DNA from: an uncultured virus (IMG/VR IMGVR_UViG_3300008117_008405)
Lineage: Duplodnaviria; Heunggongvirae; Uroviricota; Caudoviricetes
Virus record (IMG/VR): IMGVR_UViG_3300008117_008405
Length of the DNA: 54,430 nucleotides
Direction: 5' to 3' (one strand)
Position numbers and translations under genes: made by a program. Under the pieces are notes generated by a model. The model did not search any database. It was given only the letters and a program-made list of their open reading frames with translations, and was not told the origin of the DNA. Below are positions 1 through 54,430 of the stretch, in pieces. Positions within the stretch are counted from its first letter, which is position 1; each line of letters begins with the position of its first letter.

Positions 1-351
1 CGCCAGAGCATCTCCAAAATTTAGGCATTTCCCTCGTATGCCAAAAGTAGACTTCCAATCTGATGGATTGATTCCCATTTCTTTGAGCTTGGCATCTAAA
101 AATGGAAAATTTTCTTTAGTTTTATAGTTTAATAAATCTTCTATTTGAAAAGATGTCACAACGCCTTTGGCTTTTGGGAAAATATCATAAAATGTAGTTT
201 TATTATTTGCTAAGTCATCATGTGCTTCGGGACAGTCTACATGATGAAAGGATTTATTATAAAAAAATGTTATGCAGGGGTATTCGGTATCATGTTTGCG
301 TTCATCATACAAGAAGTCTGGGTCCACTTTTTTTAAGTAGCTTAGGTCCAT
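1..351 (-). CDS. Hypothetical protein, partial (runs off window start)
   Basis: ATG at 351 with GGAGAG SD at 355-360; frame open to position 1 (MDLSYLKKVDPDFLYDERK...); AATAAATA upstream at 374-381 (- strand). Confidence 0.6.
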   Translation of the reverse strand, partial: MDLSYLKKVDPDFLYDERKHDTEYPCITFFYNKSFHHVDCPEAHDDLANNKTTFYDIFPKAKGVVTSFQIEDLLNYKTKENFPFLDAKLKEMGINPSDWKSTFGIRGKCLNFGDALA

Positions 352-452
352 GGTCTCTCCATTTTATCTAGACTATTTATTATTTTTATTTTTATTTTAG
401 TTGTCATTCGATTTTGTATCAGTAAAATAAAACTATTACTTGGAGGATTCCC

Positions 453-1067
453 ATGTCAAAGTATCTTGTAGTTGATTGTGAAACAACTGGTCTCGATCCA
501 GAAATACATGGATTAATTACTTTAAGTGCAGTCGTATACGATGGAAAAAAGAAAGTTTCCCAATGGCATGGAGCTAACAAAGACTGGCAGCAGTTTACAA
601 TAGATGCTTCTGCCCTCAAGGTTAATGGAATTAGTCTGTTTCAGACAGAGTATTTTTCTGTTCTTACAAAAGACATAATAGAGGGAACAACAGAAAAAGG
701 TTATTATCTCATAGAAAATTATAGCACATTTGTGCGTTTCTTCGTCAGCTGGTTGCTTGAAAACGCAACTGATTGTGATTTTTTGTTAGGAATGAATGTT
801 CAATTTGATTTGTCATTCATAAAGAAAGCTTGCAATACATTCAATATGAAGATTGATAGTTTGTTGCCCAGAAAACAAATTGATCCGTTAATTATTGCGT
901 CTGCTGCTCTTGATAGCGGTAAGCTCAAATCTGATTTAAAGTATATAAACAGTCAATCGATGTACAATATGTACGAAATTAATTCTCAAGGTATACATCG
1001 ATCAGATGTTGATGTCGTTCTTGCATTTGAACTTTGGCAAAAAATGAAAAAAGACATTTTTGCTTAA
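453..1067 (+). CDS. DEDDh 3'-5' exonuclease (DnaQ/epsilon-like)
   Basis: ExoI VVDCETTGLDP, ExoII GMNVQFD, ExoIII HRSDVDV; GGAGG SD. Confidence 0.88.
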   Translation: MSKYLVVDCETTGLDPEIHGLITLSAVVYDGKKKVSQWHGANKDWQQFTIDASALKVNGISLFQTEYFSVLTKDIIEGTTEKGYYLIENYSTFVRFFVSWLLENATDCDFLLGMNVQFDLSFIKKACNTFNMKIDSLLPRKQIDPLIIASAALDSGKLKSDLKYINSQSMYNMYEINSQGIHRSDVDVVLAFELWQKMKKDIFA

Positions 1068-1098
1068 TAATTTCAAAATGATTAACTAAAATAATTTT

Positions 1099-2229
1099 AT
1101 GAAAAAGTGTAAAGCAAAATTTGTTTTTAACACAATGGTTTCAAATGAGAGCCATTGCATCCTTAGAATGCTTGAATCGGTCTACAAATATGTAGATTAT
1201 TGGGTAATTCAAGACAACGGTTCTACGGATGGAACTCAAGATTTGATCAAAAACTTCTTCGCAGAGAAAGGCATTCCGGGATTTCTTTACGAAATTCCTT
1301 GGTCTGGCTGCATGGGTCAGAATCGAGATCACACAGTTCAAACATGTTTGAAAGCAGATCATGGTTGTGATTGGATTTTGCGGGTTGATGCAGATGAAGT
1401 GTTAGAGGTTGATGATGACTTCGACTGGTCAATTTTTGATGAAACCAGCATTCAAAGTTTTGATGTACCAGCTAAATCTGGTGTCGTAAATTACTACCGC
1501 TGTTGGCTTTGGAATGCCAAATTGCCATGGAAGTTCAAGCATGATAAGCGCCATGAATGTATCATGTTGGACAGGGATAATGTAGGAGAAAATTTCCAAA
1601 GAGTTCAACTGCCACCTAGTTTTCGTCACAAAGTGATTGCAGATGGGCAGACCTACTCAAATCCATTCAAGTATTACATCGATGCTCTTGAATTAGAAAA
1701 AGACATGATCGTGAAGAAGGAGATGCTGACCGACCAGTATCACTTGTGGTACTTGGGTAAAAGTTATCATGATAATGTGCCATCTGGTCATCTCCCATTT
1801 GGTGAATTGCATAATCATGAACTAGCTAGGCGAGGATTGTTTTATTTTGAGAGATTCCTTGAAGTAAGACACCAGTTTATGTCAGCTGGAACAATTAAAT
1901 ATGTTGATGAAATGGCATACACAGGATTTCTGTGTATGGCACATTTATACTCCGTGATGGGAGATTTAGAAAAAGAGATTTGGGCTCTTAAAACTGCTGA
2001 AATGACTTGCCCAAGAAGGAATGAACATCTTAAGAGATTGGCTTGGCTTTACCATCGCAATAAAAGATTTGCAGAGATGCTACAAGTCACAACTCGAATG
2101 ATGGACCCTCAAAGAACTAACCCTTATCCGAGTCTTTGTGTTGTTCTTGAAGACGATGCTTACCACAATACAGGAACATTGGTACAAGACTTACATCGCT
2201 TAGCTCTTGAATGCAACCAAATGCACTAA
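1099..2229 (+). CDS. Glycosyltransferase family 2-like protein with helical TPR-like C-terminus
   Basis: NE..CILRML, DNGSTDGT, DADE (DxD), HE, YLGKSY motifs. Confidence 0.8.
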   Translation: MKKCKAKFVFNTMVSNESHCILRMLESVYKYVDYWVIQDNGSTDGTQDLIKNFFAEKGIPGFLYEIPWSGCMGQNRDHTVQTCLKADHGCDWILRVDADEVLEVDDDFDWSIFDETSIQSFDVPAKSGVVNYYRCWLWNAKLPWKFKHDKRHECIMLDRDNVGENFQRVQLPPSFRHKVIADGQTYSNPFKYYIDALELEKDMIVKKEMLTDQYHLWYLGKSYHDNVPSGHLPFGELHNHELARRGLFYFERFLEVRHQFMSAGTIKYVDEMAYTGFLCMAHLYSVMGDLEKEIWALKTAEMTCPRRNEHLKRLAWLYHRNKRFAEMLQVTTRMMDPQRTNPYPSLCVVLEDDAYHNTGTLVQDLHRLALECNQMH

Positions 2230-3794
2230 TGAAAAATGTAGCTATTTATGGATACCATGACGCATCTTTATGTTTGAAAGATAACGGTCGTTATTACATT
2301 TATGAAGCGGAAAGATTTTTCGGAAAAAGATACTCGATACTGACTCAAGAGTTCAAAAATCATCCTATTGTTGGGCATTTAGTTCCTTCAGATTCGCAAT
2401 TTCATGCATTCTTTGATCACATCAAAAACAAACATAAATTTGAAACTATTGAAAATCTTTACTATCACGACATGTATCCTCCAGATATCAATAAAATCAA
2501 GCAATTTTTTCATGTCCAAAATTTCAGAAGCTTCAATCATCATGATGCACATGCTTGGAGCGCATATTGCCAATGTCCTTTTGATGAAACATATATCATC
2601 ACATATGATGGAAATGGAAAAAACTTAGTTGGTCCAGAAAGTAGTTTTGTGCTGTGGTACGCAACGCCAACAGAAGTAAAAAAATTAAACGACTTCCAGC
2701 CATGGGGTTCATACAGCCTTGGTAATTGTTACATCGCACTTACAAATTGTCTGGCTTCGATCAAAAAGAAGAAAAATTTTGGTTTGCCCAGCGCTGGTAA
2801 GCTGATGGGTCTTTGTTCTTATGGTCAACCAAGAGAAGCATGGAAGCAAGTTATAAGAGAGTTCTTTGATAGCGGTTCCAAAGATGCAGCCCAAGGTGTT
2901 GCTAATGTTGTTGGATTTGATCCAAGAGAATATGACACGATATCTGGAAAGGATGAGTTAGATTTTGCAGCAACTATTCAATGGGCTTTTGAAGATAAGT
3001 TTTTTGGAATTTTCAACGATTTAAATATTCCTCCGAATTCAAATTTATGTCTTGCTGGAGGTTGCGCCCTTAATATAATTGTAAATCAAAAGCTATTTGA
3101 GATGGGATATAATGTCTATGTTCCACCTAATAGTGGGGACTGTGGCATTACACTTGGGGTTGTAGCCCATGAAAACCAAGATAGAAAAATAGATGCAACA
3201 TATTGTGGTTATGAGATTTTAGATTATGGGTATTACGATAGTAGTTTTTACAGACACGATGTCACCAATCAAGAAATAGCAAAAATTCTTTTTGAGCAAA
3301 AGAAAATTATTGGTTACATTCATGGCAATAGTGAGTGTGGTCCTAGAGCTTTGGGTAACCGTAGTATTCTTTGCTACCCAGATATTGCAAATTTAAAAAA
3401 TAAGTTAAATAGTGAAATCAAATTTAGAGAATGGTATAGACCATTTGGAGCAGTAACAAAGTTGGAAAACTTGGAAAAATATTTTTACAAGGCTTGCGAA
3501 TCACCATTTATGAATTTTTGTCCAATTTTGAAAGAACAATACAGGTGGCCATCAATTACACATGTTGATAACACTTGCAGAATACAAACGGTTACTCGAC
3601 TTCAGCATCCCGATTTGTATGACATTCTTACTCAAATAGAGAATCTAGGAGGAGAGGGAATCCTTCTGAATACATCATTTAATATAAAGGGTAAGCCAAT
3701 TTTAACTACTATGCGAGATGCATTTGAGGTTTTAGAACAAACTAAGCTTAATGGCTTTGTACACAATAATTTATATTATACGAGAGAGGTGTGA
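2229..3794 (+). CDS. O-carbamoyltransferase (NodU/CmcH/TobZ family), copy 1
   Basis: HDAS, EAER, HHDAHA, DG.G, GKLMGL, AGGCALN, GPRALGNRS, KFREWYRPF, HVDNTCRIQTV, NTSFN; ATG overlaps upstream TAA. Confidence 0.93.
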   Translation: MKNVAIYGYHDASLCLKDNGRYYIYEAERFFGKRYSILTQEFKNHPIVGHLVPSDSQFHAFFDHIKNKHKFETIENLYYHDMYPPDINKIKQFFHVQNFRSFNHHDAHAWSAYCQCPFDETYIITYDGNGKNLVGPESSFVLWYATPTEVKKLNDFQPWGSYSLGNCYIALTNCLASIKKKKNFGLPSAGKLMGLCSYGQPREAWKQVIREFFDSGSKDAAQGVANVVGFDPREYDTISGKDELDFAATIQWAFEDKFFGIFNDLNIPPNSNLCLAGGCALNIIVNQKLFEMGYNVYVPPNSGDCGITLGVVAHENQDRKIDATYCGYEILDYGYYDSSFYRHDVTNQEIAKILFEQKKIIGYIHGNSECGPRALGNRSILCYPDIANLKNKLNSEIKFREWYRPFGAVTKLENLEKYFYKACESPFMNFCPILKEQYRWPSITHVDNTCRIQTVTRLQHPDLYDILTQIENLGGEGILLNTSFNIKGKPILTTMRDAFEVLEQTKLNGFVHNNLYYTREV

Positions 3795-5365
3795 TTGTGG
3801 ACATGGCAGTTTATGGCTACCATGATGGTTCTGTTTGTATCAGAGATGATGATGGTAAATATCATATTTATGAAGCTGAGAGATTCTTCGGGAGAAGGTA
3901 TTCTCTTATCACCAGAGAATTTGAATTAGAAGAAAATGTATCTTTTTTAACTCCTACAGAAGATGAGTTCAACAATTTTTTTGTTCACATAAAAAACAAA
4001 CATAAAGACAATCGAATAGAAAATTTTTATTATCATGACATGTATGCTCAAGATTTGGCTGTCTTGAATTCAATTTTTGATATTAAAAACTTCAGAAGCT
4101 ATGATCACCACTATTCTCATGCCTGTAGTGCATATTATCAATCTCCATTTGATGAATGCTACATAATAAGCTACGATGGTTCTGGCAAGAATACAAATCA
4201 TACCATGAGTTCTTTCGTATTCTGGCATGCCAAACACAATGAAATAATTAAGTTAAGAGAATTCACCCCTCACACAGCATTTAGCTTGGGTGATTGTTAT
4301 ATTGATCTTTCTATTTGTTTGTCTTCAATAAACGGATCAGAATTCTTTGGATTGCCGAGAGCAGGCAAACTGATGGGTCTTTGCGCCCATGGAAAACCAC
4401 GGGAAGAGTGGAAAATTCCAATAGCCAAATATTTCGATAATCCCGGATATTTAAGTTTGAATGCTTTGGCAAATCAAATAGGTTTATATGTCCAGCATTG
4501 GCACACCTTGTCTGGACAGGATGAGTTAGATTTTGCTGCTACCATCCAATGGGCTTTTGAAGATAAGTTTTTTAGATTATTCAATCTTATGAAGATACCT
4601 AAAGGTTCAAACATATGCATGGTTGGAGGTTGTGCCATGAATATTGTTGTGAATCAAAAGTTATTTGAAATGGGATACAATATTTATGTGCCACCGAATG
4701 TTGGTGACTGCGGGTTAACTTTTGGAGTTTTAGCCGATATTTATAAAGATAAAAATATTGACCTCACCTATGCTGGTTTTGATATTTTAGATGAAGACTA
4801 TCGAGATCATGAATTTAACTGCGAATACATCAGAGAATCTAGTATTGCTAATTTATTATTTTTTGAAAAACAAATAATAGGGCTCATGCAAGGCAAAAGT
4901 GAATGTGGCCCGAGAGCTTTGGGCAATCGCAGTATTCTTTGTTATCCTGATATTCCAGACCTGAAAAATAAGTTGAATAGTGAAATAAAATTTAGAGAAT
5001 GGTTCAGACCTTTTGGAGCAGTCACGAAACTGGATGCTCTCGATAAATATTTCTATAATGCCTGTGAATCAAGACACATGACATTTTGTCCTACTTTGAA
5101 AGAAGAGTATCGATGGCCATCCATTACGCATGTCGATAATACTTGTAGAATTCAAACAGTTACAAAGGAGCAAAATTACAAGCTGTATAAAATACTCGAT
5201 GAAATTGAAAAATTAGGTGGTGAGCCCATCTTACTGAATACTTCTTTCAACATAAAAGGCAAGCCAATTCTTACAACATTAAAAGATGCGTTTGAAGTTT
5301 TGAAACAAACAAAACTGAATGGTTTTGTTTGCGAAGATTTATATTTCAAGAATAACTTGAATTAA
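3791..5365 (+). CDS. O-carbamoyltransferase (NodU/CmcH/TobZ family), copy 2
   Basis: Same motif set as the upstream paralog; GTGA start/stop overlap. Confidence 0.93.
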   Translation: MIVDMAVYGYHDGSVCIRDDDGKYHIYEAERFFGRRYSLITREFELEENVSFLTPTEDEFNNFFVHIKNKHKDNRIENFYYHDMYAQDLAVLNSIFDIKNFRSYDHHYSHACSAYYQSPFDECYIISYDGSGKNTNHTMSSFVFWHAKHNEIIKLREFTPHTAFSLGDCYIDLSICLSSINGSEFFGLPRAGKLMGLCAHGKPREEWKIPIAKYFDNPGYLSLNALANQIGLYVQHWHTLSGQDELDFAATIQWAFEDKFFRLFNLMKIPKGSNICMVGGCAMNIVVNQKLFEMGYNIYVPPNVGDCGLTFGVLADIYKDKNIDLTYAGFDILDEDYRDHEFNCEYIRESSIANLLFFEKQIIGLMQGKSECGPRALGNRSILCYPDIPDLKNKLNSEIKFREWFRPFGAVTKLDALDKYFYNACESRHMTFCPTLKEEYRWPSITHVDNTCRIQTVTKEQNYKLYKILDEIEKLGGEPILLNTSFNIKGKPILTTLKDAFEVLKQTKLNGFVCEDLYFKNNLN

Positions 5366-7077
5366 ATTTCAAAAAGCATTTTTTGATTTGGGACTTTATT
5401 TAATTTTGAAAATATATATTTACTACATTGAATTGATCTGTTAGAAAATATTCCTTCTCCTTCAATTGTGTCATATCTGTCAAATTCGTGTACTCCATCT
5501 AAAACTAAATCATAATATTTGTTCATGGATGTTCCAATTGTTATAAATGTTATCTTCCTACCATGAACTGTATGGTGTCTGCCTGTGGCAATCAATCCTT
5601 TAAAATTAACATAATTATTATTTTCTTTGGAAAACATTCCCGGCATAAATCTATTGCTTATCCAATATCCTCTTTGTTGATATTGGTGCCAACCATCACC
5701 AGAAGATTCTGGAAATTTAGGATGCAGTTCATCTCCTATTAGTTTCCAAGGCCCTTTGCCAAAGGCAGCAAATTTCAAACCGGCTTTCTTAGCCTCCTGT
5801 ATATGGACCCAAGGTCTATACAAAGATTGAGCATGATTCAAAGCAGACCACCAAAATTTCTTTGGTTGACGAACTTTTTCGTATGCCAAAGCCCAGACTA
5901 AATTGCCATAACTAGTCGCATGAGCATGACAAAAACTGTAAAGAGAAAAATAACCAAGCTCTTTTAGAATGAATTCTTTTTCTGGATGATATTTTATCTT
6001 TTCAGCAAATTCATCCATTTTGATTTTGTTTTTTTTACCAAATCCTTTACGATATAGTTCTGCATCTGATTCAGAACAGTTTAAAAGCTTCTGAATAAAA
6101 AGAATTCCATCATCGTCATATATTAATTGACCACGATGGTTTCTTTCCTTATGGAATTGATCTAATACACGAATTTTTCTTCCATCAGCCGAAGGCAATG
6201 GTCTTATCAAGGCAAGCGAAAATATCACATCTTTTCTGCATTTTGGCTGGACATCAACATGCAATCGTCTCTGAGCAGGGCTTTCTCCAAAAGTTACTCC
6301 CCATGTATTGCCTGAACGAAACAGATTTGCAGTTGATTCATCGTATTCTGGATAATCTTCTAAACTTCTAGAAGATAGTTCGTTTAGTTGTGCCAAACCC
6401 CTGTTGCACAAAATATCAATCTTGAACAATCCTTTTTGTTCAACTTCATCCTTATTCAATTTAATTTGATCATTTGTAAGCTTTAATTCTTCGGGAACAC
6501 AATCTGGGAAAACAACAATTCCTCCACAATGCAGGGAGTAATTTTTAAAAGTTCCTTCTAATTCTTTGGCTCTATCCAGAATAGATTCAATTCTAGAACC
6601 AGCAATATTTTCAAAATCAAAATACTTGGGCATAAATTTTCTATTGCCATGTTCCCTTATGGCTTGTCGAACAGCAGAGTTAGGACGGTATAAAACATGA
6701 TTGCTTATTCTTGCAACTCTATTTGGGTATTTTTCTTTGACTAATTCTATTACACTATCTCTTTGGTTATATGCAAAGTCTATGTCAATATCTGGAAGGT
6801 CTGAGCGGTTTTCATGCATGAAACGGCTCAAGACAAAATTGTTTTTAACAGGGTCCATATTGTGGATGCCCATTAAATAACAAATTAAGCTACATCCGGC
6901 AGAGCCTCTAGTGATAAAACGATATTCAGGAACCAAGTCCAGAATTTCTCTGACTTGAATGAATGATTCAGCAAAACCAAATTTCTCAATCAAAGCCATT
7001 TCTCTGGCATATCTGGCCAGATAGGCTTCTTCTTGAGGTAGCTTTCTTCTGAAATATTTTTCAACCTTCTGGATCAA
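5362..7077 (-). CDS. dnaE: DNA polymerase III alpha-like (C-family), compact, lacking PHP domain
   Basis: RGSAGCSL, RF..R.DLPDIDIDF, SLHCGGIV, KIDIL, LIRP, YSFCHAHATSY; only 571 aa. Confidence 0.88.
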   Translation of the reverse strand: MIQKVEKYFRRKLPQEEAYLARYAREMALIEKFGFAESFIQVREILDLVPEYRFITRGSAGCSLICYLMGIHNMDPVKNNFVLSRFMHENRSDLPDIDIDFAYNQRDSVIELVKEKYPNRVARISNHVLYRPNSAVRQAIREHGNRKFMPKYFDFENIAGSRIESILDRAKELEGTFKNYSLHCGGIVVFPDCVPEELKLTNDQIKLNKDEVEQKGLFKIDILCNRGLAQLNELSSRSLEDYPEYDESTANLFRSGNTWGVTFGESPAQRRLHVDVQPKCRKDVIFSLALIRPLPSADGRKIRVLDQFHKERNHRGQLIYDDDGILFIQKLLNCSESDAELYRKGFGKKNKIKMDEFAEKIKYHPEKEFILKELGYFSLYSFCHAHATSYGNLVWALAYEKVRQPKKFWWSALNHAQSLYRPWVHIQEAKKAGLKFAAFGKGPWKLIGDELHPKFPESSGDGWHQYQQRGYWISNRFMPGMFSKENNNYVNFKGLIATGRHHTVHGRKITFITIGTSMNKYYDLVLDGVHEFDRYDTIEGEGIFSNRSIQCSKYIFSKLNKVPNQKMLFEI

Positions 7078-7300
7078 TGTGCTTCATCCCTAATTTAATA
7101 TGCATGATTCCTCTTTCCAATTCCCTTATTCCATGAGCTAAATTTTCAGATTTGTAGCCCATTTTTTCTGTGATTACTTTTGTTGCTTTCAAGTGGTCTA
7201 CCACGACACCTAAAACATCATGAGGTGTTTTTTCGTCACAAAGCTTGTCGATGATTGAAATCCATTTTTCATTCAACGACCTGTAGTTGATTCCACGCAT
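7061..7300 (-). CDS. Hypothetical protein
   Basis: 79-aa ORF with GGAG upstream, overlapping the dnaE start. Confidence 0.6.
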   Translation of the reverse strand: MRGINYRSLNEKWISIIDKLCDEKTPHDVLGVVVDHLKATKVITEKMGYKSENLAHGIRELERGIMHIKLGMKHIDPEG

Positions 7301-7441
7301 GAGAGAGGCTCCTGAGAGGATTTTTCAGTTTATATGAGTTCCCAAGTTTTTTCAACAATTTTGGTTGTTTTTGTTTCAGCCGATTGGTATAAAGACTTCG
7401 GTTTTGATGAATAATTCTGTTCAACAGGGAGGAAAATTAAA

Positions 7442-7759
7442 ATGGCTAAGTCGAAGCCCGCTTTTGATCGTGTTGAAATTGATAAGACGCATGCTGAAAC
7501 TATCGGTGATGCGATGAAGGCATACATTGGCCAGCCTGTGGCCATTTTGTGCGCCAGATTCAATTATAGGGGTATTTTGAGCAAGGTTGGCAAGGACTAC
7601 TGCATCATTGCCCAAGCCCGTGCTGTTGAAAGCTCCGGTGCTAGCAGCCAAGAAAGGCCTAGCAATGAAGACCCAATTGGATCATCTGTTATCATCAGTA
7701 TCAACGCTGTCGAACTGATTTACCAACCAGCTTGGTGTTTTGCCGATTTAAATGATTGA
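7442..7759 (+). CDS. Sm/LSm-like fold protein
   Basis: GGAGG SD; IGQPVAILCARFNYRGILSKVGKDYCIIAQA resembles Sm1, VIISINAVELI resembles Sm2. Confidence 0.55.
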   Translation: MAKSKPAFDRVEIDKTHAETIGDAMKAYIGQPVAILCARFNYRGILSKVGKDYCIIAQARAVESSGASSQERPSNEDPIGSSVIISINAVELIYQPAWCFADLND

Positions 7760-7842
7760 TATGTCAATGTAAACTCTTCCTGTTTCCAAAAAACAGGAAG
7801 AGTTTTCTTGTAATTTTGATTTATTGTAGTGGAGGGAATCAA

Positions 7843-8451
7843 ATGAAAAATACCGGATTCAATTCTTGGAAAGCTCGACTTGAATTCATGGGCCAAGAGT
7901 TCCCGTTTACCAAACCGGAAGAGGGAATTGTTACAATTAAAAACGAAGAAGGTAGACTGCATGCCGATAATGAACCGGCATGGAGATCGCCTACGAGAAT
8001 CATTTGGTATCGTGACGGCAGAAAGCATGGGATTGATGCCGATATTCATGGCAGCATTACTTACTATTACGAAAACATTAGGATTCCTCCACGCTATCAC
8101 CAAGCTGTGGGTGAGCCAGAGATTTTGACAGTTGAAGAGGTATTGAAGCATCAAAATGCTGAAATACGATATGTAGGAATTAAAATCATCGGGTACGATA
8201 GAATTCGTACTCACAAAAACTGTAAGCTCGTTGATACCTGCAAAAAAACAGGCATGGAGCTTTTTAGTATCAAGGGTATTTTTGATGATCCGGTTTGTGT
8301 TTTGAAAGTGATTAATAGTACCGCAGAGCCAGATGGTACTTTTAAAAACTACTATTTGACGGTCCCTCCTAACATGAAAAAATGCAAGGAGGCGGTTGCA
8401 TGGACTTTCAGAATGACTGCGGATGATTACGCTCCAATGCAAGAAACTTGA
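7843..8451 (+). CDS. DUF6745-like conserved protein
   Basis: GGAGG SD then ATG 7843; C-terminal VINSTAEPDGTFKNYYLTVPP...EAVAWTF...Y.P..ET. Confidence 0.7.
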   Translation: MKNTGFNSWKARLEFMGQEFPFTKPEEGIVTIKNEEGRLHADNEPAWRSPTRIIWYRDGRKHGIDADIHGSITYYYENIRIPPRYHQAVGEPEILTVEEVLKHQNAEIRYVGIKIIGYDRIRTHKNCKLVDTCKKTGMELFSIKGIFDDPVCVLKVINSTAEPDGTFKNYYLTVPPNMKKCKEAVAWTFRMTADDYAPMQET

Positions 8452-8514
8452 TTGGCTGGCGTACATATGGTATGATTGTGTGTGGCATTTTGTGCTTTCA
8501 AAAGGAGAAAGATC

Positions 8515-8841
8515 ATGAAAAGTTTCCAAGCAAGACAAGGTGATATCTATTTCAAGGCTTGCAATAAGCCAGATATCACCAAAATGAAAAAGAAAACCGA
8601 TGGCATATTTGCCTATGGTGAAGTCACGGGTCATGCTCACCGGCTGACAACTAACATCTCTGACTGTGAATCCTATGTAGATGAAAACGGAGATATCTAC
8701 ATTCTCTCCGATAAAGAGATGCAAGTTGGACACGATGAGCACAATGTAATCACTTGTCCTCCTAATACTTGGATTTGTGTAAGCCGTCAGAGGGAATATG
8801 ATCCGGCTGCTGCTGAAAAAGAGCGCAGAGTTGCTGATTAA
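8515..8841 (+). CDS. Conserved His-rich small protein (RQGD...GEVTGHAH...HDEH...RQREY), usual partner of DUF6745
   Basis: AGGAG SD then ATG 8515; conserved motif string. Confidence 0.7.
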   Translation: MKSFQARQGDIYFKACNKPDITKMKKKTDGIFAYGEVTGHAHRLTTNISDCESYVDENGDIYILSDKEMQVGHDEHNVITCPPNTWICVSRQREYDPAAAEKERRVAD

Positions 8842-8860
8842 GAAATCTTAAGTTTCATAG

Positions 8861-8901
8861 AAAAAGCCAAGCAAGAGTAAATATTCTTGCTTGGCTTTTT
8901 T
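8861..8901. terminator. Intrinsic terminator, probably bidirectional
   Basis: AAAAAGCCAAGCAAGA / TCTTGCTTGGCTTTTT 16-bp inverted repeat with A and T tails. Confidence 0.85.
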
Positions 8902-8915
8902 ATTTGGTAAAAAAT

Positions 8916-9116
8916 ATGCAACAAAAATTAGCTGATTATATATCTCGCTGCTGGGGAAGCAATTACTATTGCACAGAGTTATGTAACAGGGTTTGCAATT
9001 GCGGAACATTCGGACGATCTTTCAAATCGTCCGATGTTTACAATAACGACATGTTGAAATCTTTTGTCTTCGGTCAATTTAGTGAATCATCTACATTTAA
9101 AAGAAATAACTTTTAG
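8916..9116 (+). CDS. Small Ser/Phe/Cys-rich hypothetical protein
   Basis: 66-aa ORF filling the gap; weak SD. Confidence 0.4.
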   Translation: MQQKLADYISRCWGSNYYCTELCNRVCNCGTFGRSFKSSDVYNNDMLKSFVFGQFSESSTFKRNNF

Positions 9117-10612
9117 AATGGTGTTGTTTCATTCCAGTCTACGCCATTATTTGTGACAGTTTTATTTTGACTGCTGCTGTCTTTTAATTTTTCAGAATCA
9201 CTTGAAGCAAGTAACAGCAATTTGGCATTTGCATCTGGTGTTATAGGAGCACTTGGAGGAGTGAAGGGTGCATTGTACAATGCGGTTCCCTTGACGAATT
9301 GGAAATTTGTTATGTACCCTAGGAAATCAGAACCACCACGGGTTGATTCCGTACCTATGTACAACAAATTACTGCTGTCTGTTATATCATCGCTGTTAGC
9401 CCCGCTGTAAACTTGGGTACCGTTCACATAAGCAGTAAGAGTTCCTGAAGCTCTACAAACAGCTATGTGAGTCCAAGAGGTATAAATGCCTGAAATATTA
9501 CCGCAATCTATCAAATTTCCATTTGTCCAAAAATAAAATGTATTTTCACTTGACTCCATGCTACAAGCGATACTTGCTGATGGCCAAGCATTCACCGAAA
9601 ATACTCTTTCATTTCCACCAGTCGGGAATTGATATTGGAACCATTCGACTGTGAAATCTCCAGTACCTACAGCCCAGTCACTACTTGCAGGAACTGTCAA
9701 ATAACTATTATTGAAATGCAAGCTACCACCAAGACCTACTGGAGAGTAACCGCCTCGAATGCCGTAATATAACATTTCAAGCTGTGTTCCACCCGGATTG
9801 ATTTGACTGTAAGCATTTAATGTTTGAAGAGCTTGTTCTCCATACAATGTGAATTCATCACCATGTTTTAATTCATAAGGCCAATTTTCAATCCAAACAG
9901 TCTGGTTTTCTAGATTTCGAATAATGTTGTTCACATTTGAGTCTGGAAAATTTTGCCCTACAAATTGTAATGGATCGTAGGTTTTCACTCTGAATATAAC
10001 TTCTGGATATGGATATTGATTTGATTTTTGCCCGCTTATACTCAAATATGTAAAATAGCTTCTAGTTGGATCTTCATCTTGGTCAGCATCGAATCCAATT
10101 CTATATGGACCAGCCGGAAGAACTTCATTCAAAACTAATGAATTGATTGCAACGCCTGTTGCACTTGCTCCATCATATACTTCGTAAGAAAATGTACCCG
10201 CTGATGGATCGTAAACAATCTTACAAGTGTATGTATTTCCAATACTCAAATCTGAGCCAGCACCTTCACCATCCTGAGTTATTCCAGATATCATCGGGCT
10301 CCCGCAGTCTACCTGAAAAGCAATTCTGGTTGTACTTGTGCCCCAAGACCATTCTGGCTCAATATTTGGATTGAAAATACAAATTGAATGATCGGCGCAA
10401 TTATTTACTTGTACAAAAGTAGCTATAATCTCAGTTTTATTATCACTTGGGATATCAAAAGTTGTTCTAATAGGGTAAGAAACATCATCTGAAGTACCTG
10501 AAAACCACATTCCTGAAGAATCGAAACCGAAGTTTACATCAACGGTTGTTTTTTCAGTATTTGGGTAATAATCAAGCCAACTTGGTTTTGTTTCTAGGTT
10601 GCTGGTATACAT
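9113..10612 (-). CDS. Virion-type protein with ConA/LamG-like lectin domains
   Basis: GTGDFTVEWF, WTHIAVCRASG..YVNG, GYITNFQFVKG.A.Y...FT.P LamG-like pattern; AATAAATA upstream. Confidence 0.75.
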   Translation of the reverse strand: MYTSNLETKPSWLDYYPNTEKTTVDVNFGFDSSGMWFSGTSDDVSYPIRTTFDIPSDNKTEIIATFVQVNNCADHSICIFNPNIEPEWSWGTSTTRIAFQVDCGSPMISGITQDGEGAGSDLSIGNTYTCKIVYDPSAGTFSYEVYDGASATGVAINSLVLNEVLPAGPYRIGFDADQDEDPTRSYFTYLSISGQKSNQYPYPEVIFRVKTYDPLQFVGQNFPDSNVNNIIRNLENQTVWIENWPYELKHGDEFTLYGEQALQTLNAYSQINPGGTQLEMLYYGIRGGYSPVGLGGSLHFNNSYLTVPASSDWAVGTGDFTVEWFQYQFPTGGNERVFSVNAWPSASIACSMESSENTFYFWTNGNLIDCGNISGIYTSWTHIAVCRASGTLTAYVNGTQVYSGANSDDITDSSNLLYIGTESTRGGSDFLGYITNFQFVKGTALYNAPFTPPSAPITPDANAKLLLLASSDSEKLKDSSSQNKTVTNNGVDWNETTPF

Positions 10613-10643
10613 AATTTTCCCTTTTTATAAATCTATACTTTTT

Positions 10644-10711
10644 TATTTATTGTTAATTTGTTGTTTTTATTAAGAGGCTAAATTATAAATATGTTTATAT
10701 AATAATAAATA
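10644..10711. promoter_or_regulatory. Divergent T4-like late promoters
   Basis: AATAAATA on - strand 10644-10651; TATAAATA 10684-10691 and AATAAATA 10704-10711 on + strand, between two lectin genes. Confidence 0.5.
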
Positions 10712-10735
10712 ACATATACCTTACAAGGAGACAAT

Positions 10736-11425
10736 ATGGACGCAGAAAACGATTTAGTTGCTCAGGGCAATTTAATACATCCGAATTATTTGCAATATCA
10801 AAGTATCGGAGACACAGACATCAACTGGGTTTCCACAGACGGAGACCCATCCTCAGTAGCTGATGCAACTATTTCAGGTGATGCCAGCTTTAATAGTACT
10901 AACGAAGGGGTTTGGTTGACACCAGCCACCGATGGAACAACCGGATATCTTTATTGGCAAAAAGATTTCGATTACACTAAAAATATAATCATTTCCGCAA
11001 CAACTCGCTCTGGTGGTGGTGATGGTGGTGATGGAATTACTTTCTTCCTAGGTGGATCAGATGTTGTTTCACAGGATGGAGAAGGCCATGATTCTTTATC
11101 AATATATGTTGATGAGTTCAATTCTGATGTGGTTTTAGTTCAGAAAGACCTTGCAACTGTAGGCCCATCTGTTTCCACTCTCAAAACTCTTGATGATAAC
11201 ACCTATAATTTTTGGGAAATCGTTTATGAGTACAAAGATGCCGATTCAAGGATTCTACATGTTTTGTTGAATAAAAGATATGTATCACGAATCGATGTAG
11301 GCAGTTGGACTCCCGGTGGCAACTACATCGGAATTTCTGGATGGTGTGGTTCAGTTAACAATGTGCATAGCGTGAAAAGCTTCCAAGTAAAATCAGCAAG
11401 AGGATGGATTGCTTTAACTCAGTAA
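10736..11425 (+). CDS. L-type (legume-like) lectin domain protein
   Basis: LTPA...G, GGGDGGDGITFF, GISGWCG..NVH.V pattern; AAGGAG SD. Confidence 0.7.
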   Translation: MDAENDLVAQGNLIHPNYLQYQSIGDTDINWVSTDGDPSSVADATISGDASFNSTNEGVWLTPATDGTTGYLYWQKDFDYTKNIIISATTRSGGGDGGDGITFFLGGSDVVSQDGEGHDSLSIYVDEFNSDVVLVQKDLATVGPSVSTLKTLDDNTYNFWEIVYEYKDADSRILHVLLNKRYVSRIDVGSWTPGGNYIGISGWCGSVNNVHSVKSFQVKSARGWIALTQ

Positions 11426-11447
11426 TTCAAAATTTTATAATTACATG

Positions 11448-11485
11448 AGACCTTGTCAAAACTTTGACAAGGTCTTTATTTTTTT
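11448..11485 (+). terminator. Intrinsic terminator
   Basis: AGACCTTGTCAAA / TTTGACAAGGTCT 13-bp inverted repeat followed by a T-run. Confidence 0.75.
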
Positions 11486-11542
11486 ATGTGTTATAATTAT
11501 TCAGTTTGCAATAATTTTGCGGTTTAATAAAAGGATTGAAAA

Positions 11543-11776
11543 ATGGCTAAGAAAACTGTTATTGACGAAGATAAAACATTTAGTATGATCATGTTGGTGA
11601 TTTGTGGTTTGTTTTTGACTGTCATAATTTCTTTTTACTTTGCAGAAGTGAAAAAGACAGAATACTTAGACGATTTAATAAACAAAATGAATGACGAAAA
11701 TCAAATGATCATGAATGAAAACCAAATGTTAAGAAATGAAATTTTTGAACTGAAGAAAAAAAGGACTGGAAATTAA
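11543..11776 (+). CDS. Small membrane protein with coiled-coil tail
   Basis: One hydrophobic segment, then NENQM repeats; AAGGA SD. Confidence 0.65.
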   Translation: MAKKTVIDEDKTFSMIMLVICGLFLTVIISFYFAEVKKTEYLDDLINKMNDENQMIMNENQMLRNEIFELKKKRTGN

Positions 11777-11779
11777 TTC

Positions 11780-12004
11780 ATGAAACTATGTCATCGAACG
11801 AATTCCATAAGTGTGGTGCGATGTTGGGCCAATAATTCAAATGGATCAAAATTGTACAGCACTATTTCTCCTTCCAGTTTTTTTGTCACAAATGTAGTCA
11901 ATTCATTTCTGTGGAACCTATCTGGAAATCTTTTTAAAAGAGGCGCTTTTAGTTTTTTGTTTGATGGCATGTTATGTTCTCACAACTGGTCAAGGAAAAT
12001 TTAA
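11780..12004 (+). CDS. Small Ser/Phe-rich hypothetical protein
   Basis: 74-aa ORF packed between neighbours. Confidence 0.4.
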   Translation: MKLCHRTNSISVVRCWANNSNGSKLYSTISPSSFFVTNVVNSFLWNLSGNLFKRGAFSFLFDGMLCSHNWSRKI

Positions 12005-12929
12005 AGTGAATCCAATCCTAGAATTGTGTCAGTTGTTTTGCAAAAAAGGCAAAACAAAATTTGCAATCAAATTATTAGACGAGTTATCAGAAATTCTGAT
12101 AGACCCACATCAAGGATTTATTTTGGGTTCGTGTTATCAAGAGATAGCAGAGTTTCAAAAAGCTATTGATGTTTTTGAAAGTTGTGTTGAGTACTTGCAC
12201 TCTAAGGATCAAGCATACAGACAACTTAGCATTTGCTACGCTAATTTGTTACAAATTGAAAAAGCACAAAAGTATTTAGATATGTGCTTCGATGTAGAAA
12301 ACCAATTGATTGCCAAGGCAAACTTAAAACGGATCAAGGATGAAATAGAGCACTTAGGGTCGAATCATGGCTTTTGGTCAACTCATGAAAACCATATTCA
12401 TAGTCCCAACCTTGCTAGATTCATTTCTTCATTGTTGACTAAAGACAGAAATATATATGACTTTGGTTGCGGTGATGGATTTTATTTATCAACTTTACAA
12501 GAGTCTGGATTTGATAAACTCACAGGCTTTGAGGGGAGCCCATCAACCAGTCCTAAATTCAGCAACATCCACAAGCAAGACCTAGCTGAATTGTTTAGTG
12601 TGCCAGAAAAAGGTCATGTAATCTGTCTTGAAGTAGCGGAGCATATTCCAAGGGAATATGAAAACATTCTTATTTCAAATATAACTAATGCATGTCATGG
12701 ATATCTTATATTTAGTTGGGCAGTAAGGGGCCAAGGTGGAACTTGCCATGTAAATTGCAGAAACAATGACGAAGTTCTTGAAATGTTCTCCTCTCAAGGG
12801 TTTATTTTTTGTAAAGAGCTTACTACAAAAGCAAGGCTTCTTATCGAAGATCATTGTGACTGGTTCAGAGATACTATATTAATATTTTCAACTCATCAAG
12901 AGGAGGAAAATGCCATACATAAAAATTAA
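11961..12929 (+). CDS. TPR + class I SAM-dependent methyltransferase
   Basis: N-terminal TPR-like helices; YDFGCGDG, ICLEVAEHIP, GQGG..HVN; start uncertain. Confidence 0.8.
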   Translation: MMACYVLTTGQGKFKVNPILELCQLFCKKGKTKFAIKLLDELSEILIDPHQGFILGSCYQEIAEFQKAIDVFESCVEYLHSKDQAYRQLSICYANLLQIEKAQKYLDMCFDVENQLIAKANLKRIKDEIEHLGSNHGFWSTHENHIHSPNLARFISSLLTKDRNIYDFGCGDGFYLSTLQESGFDKLTGFEGSPSTSPKFSNIHKQDLAELFSVPEKGHVICLEVAEHIPREYENILISNITNACHGYLIFSWAVRGQGGTCHVNCRNNDEVLEMFSSQGFIFCKELTTKARLLIEDHCDWFRDTILIFSTHQEEENAIHKN

Positions 12930-13137
12930 TAATTATGTTGTAGTTAAACATAAAAATAATACTGGAGACTTTTATGCCGTGCATGCAATAACTTCGGCAT
13001 TTGATGAACCGTTGACTTATTGTCAAGAACCTGTTAAGTTAGAAGCCGATACTTTGGCTGATCTGCAATCAAAAGTTTTTCAAGTAAGCAAGAGTGTTTT
13101 GGCAAATAAGCTAGTAGTTTCTGATTCAGAAAAATGA
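12910..13137 (+). CDS. Hypothetical protein
   Basis: GAGGAGG SD; 75 aa. Confidence 0.65.
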   Translation: MPYIKINNYVVVKHKNNTGDFYAVHAITSAFDEPLTYCQEPVKLEADTLADLQSKVFQVSKSVLANKLVVSDSEK

Positions 13138-13165
13138 TTTGACTTAGGCTTTTGGAGATCAAGTC

Positions 13166-14251
13166 ATTTTTACTCTTGAAAAAGCATGGCAAGCATTAGA
13201 AGGCAGAAAAGAATTTGCCATCGTTGAAACTTATAACACTATAACTATTGATTATATTGTAATATCAGATGATACATTCTCCGATGATGAGTTTGGTCGT
13301 ATTCGAAGAAACTTTCGAGGAGTTGTTTTCAACAAGAAGACAGGAGAAATAATCAGTCTTCCGTTTCACAAGTTTTTTAATCTCAATCAGACAGTAGAAA
13401 CTCAATTCCATTTGCACAAACACAAAAAAGCGTATGTTTTTGAAAAACTTGATGGGAGCATGATTCATTTTTTCAGGATGCCTGACGGTAGCGTCACATG
13501 CTCAACATGTCGGTCAACAAACTCTATTCAGGCAAAACAAGCAAAAGAATTTGCATTCAACAATGCTTATCTATTGAATAAGATTGTGCAAAGCATAGAT
13601 TATGGGTTTACTCCAATTTTTGAATGGGTAGCCCCGCATAATCAAATAGTGTGCCATTATAAAAATCCGAGACTTGTTTACCTCAATTCTAGGAATAGAT
13701 CAACCGGAGATTATTTTTTTGAGGAGAAGTATGCAGACAAAGCTGTGCGGTATGACATAGAATTTTCGGATATTCTGAATCACATAAACGGAACTGAAAT
13801 GGAAGGTTATGTTTGTCATTTAAGCTGTGGGACTATACTGAAGGTAAAAACACCATGGTATTTAACTAGGCATCGTGCTGTTGACATAATGATGAGCCCT
13901 AAGTACAAGGTTATGGACTTAGCATTACAGGGTTGTCTGGATGATGTAATTTCAAATGCTCCTGATATGCATAAGCAGGTTTTGATGGATATTGATTCTG
14001 TTGTAAAAAATGATGTAGTAGAGTTTCATGCTGCATTAATTGAAGAGTATAGTTATTTGACAAGAAATCTGGAAATGAACGATACTGCATCCTGTAAAAA
14101 ACAAGTTGCATCAGCATGTCAAGCAAGCCCAAATTTTCCGGCTATGATGATGTTGTATCAAAATAAAGATACAAAAAGTTTCGTGAGTAAAAAATTATAT
14201 GAAAAATATAAATCTTTGTACCCCAATAAACTGTTAAATTCTGAAACATGA
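13166..14251 (+). CDS. T4 Rnl1-like RNA ligase, probable ATT start
   Basis: Frame open from 13148; RG.VF...II.LPFHKFFNLNQ lies upstream of the listed start; EKLDGS, FEW, EGYV, KVKTPWY; GGAG 13154-13157 then ATT 13166. Confidence 0.85.
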   Translation: MFTLEKAWQALEGRKEFAIVETYNTITIDYIVISDDTFSDDEFGRIRRNFRGVVFNKKTGEIISLPFHKFFNLNQTVETQFHLHKHKKAYVFEKLDGSMIHFFRMPDGSVTCSTCRSTNSIQAKQAKEFAFNNAYLLNKIVQSIDYGFTPIFEWVAPHNQIVCHYKNPRLVYLNSRNRSTGDYFFEEKYADKAVRYDIEFSDILNHINGTEMEGYVCHLSCGTILKVKTPWYLTRHRAVDIMMSPKYKVMDLALQGCLDDVISNAPDMHKQVLMDIDSVVKNDVVEFHAALIEEYSYLTRNLEMNDTASCKKQVASACQASPNFPAMMMLYQNKDTKSFVSKKLYEKYKSLYPNKLLNSET

Positions 14252-14352
14252 TCAACATTAATCTCAGTTTTGAGGCAAAATGTTTGATTTTATCAATAAT
14301 TTTCGGCATAATTTTAGGATTGACAATAGCTACAGTAGTGGTGGCTTTCTGA
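14248..14352 (+). CDS. 34-aa membrane peptide
   Basis: ATGA overlap with the ligase stop; MININLSFEAKCLILSIIFGIILGLTIATVVVAF. Confidence 0.5.
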   Translation: MININLSFEAKCLILSIIFGIILGLTIATVVVAF

Positions 14353-14361
14353 TGGGGATTT

Positions 14362-14469
14362 ATGGAAGTAATAAAAAATTTTTTGTCTCAACCCTCTGTT
14401 GCTATGTTAGGGTTTTGTTTATGTTGGATAACTATTTTTATAATCCATTTGATTAAAGACAATCGTTGA
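14362..14469 (+). CDS. 35-aa membrane peptide
   Basis: MEVIKNFLSQPSVAMLGFCLCWITIFIIHLIKDNR; GGGG upstream; ends just before the next ATG. Confidence 0.45.
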   Translation: MEVIKNFLSQPSVAMLGFCLCWITIFIIHLIKDNR

Positions 14470-14470
14470 T

Positions 14471-15844
14471 ATGTTAAGATTGTTACCAGAAATAGACATT
14501 TTTGTGTTGGGCCATGAGAAATGTCAGATAGACAAAATTCCTAGTAAACCATTTTTACATAAAATAAATTTAAATCAATTAGAACTACCGATAAAAAATA
14601 CAAATGATCTAGCAGAAAATAGATTCTTTTTACTTAAAAAAGAACAGTTTAATAATTGCAAAGATTACATAGGCGTTTTGACATCAAATTTTGATACGAA
14701 GTATCCAAATTTACTAAGTCTTGAAAATTTTGATCAAATAAGAGAGAAATTAAAGCATGATACTGTTTATGCAGCCAGCCCAACAGAAACATTCTATGAG
14801 GGGAAGTGGTTAAAATATACTTACAAGTATCATCTCACTATACAAAAATATATTGAGGATATGGCAAAACAATTCCATTTATCTTTAGAGGAAAATCCCA
14901 CTTTATGGGCAAATAATTTTATTTGTCACAAAAGTATCTTCTTCAAATTTTTGGAATTTTTCCAAAAAGTTTTTTCTTACATGCATCAGAAGTATGAATA
15001 CAGTTATCAAATGAAAGTTGATGATCCGTCAAGGACTGCTGCGTATGTTTATGAGCGGATTAGTATGTTATATTTTTCTAATAGAAAAGATTTAAAAATT
15101 TATAAAATACCAAATAAAAAACCATTTTCCTTAGACTGTGTGAATTGGATTTCTTTGGCATCTGAGAACTATAAAATTTTAAGTAAAGGATGCATCGATG
15201 ATTTGATAAAACTTGGTGTAAGTAATGAAAATATAACTCATAAAAATATACCTTTGCCAGACTACATGAAAGGTGAAATTAGATTTGGGAGTGATATATG
15301 GCATCATTCCATAAAAAACAAAATTGAATTAATAATCGAAATATTAAAGAAAAACTCTACAAACGAGAGATACGATTATTTTATTTGTCATGATTGTGAT
15401 GTTCAATTTTTTCCTGAAAGGCTATCTGTTTGGGAAGAGCTTTTTGAATATGTGGACTCCACTAATTATGATTTTTATTTCCAACCAGAAATTGTGTATG
15501 AAAATTATGAGTTGTGTGCTGGGTTTTATATAATAAAAAAAAGCAGAATACAAAAAGCTATCTATTTTTTGAATTTAGTATTAGAAAATCTTAAAAACAC
15601 ACCCCAAGAGCAATTAGAGTTTGCGGATCAATCTGTTATCAAAAACCTTCAGCATAAAACAAAATTTGTGTTACTCCATGAAAAATATTGTGCTTTTGCG
15701 GGTCGATTTAACGAAGAATATAAAAGCACTTATTTGTTTCACCACGCTATAGCAGCAAAAACAATTGCTGAAAAATTATCGCAGATGCGTAAGATGAAAA
15801 AGCTTATGCAGGAAAATAAGAGTAGTTTTTCGATCAGCAAATAA
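14471..15844 (+). CDS. Two-domain glycosyltransferase-like protein
   Basis: N-half NNFICHK...R...Y.YER; C-half DCDVQFF, CAGFY, DQ, HHA (nucleotide-diphospho-sugar transferase-like). Confidence 0.65.
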   Translation: MLRLLPEIDIFVLGHEKCQIDKIPSKPFLHKINLNQLELPIKNTNDLAENRFFLLKKEQFNNCKDYIGVLTSNFDTKYPNLLSLENFDQIREKLKHDTVYAASPTETFYEGKWLKYTYKYHLTIQKYIEDMAKQFHLSLEENPTLWANNFICHKSIFFKFLEFFQKVFSYMHQKYEYSYQMKVDDPSRTAAYVYERISMLYFSNRKDLKIYKIPNKKPFSLDCVNWISLASENYKILSKGCIDDLIKLGVSNENITHKNIPLPDYMKGEIRFGSDIWHHSIKNKIELIIEILKKNSTNERYDYFICHDCDVQFFPERLSVWEELFEYVDSTNYDFYFQPEIVYENYELCAGFYIIKKSRIQKAIYFLNLVLENLKNTPQEQLEFADQSVIKNLQHKTKFVLLHEKYCAFAGRFNEEYKSTYLFHHAIAAKTIAEKLSQMRKMKKLMQENKSSFSISK

Positions 15845-16628
15845 TTTTATATTTTTCTGGTATTTGTACACACTTGCAAATATTTTCAGTAAAAAATGAA
15901 ACAAATTGTTCTTTTTTTTCTATTCTATTTTGCCATCCTTTTTTTAATGTAAGTGTTTCTGGATGGAAATTGCCTTCAAGTAATGTTTTTTGATTTCGTG
16001 CATAAAGAACATCGTAATCGATCATTTTGAGATGAATCAACATAAGTTGAGTGTCAATCGTAGGATATGTTTCATCAAAATTATGCATACTATTCCAATA
16101 ATCTATTGGCTCTTTTATAAAAACTGGTTTCCTGAAGTAATTGTTATCCCACCACAGTTTTCTTTGTTTTAATAATGGCAAGTCAGGATTCAATGCGCTC
16201 TCATTATTTTGAATATCATGTATTGGTTCATAACCCAAACAACGAATTACTTTTTGTGGCCACTTAAAGTATTTTTTTGCTGCCTGAATTAAGCCGTTTG
16301 GGTGATATAAAATTTCATCACATTCGGCCAGATACACAGAGTAATATTGATCGAGTAAAATACTCATCAGCCTCGTAAGCTCTTGATTAATTGCTGTGAA
16401 GTCGTGGTTAAATTTTGTATTGAAAACAAAATTATTGAAAAGAAATTTTTTTCTGTAGTTGTATATGAAGCTATTTTCGCAATTATTTTCGACAACGAAA
16501 ATATCTTCGGGATTAAATATTTTAGTGTAATATTTTAAAAATATTGGAAAGAAAAAATGCTCGTCATGGACATATGTCAATAAACAACAGGATTTTTTCA
16601 TGGGCTTGTATAAATTTACTCTTTCCAT
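15834..16628 (-). CDS. Glycosyltransferase family 2-like protein
   Basis: DEHFFFPIFLKYY, ECDEIL, KP, H..D, L.HLK. Confidence 0.6.
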   Translation of the reverse strand: MERVNLYKPMKKSCCLLTYVHDEHFFFPIFLKYYTKIFNPEDIFVVENNCENSFIYNYRKKFLFNNFVFNTKFNHDFTAINQELTRLMSILLDQYYSVYLAECDEILYHPNGLIQAAKKYFKWPQKVIRCLGYEPIHDIQNNESALNPDLPLLKQRKLWWDNNYFRKPVFIKEPIDYWNSMHNFDETYPTIDTQLMLIHLKMIDYDVLYARNQKTLLEGNFHPETLTLKKGWQNRIEKKEQFVSFFTENICKCVQIPEKYKIIC

Positions 16629-16654
16629 TATAATCCTATGAAAATGAGGCGTAT

Positions 16655-16879
16655 ATGAAAACAGAAAAAACTTTCAACATCTTAATGTTTTGTTTAGAAA
16701 TGATGAAAAGAGCGTTTTGTTTCTTCTTTATTTTGTCTGCTTTAAATATAGGTAAAATTTTGATATACTATGATCAATATCATCTACAAGTTCCACATTA
16801 TATGGGTGTATTTTTGATTTCATTGGTTTTTTTGCTAATAATAAATTTATTACAATCAGGAATGAGAAGTGATGTATGA
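16655..16879 (+). CDS. Small two-TM membrane protein
   Basis: Two hydrophobic segments; GAGG SD. Confidence 0.55.
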   Translation: MKTEKTFNILMFCLEMMKRAFCFFFILSALNIGKILIYYDQYHLQVPHYMGVFLISLVFLLIINLLQSGMRSDV

Positions 16880-17952
16880 TCGTGATATTTAATGTTAAAG
16901 TTAGCAACCTTAGATTTTTCGTTCATCAAAGGCCTAACTTATCTGATTTTTGTAGAGCAGATATATTCAAGTATTCTATAGCTAGTCATGCAATTTTAAA
17001 CAAGCATGTATCAAGATACATATTTTTCATTCAATTAGATAATGATTTAGAAAATAAAAAAGATGAAATCAAACAATTCATTCAGCAGAATATCGATGTA
17101 TCGAAGACGGACCTAATGTGGCACCGAAATAACACAATTACAGACTGGAAAAATCATAGTGCCCTATGGAATAATTTAGATGATGAAATAATATGGTTTG
17201 CAGGTAACGATGATCATATATTTTTTGATTACAACTTAGAGTTAGTCGAAACAGCAACTAAGTTGCTTGAAGAAGAAAGTAATAATTTTGCTGCTGTATA
17301 TTTTTCGCATTGGCCAGAAGCAATTCGCATGGCATTTCACTATCATGGTAAAATTCATCAAAACAAAAATTTTGTTTTTTTTAATTGGGAGAATCACGAT
17401 TCAATTCGGATTGTGACTAAAAAACTATTTAATTATTATTGGTTTGGCACAAAAGCCGATACGGCATGTGTAGATTTTTATAGAACAGATGCATTTAACT
17501 TTTCCGATGAGGGTAAATTTCCCATCAAAACATTCGTGCCAACCAGAGAGATGTGCAGGCATTTTGATGGATATAGTCATGTCGGTGGTTTATACGATTT
17601 TTTCCCCCCACTAGAAATACCAAGAGGTTTTTTTGAATCTCAAATGATAGTCAACTATGGTTTTGAAGAGATTGACAGAAATGTGACCAACATAAATCCA
17701 AGAGCAATTTCATTCAAGACAACAAATTTAGAGTCAGGCCATGACATGTGGACTATTCTTGATCGCTTGCCGTTATTCTGGAAAAACAGAATTTCAAAAA
17801 TAAACTCAAATCTTGAAAATGATTATAAATTCAAATCATGTTACAAAAATCGTTATATACAAAGCCTTAAAGAGAGAGTGGATTGTCATTTTACCCGTTT
17901 CGATACTACCTATCACCCACCTGAAGAGTGGATTTTAAAACATCTTGATTAA
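16876..17952 (+). CDS. Hypothetical protein, possible GT-A fold
   Basis: WFAGNDDHIFFD, SHWPE, RHFDGYSH. Confidence 0.5.
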   Translation: MIVIFNVKVSNLRFFVHQRPNLSDFCRADIFKYSIASHAILNKHVSRYIFFIQLDNDLENKKDEIKQFIQQNIDVSKTDLMWHRNNTITDWKNHSALWNNLDDEIIWFAGNDDHIFFDYNLELVETATKLLEEESNNFAAVYFSHWPEAIRMAFHYHGKIHQNKNFVFFNWENHDSIRIVTKKLFNYYWFGTKADTACVDFYRTDAFNFSDEGKFPIKTFVPTREMCRHFDGYSHVGGLYDFFPPLEIPRGFFESQMIVNYGFEEIDRNVTNINPRAISFKTTNLESGHDMWTILDRLPLFWKNRISKINSNLENDYKFKSCYKNRYIQSLKERVDCHFTRFDTTYHPPEEWILKHLD

Positions 17953-17964
17953 AATATATAGTTC

Positions 17965-19530
17965 ATGACAAAACTAGTAATACTTGCAGCTGGATTCGGT
18001 TCAAGAATGGGCTTATTAGGAGATTCGTTTAACAAGGCTTTGTTGCCTATACAGGGGAAGGCTGTAATCTCACATATAATAGAAAATGCTCCTGTTGATC
18101 ATATAATAATTGCTATTGGATATAGAGGGCAACAAATTAAGGATTATTGTTCAATATTTCATCAAAAAAACAATATTACATTTATTGAGGTAGACAATTA
18201 TGACGGCCCCGGTGCAGGCCCCGGATACAGCATGTTTTGTTGCAAGGCAGAGTTAAATTGTCCTTTCTATCTGGTGACAGTCGATTCTTTACTGACGCAA
18301 AAACTACCAGCAATAGATTGCAACTGGATTGGATCAGGAGATGTAGATGACATGAGACACTATTCAACCTTGAAAGTAGATGAAAATGACATCGTGGTTG
18401 ATTTTCAAAACAAAAATGAAAACAGTTTGCCTTTGGCTTTCACAGGTGTAATCGCAGTAAAGGATTATGATTTATTTTGGAAAAGGTACGAACAATATTT
18501 AAATGAAAAACCGGATAAAGAAATTGAATTTGTTGGGGCATTTTACAGACCTTTCTTTGCACCAATTAAGAACAAGAAAATAGCTTGGAAAGATGTTGGA
18601 AGAAGAACCTTGTACATGAGTGTTTACGAATCTTTAGATGGTGTTGATGATTATGATTTAAAAAAAGTTGATCACGATGAATTGACATACATTTACGATG
18701 GCAAAGTAGCAAAACTTTCCATGCCAAAAATTATTACTCAAAAAAAATTAAGACAAAGAATTTTACATGACTTTACACCTGAGCCCATTCATGACAATCT
18801 TCACAACTTATTAGTTCATAACTTTATCTGTGGGAAAAACTTATACCAAATTGGAGATGCAGAAGTTTATCATAAGTTTTTAAAATGGGCTGATGATAAT
18901 TTATTCTGTAAAACAATTGAATGTAACAAAGGATTCAAAGAAGCTTGTGAAAAATTTTATAAACAGAAAACTTATGAAAGAATAGCTGCATTTTACAAAA
19001 GATTTCCAGAGTTCAATTCTGAATTGATTATTGCGAGCACCACATGTGGAAACGCATTCGATTATTTCAATAAGATTGATTGGAATTTTATCTGTGAAGA
19101 ATCAAAGGCCTATATTTTTCATGGTGATTTAAATTTTGGAAATATAATTCTTCAGACTAACGGAGATTTCAAACTAATTGACTGGAGATCAGATTTTGCT
19201 GGATTACCTTATGGAGATTTGTATTATGATTTTGCAAAACTTTATGCTGGATGTTTGATTAACTTTTATAAATGTTGTTACGATAAAAGATATTTTTATA
19301 AAAAACAAAGCAAAGAATATGATGTCAATTGGTTTTCGACTGCTGATGAACAAATATTTATTCACCATTTCAGAAACTGGCTGGTAAAAAACAATTTCTC
19401 GCTTGATAAAGTAGAATTATTGTCTTATTTAATTTTATTAAACATGGCCCCGTTACATCTTGAAAATTTTTCCAAATATCTGTATCTTCAAGGTATCAGG
19501 TACTTGGAGATTCATTTCCAAAAAAAATGA
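17965..19530 (+). CDS. Sugar nucleotidyltransferase fused to APH/choline kinase-like phosphotransferase
   Basis: ILAAGFGSRM...NKALLP; C-terminal HGDLNFGN, LIDWR, YYDFAKL. Confidence 0.85.
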   Translation: MTKLVILAAGFGSRMGLLGDSFNKALLPIQGKAVISHIIENAPVDHIIIAIGYRGQQIKDYCSIFHQKNNITFIEVDNYDGPGAGPGYSMFCCKAELNCPFYLVTVDSLLTQKLPAIDCNWIGSGDVDDMRHYSTLKVDENDIVVDFQNKNENSLPLAFTGVIAVKDYDLFWKRYEQYLNEKPDKEIEFVGAFYRPFFAPIKNKKIAWKDVGRRTLYMSVYESLDGVDDYDLKKVDHDELTYIYDGKVAKLSMPKIITQKKLRQRILHDFTPEPIHDNLHNLLVHNFICGKNLYQIGDAEVYHKFLKWADDNLFCKTIECNKGFKEACEKFYKQKTYERIAAFYKRFPEFNSELIIASTTCGNAFDYFNKIDWNFICEESKAYIFHGDLNFGNIILQTNGDFKLIDWRSDFAGLPYGDLYYDFAKLYAGCLINFYKCCYDKRYFYKKQSKEYDVNWFSTADEQIFIHHFRNWLVKNNFSLDKVELLSYLILLNMAPLHLENFSKYLYLQGIRYLEIHFQKK

Positions 19531-19934
19531 CTGGAGCAAACATGGCTGCTTGGGAAAAAAGAGTTGATACTCGTACAAATGACATGGCCCATGGCATTAC
19601 TTTCCATATGTGGGAAAGGTACATGGAGGACTGTAGAGGAGAAGCAGCATACAATACAAAAAAATTACACCTTGATGGCAAGGTCAGTCTTACTATAGCA
19701 CAGGGCCAACATAAGTATGGAGATGAATTAATTGCTCAAGTTTATGGAGTTGGTGGTGAGTTTAAGCCTAGACGAGCAAGTACACATAATAGAATTCAAG
19801 TTTATCTTGGCAAGATAGATGAAAGCACGGCTACTATGCTTGAAGAAATGGCTCAAACAATTAGAAAAATAATTAGTGAAACTACAAATAGTCAGACTGA
19901 CTTGACCAAGGAAACAAATTCTTCGTGCTTGTAG
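19527..19934 (+). CDS. Hypothetical protein
   Basis: 135-aa ORF; GGAG before the second Met. Confidence 0.6.
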   Translation: MTGANMAAWEKRVDTRTNDMAHGITFHMWERYMEDCRGEAAYNTKKLHLDGKVSLTIAQGQHKYGDELIAQVYGVGGEFKPRRASTHNRIQVYLGKIDESTATMLEEMAQTIRKIISETTNSQTDLTKETNSSCL

Positions 19935-20941
19935 TTTGTAAAATTATCAACATAGGTTATTGCAACTTGAGATTCTGTTTCCAACATGGAGCGGATTTGC
20001 TCCTTGAGCCGTGTTTCATTTTGTTCTGACATTTTTTCACATACGACTTGGAGTTCTAATTGATGCAAAGAGTGCTGTATTAGCTTATATCTTTTTATTC
20101 CGAAATCATCATAGTATGTTCTGCTGCCAAATAATGGCCATTTTTTATCTCCATTAGGATAAACAAACATATTTCTTACTCTGCCGTAAATTTTTGTTAT
20201 TGTTTGCAAAGACCTACCACAACTACAAGTTCCCAATTCTATCAAATCACCGTGCTTATATCTTCTAATGTAAGGATTTGTTAGAGTTGTTATTATTAAT
20301 TCTTTGTTTTCATTAGTTTCAACAATTTGGTTTTCCATGACATGATAATTTTCTTGATTTGTCGGACATTGAATTGCAATTGTGCCACATTCTTCAGATG
20401 AATACATACTGCCACCCAGTTCACCAGTACCTTTTACATCTATTAAGTTGGTGATTTTTTTGAGATCAAGTTGTTTGGCTACAGTAGGATTGCAATGAAG
20501 ATAATGTGGATTTTTCTTTTCAAGCCATTCTTGTATTTCTCTTACTGTGCCTAAATGGGATTTATAAGATTTTCCCTGCTTCGGTGCAATAATTTTTGGA
20601 ATACCCCAAGAATCAAATTCTTTATCTTCTTTTTCTATACTGGGTTTTACCGTTGCTTTAGTCAATCCAAAATTCCAGTTTCTCCATTTCATCTCACGAA
20701 TGTTTGTTGCCATGTACCAGATGTGATCGAGAATAGTTTTTTCAACGGTTACGGGTATGCCAGTTGATCCAGAACTTTTGCAACTGAATACACCTTTTTC
20801 CATTTTGGTTTTTTGCAATTCTTCTCTGCTTATGATTGGTAAATTTTTGACAAAATCGAAATTTGGTTTATAATTGTACTGCATGACATCAAAAGAATCT
20901 AGAAGATGCTTTATGTGTTGATCAATTGAAATTCTTTGCAT
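19892..20941 (-). CDS. Phenylacetate-CoA ligase/CapK-like adenylate-forming enzyme
   Basis: LPII.RE, SSGSTGIP, YSSEECG, RYKHGD, C.CGR, GR. Confidence 0.8.
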   Translation of the reverse strand: MQRISIDQHIKHLLDSFDVMQYNYKPNFDFVKNLPIISREELQKTKMEKGVFSCKSSGSTGIPVTVEKTILDHIWYMATNIREMKWRNWNFGLTKATVKPSIEKEDKEFDSWGIPKIIAPKQGKSYKSHLGTVREIQEWLEKKNPHYLHCNPTVAKQLDLKKITNLIDVKGTGELGGSMYSSEECGTIAIQCPTNQENYHVMENQIVETNENKELIITTLTNPYIRRYKHGDLIELGTCSCGRSLQTITKIYGRVRNMFVYPNGDKKWPLFGSRTYYDDFGIKRYKLIQHSLHQLELQVVCEKMSEQNETRLKEQIRSMLETESQVAITYVDNFTNYKHEEFVSLVKSV

Positions 20942-21389
20942 GGAAGTTCCATATTAAAAAGGAATAAACTGATTGGTCTTCTATTGTATCAGGCTTTATG
21001 TAAAGCTCATGTGGATGTGTAAAATAATTTGCAATTTTCATGTTCGGCAAACGCTCATTAAAATATCTTACAACGAAACGGTTACAATGAGTAGATGCCA
21101 TTTTTAGTACATCATTAGTAAGCTCTTCCGTAAAGTTTAAAACCCCATCACCCATGATGTTATTATAAAATATTTTATTATTTCTCCAATCTCCAACTAT
21201 AACATTTTTAGATAAAAACCACGGATCGATATCCAGTTGATAATCAGTATGTATTAAAAGTTTATGTGTACAGCCAAGAAGCAAGCTGGAGCCTTGAATT
21301 TTATATTTTATGTAAATATTGATATCATCGTCTGATGGGCTATAGGGAGGCTGCAATTGTGTAGCCCAATATGTTTTATCGACAAGCAT
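20922..21389 (-). CDS. Hypothetical protein, possible methyltransferase-like fold
   Basis: LLLGCT, VGDW, GDGVLN. Confidence 0.5.
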   Translation of the reverse strand: MLVDKTYWATQLQPPYSPSDDDINIYIKYKIQGSSLLLGCTHKLLIHTDYQLDIDPWFLSKNVIVGDWRNNKIFYNNIMGDGVLNFTEELTNDVLKMASTHCNRFVVRYFNERLPNMKIANYFTHPHELYIKPDTIEDQSVYSFLIWNFHAKNFN

Positions 21390-21460
21390 AATTTAATGTA
21401 GACACAATTCAAAATTTTTGCGTACAATGTGTCTCAGGTTCGTATACAGGAGGCAATAAT

Positions 21461-21733
21461 ATGGAATATGATTTTAGTTTTTATGGTTTGGCAACTGATA
21501 TCAAACCACCTTTGAAAGTAAGTTGGCAAGAAACCAAAAGAACAGTTGATCTATCTCATAGGTCATATGCTTTTAGTTTTTTTGATAAAGGAGCTAAACA
21601 GAGCAAACATGCTGTATCATCGTGGGGCAGTAAAAAAGTTTTCTTCGGTATAATGCGCTTCCAGAGAAGTGGCTGCTTTTCCAAAAATCCCGTGGTTTCT
21701 GAATCAATTTGTTTTGGAGAATGGAGAATATAA
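21461..21733 (+). CDS. Small Ser/Phe-rich hypothetical protein
   Basis: AGGAGG SD; 90 aa. Confidence 0.6.
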   Translation: MEYDFSFYGLATDIKPPLKVSWQETKRTVDLSHRSYAFSFFDKGAKQSKHAVSSWGSKKVFFGIMRFQRSGCFSKNPVVSESICFGEWRI

Positions 21734-21939
21734 TGACAATTCACAATGCAGCAGTCATCTGCTCTTCCGTGTTTGGCAAAAGAGCTATTTCTGTTAATAA
21801 TGCCAATCAACATAAAAGCAAATGTTTTACACTTTCACATTATGGGCATAATCATCAAGATTATACTTTACATATATTAGGCAGTTCATACGCACCTTAT
21901 GTTTACAGCCGTATTCAGTTCAGGGCTTTTTGGGTTTAA
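21733..21939 (+). CDS. Small hypothetical protein
   Basis: GGAG SD; TAATG stop/start overlap. Confidence 0.5.
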   Translation: MTIHNAAVICSSVFGKRAISVNNANQHKSKCFTLSHYGHNHQDYTLHILGSSYAPYVYSRIQFRAFWV

Positions 21940-21970
21940 TGTCATTTTTTATTAAAAAAACAAATTAAAA

Positions 21971-22007
21971 CACAATACCTACTAGCAAAAGCTGGTAGGT
22001 ATTTGTG
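21971..22007 (+). promoter_or_regulatory. Hairpin covering the SD and GTG start of the downstream nuclease-like gene (or a terminator)
   Basis: AATACCTACTAGC-AAAA-GCTGGTAGGTATT, extendable by CAC/GTG onto the start codon. Confidence 0.6.
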
Positions 22008-22649
22008 GATAAAATAGAAAAACTAAAAGTATTTTGCGAGAAAATCAATCTGAGTCTCGGAGACTTTTTACAGGTTTATGACAATGAATTTTTTCCTGAA
22101 ACAAAAATAGAAAAATACTGCTTATTCAAAAATATTATTGATAGAAATTTGAATCAAGAACAAAAAGATTTTATAGATAGTGTCTGCAACCTTAATAACA
22201 GAGATAGTCGAACACCTACTGAATATGCAAGAGATTTAGTCGTTTCTTGGCTTGTAGAAGATGTAATAAAAAAATACCTTAATTTGAAAAATAATGGAGC
22301 GGATTCACAACGAAATTTTCTAAAAAGCAAACAAATCAAATATGATTCTGATTTTATGTTAAATGATCGATATTTGGAACTTTATGTCAATTTTACTGAT
22401 TATTGGATTAAACAGAAAAAAATTGATTTAAGAATGGATAAACACTCACATTTAGTAAAAAACAAGTCGTTATTACTTGGGATAGCCTTCAATACATATC
22501 AGTTTTTCCTGATTGACTTTGGTTCAGAAGATTTGCCGTTTCATGAAAACTACAATTATTTTTGGAAGAAAAAATGCTACACTTGTGATAAGTATGATAA
22601 ATTCTACGACATTGCAGAATTGAAAAACTATCTTTCTTACTTTGGATAA
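22005..22649 (+). CDS. Putative PD-(D/E)XK restriction endonuclease-like protein
   Basis: WLVED, GAD..R.FL, SDF....YLEL...F..YW....DLR..K acidic motif spacing. Confidence 0.45.
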   Translation: MDKIEKLKVFCEKINLSLGDFLQVYDNEFFPETKIEKYCLFKNIIDRNLNQEQKDFIDSVCNLNNRDSRTPTEYARDLVVSWLVEDVIKKYLNLKNNGADSQRNFLKSKQIKYDSDFMLNDRYLELYVNFTDYWIKQKKIDLRMDKHSHLVKNKSLLLGIAFNTYQFFLIDFGSEDLPFHENYNYFWKKKCYTCDKYDKFYDIAELKNYLSYFG

Positions 22650-22651
22650 AT

Positions 22652-22876
22652 ATGATTCATAAAATATGGTCTTGTTCATCTACGAGTTGCTGGACTGGAT
22701 CGACAGGTTTTCATCATTCGATCAATCACTTCTACAATAAAAGCAAAGGCCGATGCTTTCGCATGAATCACAGCTTTTCAAAGAATTCAATATTTTTGAC
22801 TGAATGCGAGTTCATCAGACGATATTATTTTAGTGGAAACATTCAGGTTTCCCGAAATTGGAACTCAAACTCTTGA
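22652..22876 (+). CDS. Small Ser/Phe/Cys-rich hypothetical protein
   Basis: 74 aa; stop overlaps the next ATG. Confidence 0.45.
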   Translation: MIHKIWSCSSTSCWTGSTGFHHSINHFYNKSKGRCFRMNHSFSKNSIFLTECEFIRRYYFSGNIQVSRNWNSNS

Positions 22877-23607
22877 TGAAACAAATAATAGCTAGAAGTA
22901 GACAGAATCAGTTTGTTTTTTATGAATTTGATTATATTGGCCAGCACATTCTTAGAGATGGAGTTTGGGAACCCCATTTTGACGAGGTAATTAAGCTTAT
23001 AGGCGCTGGCTCATGTTTAGTTGATATCGGGGCCAACTTTGGTTACAACAGCGTTTTAATGGCAAAAAAGACGGGTTTAAATGGCAAGCTATTTGCCTTC
23101 GAACCACAGCGATTACTATTCCAACAATTAAATGCAAATTTAGTGCTGAATGATATCCAAAATGCTTACACTTACAATTTGGCTTTAGGAAATGAATCTG
23201 GCCAAGTTCTCACAATGGAGCCAATTGATTATCAGCAAGCATGCGTAAATTTGGGCGCTTTGAGCATTGGTTCTGGTGGAGAAACTATTAAGACTACGAA
23301 GTTAGATGATTTAGAAATTGGCAGAATAGATTTCATAAAATTAGATGCTCAGGGTTATGAAAAGTTTATTATGCAAGGCGCAGAAAACACTATTAAGAAA
23401 TACATGCCAACCATTTTCATAGAAATCGAAGAGCATCATCTGCAAAAGTTTGGTGTTACAACAGACGAAATATACGAGTTGATTTCAAGTTTTGGCTACC
23501 AAATTTACAAAATCCAAAATGATTGGCCATATGATCATATTTGTAGTGTTGACCCAAGAGTTGAACATTTAAATTTGCCAATATTTAAAATGATCAAAAA
23601 TAACTAA
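22876..23607 (+). CDS. FkbM-family methyltransferase
   Basis: DIGANFG, AFEPQ, KLDAQGYE, P.IFIE. Confidence 0.92.
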   Translation: MKQIIARSRQNQFVFYEFDYIGQHILRDGVWEPHFDEVIKLIGAGSCLVDIGANFGYNSVLMAKKTGLNGKLFAFEPQRLLFQQLNANLVLNDIQNAYTYNLALGNESGQVLTMEPIDYQQACVNLGALSIGSGGETIKTTKLDDLEIGRIDFIKLDAQGYEKFIMQGAENTIKKYMPTIFIEIEEHHLQKFGVTTDEIYELISSFGYQIYKIQNDWPYDHICSVDPRVEHLNLPIFKMIKNN

Positions 23608-23637
23608 ATTGTTTGTCTTGTTAATAAATATATTACT

Positions 23638-24087
23638 ATGATAACACTACAAGAATGGCTGCTATTGGATGAAAGTAAAAAAGATGCTTGCTATCACAAG
23701 GTAAAAGCAAGGTATCGTGTTTGGCCTAGTGCCTACGCCAGCGGGGCGTTAGTAAAATGCCGTAAAGTTGGAGCCAAGAATTGGGGAAATAAAAAGAAGA
23801 AAAAACTAAAAGAGAATAAATTTCCAACACTTGAGCAATATTTGAATGAAACAAAATTCGGTCTTGAGAAGGAACGAGGTCTCAAGGGATGGTTTGATAG
23901 AAACCAAGGTAAAGGTTGGATTGACTGCAAAGCAAGCAAAAAAGGAAAACTAGTTCCCTGTGGTAGACAAAAGACTGGTCCCGGTACAGAGAGAAAATAT
24001 CCTGCTTGCAGACCAACACTAAGCATGTGTAACACGGCTAAGAAAAAGAAAAAAAGCAGCAAGCCAATCAGCTGGGAGAAGAAATGA
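23638..24087 (+). CDS. Basic Cys-containing phage protein with capsid-targeting-like N-terminus
   Basis: MITLQEWLLLDE; KKDACYHKVK...WPSAYASGALVKCR; PCGR...KYPACRP; AATAAATA at 23623-23630. Confidence 0.75.
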   Translation: MITLQEWLLLDESKKDACYHKVKARYRVWPSAYASGALVKCRKVGAKNWGNKKKKKLKENKFPTLEQYLNETKFGLEKERGLKGWFDRNQGKGWIDCKASKKGKLVPCGRQKTGPGTERKYPACRPTLSMCNTAKKKKKSSKPISWEKK

Positions 24088-24347
24088 AATTTAAGGAATG
24101 GCTGCTGAATGAGGCAAAAGCATTTTCAACATCAGAAATAAAAGATTTAGCGGATAAAATCAAAGTGGATATAAGCAAATTTGATATCCAAGCAATCAAA
24201 GATGGTATGTCTGTAGAACAAGAGCATATGCAATCAAAAAAATTGGATGTAATTCAGGGTGATGAATCCAAGATTTTGAAAATTGCGTTAGCGCATCTGG
24301 AAGAAGATAAAAACTATTACAAAAAGTTGAAAAAAATTGAGCTTTAA
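24084..24347 (+). CDS. DUF5661-like protein with capsid-targeting-like N-terminus
   Basis: MKFKEWLLNE; GMSVEQEH...KIALAHLEED..YYKKL. Confidence 0.7.
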   Translation: MKFKEWLLNEAKAFSTSEIKDLADKIKVDISKFDIQAIKDGMSVEQEHMQSKKLDVIQGDESKILKIALAHLEEDKNYYKKLKKIEL

Positions 24348-25006
24348 TGTTAACAAAAATATTAATCACAAGCCATGTTGATTACTTTGATATTTCGTGT
24401 AAGTTTTTATTGAATTCGATTTATCAAAATTGCCCGTTAATAAAACCACAAGACATTCTCATAGTAAAAGCTGGCGGTTATGATGACTACAAAATAGACA
24501 AAACCTGTCCAGAAGAAATAATTACTGCTCCACACAATGAATTCGATTTTACTGCCTTGATTGCCATGGTCGAGTTGGACTACCAAGCAGATTACTTTTT
24601 CTTGATGCACGATACTTGTTATGTAGGGGGGCACTTCTTTCCAAACTATTTGAAATTTGAACACGGAACTAAAACCAAGCCTGTTACAAGTTGTCAACGA
24701 AGTATGTCTATGGGTCTTTATAGTAAAGAATTTATTGTGGAGTCGAAACAGGAATTAATTGACCTTAAGAATACGGACTACACAGTACAAGGTTTGCAGA
24801 GATCAAAAAGCCTAGCTGTTGAAAAAGAAGATTTTTTATTTCAAAGATACCCAATGTCTGGCTATTGCCAACCGCCGAAAGATTGCGGTGAAAAAGATTT
24901 TTACAACACCGGAATTAATAGAAAAACAGAATACTACAGAGAGCTTGATTTATATAAAATAAAGTCAAATTGGTTCAGCAAAAATGAGTGGACTATAAAA
25001 ATTTGA
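24347..25006 (+). CDS. Hypothetical protein, glycosyltransferase-like
   Basis: N.FDFTAL, FLMHDTC. Confidence 0.5.
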   Translation: MLTKILITSHVDYFDISCKFLLNSIYQNCPLIKPQDILIVKAGGYDDYKIDKTCPEEIITAPHNEFDFTALIAMVELDYQADYFFLMHDTCYVGGHFFPNYLKFEHGTKTKPVTSCQRSMSMGLYSKEFIVESKQELIDLKNTDYTVQGLQRSKSLAVEKEDFLFQRYPMSGYCQPPKDCGEKDFYNTGINRKTEYYRELDLYKIKSNWFSKNEWTIKI

Positions 25007-25010
25007 ACAA

Positions 25011-26027
25011 TTATGGTTTGCTTATTTTTTTTATGTATTGAATATTATCTTGCACAGTAAGAACTGTACTTGATTCTGCATGTATCAATAAATTGTTCTT
25101 TATCAGAACCACCGAGCCATATTGCTCCATATTTCTTTGCAAAATCCAATCATCTCCATTCATAATTTCACCTGTAAATGAAATTTCGATTGGAACCCAG
25201 CTAGCGGTTCTGCCGAACAAAAACCATCCTTGTTTGATGTTTGTTGGATATTGTCTGATTTCATGAGTTAAATTAGCGTTAAATTTCGTCATGTGTTCGA
25301 GTCTGTGAAAAGCCTTTTCTCTATGGCTAAAAACATGAGTTGAAACCGTAGTAACATTCAAATGTGGGCTATAAGTCAAAAACTTCACTAAACTATCAAG
25401 TAGCTCTGGAAAGAAAACAACATCATCGTTCAGCAAACAATAATACTCTGTATTACATCTGGATAATCCATAGTTCCATGCGGAGTTGACATATAAATTT
25501 GGCAAATCATTCACAACGCTGACCATGGGATAATTTTTGAAACTTTCAGTCATCATGTCTGAGTTTGCATTGTTAATTATTATCACCTCATGAACAAATT
25601 TTGTTTTAAGGCAAATTTGCTCGACCATTTTTAAAGTTATTTCGTTAAAAACTACTTGTAGAGTTGGAATTACGATGGTCACTTTATTTTTAATTGTATT
25701 TTTTGAAGCGTATGGCCTGTCATGCAGTTTTATATTCGTTATTTTTGTTTCTACTTGAAATGGCACACTAAGATTTTCTGTTTTTGATAAATTTTGCAAC
25801 GGTATTGCAGACCTAGATTGTTGTTTAATAAATGAATTGTAATCAGATGGCACAGTAGGCCTGATTTTATTTTTTTGCTTTTTAATTAGGTTGTCACGAC
25901 TTTTTTGACTGCTCGAATTTTTTGTATTTGTATTTATTGGTATCAGCGATTTGAAATTTGGATATGCTTTTTCATTGGTCATATTCACATTTTTATATTT
26001 GGGTAAATTATTTTTTTTATTATTCAT
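25011..26027 (-). CDS. Glycosyltransferase family 2 with low-complexity N-terminus
   Basis: IVIPT, IINN, YVNSAWNYG, LLNDD, GDDW. Confidence 0.8.
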   Translation of the reverse strand: MNNKKNNLPKYKNVNMTNEKAYPNFKSLIPINTNTKNSSSQKSRDNLIKKQKNKIRPTVPSDYNSFIKQQSRSAIPLQNLSKTENLSVPFQVETKITNIKLHDRPYASKNTIKNKVTIVIPTLQVVFNEITLKMVEQICLKTKFVHEVIIINNANSDMMTESFKNYPMVSVVNDLPNLYVNSAWNYGLSRCNTEYYCLLNDDVVFFPELLDSLVKFLTYSPHLNVTTVSTHVFSHREKAFHRLEHMTKFNANLTHEIRQYPTNIKQGWFLFGRTASWVPIEISFTGEIMNGDDWILQRNMEQYGSVVLIKNNLLIHAESSTVLTVQDNIQYIKKISKP

Positions 26028-26069
26028 TGAATTCTTCTCTTATTTGTTTTTCCCCGGCTTCAAAAATAT

Positions 26070-26726
26070 TTATTGTTTTACCTTTGGCAGTCCAACCATA
26101 ATTTTTGCATGTAGCTGTCCATCACCCAAAACTCGGCCATACCACCCTTTGTATTTGTCAAATACTTCTGCCACTTTTGGTGGCAATTTGCTCAAATCTG
26201 GATGATTGCCATACCATTTAACTTCTTTGTTTATTATGCTGTTTACTACATCAGGATTCTCTACTACGGGAACTCCCATGCTTAAAAGTATCTTGGCAAG
26301 TTTGTCCGATACTTCGGCATAGTGTCCGGGTTGTTTCAATTCATAAGCTTTATGGGCAATTAAATTATTTTTTGCAATATCGCTTGATGATTTTGCAGCA
26401 GATGCAACAGATTTGCTTCCACCAGAACGCTGCTTGTAAATAGTCACGGCATCCATGTCTGGAACGGCATCAACATCTATGGCTTTTGCGACTGACACTT
26501 CACCGTTTTTAAAGGCATTGATTACATCCTTAGCTGATTTAAAATCAGCATGGCCACCTATGCTTTTATAGGCAGAATTTATGAGATCAAATATTTCATA
26601 AGCCAAATCAGGGTCTTTTTCTATGTTAGTAGAATCTATGGTCACCCATTTGTTTTTTACACCAAAACTTTTTTCAAAATCCTCTGTGATTCTTTTATTG
26701 AACCAATTTGAAAATGAGTAATTCAT
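26070..26726 (-). CDS. Hypothetical phage protein with capsid-targeting-like N-terminus
   Basis: MNYSFSNWFNKRITE; AYKSIGGH; TATAAATA at 26740-26747 (- strand) and GAGGA SD. Confidence 0.7.
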   Translation of the reverse strand: MNYSFSNWFNKRITEDFEKSFGVKNKWVTIDSTNIEKDPDLAYEIFDLINSAYKSIGGHADFKSAKDVINAFKNGEVSVAKAIDVDAVPDMDAVTIYKQRSGGSKSVASAAKSSSDIAKNNLIAHKAYELKQPGHYAEVSDKLAKILLSMGVPVVENPDVVNSIINKEVKWYGNHPDLSKLPPKVAEVFDKYKGWYGRVLGDGQLHAKIMVGLPKVKQ

Positions 26727-26755
26727 ATAGTCCTCTTTTTATTTATATATATAAA

Positions 26756-27382
26756 TCATCCCGAATGAATAAAAAACAGGGTACACATCATGAGTCTGTT
26801 TGACCTGTAGTAGTACTCACCTTTAATCGGCTTCCATTTATCTTTTTCCCAAACCAAGTTGTACAAATTTTTGTAGACCAAGTCATAGTACACCTTTTGG
26901 CAAAAGAGTTTCTCCGCAACAGCGTTTGCAGCTATGAATGTCCCCGGTGCTGCATAATTCATGGTAGTTGCCAAGTCTGAAATGAAATCTCGATTATCGA
27001 TACTGTAAATGGTATCAAAATAGATTATGGCTGGGTTGAATTCTTCGGCCATTTCATACTTTACAACATTCTTCCAATCACCATGATAAAAGTTCGCATC
27101 TGGATGAACCTTTCTATTTTCCAGAATATAGTCTAAATTATTGTCAATTCCGTGGAATTGATTCTTTTTTGTGATCAGACCAGCAGAAAGAATCTGACTG
27201 ATTTCTGACCCAAACCCTACACAATCTCCATCAGGCTGGAGATTACATAAGGTCCAGTATTGCTTGTCTTCAGGAATTGTTTGACAACCTGTAGACGCAC
27301 GGTAAAGATCAATCATGATTTTCCGTGCATCATGTTTTCTTTTGCTCTTGTGATAATCAGGTTGTTTTGTCTTTTTTGCCAC
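26756..27382 (-). CDS. Hypothetical protein, possible SAM-dependent methyltransferase-like fold
   Basis: AAGGAGG SD then GTG 27382, overlapping the helicase 3' end; FHGIDNN, YHGDW, IYFDT. Confidence 0.5.
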   Translation of the reverse strand: MAKKTKQPDYHKSKRKHDARKIMIDLYRASTGCQTIPEDKQYWTLCNLQPDGDCVGFGSEISQILSAGLITKKNQFHGIDNNLDYILENRKVHPDANFYHGDWKNVVKYEMAEEFNPAIIYFDTIYSIDNRDFISDLATTMNYAAPGTFIAANAVAEKLFCQKVYYDLVYKNLYNLVWEKDKWKPIKGEYYYRSNRLMMCTLFFIHSG

Positions 27383-29462
27383 GACTTTTCCTCCTTGTCT
27401 TGGGATTCTGAACAACATTTCTCATAATCGGATCAATAATTTTCCGATCAGTCGGAATTTTTCCATGCTTTTTAGCAGCAGCGTTTAGTCCATCAACAAT
27501 AATTCGTAGTTCAGCATTCGTTGGAATTCTTTCATGCATGTCTAGGAATATGTTGACATACAGTTTGACCCAATCTACAAATTTGTCTTTGCTGAACCTA
27601 TCGTGCTGTTGCTTGAAAAATCGACCCATACGCTGCATCAATTTAGTACTAGCTGTACCCTCAAAGAAACTTCTACCAGCAATATTCTTTTTGAATATTG
27701 TTTCAAAGCCCATCTTGCGAATCCAGCTGCTGGCGTATCCATCGATTTCTGCACGAATCTTCTTGCTTTTTGTGTCACAACGCCTTGCAACATCAATATA
27801 CAATGCAGCAACAAGCTCGTCCCTTGGTACTGGAACAATCATATGCTTCTCGTACTTCTTAACGATAGCCTCAATCTCTTCTTTTACTTCATCAGCGTCC
27901 TTGATGTCGTTTGAGGCAAGCATAGTCACAAGTTGATAGACTTCGGTTTTGATCTGATGATATTTTTCTGTCTCAAAAACATCTTGAAGATCAACGGTTT
28001 TTTCACGATCACCGTGATCATCATCATCATCATCATCCTTATCAGTCGCTTCTAATGGTGGTTTAATGACTGGTAGTTTAATTGGGTAGAATAAATCATC
28101 GTAGATAGACATAGCCAGAATTGCATTAAAATAATCTGTGAATTTATTTTGCAATTCATCACCGTCACTCTCCCAGTCATTAAAGTGCTCAATATAGCAA
28201 GTCATAACAATATTGTGCTTGGATTTGTAACGACGAGTTGCTCTACCTAGTTTTTGAATAGGTTGCAGAACATTTCTATCCAAAACTAAATTATGCACCC
28301 GTGAGCAAGCAGGCCAATCAGTTCCCTCCCGGCCAATCATGCATGTAACAACACAATCGAAGTCCTTATTTTCAGATAGCAACCTTTGTTTGTCTGTATC
28401 CTGATTATAAATCAAATCAAGAACCCGGTTGCTTCCATATATTGCTTTCATTTTACGAACAAGCTTTTTCACCCAAACTGATTTATCAATATATTTGAAC
28501 ATACCAGTATTGTCCGATGGGACAATAATAATATGCTTTTGTGACTTTTCTTTTTTGATTGACTTTTCAAGAATGCCTAGCAAATCATCAGAATCTGAAA
28601 AGGCGGAAAAATTCATGCTCAATCGGTCAATTCCCGTACTTTTCCAAAATGTCATCCAATCAACTTTGTATTTCTTAAATCGGCCTATATCAAGATTGTT
28701 TAGAATGCTGGCACGGTCCCCACGGAACATAGTGGCGGTAGTGCAATGAAGATGGCCTTTACGAGCAATAAAATCACGAATAACACGACCCAGCTGGTTG
28801 CAACCATCATCATCCAGCCCATCAAGTCGCAGGTGATGTACCTCATCAATTCTAATAGCTGTAGTTTGAGAAACATAATCTTTTTCACTACTAGTTAGAT
28901 TTTTCCATACAGCTACTAGAGTTGGATAGCAACAGACGGCAAGCCCATGATCAAGAACCTTCAGTTGCTTGATGCGGTCGGAAAATTTAGTTGATGGAGT
29001 TTTTGCCAAAAGAAAGGCACGAATGTTGGCTTCAGACTTCTTATTGACTAGTTCACAATAATTTTCAGTAATCTGCCACTCATAAGCAGACCCATTGATA
29101 TCTATTCTACTAAACTGCTTGATACCTTCTGAATCAATATACTCCATGGAAAAATTGTTGCCAATATTGCGCTGCGGTGCAATGAACAGCTGTTTGCGCT
29201 TGAAGCTATTGGTGACCAGATCAATTCCGGCCAGAGTGTTTTGAACAATCGTCTTACCGCTGCCGGTAGGAGCAACATAAATTGTAAGGGGATGTCCCTT
29301 GAGTTTTGCTACACCGTCTTTTTGATAGCCACGACCATTTGCTCCAGCAACTTTGACAGCACTCAGATTATCACGATAGGTAAATTCCCGCTTCGAGGGA
29401 CGAATGCCAGAATGTGTAAATCCCTTGGGAATAACACCACGCACTACTTGCTTCATGCTCAT
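27357..29462 (-). CDS. Superfamily 2 (DExH) helicase
   Basis: APTGSGKT, DEVHH, TAT..RGD, EGTDWP, QKLGRATR; AGGAGG SD. Confidence 0.88.
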   Translation of the reverse strand: MSMKQVVRGVIPKGFTHSGIRPSKREFTYRDNLSAVKVAGANGRGYQKDGVAKLKGHPLTIYVAPTGSGKTIVQNTLAGIDLVTNSFKRKQLFIAPQRNIGNNFSMEYIDSEGIKQFSRIDINGSAYEWQITENYCELVNKKSEANIRAFLLAKTPSTKFSDRIKQLKVLDHGLAVCCYPTLVAVWKNLTSSEKDYVSQTTAIRIDEVHHLRLDGLDDDGCNQLGRVIRDFIARKGHLHCTTATMFRGDRASILNNLDIGRFKKYKVDWMTFWKSTGIDRLSMNFSAFSDSDDLLGILEKSIKKEKSQKHIIIVPSDNTGMFKYIDKSVWVKKLVRKMKAIYGSNRVLDLIYNQDTDKQRLLSENKDFDCVVTCMIGREGTDWPACSRVHNLVLDRNVLQPIQKLGRATRRYKSKHNIVMTCYIEHFNDWESDGDELQNKFTDYFNAILAMSIYDDLFYPIKLPVIKPPLEATDKDDDDDDDHGDREKTVDLQDVFETEKYHQIKTEVYQLVTMLASNDIKDADEVKEEIEAIVKKYEKHMIVPVPRDELVAALYIDVARRCDTKSKKIRAEIDGYASSWIRKMGFETIFKKNIAGRSFFEGTASTKLMQRMGRFFKQQHDRFSKDKFVDWVKLYVNIFLDMHERIPTNAELRIIVDGLNAAAKKHGKIPTDRKIIDPIMRNVVQNPKTRRKSRGKKDKTT

Positions 29463-29500
29463 TAAAAAACCTCCTGTATGAAGTATTAAACAAGGTACTT

Positions 29501-29527
29501 TAATGTGATCACGAAATTAGTTTCGCC
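29501..29527 (-). promoter_or_regulatory. GGCGAAACT-N15-TTA motif upstream of the helicase
   Basis: GGCGAAACT at 29527-29519, containing the CGAAA-CTAA-TTTCG palindrome. Confidence 0.65.
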
Positions 29528-29566
29528 AGTTGTTCTACCAATTTAATTTTTGAGTGTGTACTAGAA

Positions 29567-30475
29567 TTAAAGAAAATCTCCCATGTACTCCATATTATCA
29601 GCTTTTAAAAGTAGTATAGATGGAGTAAGACCATCGTCAGGCATAAATCCCATGCTTTGCTCTTCCTTGATTCTTTTTTCAATAATTTTACCAAATTTCT
29701 TGTCCATGCTTGCTTTTACAATTACAAGTTGTAGCAAAGCTTTATTGCGTGGGCAAAAATAAACGACTATTCCTTCATTAGCTTTGACATGATATCTATC
29801 TACTTCTCGAAATCCATAATATCTATCAAGATATTGTTCTTGAGCTTTCATGAGGTCATCTTGTGTATCTCTTTCCACTTTATTCAAAAATACTAATTCA
29901 CCCTCACGAACAGGTTCATCAGTATTTGCCCAATCTAGAATATCACCATCGCAGTTAGGATAATGTGGGCAACTGATGTAATCTATCTCAGGGCCAGCTA
30001 TGACTTTGTAGTCTTTCACAAGAAAAACACTTTCGCACAAAAGACATTTCTTTTTACCTTCGATATCCTTGTGTTCTTCTATAGGACTATTTTTTTCCAA
30101 ATATTCTTTTTTGTTTTTTATGTAAAGCTCTCTTGGGCCTCCTCCCTCAAGAAAATCTTCTAATCTATGATCTTTTTCCATATCAAATCTAATTTTTTTA
30201 CCAACAAACTTTTCTTTACCATCATCTGGACTGAAATCAAAATAAAAATTGCCATCGTTTTCAGTTACTATCAATTCCCCACTCAAGGCATCGAATTTTT
30301 CTAAAACTTGTATTAAACGATTTTGCAAACCTTTAATTGTTACATCGTTTTCATAAATATCTGTTTCTGTTATTGAGCTATTAACTATGACACGGCTTTT
30401 GCCAAATTTTTTCTTGACAAATTCAAGTATCTCTCCACCTGCAAAAGCCATGTCATCAAATTCAATTACTTTCAT
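29567..30475 (-). CDS. Hypothetical protein with Zn-ribbon
   Basis: CLLC...CPHYPNC. Confidence 0.65.
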   Translation of the reverse strand: MKVIEFDDMAFAGGEILEFVKKKFGKSRVIVNSSITETDIYENDVTIKGLQNRLIQVLEKFDALSGELIVTENDGNFYFDFSPDDGKEKFVGKKIRFDMEKDHRLEDFLEGGGPRELYIKNKKEYLEKNSPIEEHKDIEGKKKCLLCESVFLVKDYKVIAGPEIDYISCPHYPNCDGDILDWANTDEPVREGELVFLNKVERDTQDDLMKAQEQYLDRYYGFREVDRYHVKANEGIVVYFCPRNKALLQLVIVKASMDKKFGKIIEKRIKEEQSMGFMPDDGLTPSILLLKADNMEYMGDFL

Positions 30476-30534
30476 TTTACCCCATTAAATAATTAAACAT
30501 GTCTTAAGTTTAATAGAGCAACTTTCTCAAAATA

Positions 30535-32595
30535 TTATAGTTGAGAACATACGGTCACAGCAGGTACATACGCATTATTGATAAAACGCATTTCAACACA
30601 CTTGCAATTTTGTCTTGAACAGATAAATCCTACTTTGCTTGCATCGACGCAAGCGCTGTAATTACAAGTTTCAGCTGGAAAAGTTACCGTGTCGAGAAAT
30701 ATTTGAGTCAAGTTTTTTACTTCAAGATCAGATAGTCTCTCTGCACTACCTTTAGAAACTAAAATATAAAATATTTGCCTAACATTTTCTATATTTTGAA
30801 TGCAATGGTCATCATACTCCCCGGTGGTATCATAAAGATGTAGGATACCATCGCTTTTTCCGGGGACAATAATAAAGTGATTAACCGATGGATCACCACC
30901 ATCGTAATTTGTTTTGAAAAACACAGAATATAATTTCCCATGAGATTTAATCGGATAAATTAAAGATGTGTCAGTTGCCGAGCCATCAGAACCAAGATTC
31001 CCAGTTATTGAAAATTCGCTCACATTCACATTCGTGGCAACCATCACAAACATTCCGGGATACATATTGGTAAAGTAATAACTCCCAGAACCAAAGTAAC
31101 TTGTACCGTTTAAAACTTTGCCATCAGAAGGCTTTGGTTGATAATTGTAACCATAAGGAGAACTAAGGTCTTCAAACGGATCAATATCGGTGTCATAAGC
31201 CTGAGTATGGGTTGATGGAACTGATAATACTGGATCAACACCATCCTCTTTTGCTGTATTATAATCCTGTGTCAGATTAGTATTTATAAAATTACCACCA
31301 TCATACATGTCATTATTTCCATCATTTATTCCCCATTGTTGGTATGAAAGTGGAACATGGAAGTCTAACAATTCACCTGAATTACTCAATTTTGCATAAT
31401 TATACCTTGTTGCTCTGTTATATGATGTGAATCTTCCAACAACATAAATATTGCCATGAATGTCGTAAGTTATTTTCTGCACTCTTCCATCTGGGGAGAC
31501 ACCGCCAGCACCTGATCCTGTGTCATCATTAAAACCGCTACCCGTGTCAAATGAGACATCTTTAGTTCCGTCTGAATTAAATCGAATTATGTGACCTTGT
31601 CTTTGGCCGTTATACTCATTGAACCATCCACCAACTAATATTTTTTGATCTGGCTGTACATTCACATATTGTACATTGACAGAGGTATCATTGGTATTTA
31701 CGAGCCCTGTGCCCTCAGTCTCAAATGACGCATCCAAACTTCCATCAGAGTTTAGTCTTACTACTCCGGGATTGCATGGACTTCCATTAAATTCTGTGAA
31801 CCAACCTCCAACTATGATCTTGCCGTCATCCTGTTGATCTACGCTATAAACACGACCGTTGAATCCAGTACCTATAGTATCTGAAAAATCTGTATCTTCT
31901 GTGCCATCGGCATTGATTCTATGGATATGTTCTGGAAAGTTGCCACCTAAAATGACTTTTCCATCGCTTTGCACATGCAAATCTTGAATGACATCATTGA
32001 TCCCATTTGTCAGCCAATTTGTAGTAAAAGCTGTATCTTCCTGACCTTGCTCGTCAAGTTTAATTAAATGATCAACTGTGTTTCCAGTATTATGTTGTGA
32101 AAATTGTCCGCAAACTAATGCGCTTAAATTAGGCAAAACATGAACAGCAAAGGCTGGCCCATCAAAACCATAATTGTAGGTAGTAGAAGGGTCGTATGTG
32201 ACATCGATAGTGCCATCAGAGTTTAGTCTACAAATTCTACCAACATTATTGCCATTTAAATTTGAAAAATGGCCAACAACAACCAACTTGCCATCGGATT
32301 GCTCATAAACATCTCTAACATATCCATCATTTGCCCCTCCGAAATCTTCTGTAACGAAAGAGGCATCCTCTGTTCCATTAGGGTTGAATCTTCTTAAATT
32401 TTTAAAACCAGATGTAGCATCAATGCCACCCAATAAAACTTTTCCGTCTGTCTGAACATATGCAACAGCGCCGATTCCAACTCTCAAAGATGTATTAGCA
32501 TCAGCATCATCTGCAAAATAAAATTTTTCGTTAAAACAATTTGTAATTCCAAGATGGGCAGCATTCAGGTTTTTAAGATAAGTATTAATGAGCAT
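30535..32595 (-). CDS. Delta-60-repeat beta-propeller protein, probably virion-associated
   Basis: About 6-7 repeats of Q.DGK.LVGG.F...RLNSDG..D.SF. Confidence 0.85.
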   Translation of the reverse strand: MLINTYLKNLNAAHLGITNCFNEKFYFADDADANTSLRVGIGAVAYVQTDGKVLLGGIDATSGFKNLRRFNPNGTEDASFVTEDFGGANDGYVRDVYEQSDGKLVVVGHFSNLNGNNVGRICRLNSDGTIDVTYDPSTTYNYGFDGPAFAVHVLPNLSALVCGQFSQHNTGNTVDHLIKLDEQGQEDTAFTTNWLTNGINDVIQDLHVQSDGKVILGGNFPEHIHRINADGTEDTDFSDTIGTGFNGRVYSVDQQDDGKIIVGGWFTEFNGSPCNPGVVRLNSDGSLDASFETEGTGLVNTNDTSVNVQYVNVQPDQKILVGGWFNEYNGQRQGHIIRFNSDGTKDVSFDTGSGFNDDTGSGAGGVSPDGRVQKITYDIHGNIYVVGRFTSYNRATRYNYAKLSNSGELLDFHVPLSYQQWGINDGNNDMYDGGNFINTNLTQDYNTAKEDGVDPVLSVPSTHTQAYDTDIDPFEDLSSPYGYNYQPKPSDGKVLNGTSYFGSGSYYFTNMYPGMFVMVATNVNVSEFSITGNLGSDGSATDTSLIYPIKSHGKLYSVFFKTNYDGGDPSVNHFIIVPGKSDGILHLYDTTGEYDDHCIQNIENVRQIFYILVSKGSAERLSDLEVKNLTQIFLDTVTFPAETCNYSACVDASKVGFICSRQNCKCVEMRFINNAYVPAVTVCSQL

Positions 32596-32658
32596 TATTT
32601 ATACCTTTCCACAAAATACTTATGTATCTATGGAAAAGTTATAGCAAATTACATCATA

Positions 32659-33198
32659 TTAAATACAATTGGAATCGCTTGCGTATTGATTATCAAAAAA
32701 TGGTATATTGAATTTACGGCCTTTAACCTTTGTAAAACAGTCAATATTATTCTGTATATCATTTCCAAGAGTTCTACATCTAGTGCTTATGACAGCGTTA
32801 TGCTCACAATCAATTAAATCAAACCTCATGGCTGTTTGGCCTTCTCCATTAACAAATTTTTCACCATAAATTACTGATTCTTGATTATACTTTTTACCAA
32901 GATTAATAACCTCATCTCTTGACATATGAGGAACTATGAAAGATGGTTCTTTGTGCCCATATTGGCCAGATACTTTAATAGGACCGTAATTATTCTGTCG
33001 TAAATCAGCTTCCAAACTGCTCATCAACTGCCAATTTTCTCTATTTGAAAGCATTTGAGCTTGGGGATTTGCTGCTGTAAGAATGGCAAGCTTGTCTATA
33101 CTATCAATATCACCAAGTAACATTCTTCTGACATGACTGAATCCAGCCATATTGTCAGTATCTTTACCTTCCAGCCATTCCTTAAATCCAGTCATCAA
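32659..33198 (-). CDS. DUF3293/SAM-lyase-like protein with capsid-targeting-like N-terminus
   Basis: FKEWLE; ILTAANP, G.YG..E.SFIV, LGKKYNQESV; AAGGAGG SD. Confidence 0.6.
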   Translation of the reverse strand: MMTGFKEWLEGKDTDNMAGFSHVRRMLLGDIDSIDKLAILTAANPQAQMLSNRENWQLMSSLEADLRQNNYGPIKVSGQYGHKEPSFIVPHMSRDEVINLGKKYNQESVIYGEKFVNGEGQTAMRFDLIDCEHNAVISTRCRTLGNDIQNNIDCFTKVKGRKFNIPFFDNQYASDSNCI

Positions 33199-33220
33199 AT
33201 CCTCCTTAATATATAGAACT

Positions 33221-33721
33221 TTATTCGTTAATCAAAATACTAGTTATTGAATCTTTACAGAAACGCATAACCTCAAATTCTGGCAAATACTTTTTCAACT
33301 CATTCTTTTCTATAAGTATCGGGTAACCAGTAATAATATACATCGTGTGAATTGAATTCGCCAACCCGAAAAATTCACATTGAACTTTGACAGGTTGATA
33401 ATCCAATCCTCCTTCATCGTTGAGAACAGTTGGATCGTCAGGATCGCAGGTCCAAGGCATGAGAGTGTAATGAGTGGCGCTTTCATCCACAATCATCCAC
33501 ATGCCCCAAGGAGTGCCGTTGCCATCAAAATCAACACGATCTAGTTTGGGATCACATGATTGAAAGTCGGCTTCCTCTTGTCCTTTTTCAAGCAACTTCT
33601 GGTGCCATAGTTCTCGATCTTCTTGATTCAGAAGATCGAGAACAAAAGCGTCCTCAAAAATTTCACCTATCATATAGGTGTCTTGATTAGACGGCCCAGT
33701 TTTTGGCGACGAAAATTCCAT
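33221..33721 (-). CDS. Hypothetical acidic protein
   Basis: GGAGG SD then ATG 33721, overlapping the ArdC end. Confidence 0.65.
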   Translation of the reverse strand: MEFSSPKTGPSNQDTYMIGEIFEDAFVLDLLNQEDRELWHQKLLEKGQEEADFQSCDPKLDRVDFDGNGTPWGMWMIVDESATHYTLMPWTCDPDDPTVLNDEGGLDYQPVKVQCEFFGLANSIHTMYIITGYPILIEKNELKKYLPEFEVMRFCKDSITSILINE

Positions 33722-34943
33722 AGTTTTCCTCCGGTGCTTCGGTTTTAGGATTGAAAGAAGACAACTTGAGATGAGAAAACTTGCTTCCAAGTTTATCCAA
33801 AATCAAACTTGTGGCATCCTTAGCAGCATACATCACCTCATCAAGGTAGTCAGGTTCTGATTGCAATTTAGTCAACCAGCTTTTCATATAAGCGGAGGAG
33901 TTTTGAATCAAATCATCTCCTTCCCAATCATGCATGCCCAAGATTGACATGAGACTGATGCAAGTGAATTCAGCTACCAATTCCTCCCTCGCATAAGCAT
34001 CGTCCGGTCCAAAGAATGGATCATAAGTCCCATGAGGTCGGTTTAGCTGCTTCTTGGTGCTATGCACAAGCTCATGCAGCAACACAGCATAAAATCCCTT
34101 GCCACTCTTAAATCGTTCGGGCTTCGGCATGTAGATAGCATGTTCTGACAAGCGATAAAAAGACCTCTTTTCCATGGGATCATCGTGGAAAATCAAATTG
34201 CAACCCAGAAGACCCGGAAGCGCATCAAGTTCAGGACAACGAATGATATTGATTTTGTCATCATAAGTAATGCGACACTCATGCAAGTCATTCTTACGCA
34301 ATTGATCGAGAGCATCTTGTTGCTCTTGAGTTTGTGGGTCCATATCATCCAAATTCATTACATAGAATGGTGCCCATCCTGTATGATCATAGATAAATTC
34401 ACCATCGCTATCTTTAGCATAGATATATTTTCCATTTGCATCTGTTTTTGGATCACCATTTGCTTCGTGTTCGATGCATTTGCTCATTTGTGGAGCAAAC
34501 AATGTGATAGGATGAGTGCCCTTAATACAATGAAGTCCGGGGACTACCTTCTTCCATTGACCAACAGTCCCAAACCAATTGCTGCTATATTTTAAGATAG
34601 CACAAGCAACCTGAAGTCGAATGAAGTTCATCTTTTGGTACGCCTCTCCAGTAATCACCTTCTTCGGAGTAGCGTTAATGATAAGACTGCCATTTTGAAT
34701 TGCTTTACCGTCATCTAGTTGATGTCGCCATGGAATCACGCCATTTTTGAGATTATCGACAATTGCAGTTTTCATGGCCTCCATTTTGGCGAGAATCTTA
34801 TCTCGTCCCTTCAAGCCGGTAGCATTAATGTCTGGAAGACCTACGCTGGTCCAAACAGGAGTCCTTTTTACTGGGACATAATCTGAAGGAGATGCTGAAA
34901 CTTTAGGCGTATTTTGCTCGACGGTATTGGTAGTGGTGCTCAT
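33687..34943 (-). CDS. ardC: ArdC-like antirestriction protein (ssDNA-binding N-terminus + zincin-like domain)
   Basis: PW, TG..Y...N, T..QW, V.N.D, FY....I.MP..F, HELVH, YAREELVAE, S.AY..SW; AAGGAGG SD then ATG 34943. Confidence 0.88.
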   Translation of the reverse strand: MSTTTNTVEQNTPKVSASPSDYVPVKRTPVWTSVGLPDINATGLKGRDKILAKMEAMKTAIVDNLKNGVIPWRHQLDDGKAIQNGSLIINATPKKVITGEAYQKMNFIRLQVACAILKYSSNWFGTVGQWKKVVPGLHCIKGTHPITLFAPQMSKCIEHEANGDPKTDANGKYIYAKDSDGEFIYDHTGWAPFYVMNLDDMDPQTQEQQDALDQLRKNDLHECRITYDDKINIIRCPELDALPGLLGCNLIFHDDPMEKRSFYRLSEHAIYMPKPERFKSGKGFYAVLLHELVHSTKKQLNRPHGTYDPFFGPDDAYAREELVAEFTCISLMSILGMHDWEGDDLIQNSSAYMKSWLTKLQSEPDYLDEVMYAAKDATSLILDKLGSKFSHLKLSSFNPKTEAPEENYGIFVAKNWAV

Positions 34944-34984
34944 TGTGAAATCCTCCTTGGTTAAAGTTTCGTATCTGAACGCAC

Positions 34985-35974
34985 CTAACCAGACATCCAA
35001 GAAGTTTCGCCGGATTCAAAATTTATTTCTGGAAAATTTGTTCTGTATATTTCAAGTGATAGCAAGTTTTGTTTTGATAGTAACTGTTTATATTCTGAGG
35101 GGTTTTCAAAAAAGGCAGAAATCAGTTTTTGATCCTGAATATCTTGTTCTAAGCTGTCTATATTGCTTTGTTTTTTTCCAAATCGTGTAAGGGTTGGCCA
35201 AGAATACAATACAGAATTTTTGAAATATAATTGAAAGACATATGATCCAAAAATGTCGGATATATTTCCAAGATTTTGAAAAATAAAATAATAAGGTACG
35301 GCTTCTCTTTTTATTAAAGTGTTCAGACAATTAAATGGCATCAAAGCATTTGATGTGAAAGGTTTGCTTATACTTATTTGAGCATCAGGTTGAAAGAATA
35401 TTTTTCCTAGATTGTCTACATCTGTTGACCCGTTTATGAAAGATGTTTGAACAAAAGGTTTTATTCGACAATTTAAATTCTTTACTATTGAATTTCTACT
35501 GATAAGTTTTTCCCATGGAAACCCTCTGTGCCACATATGAGTAGATGTGGTAGCTTGAAAAGGATCAAGAACAGCATCTTCAGTTACAAACAAATCTATG
35601 TCATGTTCCGAATTTAAAAAATTACCTATCGTAACTTTTTCAAATAGATAATTAAGCTCTGTCTCTTCATCTAAATCAACTAGAAATATCGTCTTTGCCT
35701 TCTGGCGATATGCATACAACATCCCAAGATTGAGTCGAAATTTGTCATCTTCATCGATGTTCGTATAAAGTCTAAAATCAATATTTTTTTGATCGTCTAG
35801 TGAAATATATTCAAAATTTTCATAGAAAATTGGTAGTTTTTTAAATGAGTCGTGATCGCTTTTTGGTTTTGCTAAAAATAAAATTCTTACGCCATGGGAT
35901 TTGTAGACATCAAATATATTAAATATTTTATCCGTAGGTTTGTCTGGGGCTAAGCAAATAGCAAAATTCATCAA
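34985..35974 (-). CDS. STELLO-like glycosyltransferase-related protein
   Basis: NLGMLYAY, W.RGFPW, DVD, PFN..NT, DIFGSY. Confidence 0.6.
   Translation of the reverse strand: MMNFAICLAPDKPTDKIFNIFDVYKSHGVRILFLAKPKSDHDSFKKLPIFYENFEYISLDDQKNIDFRLYTNIDEDDKFRLNLGMLYAYRQKAKTIFLVDLDEETELNYLFEKVTIGNFLNSEHDIDLFVTEDAVLDPFQATTSTHMWHRGFPWEKLISRNSIVKNLNCRIKPFVQTSFINGSTDVDNLGKIFFQPDAQISISKPFTSNALMPFNCLNTLIKREAVPYYFIFQNLGNISDIFGSYVFQLYFKNSVLYSWPTLTRFGKKQSNIDSLEQDIQDQKLISAFFENPSEYKQLLSKQNLLSLEIYRTNFPEINFESGETSWMSG
34986..35011 (-). promoter_or_regulatory. GGCGAAACT-N14-TTA motif upstream of ardC
   Basis: GGCGAAACT 35011-35003; TTA 34988-34986. Confidence 0.65.
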
Positions 35975-36693
35975 GTCAAATTTCCATTGATGTCAATCTG
36001 GTGCCACTCCGCAGTTAAACTGCTTCTCGCATCATTAGGTGGTTCTGCGGTAAAATAATACAGAGCTAAACTATTTCTACAAATATTTTGTGGGGTATTT
36101 AATGGATGCGGGTGGCCATGCAAAGCGTCTTTTGTTGTATCAAAAATTACTGCTCTATTGAAAATTGGCATTATATCATGAACTACTTTTTTGGTTCGTT
36201 TATCAAATAATTGCAAAGAACCACCCCATTTTTCATCCCAGTCTCTATTTAAATAAAGCAACAGATTGAGTCTTCTGTACCATTTTTTATTATTTGGATG
36301 TTTCGCAAAATCTTCGTGAACAGATAATTTCCCACCGTTAAAAATTCTATGCATCCCACCGCCAGCAAAAAAGGGGTCTCCAAATAGATTTTTGATACCT
36401 GTTAAATCTCTTAAAAATATAAGTGTTTGGGTTGTATTCATAGACTGCAAAAATGATTTGGTGTGTTGAGGAAGGCTTGAAATGTCCTGTTCTTTCCACG
36501 GGATGAATAATTTATTAGCCATATTGTCGCCAGCTACGGGGTCATAACCCCAAGCTTGAGGTTGCTCGAATTCATAAGAAATTTTGTCTAATAGGCTGAT
36601 ATCAGAAATAAAGTTGTCAATAACTACATGTGGGAATGGTTTTGCGTACACAAATTTTTCGTGTAAACTTGCTCCAAGTGAATAATCAAACAT
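35971..36693 (-). CDS. 2OG-Fe(II) oxygenase
   Basis: PFPH..IDNF, GGG.H, HED, LLLYLN..W....GG.L, P.FNR..IF, HGHP, R.SLALYY. Confidence 0.9.
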   Translation of the reverse strand: MFDYSLGASLHEKFVYAKPFPHVVIDNFISDISLLDKISYEFEQPQAWGYDPVAGDNMANKLFIPWKEQDISSLPQHTKSFLQSMNTTQTLIFLRDLTGIKNLFGDPFFAGGGMHRIFNGGKLSVHEDFAKHPNNKKWYRRLNLLLYLNRDWDEKWGGSLQLFDKRTKKVVHDIMPIFNRAVIFDTTKDALHGHPHPLNTPQNICRNSLALYYFTAEPPNDARSSLTAEWHQIDINGNLT

Positions 36694-36728
36694 TTTGACC
36701 GTCCTTAGTATAAATCAGTAAGTAATTT

Positions 36729-37538
36729 TTATAGTTTTTTACAATTTTCGTAAAAATATTGACCATATTTCATTCTATTTTTTAACCAAAATTCTGGATA
36801 AATTTCTTCGGCGGTTTCTTGCTTGTATATGCCTCTGAACAAATGAGTTGCTACTAAATTATCTTTATATTGATATGATTGAAAACAATCAGGTCTTCCA
36901 TGCGAATATTTCCCAAATCTTGGTGTTTTTTCAATACTTTCTCGAAATATCTGCATGGGCAGATGTGATGTCCTTAGATTCAATTGCCAACCTGTGTCTT
37001 GATTTTTTACCAAGGTGCCTTTTTTACAATCTTGGCAATACTGCCAAGTGGCCGACAGGTCACAGTTTTTTATATCTTGCAAATAATAAGCTGCACCATA
37101 AATGGCAGGTCCAGACATGGTTCTGTGTTGAACCCCAACACTTCGATTGCCAGCCATTAAAAAACTTTCTAGAAAATCAAGATGCCCTTGAACTAACCAA
37201 AAACAATCTGGATCGTTAAAGATAACATATTTTGAATTCACTCTCCTGAGTATTTCAGTCAATTCGCTTCCATGTGGTAGGCCCTTTTCCGCAAAAGACT
37301 CCCAAAAAAACAATTTAATATTTTTATATCTTTTATATTCATTTATAAGATTTTCTAGCAGATTGTTATCGTTATGCGGAAACATTCCATCAAATATACA
37401 AAGTTCAAAGTCGTTCGGATTGTTGTAATCATAGAGCGTTTTTATTTGCCAATATAAGTATTCATAGGATTTCCAATGAACCGTTGCTACGGTCCATTTT
37501 CTAATTTGGTTTTCAGAAAAAGATGAAATTTTTACCAT
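36729..37538 (-). CDS. GT-A fold glycosyltransferase-like protein
   Basis: HG..L, DPDCF, DTGWQ, HLFRG. Confidence 0.6.
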   Translation of the reverse strand: MVKISSFSENQIRKWTVATVHWKSYEYLYWQIKTLYDYNNPNDFELCIFDGMFPHNDNNLLENLINEYKRYKNIKLFFWESFAEKGLPHGSELTEILRRVNSKYVIFNDPDCFWLVQGHLDFLESFLMAGNRSVGVQHRTMSGPAIYGAAYYLQDIKNCDLSATWQYCQDCKKGTLVKNQDTGWQLNLRTSHLPMQIFRESIEKTPRFGKYSHGRPDCFQSYQYKDNLVATHLFRGIYKQETAEEIYPEFWLKNRMKYGQYFYENCKKL

Positions 37539-37566
37539 TTATTAATATATCTTTATCAGATTTCAA

Positions 37567-37574
37567 TATAAATA
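37567..37574 (+). promoter_or_regulatory. T4-like late promoter TATAAATA
   Basis: Exact consensus 16 nt upstream of the RCC1 gene ATG. Confidence 0.55.
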
Positions 37575-37590
37575 GACTAAAAAGGTATTT

Positions 37591-39165
37591 ATGGCAAATG
37601 TAACAGGAACATACACGACAAAATTTAGAGACGAAAACGGAATAGACCTTGGTCTACAGTTGGTCGAAACTGCATACCTAACTGCCGTCAAAGCGAATAT
37701 GGTTCCCAACTATATTCTGCCAGATGCACAAGTATCGAAATTTTATTTTAAATCTGGAGCTACCACTTACAACCTAGATGACATTTATGTCAGAGCAGAT
37801 TTTTGGAGACAGGGCAATTTGCTGAATTGGGGAAACAATTCATCTGCCCAGCTTGGATCACATGATCTAGTTCATAGAAGTTCTCCCATACAAACATGTG
37901 CTGGTGGTAACAATTGGATTGACATATCGATGGGTGGTTTTCACACAGCGGGAATAAAATCAGACGGTACGCTCTGGTTGTGGGGAACAAATTCTTACGG
38001 ACAGTTAGGTGATAACACAACTACAACCCGTAGTAGTCCTGTACAAACGGTAACTGGAGGAACAAACTGGCAAAGTGTATCGTGCGGATATAGGTTTACA
38101 GCATCTATTAAGACAGACGGGACGCTTTGGGTTTGGGGATACAATCTTTTTGGAAATCTAGGTGATAATACCCGCACAAGTAGAAGCTCCCCAATTCAAA
38201 CAGTTACTGGAGGCAGCACATGGAAACAGGCTAGCTGTGGAAAGTTTTACATGGCAGCAGTAAAAACGGATGGAACTCTTTGGTCTATGGGTCAGAACCT
38301 CTATGGACAACTAGGAGATAATTCTACGGTTCATAGATCATCACCAGTACAAACAGTAGCAGGTGGCACTAACTGGAAACAAGTTGCATGCACAGGATTT
38401 TCTACCGGATGTATCAAAACCGATGGCACTCTCTGGACATGGGGGAGTGGCGGGGCATTAGCAACCGGAGTTTTCGGGGAACCCTCTAGATCGTCGCCTG
38501 CACAAACTGTTACAGGGGGCACGAACTGGAAATTCGCAAGTGGTGGCGGTGGCCATATGGGCGCTATTAAGACAGACGGCAGCCTCTGGATGTGGGGGCA
38601 AAACAATTTAGGACAATTAGGAAATAATTCATCCTTTTTGACCTATTCGCCTGTACAAACAGTTTCGGCTGGTAATACTTGGGTTTATTTAGGGTGTGGA
38701 TATGAAAATACAACAGCGATAAAAACAGATGGTACGCTCTGGGTTTGGGGGGTGAACGCTTACGGTCAAATTGGTGATAACACAAGAACCAATAGAAGCT
38801 CCCCAGTACAAACAGTTTTGGGAGGAACAGCATGGAGAAAATCAACAGGTGGTAAATATTACTGTGGTGCTTTAAATTATTTAGACTTCCCAGCAGGTAC
38901 AATACCTGCTCCACCGCCCGGACCAGCACCAACGCCAGCACCTGCTCCTTGTTGGGTTGCAAGACTAGTTTACGGAGAAAGCAATCCAAGATGGATGGTA
39001 TTCCGGGATTGGCTACTCCACGAATCTCCAAACTGGTTCAGAAATCTCTACATCAAGTATGGAGAGTCTTTTGCAAACTCCATCAAGAACATGCCTCTTG
39101 CTAAGTCTGTAGTGAAGTCTATGATGGATATCATCGTCCGCAAAAGATTCAAAGATAAAAATTGA
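37591..39165 (+). CDS. RCC1/BLIP-II repeat beta-propeller with Pro-Ala linker and C-terminal CWVAR-type domain
   Basis: Seven ~51-aa repeats IKTDGTLW.WG.N.YGQLGDN....RSSPVQTV.GG.NW; PAPPPGPAPTPAPAP; CWVARLVYG...W..FR.WL...P.WFR.LY..YGE.FA. Confidence 0.88.
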   Translation: MANVTGTYTTKFRDENGIDLGLQLVETAYLTAVKANMVPNYILPDAQVSKFYFKSGATTYNLDDIYVRADFWRQGNLLNWGNNSSAQLGSHDLVHRSSPIQTCAGGNNWIDISMGGFHTAGIKSDGTLWLWGTNSYGQLGDNTTTTRSSPVQTVTGGTNWQSVSCGYRFTASIKTDGTLWVWGYNLFGNLGDNTRTSRSSPIQTVTGGSTWKQASCGKFYMAAVKTDGTLWSMGQNLYGQLGDNSTVHRSSPVQTVAGGTNWKQVACTGFSTGCIKTDGTLWTWGSGGALATGVFGEPSRSSPAQTVTGGTNWKFASGGGGHMGAIKTDGSLWMWGQNNLGQLGNNSSFLTYSPVQTVSAGNTWVYLGCGYENTTAIKTDGTLWVWGVNAYGQIGDNTRTNRSSPVQTVLGGTAWRKSTGGKYYCGALNYLDFPAGTIPAPPPGPAPTPAPAPCWVARLVYGESNPRWMVFRDWLLHESPNWFRNLYIKYGESFANSIKNMPLAKSVVKSMMDIIVRKRFKDKN

Positions 39166-39172
39166 TATCAAC

Positions 39173-39205
39173 TAGACTTGGCGAAACTAGTTTTCGACAA
39201 GTCTA
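39173..39205 (+). promoter_or_regulatory. GGCGAAACT-N14-CTA motif embedded in an inverted repeat
   Basis: TAGACTTG-G-CGAAA-CTAGT-TTTCG-A-CAAGTCTA; TATAAT at 39210-39215; AAGGAGG SD. Confidence 0.65.
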
Positions 39206-39238
39206 CTTGTATAATTTCAGACCACAAGGAGGAATGAC

Positions 39239-39661
39239 ATGGAAACGCAAACCAAGAGGGGACATAACAAGTCAGCCCTTGCCAAGCCTAAAAAGGAAAA
39301 GCTGCTTAAACTCGCAGCGCAAGGCAAGCCCCGCCCTAATTCAAAAAAGCACCCGCTAGGAATGTCCCTCAATAAGTACATCTGCAAGTCTGGAACTTGC
39401 TACGATGCCGAATTCGATCAACAAATACGCAAGCTGGCTCCACATTGGTTTGTGAACCAAGCTGAAGAAAATAAAAAACAATTGATAGAATTAGCTAAAG
39501 CTATTCCCAATCAGAGAAGGCCAAAGTTTAAAGAAACCAAGCTGGGTACCGTCTTGAAGTTCTACACCACACCAACTGCCTCTTCCTACGATCCAGAATT
39601 CACTAAGAAGGTGAAAAAACTAGCTCCTTGGTGGTTCAGAAAGTCAACAAAAAATGCTTAA
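39239..39661 (+). CDS. 'LAPHWF' repeat protein, 2 repeats, no N-cap
   Basis: Two ~54-aa KK.L..LA...RP...LG..L..Y......YD.EF...I.KLAP.WF units. Confidence 0.85.
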   Translation: METQTKRGHNKSALAKPKKEKLLKLAAQGKPRPNSKKHPLGMSLNKYICKSGTCYDAEFDQQIRKLAPHWFVNQAEENKKQLIELAKAIPNQRRPKFKETKLGTVLKFYTTPTASSYDPEFTKKVKKLAPWWFRKSTKNA

Positions 39662-40316
39662 TAGCAAAAAAATTATCAGCGCTGTCATTAAAGCAAGAAT
39701 GGATTATAAAAATAATGTTTTATCAAAAGATATACTTGATTCTACACATGAATCTTTTTGGATAACTCAAAATAATGCTGATTATAAAAAAGAAAAATTG
39801 ATAGAGCTAGCCAAAAAGAATGCTAAAAGGCCGATTAAAAGAACAAGTGTGCTTGGAAATGCATTGTGCAACTACACAAGTCCTGACAAGGCAACTTATG
39901 ATGCCGAATTTACTCAGGAAATCAAAAGGCTAGCTCCACATTGGTTCCAAAAATCAAGCGATAGCGCAAAGGAATCCCTGCTCAAGCTAGCAAAAAAGAA
40001 ATGTCCCAAACCGAAATACACATCATCGCTTTACAAAAAGCTGATTGAGTACACAAGTAAATCAAGAAGTAGCTATGACGCAAAGTTCCACAGTATAATT
40101 CAAAAACTTGCTCCACATTGGTTTGTCAACACTAGCGAGACTAAGAAGAAAGATTTGCTAGAATTGGCCAAAAAAGGTGGAGCGAGACCTAGGCCGAAGC
40201 TTCATGAGTTGGGTTATGCGCTGCAAAGTTATTGTAAACCTTCTGCAAATGTGTATGACCCAAAGTTTGTAGCTCAGATCAAAAGGTTAGCCCCGCATTG
40301 GTTTCGTTCTGTTTAA
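39654..40316 (+). CDS. 'LAPHWF' repeat protein, N-cap + 3 repeats
   Basis: Cap KAR.DY....L......THESFW, then three repeats. Confidence 0.87.
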   Translation: MLNSKKIISAVIKARMDYKNNVLSKDILDSTHESFWITQNNADYKKEKLIELAKKNAKRPIKRTSVLGNALCNYTSPDKATYDAEFTQEIKRLAPHWFQKSSDSAKESLLKLAKKKCPKPKYTSSLYKKLIEYTSKSRSSYDAKFHSIIQKLAPHWFVNTSETKKKDLLELAKKGGARPRPKLHELGYALQSYCKPSANVYDPKFVAQIKRLAPHWFRSV

Positions 40317-40339
40317 TTTTTTTACAAGGAGGATTCAAT

Positions 40340-40819
40340 ATGCATTCTGAAAAGTGTCTTAATTTTTTGCTTGGCAAAGATTTTACCGCTTCTGGATACG
40401 ATTATGATCAACTTCATAAGTGGTCAAACGATGCTTGGGAGAATCACCATGATTTCATTCAATGGTTGTTTCCTCTCAACGAACCATCAGCGCATAATCC
40501 AAATGGACCAGTATTGTCCAAAGAAGACTATGACCAGATTAAGGCTAGCCCCGAACTTACAAATGCTATAGTAAAAAACTATGAGAGATTTTTGAAGTAC
40601 GCTGGTATTAAAAGATTCCAAGATGGGCTGGACTTTTTTGACTATCGAAAAGACTTTTGGGAAACCCCAAATCATAATTGGCTTAGAATTACCAGAGTTC
40701 TGAAGAGTCTGAATCTCTGCGGACTCCATGATAAAACCCAAGAATTCTGGGCTTTCCTTAAAGACACTCCAGTAACAGACGGAACTAAGGCATATTGGGA
40801 AATAGCAGCAAAAATCTAA
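40340..40819 (+). CDS. OGFr N-terminal (opioid growth factor receptor conserved region)-like protein
   Basis: E..HDFIQWLFPL.E.S..NP..P.L and HN.LRITRVLKSL; AAGGAGG SD. Confidence 0.8.
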   Translation: MHSEKCLNFLLGKDFTASGYDYDQLHKWSNDAWENHHDFIQWLFPLNEPSAHNPNGPVLSKEDYDQIKASPELTNAIVKNYERFLKYAGIKRFQDGLDFFDYRKDFWETPNHNWLRITRVLKSLNLCGLHDKTQEFWAFLKDTPVTDGTKAYWEIAAKI

Positions 40820-40834
40820 GGTGGAGGATAAAGC

Positions 40835-41905
40835 ATGGACTTCATCGAATTCATTCGCAGCATGGTTCCAATCGCTGAAGAAATAGTTACAGAGGATAAA
40901 GACGCTTTGAAACTATTTCATGATGCAGAGGGAGAAGATTACAGGCCGGTTACACTTAGCCCAACTCTACTTTACAACACTAGTGAAGCACAGAGAAAGT
41001 CTTTGCTTGACCTTTATGTTATGGGCGCATACTCCATCGCCCACAATCTAAGTCAGCAGGGAGTAAAAATACTCAACATCCCAGAAGAATACACCGAAGG
41101 CTTGCTATCAACTGATGTAAACCTGACTTTAAATGACTACAGACAGCCGTTTGAAGAACAAATTGTTAGAATTCCAGATAACTTTTGGGATTTCATCACA
41201 GACTCATGGAAAGAGAAGAACCAAAAGCTTCTCAAATTAAAGTACATCGTGGTAACACATACAACTTATGCTAATTCAGATAAAAAGTATATTCGTTGCA
41301 TTGCTGGTGGAGAGAATTTCTTTGATCAGAATAGAGCAACACTTTTACACCTCGGCAAAATTAGCACTAATGAAAAGACAATCGAAGAACTGCTTAGAGA
41401 TCAAATGGATGTTACAAAGCATGAAGAATTAAAAGGCATGTCGGAGGAAAACTATCCTCTTTTGACTAGGTTCGCATTAAATGCATGTCTTCTTTCAGTT
41501 GATAACACCAAAGCTATCGGATATCAGAATCCAGATTATGTAAATAAGATGCAAGAAGGGCTTAAAAAAGCCAAAAAAATGTCTGATAAGGCGAGGAAAT
41601 CGATTGAGTCGCAAATTAAATTTGCTCCGTTTTTGCTGACTATCAATCAACAAACGATCACACATTACAATAATCGACCAAGTGATTCTGATGGTACTTC
41701 TGGAATTATTATCAAGCCTCACCATCGTAGAGGATACTGGCGCAAACAATGGTTCGGGCCAAAAGCCAATCAATCCAGTAAGTATGTTTGGATACAACCT
41801 GTTTTCGTAAACAAACACTTATTCCAAGGAAAGATGATTGATACAGTTGTCAATATCGATTTAAATACGCCTATTGAAAGGCTAGATGGAACTGGAGAGA
41901 AATAA
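40835..41905 (+). CDS. Conserved phage protein with C-terminal PH.RRG.WR motif
   Basis: PHHRRGYWRKQWFG......VWIQPVFV; GGAGG SD. Confidence 0.7.
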   Translation: MDFIEFIRSMVPIAEEIVTEDKDALKLFHDAEGEDYRPVTLSPTLLYNTSEAQRKSLLDLYVMGAYSIAHNLSQQGVKILNIPEEYTEGLLSTDVNLTLNDYRQPFEEQIVRIPDNFWDFITDSWKEKNQKLLKLKYIVVTHTTYANSDKKYIRCIAGGENFFDQNRATLLHLGKISTNEKTIEELLRDQMDVTKHEELKGMSEENYPLLTRFALNACLLSVDNTKAIGYQNPDYVNKMQEGLKKAKKMSDKARKSIESQIKFAPFLLTINQQTITHYNNRPSDSDGTSGIIIKPHHRRGYWRKQWFGPKANQSSKYVWIQPVFVNKHLFQGKMIDTVVNIDLNTPIERLDGTGEK

Positions 41906-41906
41906 T

Positions 41907-42401
41907 ATGATTGAATTATTTTCTGCCGAAGATATCATTCAGCACATTAATAAAGCAAGAATCCGATTTTCAGAGGGAAAGCTCAACAAAGAAGTTTTTA
42001 AATGCACTATACCAGAATTTTGGATGTTTCCTGAAAATACAGCAGACATAAAGAAAAAGCAATTGTTACAAATGGCAGAAAAAAAATTGCCCAAACCTTC
42101 CTATCGTAACCATCCGCTGGGAAGGGCTTTGAATACTTACACCAATAAATCTTGGAACACTTACGACCCTGAGTTCACAAAGAAAATAAAAACACTTCGG
42201 CCCGAATGGTTTCAAGATCGCACAAAAAATCGGAAGAACAAATTACTCAGGCTTGCAAAATCTGGAGCTAAGAGACCAAACCAAAAGAGACATCCTCTGG
42301 GCTATAATCTGTCATCTTACACTTCAATCAAGTCAGAATGTTACGATGAAGAGTTCACGAACCAATTAAAATTATTGGCTCCCCATTGGTTTAAAAAATA
42401 A
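41907..42401 (+). CDS. 'LAPHWF' repeat protein, N-cap + 2 repeats
   Basis: GGAG SD then ATG 41907; cap KARIRFSEGKL...TIPEFW. Confidence 0.87.
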   Translation: MIELFSAEDIIQHINKARIRFSEGKLNKEVFKCTIPEFWMFPENTADIKKKQLLQMAEKKLPKPSYRNHPLGRALNTYTNKSWNTYDPEFTKKIKTLRPEWFQDRTKNRKNKLLRLAKSGAKRPNQKRHPLGYNLSSYTSIKSECYDEEFTNQLKLLAPHWFKK

Positions 42402-42470
42402 AGTTGTAATTATTTTGTTTTTTGGTATATTAAGGCTGTTTGGTAATCATATTATTGAAAGGAGTTCAAC

Positions 42471-42656
42471 ATGAAACGAGTTATGGTTGGCAATTACACT
42501 TACGAAACTGATCTTGACCTTAAAGTAGGTGACAAGGTGGTTCTGCCCACAGCCTATTATCTGCGTGATGTAAAAGGTGCAACTTGGGTTGGGGAAGTCA
42601 CTAATCTTCAGTCCAACTACAACGGCCCCTGTGAAAAAGTCATCGGAAAGGCGTAA
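42471..42656 (+). CDS. Small hypothetical protein
   Basis: AAGGAG SD; YTYETD..L.VGDKVV.P. Confidence 0.65.
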   Translation: MKRVMVGNYTYETDLDLKVGDKVVLPTAYYLRDVKGATWVGEVTNLQSNYNGPCEKVIGKA

Positions 42657-42660
42657 GACC

Positions 42661-42855
42661 ATGAACTCCGTACTTCAACTTCGTCGCTGGGTTGCATCTC
42701 AACTCAAACAACTTGAAGATAATGATGATGTGTCATATGTTTTGAGATACATACGACGAAAAACAGATCATCCATGCTTCACTCAAGATACTTCAGAGGG
42801 TTGGCATAAGTTCTTAAAAACAATCGATTGCAGAAAAATTCTGCTCGAAAAATAA
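42661..42855 (+). CDS. Small hypothetical protein
   Basis: ATG 4 nt after the upstream stop; ends 1 nt before the next ATG. Confidence 0.55.
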   Translation: MNSVLQLRRWVASQLKQLEDNDDVSYVLRYIRRKTDHPCFTQDTSEGWHKFLKTIDCRKILLEK

Positions 42856-42856
42856 T

Positions 42857-43681
42857 ATGATTATTGAAATACTGAAAGAGAATAAACTCACCATTGGGTT
42901 TATTTATACTCTTTCAATACTTCAATACACCCTTCATGCTTTGCTCCCATTCCTTCTGGGTAAAGCTATTGATGGGCTATTACAAGACGATAAGTCCAAC
43001 CTTGTTGTTCTTGTAATAGCCAATGCCCTAAGCATATTCCTTGGTTTTTATTTGAAAAGATACGACACAAGAGTCTACATGGCAATATTTGCCCATAAAG
43101 CTATAAAAGCAATTCAAATTCTCCGAAGAAAAAATGTTGTTCCTTCCAAAATAGCCAGCAGATATCAATTGGTTGGTTATTACTCTGATTTCTTTGAATA
43201 CTCATTGCCACAAGCAATTTCCGCATTCATAAAAGCTATGACCTCCATGGTCATGCTCTTTGTCACAAATCCGATTATAGGACTCATCAATACTTTAATT
43301 TATCTCATAACATTGTTCATTCATCAAAAATGCTCACGGCTTATCCAAAAACAAGATATGGATATCCAACACATAAAAGAAGATATTGTTCAGAACATCA
43401 TGGACAACAAGGAATATGAACAGCCAATACATTCGTTAAGTAAGTTCTACATAAAAAAATCGTATATAGATGCTACAAATTTCCTTATAAATGATTCTCT
43501 AGCTCTTATTATGCATTTGTCTACTATATTATTGCTGGTATACATCCATCCATCCATAGGAATGGTCACATCGACTCTGATGTATGTTGACCAACTGTAT
43601 GGAACCACCTACAGTATATTTTACTTCTTGCTCTTCGTGAGAGGGGTTGAGAATACCAATAAGTTTATTAATTCTGATTAA
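42857..43681 (+). CDS. Stand-alone ABC-transporter six-transmembrane domain protein (ABC_membrane_3-like)
   Basis: P..LG.AID.L, R.YDTR.Y-like motif, multiple TM helices; no ATPase nearby. Confidence 0.65.
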   Translation: MIIEILKENKLTIGFIYTLSILQYTLHALLPFLLGKAIDGLLQDDKSNLVVLVIANALSIFLGFYLKRYDTRVYMAIFAHKAIKAIQILRRKNVVPSKIASRYQLVGYYSDFFEYSLPQAISAFIKAMTSMVMLFVTNPIIGLINTLIYLITLFIHQKCSRLIQKQDMDIQHIKEDIVQNIMDNKEYEQPIHSLSKFYIKKSYIDATNFLINDSLALIMHLSTILLLVYIHPSIGMVTSTLMYVDQLYGTTYSIFYFLLFVRGVENTNKFINSD

Positions 43682-43692
43682 AAGGAGTAATC

Positions 43693-44001
43693 ATGTCTAC
43701 AAGCACTTTGGAAAAAACTGATACAAAAACAAGAAAACAACCTCCTTATCATGTCATAATCCTCAACGATGATGATCACACTATTGAGTATGTTGTTAAA
43801 TTATGCTCATCTATCTTTGGTCACCCAGTAGAAAAAGGAGTTGAAATAGCAAAAGAAATACACTTTCAAGGTAGAGCTATTGTTTTTACCGGATCGTTAG
43901 AGGTTGCTGAACTAAAGCAAGAACAGGTCCATTCTATGGGTCCAGACCCTTTAGTAGCTAAATGCAAAGGCTCAATGACAGCTGTTATAGAACAGGCATG
44001 A
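43693..44001 (+). CDS. clpS: ClpS N-degron adaptor
   Basis: YHVIILNDDDHTIEYV, IH..G.A.V, AELK; AAGGAG SD. Confidence 0.92.
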   Translation: MSTSTLEKTDTKTRKQPPYHVIILNDDDHTIEYVVKLCSSIFGHPVEKGVEIAKEIHFQGRAIVFTGSLEVAELKQEQVHSMGPDPLVAKCKGSMTAVIEQA

Positions 44002-44017
44002 AATCACTATATAAAAC

Positions 44018-44203
44018 ATGCTTACATTCACACAATGGCTTGCTGAATACAATGATCCCAGAAGCGGAATGAAATCCCGTTGGTCTACGAAATATAAGAA
44101 AAGTATAAATTGTAGTAATCCCAAAGGATTCAGCCAGAAGAACTATTGCAAGAGAAAAAAAAGAGGCGGTAAGTATAAAAATGAAGGGCTGTGTGAGGGC
44201 TGA
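44018..44203 (+). CDS. Small basic phage protein with capsid-targeting-like N-terminus
   Basis: MLTFTQWLAE; WS.KYKKSINCSNPKGFSQK.YC. Confidence 0.7.
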   Translation: MLTFTQWLAEYNDPRSGMKSRWSTKYKKSINCSNPKGFSQKNYCKRKKRGGKYKNEGLCEG

Positions 44204-44280
44204 CGCTCTTAATCTTCACCAATCACCAAAGAATATCCGAGTCTGGAAAGAGCTAAAACGACTCCATATATTCACCAGCC
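44187..44280. ncRNA. Candidate structured RNA with pseudoknot
   Basis: GGCTG/CAGCC, GAATAT/ATATTC and GAGTC/GACTC stems plus crossing GCTCTT/AAGAGC. Confidence 0.4.
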
Positions 44281-44290
44281 AATCAAAATA

Positions 44291-45634
44291 TTAGAGTATC
44301 TTCCTTGACCTTTTCCTTAAAACAAAACTCTCGCCAAATACTGGTTTTTTCTTTTCTCCAGTAATTGCAGGCATCTGACCAATCTTCTTGGGCGCTGGAC
44401 CCAAATCACGACCATACTGCCTGAACATACTGTCTACAAAATTTTGATCCTCATAATAGTTTCTAATGAGATTCAAGATAACCTCTATGCTTTTAGCAGC
44501 ATTTTCCTTTCTCATGGGTTCTTCCAAATAGCTTTTGAATGTTTTAAGCTCGTACTGAATATCGTCTGGTCTTATTCGATTTATAAGCTCACCGAGTCTG
44601 TTCCCTTTAATTTCCATATCCATCGGGCTATTAACATAAAATAAAAGCTCTTTATAATGATTTGAAGTAAAGTTGTTTAAAAATTTTTCTCCCAAGAATT
44701 TCTTAAACCAAGGCACAGCATCATTAGTCCTACCTAAAATATAAGAAAACAAATCAAAAGCCTCAGTTAGAGTAATGTTTTTTAAAGTAGACACCACTTT
44801 TGGTCCCAGAATTTCAATAAATTTATTTCTCCTGTTATCACGCATCAAAGTAGTTAAATCTGTGGTGGTGAGCTTTTCGAATTCAGACTTGTCAAGTTTT
44901 TCTGCCTCATCAGTTTTGAATAATAACATATCTTGTATTCTGTCAGCAGAAAGCAAATCTGATCTGACAGGATAAATCTTACTTGATTTGCCAGCCTGCT
45001 TGTAAATATCCCTGATTTTGGCAGTATCGGTCGAAGTTATCCACGCAGACGGGTTTTGAAGCTCTTTCATCTTATCGGTATCCAACGCATTTGCTACAGC
45101 ATAACCGATCATCGTTATACTACCGTCATTGACAGGCTCATATTTGACTATTGTGTAACCATGAAGATCACGATACAAAACCCCCTTTACCTTTTCCCTT
45201 ATCAACATGGGCACGAAACTTTTGCTCGTAGTTCTAGCTTGTCTCAAATCCAAAGTCTCTAAATCATCCTCTTTCAAATCAGCAATTAAATGAGGATAAC
45301 TATCCTGTAATTGTTGTGATAACTTCCACCTGTCACCTTTTACATACTTCGCTACATTAGGAGGAATTATGATATACTTATCTAAATCTGTTATTTTGAA
45401 TTTAATAATAAAAGGACCATACATGCCCATGCTTGAATGAAATTGACTTTCTAATGAAAAAGTAGCATACAAACCACAACCATAGAGACAGCCAGCACCT
45501 TCCCCTGATTTGAAATCGCTGTTTAATATGTTTGTGATAGATTCAGAAGTAGCGTTTGCACCAGCACGATGGAATATTGTTGCCGTCTTATTAGGGAATA
45601 TCTCTTCCATCATCAACCAATTAGAAAATTCCAT
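44291..45634 (-). CDS. Putative ADP-ribosyltransferase (PARP/ART-like N-terminal domain) with capsid-targeting-like N-terminus
   Basis: MEFSNWLMME; TIFHR, GAGCLYGCGLYAT, YG..I.K; TAAATA at 45659-45664 (- strand). Confidence 0.55.
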   Translation of the reverse strand: MEFSNWLMMEEIFPNKTATIFHRAGANATSESITNILNSDFKSGEGAGCLYGCGLYATFSLESQFHSSMGMYGPFIIKFKITDLDKYIIIPPNVAKYVKGDRWKLSQQLQDSYPHLIADLKEDDLETLDLRQARTTSKSFVPMLIREKVKGVLYRDLHGYTIVKYEPVNDGSITMIGYAVANALDTDKMKELQNPSAWITSTDTAKIRDIYKQAGKSSKIYPVRSDLLSADRIQDMLLFKTDEAEKLDKSEFEKLTTTDLTTLMRDNRRNKFIEILGPKVVSTLKNITLTEAFDLFSYILGRTNDAVPWFKKFLGEKFLNNFTSNHYKELLFYVNSPMDMEIKGNRLGELINRIRPDDIQYELKTFKSYLEEPMRKENAAKSIEVILNLIRNYYEDQNFVDSMFRQYGRDLGPAPKKIGQMPAITGEKKKPVFGESFVLRKRSRKIL

Positions 45635-45755
45635 ACCATCTCCAATTTAACATTTACTTATTTAGCGGATACAGTATCATAATTCCAGAATTCCAGCGAG
45701 GCTTCTTAGCTACCCATATAAGATTGGTGTAAGTACTAATTCGGAGATATAAACA

Positions 45756-46802
45756 ATGAAATTGCTCAAACCTCTGATTATCATTCAAGCTATTAATAAC
45801 GCACGACATCTCAATTCTCACGGATTACTACCAAAAAAACTCCAAAATATCACTAACCCAGAATTCTGGAAGGCACCACCGAAGACATCAATACTCAAAA
45901 AGAAACAAATCATCGAACTTGCCACAACAGGCAAGCCCAAACCAACCACTCGACTTCATCCACTCAAAAATGCATACAGAAATTATGCAAACCCCGCCCA
46001 TCGGTCTTACGATCCCATTCTCATGCAGCAACTCCAATCCATCCGACCAGACTGGTTCTTCCAGTCGTCAAATCAAAAAAAAGAAGAACTAATCCAATTG
46101 GCCAAATCCAAACAGCCAAGACCTAAACAAAAGAAACACCCTCTCGCAGCAACCTTGAATAACTATATCAACCCTACCCATGGTTCTTACGACCCGACCT
46201 TTACCAAAAAAATCAAATCCTTAGCCCCTCTTTGGTTCGTCACACGCTCAACCATCGCAGATCAAAAGAAACAAAAGCTTATCAAAATGGCTCAATCTAA
46301 TCAGCCCAGACCACATCAAACAAAACATCCATTAGGAGCACCTCTGACAACCTACATGAATAAAAACAGTAGATCGTATGATCCAGTCTTCACTAATAAA
46401 ATTAAAACCCTCGCTCCAGATTGGTTTACAAAAAAATCAGATATCAAAAAGCAACAACTTATTAAGCTTGCTAAATCAAAAGCCAAAAAACCCATAAACT
46501 TATTGCATCCATTAGGAGCACCACTATCCTACTACACCACTCCCAAGTCATCCGCATACGACCCCACTTTCACCAAACTGATTAAATCTATTAACCCAGA
46601 ATGGTTCATCTCCAGAACCGATAATGCTAACCAAAAGAAATTAAAATTGCTCCAAATTGCAAAAGCAAAACAACCTAAACCAATTAAACCATCTAAACTA
46701 TATTTGGCTTTAATAAGATATATCAACAAATCTAATTCATCTTATGACCCAATCTTCACCAAGAAAATCAAAGCCATAGCACCCCATTGGTTCAGAAAGT
46801 AG
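45756..46802 (+). CDS. 'LAPHWF' repeat protein, N-cap + 5 repeats (array gene 1)
   Basis: 38-aa cap, five 53-54-aa cores, 6- or 9-aa linkers; GGAG SD. Confidence 0.9.
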   Translation: MKLLKPLIIIQAINNARHLNSHGLLPKKLQNITNPEFWKAPPKTSILKKKQIIELATTGKPKPTTRLHPLKNAYRNYANPAHRSYDPILMQQLQSIRPDWFFQSSNQKKEELIQLAKSKQPRPKQKKHPLAATLNNYINPTHGSYDPTFTKKIKSLAPLWFVTRSTIADQKKQKLIKMAQSNQPRPHQTKHPLGAPLTTYMNKNSRSYDPVFTNKIKTLAPDWFTKKSDIKKQQLIKLAKSKAKKPINLLHPLGAPLSYYTTPKSSAYDPTFTKLIKSINPEWFISRTDNANQKKLKLLQIAKAKQPKPIKPSKLYLALIRYINKSNSSYDPIFTKKIKAIAPHWFRK

Positions 46803-46849
46803 GCGAAACTAGAACTAAACAGTATTATTCAATAACCAAGGAGGATAAT
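46802..46849 (+). promoter_or_regulatory. Array junction 1: GGCGAAACT-N14-TTA + AACCAAGGAGG SD
   Basis: 48-nt spacer nearly identical to junctions 2 and 3. Confidence 0.75.
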
Positions 46850-47521
46850 ATGCAACTATTAAATGCTACCACAATTTTAACTGCTATATCTAAAGCCAGA
46901 AAAGCATATAAAAAAGGAACTTTAAGCCATGAAGTTGCCAAGATTACTGTGAGAGATTTTTGGCTTGCAACAGATAAACAAGTAGATATCAATAAAAAAC
47001 AACTTATCCAAATGGCAAAAAATGGAGAAAATCGACCCAACTTTAGAAAACATGATTTAGGTTCAAGCCTTTATCGGTATACTAAACAATCTAGCAATTG
47101 CTATGACCCAATCTTCACCAAGAAAATTAAAGCTTTTGCCCCTCATTGGTTCATACACACCAGTACTATCAAAAAACAACAACTACTCAAATTAGCTAAA
47201 TCCAATCAACCTCGACCCAATAGAAGGAAACATCCACTAGGACAAGCATTCTCTTCATATACAAGAACATCACATAAAAGTTATGATCCTATATTCACCA
47301 AACAAATCAAATCTTTAGCTCCCTATTGGTTCATACACACCGCTAATACCAAAAAACAACAACTCATCCAAATGGCTAAGAATAAAGAATCTAGACCTAG
47401 TAATAGAATAGATGGCCTAGGAAAAGCATTGAATAGATACACTACTAAATCAGGTACATCCTACGACCCAGACTTCACCAAGAAGATAAAATCCTTAGCT
47501 CCCGCTTGGTTCAGAAAGTAG
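46850..47521 (+). CDS. 'LAPHWF' repeat protein, N-cap + 3 repeats (array gene 2)
   Basis: True start ATG 46850 after AAGGAGG; 223 aa. Confidence 0.9.
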   Translation: MQLLNATTILTAISKARKAYKKGTLSHEVAKITVRDFWLATDKQVDINKKQLIQMAKNGENRPNFRKHDLGSSLYRYTKQSSNCYDPIFTKKIKAFAPHWFIHTSTIKKQQLLKLAKSNQPRPNRRKHPLGQAFSSYTRTSHKSYDPIFTKQIKSLAPYWFIHTANTKKQQLIQMAKNKESRPSNRIDGLGKALNRYTTKSGTSYDPDFTKKIKSLAPAWFRK

Positions 47522-47568
47522 GCGAAACTCACACTCCACAGTATTATTTAATAACCAAGGAGGATCAT
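47521..47568 (+). promoter_or_regulatory. Array junction 2: GGCGAAACT-N14-TTA + AACCAAGGAGG SD
   Basis: GGCGAAACTCACACTCCACAGTATTATTTAATAACCAAGGAGGATCAT. Confidence 0.75.
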
Positions 47569-48438
47569 ATGAAACTATTGAATGCTACAACAATATTAAT
47601 TGCTATAAGAAAAGCCCGAAAAAAATATGCAAACGGAACCCTCAATAAACATATCCAATCATCAACCGTAGAATCATTCTGGTTTGAATTCGAAAAATCA
47701 TCTATCATCAGAAAAAAACAACTCATTCAAATGGCAAAAAACGGAGAAAATAGACCACATTCAAAAAAACATCCACTAGGAACATATTTCAATCAATACA
47801 CACATAAATCAAGTTCATCCTATGACCCAGACTTTACTCGCAAAATCAGATCAATAGCTCCACATTGGCTCATCAAACAAGCAGATATTGTAAATAAAAA
47901 GAAACAAGAATTAATTAAAATCGCACAAAACAAAGAGCCTAGACCAATTACCAGAAAACATCCGTTAGGTGTTGTATTATCTCACTATACTACTCAATCA
48001 AGAAAAGCTTATGATGCACAATTCACACAAAAATTAAAGAAGTTAGCACCTCATTGGTTCGTCAACAAATCAGATATCGCAAATCAAAAAAAACAACAAC
48101 TTATTCAATTAGCACAAAACAAAGAGCCTAGACCAATTACCAGAAAACATCCATTAGGTTTAGTATTATCTCACTATACTACTCAATCAAATAAAACTTA
48201 TGATGCACAATTCACACAAAAATTAAAGAAGTTAGCACCCAATTGGTTTACCGTATCATCAGATATTAAAAAACAACAGCTTATCCAAATGGCAAAAAAC
48301 GGAGAAAATAGACCCAACTCCAGAAAACACCCATTAGGAAGGGTGATGAAAGAATACATAAGCACTACTTCAAATTCTTACGACCCCATATTCACCAAGA
48401 AGATCAAATCCATAGCTCCCCATTGGTTCAAAAAGTAG
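47569..48438 (+). CDS. 'LAPHWF' repeat protein, N-cap + 4 repeats (array gene 3)
   Basis: True start ATG 47569; 289 aa; repeats 2 and 3 nearly identical. Confidence 0.9.
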   Translation: MKLLNATTILIAIRKARKKYANGTLNKHIQSSTVESFWFEFEKSSIIRKKQLIQMAKNGENRPHSKKHPLGTYFNQYTHKSSSSYDPDFTRKIRSIAPHWLIKQADIVNKKKQELIKIAQNKEPRPITRKHPLGVVLSHYTTQSRKAYDAQFTQKLKKLAPHWFVNKSDIANQKKQQLIQLAQNKEPRPITRKHPLGLVLSHYTTQSNKTYDAQFTQKLKKLAPNWFTVSSDIKKQQLIQMAKNGENRPNSRKHPLGRVMKEYISTTSNSYDPIFTKKIKSIAPHWFKK

Positions 48439-48485
48439 GCGAAAATACAACCCAACAGTATTATTTAATAACCAAGGAGGATTAT
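48438..48485 (+). promoter_or_regulatory. Array junction 3: GGCGAAAAT-N14-TTA + AACCAAGGAGG SD
   Basis: GGCGAAAATACAACCCAACAGTATTATTTAATAACCAAGGAGGATTAT. Confidence 0.72.
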
Positions 48486-49346
48486 ATGAAACTATTGAAT
48501 CTTAGAGCCATTTTGAGAACCATAAAAGAAGCCCGAAAAAAATATACAAACGGAACCCTTGATAAAGATATTCAATCAGCCACCGTAGAATCATTCTGGT
48601 TGGACATCAAAAAATCACCTATCATCAGAAAACAACAACTTATCCAAATCGCAAAAAACGGAGAGAATAGACCCAACTCCAGAAAACATCCTTTAGGTAT
48701 CCATCTCTGTCAGTATACTAACCAATCTGGCAAATGCTATGACCCTGTTTTCACTAAGAAGATCAAATCTATCGCCCCTCATTGGTTCATAAACGCCACT
48801 ACTATCAAAAAACAACAACTCATCCAATTAGCTAAATCCAAACAACCAAGACCTAGTAAATCAAAACACCCTCTAGGAGAAGCATTATCTTGCTACATGA
48901 GAACATCACATAAAAGCTACGATCATAAATTCACCAAACAAATCAAATCCCTAGCACCCCATTGGTTTATTAAATCTTCGACTATCAAAAAACAACAACT
49001 CATCCAATTAGCTAAATCTAAACAACCAAGACCACATGTAAAAAACCACCCTTTAGGACATGCTTTCAACTCCTATATCAGCAAATTAAATAGTTCCTAT
49101 GACCCAGTCTTTACCCAAAAAATGAAATCCTTAACACCTCATTGGTTCGTCAGCCAATCAGATATCGCAAATCAAAAAAAACAACAAATTATACACATGG
49201 CAAGGACTAAACAAAATAGACCCAATAAAAGTAAACATCCTTTAGGAAGAGTTTTCAGTAATTACACAAGAACAAATGGTGATTGCTACGACCCCATATT
49301 CACCAAGAAGATCAAATCCATAGCTCCCCATTGGTTCAAAAAATGA
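48486..49346 (+). CDS. 'LAPHWF' repeat protein, N-cap + 4 repeats (array gene 4)
   Basis: True start ATG 48486; 286 aa. Confidence 0.9.
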   Translation: MKLLNLRAILRTIKEARKKYTNGTLDKDIQSATVESFWLDIKKSPIIRKQQLIQIAKNGENRPNSRKHPLGIHLCQYTNQSGKCYDPVFTKKIKSIAPHWFINATTIKKQQLIQLAKSKQPRPSKSKHPLGEALSCYMRTSHKSYDHKFTKQIKSLAPHWFIKSSTIKKQQLIQLAKSKQPRPHVKNHPLGHAFNSYISKLNSSYDPVFTQKMKSLTPHWFVSQSDIANQKKQQIIHMARTKQNRPNKSKHPLGRVFSNYTRTNGDCYDPIFTKKIKSIAPHWFKK

Positions 49347-49840
49347 AACAACTCGATGTCAATAAAATACTCGATGCCGTTAAAAAGGCACGATACCAAT
49401 ACGCAAACGGCACACTCAACCAAGATATCCAAAATTCCACCACACCAGAATTCTGGTCTCAAACAAGAAACTCAACCCTCAAAAAACAACAAATAATCCA
49501 ATTGGCCAAATCCAATCATCCTAGACCACACTCCAGAAAACACCCGCTAGGCTTCGCACTCAATAATTACACCGACCCCAGAAAATCAACCTATGACCCC
49601 AAATTCACCAAACAAATCAAATCGCTAGCTCCTCATTGGTTCATCACAAGATCAGGTATAGCATCCGGTAATAAACAACAACTACTCCTAATGGCTAAAA
49701 ATAAACAACCCAGACCTAATTCCAAGACCAATACCCTAGGCAGAGCTTTAGTCAACTACACAAATAATACCGGAAGATGTTACGACCCTATATTCACTAA
49801 CAAAATCAAAAAAGTAGCTCCCCATTGGTTCAAAAAATAA
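49343..49840 (+). CDS. 'LAPHWF' repeat protein, N-cap + 2 repeats (array gene 5)
   Basis: ATGA overlap with gene 4; 165 aa. Confidence 0.88.
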   Translation: MKQLDVNKILDAVKKARYQYANGTLNQDIQNSTTPEFWSQTRNSTLKKQQIIQLAKSNHPRPHSRKHPLGFALNNYTDPRKSTYDPKFTKQIKSLAPHWFITRSGIASGNKQQLLLMAKNKQPRPNSKTNTLGRALVNYTNNTGRCYDPIFTNKIKKVAPHWFKK

Positions 49841-49866
49841 AAGCCCTGCCATCCCTGACAGGGCTC
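49838..49866 (-). terminator. Intrinsic terminator between convergent genes
   Basis: - strand AGCCCTGTCA-GGGA-TGGCAGGGCT followed by T-run. Confidence 0.75.
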
Positions 49867-49887
49867 TACATATCAATAAACCTACTC

Positions 49888-50259
49888 TCAATCCTTCTTC
49901 CTATCCTCTTTACCCTTCCCTCCCCTGAACCTCTCCATCAACTTCTTCTGATAAGCATCAAACTCCTTCTCATTCAACTTCCCATCCTTGTCCTCGTCAC
50001 CCTTCTGCCAACGATCCCACATGTTACTTCCCTTCGATAACTCCTCCTTAGATAACAACCCATCCTTGTCCTTGTCATGCAACTCCAATAACTTCTTCCA
50101 ACTCAATGGACCCCTCTTCCCCATAGGTGGTCCACCCTTCCCACCCTTCATAGGTGGAGGCCCCTTGTCAGGCCCCTGTGAAGGAGCAGGCTCCTGTGCC
50201 ACTAATATCCCCATGCCACATGCCAATAAAAACATAGATAATAACTTATTCATACTCAT
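49888..50259 (-). CDS. Secreted EF-hand protein
   Basis: Signal-peptide-like N-terminus, G/P linker, DKDKDGLLSKEE and DEDKDGKLNEKE loops. Confidence 0.85.
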   Translation of the reverse strand: MSMNKLLSMFLLACGMGILVAQEPAPSQGPDKGPPPMKGGKGGPPMGKRGPLSWKKLLELHDKDKDGLLSKEELSKGSNMWDRWQKGDEDKDGKLNEKEFDAYQKKLMERFRGGKGKEDRKKD

Positions 50260-50370
50260 CTCGCTTTCTTACAAATCCCCACTATTAGGGATAGTTACTT
50301 AGATGCTTTATTAAGAACTATGAATCAATAATTTTCCCAAAATAAATAACTTTTCTATATACCCGACCCT

Positions 50371-50414
50371 CCCATATCCACACATGCCCATATCCACAAG
50401 CTCCCATATCAACA
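50371..50414 (+). repeat. Three CCCATATC(C/A)ACA repeats at 16-nt period, DnaA-box-like
   Basis: Copies at 50371, 50387, 50403; ATATCCACA is 8/9 to TTATCCACA. Confidence 0.7.
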
Positions 50415-50598
50415 TGTACATATTAACACCTGTACAGACTATCATTAGTGTACAAAAGATCATGAAATTAGAAATATAAAATAGTATTACAATCGATTGT
50501 TATGGTTTGCAATTAATAACAATGGAATATCAAATTTAGGGTTTAGGGGGCCTAGCCTCTTTTTTATCGAGAAAAATAGTCTTTTATTATTGGACTCC

Positions 50599-50636
50599 AA
50601 AAATAATAAGCGCCTTCCGACATCTCAGAAGGCGCT
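50599..50636 (-). terminator. Intrinsic terminator after the Hsp20 gene
   Basis: AGCGCCTTC / GAAGGCGCT stem followed by TATTATTTTT on the - strand. Confidence 0.8.
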
Positions 50637-50681
50637 CCATTGTTATTTTTTGAATTTATTTGTTATGGCATAACAATCAAA

Positions 50682-51137
50682 TTAAAGAGATTTAATTTGT
50701 ATTTTTTTAGCGAGTTGTTGGGGGGAGGCCTTATTCTTCCAAGTAAGAGTGAGAAGACCGTCTTGGAGAGTAGCGGAGTCCGGTTCTCCTTCAATATTCT
50801 CGGGGAGGGGAACCACCCTTTCAAATGAGCTACCTCGAATCTCCCTGTAATAATAAACAGAGTCATCCGATCCTTTATAGACATTATTCATTCGACCGCT
50901 GATTGTCACACAGTTGCCGGGACCGTACTCAAGAGTCAAGTCTTCAGATTTAAGACCGGGAATGGAGAAAACTAATTTCGTTTCACCAGCAGTCTGATAT
51001 AAATTCAACTTTGGATATCCAATATTAGCCTTGGCCGTATTCAGATTGGACTTGTTGAGAAAGAAATCATCAAAAAATTTGTTGAAAGCGGATTCAACTG
51101 GAAAGAAAAGATCATCCCTTCTGGGAATCAGATTCAT
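50682..51137 (-). CDS. Small heat-shock protein (Hsp20/alpha-crystallin)
   Basis: YP.LN, PG...EDL, ISG, REI..SSFER...LP, A.L.DGLL.L; GAGGTG SD then ATG 51137. Confidence 0.92.
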   Translation of the reverse strand: MNLIPRRDDLFFPVESAFNKFFDDFFLNKSNLNTAKANIGYPKLNLYQTAGETKLVFSIPGLKSEDLTLEYGPGNCVTISGRMNNVYKGSDDSVYYYREIRGSSFERVVPLPENIEGEPDSATLQDGLLTLTWKNKASPQQLAKKIQIKSL

Positions 51138-51289
51138 AAAACACCTCTTTTGTCTTAATAGCACCCTACAGGTATGCTCGATGGTCACCATGATCCATCT
51201 AACTATTATACGAGCGTCATTGTAGAAAATTTCACAAAAAATTTTGCTAGTAACAGACCTACCTTATAGCTTATTAAAATATCAGTTTA

Positions 51290-51940
51290 TACCACAGTAT
51301 ACAGGTAAAAGAATACCTGTAGGTCCGATTTTCCCTATATATTATATATGTGCGGTCGTTCGGCAGGTTTTCCGTTACCTGTATAGTACATTCGGAAACC
51401 GGCCAAAAGCCAAAAATGAAAAGGTGTAGGTTAGAGTTTTGATATCACTAGATAGGTAAATGATTAGGTATGTAGTGCGAGTAGTTAACCTATGGACTGG
51501 GGCTGTCAAAAGGTTGATTTTTTGTAAAAAAAGGGTATTGACAGGATTATAAAAATAGGTTTGGCATAACCTGTATAGTACAGTAGAAGTGCTAATGGCA
51601 AACCTGTGTACTGGAAAAATGGGTAAATTATGGACCTAGTCAACAGCTAAAGGCCTAATTATAGCATGTAGTGTACAGCTATAGCCCCAAATAATAAGCT
51701 GTGTAGTAGAGTTTCGGATGTACTTCACAGGTATAAGGCTTTGTCCTGCTAGGTCTAGACTGGTTGTGAACTATAACAATCAAAATAACAATGGATGCCA
51801 TTTTGACAGGATTTTATCAAAATTGTAGTGAATAGGTATCGGTTTATAACCTGTGATACACCATAAAAAGCATAGTGCTCAGGTTAAGAATCGTACTTCA
51901 ATAGGTGTACAGTACATTCGATTGTTATTCCATTGTTATG
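51290..51940. repeat. Non-coding region with iteron-like repeats; candidate replication origin
   Basis: ACCTGTATAGTACA at 51377 and 51569, variants at 51298(-), 51602, 51719(-), 51849, 51903; TTGACAGGATT at 51538 and 51803; lies at the C-to-G skew switch. Confidence 0.6.
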
Positions 51941-51943
51941 GTT

Positions 51944-51969
51944 GGCGAAACTTCTGCGGGGTTTGCTTA
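51944..51969 (+). promoter_or_regulatory. GGCGAAACT-N14-TTA motif
   Basis: GGCGAAACT 51944-51952, TTA 51967-51969; AAGGAGG SD downstream. Confidence 0.65.
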
Positions 51970-52006
51970 GGGGTGTGAGTTATGAAACCCCAAGGAGGAT
52001 TGGACG

Positions 52007-52519
52007 ATGATCACTAAAGAGTTTGTTCTGGCTGGCAAGGCGATCTTCACTCTGGAGATTCCCCATGAGTGGGCAGCTGAGCATGACTGCAACGCTCACT
52101 ACACCTTCAAGGTGGTGCTCAAGCAGGGCAATGACGGCTCTAATGGGAAGCCGAAGTCCGATGACATCTATTTCGTGAACCTGTTGTCTGGTCCTGACAA
52201 CACCTCTGACTACAGCTACATTGGTGTGCTCAATAAGGGCACCGGCAATGTGGTGCTAACCCGTGCTAGCAAGATCACAAAGGATTGCATGAGCTATCGT
52301 TTGTTGAATCGTTTGTTGGCCAACCTGTGGGGTGGAACGGAGCAGAAGATTCTGGATGCGGGGTTTGATGTTCACCATGAGGGTCGTTGTGGCCGGTGTG
52401 GTCGGAAGCTTACGGTGCCCGAATCGATCAAGACGGGATTGGGGCCAGAGTGTGCTGGCCGTACACCGGGGCGGGCCAAGGATGAGGAGGAGGCAGGTGA
52501 GGACGATGTGGCGTTCTGA
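52007..52519 (+). CDS. DUF6011-like Zn-finger protein
   Basis: L.GPDN..DY.YIG; CGRCGRKLTVPESIKTGLGPEC. Confidence 0.8.
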   Translation: MITKEFVLAGKAIFTLEIPHEWAAEHDCNAHYTFKVVLKQGNDGSNGKPKSDDIYFVNLLSGPDNTSDYSYIGVLNKGTGNVVLTRASKITKDCMSYRLLNRLLANLWGGTEQKILDAGFDVHHEGRCGRCGRKLTVPESIKTGLGPECAGRTPGRAKDEEEAGEDDVAF

Positions 52520-52521
52520 TT

Positions 52522-52547
52522 GGCGAAACTTTTGATTCCCTGTCTTA
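52522..52547 (+). promoter_or_regulatory. GGCGAAACT-N14-TTA motif
   Basis: GGCGAAACT 52522-52530, TTA 52545-52547. Confidence 0.65.
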
Positions 52548-52586
52548 TTATTGTGGTTGGCAATAACAATAAGAAGGAGTGATGCG

Positions 52587-52955
52587 ATGGAAGTGAATCA
52601 AGTTGACATTCGGACTGCGTGTGACGATTTGGTTACCTTTGTGAATGAGGTGAAGAAGAGTCATTATGACAAGATGGGATATGAGCTTGGTTTGCGGGAG
52701 AAGATAGTGTGGGAGCGTTTGAGTTCGAAGTGGGTGAAATTGATTGTTCAGGATAATGGTGGGAAGGATCGTAGTGTGTATGGGTTTGTGGCGTTGCAAG
52801 ATTTTGAGACGAAGGGTTTGGGGCAGGTGAAGTTTGGTGACATTCATAAGGCAGCGACTTGGTCAGCGCCTGCGAAGCATGCACGGGGGAATGTGTTCAA
52901 TAGGGAAAGTTGGAGTTGCTGTGGGCCATATGGTATGGCTTACTTGAGGGGGTAG
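52587..52955 (+). CDS. Conserved phage protein (GDI.KAA.W.APAKHARGN family)
   Basis: AAGGAG SD then ATG 52587; SVYGFV...GDIHKAATWSAPAKHARGNVF. Confidence 0.8.
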   Translation: MEVNQVDIRTACDDLVTFVNEVKKSHYDKMGYELGLREKIVWERLSSKWVKLIVQDNGGKDRSVYGFVALQDFETKGLGQVKFGDIHKAATWSAPAKHARGNVFNRESWSCCGPYGMAYLRG

Positions 52956-53025
52956 TTGTCAACTGAAAAATTTTCAGTAGAATATCATTTGGCTGAAAAG
53001 CCTGAATATTTCATGGAGGTAGTTT

Positions 53026-53154
53026 ATGGGCAGACCGCCTAGTAAGATTCATGATCCGATTGGTTATGACGCATATTATGCTGGCAATCCTTTACTTGGG
53101 TTTATCTTTTGGGGGATTGTGATTTTTGTTATGATTAAAGGTTGTGGTGGCTAA
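53026..53154 (+). CDS. 42-aa membrane peptide
   Basis: GGAGG SD; MGRPPSKIHDPIGYDAYYAGNPLLGFIFWGIVIFVMIKGCGG; followed by a terminator. Confidence 0.6.
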   Translation: MGRPPSKIHDPIGYDAYYAGNPLLGFIFWGIVIFVMIKGCGG

Positions 53155-53176
53155 GTCGATATAAACCGATATAAAT

Positions 53177-53216
53177 AAACCCTCTTCTCTGTGGCAAACG
53201 GGGAAGAGGGTTTTTT
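53177..53216 (+). terminator. Intrinsic terminator
   Basis: AAACCCTCTTCTCTGT-GGCAA-ACGGGGAAGAGGGTTT plus T-run. Confidence 0.88.
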
Positions 53217-53426
53217 CTTACTTTTTAGACAGAGTCCGATAACGCAATTTATGTTGCATTAAAGTGGTGTTCATTTGTACACCAGTCTTAAGGTGTATAG
53301 TACATTGAATAAAAAAAATCAAGGATTGAGTAGATTAATTTTCTATTTTCGGTAATATGAGTTTGTAGGATGGTGTTGGATGCCATTCACATTTAACTAA
53401 TACCTTTGATGTAAGGAGGAAGTACG

Positions 53427-53840
53427 ATGGCTGTTGTGAAGAAAGTGGTTGATGCTCGTAAGGTGAATTCTGAGTCAAAGAAGAAGGCGATTTTGTTATT
53501 GGCCAAGAATAAGAATGAAGGTAAGCCAGCCAATCTCACGCCATTGGGAAATGCGTTGAGGAATTATTTGAGTCGTTTTTCGGCATCGTATGATCAAGCG
53601 TTTGAGCGTCAGATCAAGGCGATGCGTCCTGACTGGTTCAAGACGAACTGGACGGAGGCGGGGAAGAAGGCTTGGGCTACTCGGTTGAAGCGGGAGTTGT
53701 CCAAGAAGCGTAGTCTTGCAGCCAAGAAAGCAGCCAAGACAAGCAACGGTCTTTTAAACCGTGGAGGAAGGCGCAAGTCCTTCAGGGGCCATTATTTTCA
53801 GAAAACTTTTGATCTCGACTGGAGACTCTGGCGCTTTTAA
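53427..53840 (+). CDS. Single 'LAPHWF'-type repeat protein with basic tail; 3' end runs into a tRNA remnant
   Basis: AAGGAGG SD; KKKAILLLAK...KP...TPLGNALRNYL.....SYDQAFERQIKAMRPDWF. Confidence 0.75.
   Translation: MAVVKKVVDARKVNSESKKKAILLLAKNKNEGKPANLTPLGNALRNYLSRFSASYDQAFERQIKAMRPDWFKTNWTEAGKKAWATRLKRELSKKRSLAAKKAAKTSNGLLNRGGRRKSFRGHYFQKTFDLDWRLWRF
53742..53791 (+). pseudogene. 5'-truncated tRNA-Lys(UUU) remnant
   Basis: Anticodon arm ACGGT-CTTTTAA-ACCGT, T arm GAAGG-CGCAAGT-CCTTC, acceptor 3' strand AGGGGCC-A; no GGCCCCT 5' strand upstream. Confidence 0.65.
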
Positions 53841-54242
53841 CTTATTGGCATGAATTTTCCTATGACAATTAGCACACACACATATACATTTTGAAATTTC
53901 TTCTTCCAGTTTTTTCATACTTTTTGCGCCGACAAAATAAGAAACATTTTTGTCTTTTCCATGGAGATGATGGAAGTCTAAGCAACATGGATCGGTTTCT
54001 TTGCAGATACAGCAACCAATATTTTGTTTGAAATCATTAAATTTATCTTGAAATTTCTTGCGACATGTTTTGTCGTAGCTATAGATTCTTTCTTTAACCT
54101 CTTTCCTGTTTTTATTATTTCTGTACCAATCAACAGCATTTTGGGTTGCACATGGCTTACAGTAAGGTTGATATCCATTATATCTTTTTCCGTAATCTTC
54201 TAAATTTTTAAATTGCTTACATTTGCTACATTGTTTAGTCAC
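53754..54242 (-). CDS. HNH-type (homing) endonuclease
   Basis: N-terminal CSKC...CKPC; CCICKE.DPC.LDFHH, KC...CANCHRKIH. Confidence 0.82.
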   Translation of the reverse strand: MTKQCSKCKQFKNLEDYGKRYNGYQPYCKPCATQNAVDWYRNNKNRKEVKERIYSYDKTCRKKFQDKFNDFKQNIGCCICKETDPCCLDFHHLHGKDKNVSYFVGAKSMKKLEEEISKCICVCANCHRKIHANKLKAPESPVEIKSFLKIMAPEGLAPSSTV

Positions 54243-54316
54243 AGCATCACCTCTCAGTATATAAGAGTGTGAGCTTAAAATTTTTGTAAAAACTTTTAAG
54301 TTATGTTATGAGATAA

Positions 54317-54337
54317 GTTCAAGTCCCACCGGAGTCA
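54317..54337 (+). pseudogene. tRNA 3'-end fragment (T-loop to discriminator)
   Basis: G-TTCAAGT-CCCAC-CGGAGTC-A, lacking the 5' partner strands. Confidence 0.4.
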
Positions 54338-54361
54338 TTTATGATCACTCACATAGAAAAA

Positions 54362-54398
54362 ATGGCCACCGGATTATTCGTAATCTGGTTGGCCGTTG
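54362..54398 (+). other. Stable hairpin with UUCG loop (terminator or RNA processing element)
   Basis: AATGGCCA-CCGGATTA-TTCG-TAATCTGG-T-TGGCCGTT. Confidence 0.6.
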
Positions 54399-54430
54399 TT
54401 CTATTTCTAACTGTACAGTTGTACACTACT

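Follow-up and report, generated by a model that had tools for sequence, protein, structure and literature searches.

The closest described counterpart of the repeat reported here was the HA domain (PF03457), a described but uncharacterised domain whose NMR structure, 2KTA, came from a putative helicase of Bacteroides vulgatus. Both were three-helix modules of about 55-65 residues, occurring in tandem at the C-terminus of SF2 helicases as well as in stand-alone proteins, and both were built on the same skeleton of helix 1, G/x-(R/K/L)-P, L-G, helix 2, helix 3 and P-x-W-(F/W). By its title, Mills et al. 2013 (reference 64 of PMC12191111) indicates that the HA domain binds DNA. Tandem HA domains were also described in Streptomyces TtrA and in the TniQ proteins of telomeric and nrdD-targeting Tn7-like transposons (10.1101/2024.11.13.623437; figure legend in 10.1101/2025.07.27.667033). 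As far as these sources go, such proteins resembled the present case in that arrays of small helical modules were appended to a motor or a target selector and were expected to recognise DNA; they differed in carrying canonical HA units in cis, whereas here the units were divergent and lay in nine genes separate from the helicase. Zinc-finger, TALE and Myb readers shared with the present arrays a general design, namely a string of small modules in which the scaffold is fixed and a few exposed residues vary. This was not a family likeness: they had no sequence or fold relation to our repeat.

The window, the whole stretch of 54,430 nucleotides that was analysed, came from a very large freshwater phage. 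We considered it fairly probable (about 0.6) that its nine array genes encoded split-off, HA-like nucleic-acid-binding tails for a phage helicase. Since the same module formed a helicase tail in related phages, the arrays were probably detachable helicase tails rather than a wholly new DNA reader.

The array genes and their repeat unit

An HMM built from the units found 26 of them, at 55-102 bits, in nine open reading frames of the plus strand, with 2, 3, 2, 5, 3, 4, 4, 2 and 1 units per gene. This reproduced exactly the genes, units and per-gene counts of the initial annotation. The first gene, g1 (39239..39661), encoded 140 aa with two units at residues 17-71 and 77-133 (pI 10.2) and lacked the N-terminal leader of 45 aa that was present on seven of the nine proteins, g2 to g8. 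It overlapped by 8 nt with g2 (39654..40316; 220 aa, leader and three units), whose positional ortholog was P0097. The g3 product (41907..42401) had 164 aa when read from the ATG at 41907, with a leader and two units; an ATG at 41886 was also open. The longest protein, of 348 aa with a leader and five units, was encoded by g4 (45756..46802) and had orthologs in P0026 and P0028. It was followed by g5 (46850..47521; 223 aa, leader and three units), by g6 (47569..48438; 289 aa, leader and four units, the second and third being near-duplicates with a DNA period of 189 nt) and by g7 (48486..49346; 286 aa, leader and four units). In g5-g7 Tandem Repeats Finder reported repeats with periods of 180 and 189 nt at the DNA level. 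A 4-nt overlap joined g7 to g8 (49343..49840; 165 aa, leader and two units), whose product was identical to P0077, a protein present on 31 contigs. Finally, g9 (53427..53840) encoded 137 aa with a single unit at residues 17-71 and a basic C-terminal tail (pI 11.1), again without the leader. Genes for ClpS, HSP20 and OGFr-like proteins were interleaved with this cluster.

All nine proteins were strongly basic (pI 9.9-11.1, K+R 18-26%, net charge +17 to +52). No catalytic domain was found in them, as had been noted from the sequence before.

The repeat unit was 55 aa long and the linkers between units had 5 or 8 residues. Across the 26-unit alignment A1, K3, A10, L24, Y31, Y39, D40, P52 and W54 were invariant, and P17, F43 and F55 were at least 90% conserved; the conserved residues were mostly scaffold and basic. 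AlphaFold2 placed three helices at residues 2-12, 23-32 and 41-50 with a pLDDT of 95.5, in agreement with the three-helix unit proposed in the initial annotation, and this model supported the units as real, independently folding three-helix modules. The g5 model had a pLDDT of 91.6 and a pTM of 0.61, and its top PDB matches each spanned one unit, about 50-65 residues; among these PDB matches, TALE, PUF or PPR solenoids were not matched across more than one unit. As modelled, each unit looked like a three-helix bundle of its own, joined to the next by a linker of 5 or 8 residues, and not like part of a TALE-like solenoid.

Relation to the HA domain

Neither Pfam nor PHROG contained a family that matched the repeat, so that the earlier statement that no described family was recognisable held as far as named libraries were concerned. 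The repeat was not isolated, however: it was a tail module of SF2 helicases and probably a distant relative of HA. We regarded it as a functional equivalent of HA and probably its distant homolog, a relationship to which several lines, each of them weak, pointed.

The first lines came from shared loci. HA units were found in loci that also held the present repeat, and in some cases within a single polypeptide with it, with co-occurrence or interchange in the related phage loci L002 and L020. In L002, three Pfam HA units (46, 43.6 and 41.5 bits, the cut-off being 28.4) lay in a protein of 242 aa and five units of the present repeat in one of 332 aa, and both proteins carried a common leader, M(F)KSYHIKAxKYLExLxGHxWP. 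This weakly suggested that the HA-array protein and the present-repeat array protein were paralogs, swapped within one phage. Two array proteins of L020 had half-units of Pfam HA at their start (E 3.6e-5 and 6.2e-4, under the cut-off).

Profile comparisons linked the two families through one sub-family. A long-loop sub-family of 74 units, which belonged with the window units (E 5.6e-33), aligned with the HA profile at full length over 55 columns (hhalign P 9.5e-5, probability 58.6%, score 23.2, against 7.7 for reversed HA and a maximum of 14.6 in 40 column shuffles), a test that was biased because the seed motif of the sub-family had been picked for its HA likeness. For the general family profile of 1095 units, hhalign did not detect HA (probability 1.3%, P 0.039). 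With the HA HMM the top score among the 1095 units was 10.2 bits, and 18 units reached at least 5 bits compared with 15 shuffled ones. In the nine window proteins Pfam HA had no match at E<=1 (gathering score 28.4 bits). Thus the Pfam HA model and our own HA profile both missed the window units, and only the long-loop sub-family bridged the two. The present repeat further differed from HA in its length (55 vs 64 profile positions), in a helix-2 signature of L..Y(T/I) in place of W..QR, and in a conserved YD(P)xF that opened helix 3.

Structural comparisons gave a similar picture. The HA structure 2KTA ranked 12th of 48,161 chains in one comparison (Z 3.1, rmsd 3.2, 52 aligned) and second in another (Z 4.2, rmsd 4.1, 65 aligned), but both Z-scores were low and many unrelated three-helix segments tied with them. 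Foldseek gave no PDB match at E<=0.001, and 2KTA was not among the matches listed. By language-model features, the nearest named clusters in the ESM Atlas were all HA (0.84-0.80), which we took as a lead, and in BFVD giant-virus SF2 helicases aligned over about 245 columns (E 0.009-0.09).

Helicase fusions and the helicase of the window

The repeat profile found at least 1136 representative proteins (protein clusters) at E<=1e-3, and 432 still matched at E<=1e-30; the family was carried mainly on large phage contigs. SF2 helicase relatives bore the repeat array at the C-terminus, so that the arrangement from which HA takes its name, tandem arrays C-terminal to SF2 helicases, was also found in this family, the nine window genes being stand-alone. 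Among the 22 listed relatives of more than 700 aa, in 20 the repeats were preceded by Pfam ResIII, DEAD or Helicase_C domains; of the other two, P0110 was a helicase by BLAST and P0109 was a pure 13-unit array. Judged by sequence, this large, uncatalogued repeat family supplies the tails of one family of SF2 helicases. Half-units of the form YTNPxHPEYDPEFDxQIRxLRPDWF also terminated small acidic proteins encoded on MAG contigs of Planctomycetota and Acidobacteriota.

Gene order pointed in the same direction. Array genes adjoined a helicase gene in all four related phage loci with enough flank, a count from which L001, at a contig end, and L003, a near-copy of L002, were left out. The helicase was followed by three array genes in L016 and preceded by four in L017; two array genes preceded a helicase-array fusion in L018, and L002 had the order helicase, HA array, array of the present repeat.

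The window itself encoded an SF2 helicase of 701 aa without repeats on the minus strand (27357..29462; Pfam ResIII and Helicase_C). It lay about 10 kb from the arrays, on the opposite strand and not adjacent to them. It shared 35% identity over 613 aa (E 9e-106) with P0112, a helicase with eight C-terminal units: residues 11-616 of the window helicase aligned with residues 5-587 of that protein, in which the repeats began at 597. Identity to the array-abutting helicases of L016 and L017 was 35-37%. On the basis of these alignments, the window helicase is orthologous to the helicase portion of the proteins in which helicase and array are fused, and we proposed it as the partner of the arrays. 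The nearest solved chains of its profile were XPB/Rad25 (2.1e-15), RIG-I and the Type ISP enzymes LlaGI and LlaBIII, the latter two matched over about 550 profile positions (E 5.5e-9 and 6.7e-8). The relation to XPB/Rad25 and the Type ISP enzymes was at the level of the SF2 core only, and no nuclease or methylase domain was found in the window helicase with Pfam.

The leader was a candidate docking element. Its profile aligned with HA positions 31-52 (P 0.0017; score 17.5 vs at most 11.8 in 40 shuffles), and the leaders of L016, L017 and L001 matched HA helix 3 with E values of 1e-4 to 5e-3 among 29 sequences. Similarly, the tail of the L016 helicase matched HA positions 23-46. For the window, both the leaders (E 0.02-2) and the helicase tail (E 0.031) matched HA weakly. 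The predicted complex of the window helicase with g5 scored 0.51 (runs 0.51, 0.51 and 0.55), the best of three controls scoring 0.00; the runs shared at least 60% of contacts, the partner pLDDT was at least 77 and no interface was returned. The prediction passed weakly: of 157 solved complexes 116 passed the same mark, as did 2 of 215 mismatched pairs, and passing scores of 0.60 or less were given by only 18 of the 157 solved complexes and by both passing mismatches, counts which hold roughly because our own alignments were used.

Variable residues and the role of the arrays

The initial annotation described a hypervariable helix face at its positions 25, 28, 29 and 32, which are 26, 29, 30 and 33 in our numbering. 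The entropy at these positions (3.72, 2.88, 3.15 and 2.64 bits) was indeed among the highest. Variability was not confined to them, however, as position 19 (3.28), position 37 (2.85) and positions 36 and 42 (2.78) were comparable, and the loops 18-21 and 33-38 varied as much as the helix-2 face. Helix periodicity suggested that L24, L28 and Y31 formed a buried stripe of helix 2 and that the variable residues 26, 29, 30 and 33 formed the opposite, exposed one. No two of the 26 units were alike at positions 26/27/29/30/33, which were rich in R, N, S, K, H and C.

This diversity would be expected if the arrays were autonomous sequence-specific DNA readers, such as transcription factors, in which each unit read a short word by helix 2, units were concatenated like zinc fingers or TALE repeats and no helicase was needed. 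The HA arrays of TniQ target selectors would fit such readers as well, as far as 10.1101/2024.11.13.623437 describes them. Moreover, in some positional orthologs the face appeared frozen while the scaffold drifted: 11 of 12 face residues were identical between g2 and P0097, against 0.38-0.43 on other surfaces, and the face was kept at 10/12 residues in P0078/P0085 and 14/20 in g4/P0028. In a first, hand-picked set of 13 unit pairs face identity was 0.71 vs 0.47-0.48 on other surfaces (Fisher p 0.004). The opposite pattern, a replaced face on a kept scaffold as expected of specificity residues, was seen in P0160/P0054 (face 6/20 vs 0.74-0.89 elsewhere) and g8/P0083 (face 2/8). However, when the eight ortholog-like protein pairs with at least 70% unit identity were pooled, the face and the other surfaces were conserved to the same degree (96/144 = 0.67 vs 0.69-0.72). 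Among paralogous units pN on the face was about equal to pS with synonymous sites near saturation; positive selection, for which a dN/dS check had been suggested, therefore cannot be shown, and relaxed constraint fits equally well. The equal variability of the flanking loops, the single-unit PDB matches of the g5 model and a search for candidate target repeats that found none also argued against autonomous readers, and the fusions and synteny pointed to a helicase and not to transcription. We considered this explanation unlikely.

The same relaxed evolution of the face, at about the synonymous rate among paralogs and with pooled conservation equal to that of other surfaces, would suit non-specific polycationic binders. 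These would be histone-like, packaging or internal virion proteins coating phage or host DNA or RNA, with the variation reflecting drift, and the charge of the proteins and the mostly scaffold and basic nature of the conserved residues agreed with this. Such a role would leave unexplained the repeated fusion or adjacency to one helicase family, the conserved leader on seven of the nine proteins and the pairs with a kept face and a diverged scaffold, and no PHROG structural or packaging family was matched; we judged it decidedly improbable. A protein-protein scaffold or decoy without nucleic-acid binding, for example in anti-defence or host takeover, would accord with the half-units on small acidic proteins, unlike DNA binders, and with the interleaved ClpS, HSP20 and OGFr-like genes, but was very improbable given the strong basic charge of the arrays, the usually substrate-binding role of helicase tails, and the HA likeness together with the title indicating that HA binds DNA.

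We therefore returned to the arrays as split-off helicase tails. The helicase of the window would have lost its tail, and the tail modules would have multiplied into nine separate genes. Each array may bind nucleic acid, most likely DNA, through the conserved basic residues K2, K3, K11, R16, K21 and K45-48, and the exposed helix-2 face with its two flanking loops would provide a unit-specific binding surface. The products of g2-g8 would attach to the helicase by the 45-aa leader, in which there is a weak likeness to helices 2-3 of an HA unit. If docking is borne by the leader, one motor could thus receive alternative binding tails. A stronger form, in which one helicase had nine interchangeable tails and every unit recognised its own DNA or RNA feature through its helix-2 face and flanking loops, is speculative and unlikely.

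HA-type modules were widespread, in helicases, TniQ target selectors and proteins of giant viruses and phages, and the window was the most expanded split form that we encountered, its 26 distinct units being spread over nine genes away from the helicase. A family of at least 1136 clusters that was missed by Pfam merits its own profile in the HA clan. Should the arrays target the motor, this would account for the way in which a translocase is directed to chosen substrates in large phages, and binder engineering would gain a compact scaffold that nature has already diversified. If, in addition, the plug-in tails read distinct features, the window would hold a natural system of modular translocase targeting with a derivable recognition code, in an HA-like family of unestablished function.

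Array genes and their repeat unit

Between positions 39239 and 53840, the window contained nine ORFs, all on the + strand. A hidden Markov model built from the repeat recovered 26 units, each 55 residues long, with the counts of 2, 3, 2, 5, 3, 4, 4, 2 and 1 that the initial annotation had reported for g1 (39239-39661), g2 (39654-40316), g3 (41907-42401), g4 (45756-46802), g5 (46850-47521), g6 (47569-48438), g7 (48486-49346), g8 (49343-49840) and g9 (53427-53840). The count of nine covers the window. When the 26 units were aligned (A1), K3, A10, L24, Y31, Y39, D40, P52 and W54 were invariant and the mean column identity was 60%. Tandem Repeats Finder detected DNA periods of 180 and 189 nt within g5, g6 and g7, corresponding to the linkers of 5 or 8 residues between units. 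All nine proteins were strongly basic (pI 9.9-11.1, net charge +17 to +52). Seven of them (g2-g8) shared a 45-residue N-terminal leader, I..AI.KAR..Y..G.L......T...FW, which was missing from g1 and g9 and was found again in 15 metagenomic relatives besides copies of the window proteins. Conserved spacers separated g4 from g5, g5 from g6 and g6 from g7 (46803-46849, 47522-47568 and 48439-48485), indicating that tandem duplication carried the intergenic region and the ribosome-binding site together with the gene. In-frame translation of these spacers, starting at an upstream TTG, gave LVQKVGEThTxQYYxITKEDxM. In an uninformative promoter scan, sigma-70-like sites were fewer (34) than in shuffled sequences (mean 43.9).

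The three-helix architecture proposed for the unit was reproduced by the AlphaFold2 prediction from A1 (pLDDT 95.5), with predicted helices at 2-12, 23-32 and 41-50. The full g5 model had a local confidence of pLDDT 91.6 and a lower global one (pTM 0.61). Column entropies in the window units were highest at positions 26 (3.72 bits), 19 (3.28), 30 (3.15), 1 (2.93), 29 (2.88) and 37 (2.85), and 1095 units from the wider family showed the same pattern of variability. Thus, the helix-2 positions originally singled out as 25, 28, 29 and 32 (26, 29, 30 and 33 in our numbering) were truly variable. Helix periodicity, rather than coordinates, placed them opposite the conserved L24, L28 and Y31, suggesting that they were exposed and faced away from a buried stripe. 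However, the two loops flanking helix 2 were equally variable; therefore, the variable part was a patch rather than a single hypervariable helix face. No multi-unit structural match to TALE, PUF, PPR or mTERF proteins was present among the matches listed.

Genomic setting of the arrays

The window looked like part of a very large phage. Its genes included a Pol III alpha-type phage polymerase, an RNA ligase, an HNH endonuclease, an ArdC-like protein and baseplate-like lectin domains. The nearest record (G001; 145 kb, CheckV completeness 33%) came from the same phage; it was 100% identical to the window up to position 38969 and ended there, just before the array cluster. Directly upstream of g1 was a gene for a 524-aa RCC1-repeat (beta-propeller) protein (37591-39165, + strand), and further RCC1-like stretches with 67-84% DNA identity were observed in G001. 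Another beta-propeller protein, with DUF5122 repeats, was encoded at 30535-32595. Interleaved with the array genes were those for an OGFr_N-like protein (40298-40819), an ABC_membrane_3 protein (42857-43681), ClpS (43693-44001), an EF-hand protein (49888-50259, - strand) and HSP20 (50682-51191, - strand). The HNH endonuclease ORF (53754-54242, - strand) overlapped the 3' end of g9 on the + strand by 87 nt, and the G+C content was 0.45 in 52-54 kb versus about 0.36 elsewhere in the window. The polymerase ORF (5362-7077, - strand) was only 571 aa long, started at position 8 of the Pfam NTPase domain and lacked the PHP domain, while the next - strand ORF (7720-8742, 340 aa) had no family; the polymerase gene may be split or interrupted. 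Two carbamoyltransferase genes on the + strand (2211-3794, 527 aa; 3791-5365, 524 aa) formed a tandem paralog pair adjoined by a glycosyltransferase.

The segment 45756-49840 was nearly intact (0.83-0.95 of sampled words) in 20 sequencing runs from 16 studies, whose metagenomes were labelled as freshwater, lake water or 'fungus'; no RNA runs were among the listed runs that contained it. Contigs of four runs were 99+% identical to this segment with 76 differences. Among the 40 of these that were listed, several looked like cross-mapping between near-identical units or leaders, and changes within units were few. The same contigs broke into pieces of 150-1700 bp within the arrays, with joints between units (e.g., 47982 to 48900) that may reflect either real recombination or misassembly of the repeats.

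Relation to the helicase-associated domain

The view that the repeat belonged to no described family held only in part. It was not named by any sequence match in Pfam, PHROG, NCBIfam or the PDB: g6 had no match in NCBIfam, and the unit profile produced only chance rows against PDB sequences (E ~1). Nothing similar was found in GenBank phages by blastn and tblastn, no paper was found for the motifs of the repeat, and the searched literature on the helicase-associated (HA) domain (Pfam PF03457) contained nothing describing it. The repeat was thus uncatalogued, and the nine-gene split layout was undescribed in the literature searched. On the other hand, the repeat was HA-like and formed the tail of a phage helicase family, and helicase-associated repeat arrays are a kind already known.

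A profile search with A1 against 1.84 billion representatives returned 1136 proteins at E<=1e-3, of which 432 reached E<=1e-30; arrays had 2 to 13 units. The word-indexed search with g6 gave 108 relatives, nearly all annotated as 'hypothetical', on contigs reaching 618 kb, and the contig pattern scan with protein P0002 gave 19 pattern matches and no relatives. Among the 22 scanned relatives of more than 700 aa, 20 carried a helicase domain (ResIII, DEAD or Helicase_C) ahead of the repeats; the other two were a helicase recognized by BLAST (P0110) and a pure 13-unit array (P0109). The repeat was therefore literally helicase-associated.

Several observations connected it to the HA domain itself. 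A 494-kb IMG/VR contig (L002) encoded two array proteins with a common leader, one (242 aa) having three Pfam HA units that exceeded the cut-off and the other (332 aa) five window-type units; one kind of array has thus taken the place of the other. Two of the three tandem array proteins on a Paludibacteraceae MAG contig (L020) started with Pfam HA half-units matching model positions 31-64 (E 3.6e-5 and 6.2e-4, below the cut-off). Some members of the family had a longer loop, RP...SKDxEE(K/R)xLG, resembling that of HA. The profile of these long-loop units (74 units, seeded with the HA-like motif) matched the general family at E 5.6e-33 and aligned with the HA profile (35 units) over the full length (P 9.5e-5, probability 58.6%, score 23.2, versus 7.7 for the reversed HA profile and at most 14.6 for 40 column shuffles). 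The nearest named neighbours in ESM Atlas were HA clusters only (0.84-0.80, at lead level), and its structure search gave TM 0.52 to a giant-virus helicase/HA cluster. Two uncharacterised Caudovirales relatives were the first BFVD matches, followed by giant-virus SF2 helicases over ~245 columns (E 0.009-0.09); two entries named 'helicase associated domain' ranked 9 and 20. The NMR structure 2KTA, the only solved HA domain, ranked 12 among 48,161 chains when the unit model was compared (52 residues aligned, Z 3.1) and second with the full g5 model (65 residues aligned, Z 4.2), in both cases with a low Z tied with unrelated helical segments.

On the opposite side, the general family profile did not match the HA profile (probability 1.3%), the HA model scored real units no better than shuffled ones, and Pfam HA had no match in any of the nine window proteins. 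Weighing both sides, we called the repeat HA-like. It was probably a distant homolog of HA, with which it shared helicase association as well as loci and polypeptides (L002 and L020), but it was not a member of PF03457 as defined, since the window units were missed by that model.

A single half-unit covering helices 2-3 only, LxEALExYTxPxHPEYDPEFDxQIRxLRPDWF, ended small, mostly acidic proteins in Planctomycetota MAG contigs of up to 620 kb. These contigs were assigned to Tepidisphaeraceae, Pirellulaceae, Planctomycetales and Isosphaeraceae; in a Korobacteraceae MAG contig, the half-unit was at the protein start instead. The half-unit loci were L021, L022, L023, L025 and L026. These half-units represented a cellular, non-array use of the motif.

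Proposed helicase partnership and predicted function

The window encoded an SF2 helicase of 701 aa (27357-29462, - strand) in which no repeat units were found. Over 613 residues it shared 35% identity (E 9e-106) with P0112, a fusion protein of 1088 aa carrying 8 units, and its matches to 14 other fusion proteins were weaker. Homology in the alignment stopped at about residue 617, at the point where the arrays of the fusions began. The nearest relatives of the helicase profile were XPB/Rad25 (2.1e-15), RIG-I-like helicases and the Type ISP enzymes LlaGI/LlaBIII. On other viral contigs, arrays adjoined a helicase in all four loci with enough flank, a count that left out a locus at a contig end (L001) and a near-copy of L002 (L003). 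Namely, a 35%-identical helicase was directly followed by three array genes in L016, four array genes preceded a 37%-identical helicase in L017, two array genes preceded a 1316-aa helicase-array fusion in L018, and the order in L002 was helicase, HA array and array of the window-type repeat.

In a proposed docking model, the helicases would end partway through an HA unit, and the array leaders would supply the remainder. The leaders MLKxWQxxxLExIxGWxxF of L016, L017 and L001 matched HA helix 3 (E 1e-4 to 5e-3, among 29 sequences), and the tail of the L016 helicase matched HA positions 23-46. The corresponding signal in the window was weaker: the leader profile (22 sequences) aligned with HA positions 31-52 (P 0.0017, score 17.5 versus at most 11.8 in 40 shuffles), and the helicase tail matched positions 8-47 (E 0.031). 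This tail (~617-701) contained two motifs like the HA first helix followed by G/R-x-P, DWVKLYVNIFLDMHERIPT and LNAAAKKHGKIPT, and its W631 was invariant in a 16-sequence helicase alignment. The fusions and the synteny made docking likely beforehand. The complex prediction for the helicase and g5 (alignments A3 and A2) scored 0.51 against 0.00 for the best control and returned no interface, providing weak support. We gave about even odds to the predicted physical docking of the arrays on the helicase.

From the basic charge, the helicase fusions and the contexts in the literature, nucleic-acid binding was predicted as the most likely activity of the arrays, with DNA a more likely target than RNA. 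The title of the report on 2KTA by Mills et al. 2013 (cited in PMC12191111) states that the structure 'indicates domain binding to DNA', and a figure legend in a preprint (10.1101/2025.07.27.667033) shows TniQ-HA architectures. The initial interpretation as a modular DNA-binding system was right about modular, basic three-helix units with variable exposed positions but missed the main point, namely that the arrays are most likely HA-like tails that have separated from helicases of a phage family.

Among paralogous units, synonymous sites were near saturation (pS 0.3-0.9), and pN was close to pS on the helix-2 face while pN/pS was ~0.25-0.3 in the scaffold; therefore, diversifying selection and relaxed constraint were not separable. 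In 13 hand-picked positional ortholog unit pairs, identity was 0.71 on the face versus 0.47-0.48 on other surfaces (Fisher p 0.004). In the broader set of 8 automatically chosen protein pairs, all with unit identity of 70% or more, the difference did not hold up as a general rule (face 96/144 = 0.67, helix 1 surface 0.72, helix 3 surface 0.69). Individual pairs were heterogeneous. The face was kept while the scaffold drifted in g2/P0097 (11/12 face residues) and P0078/P0085 (10/12), and it was swapped on a conserved scaffold in P0160/P0054 (6/20) and g8/P0083 (2/8). Specificity residues would behave in this way, although such behaviour is not proof, and the units may have a recognition code.
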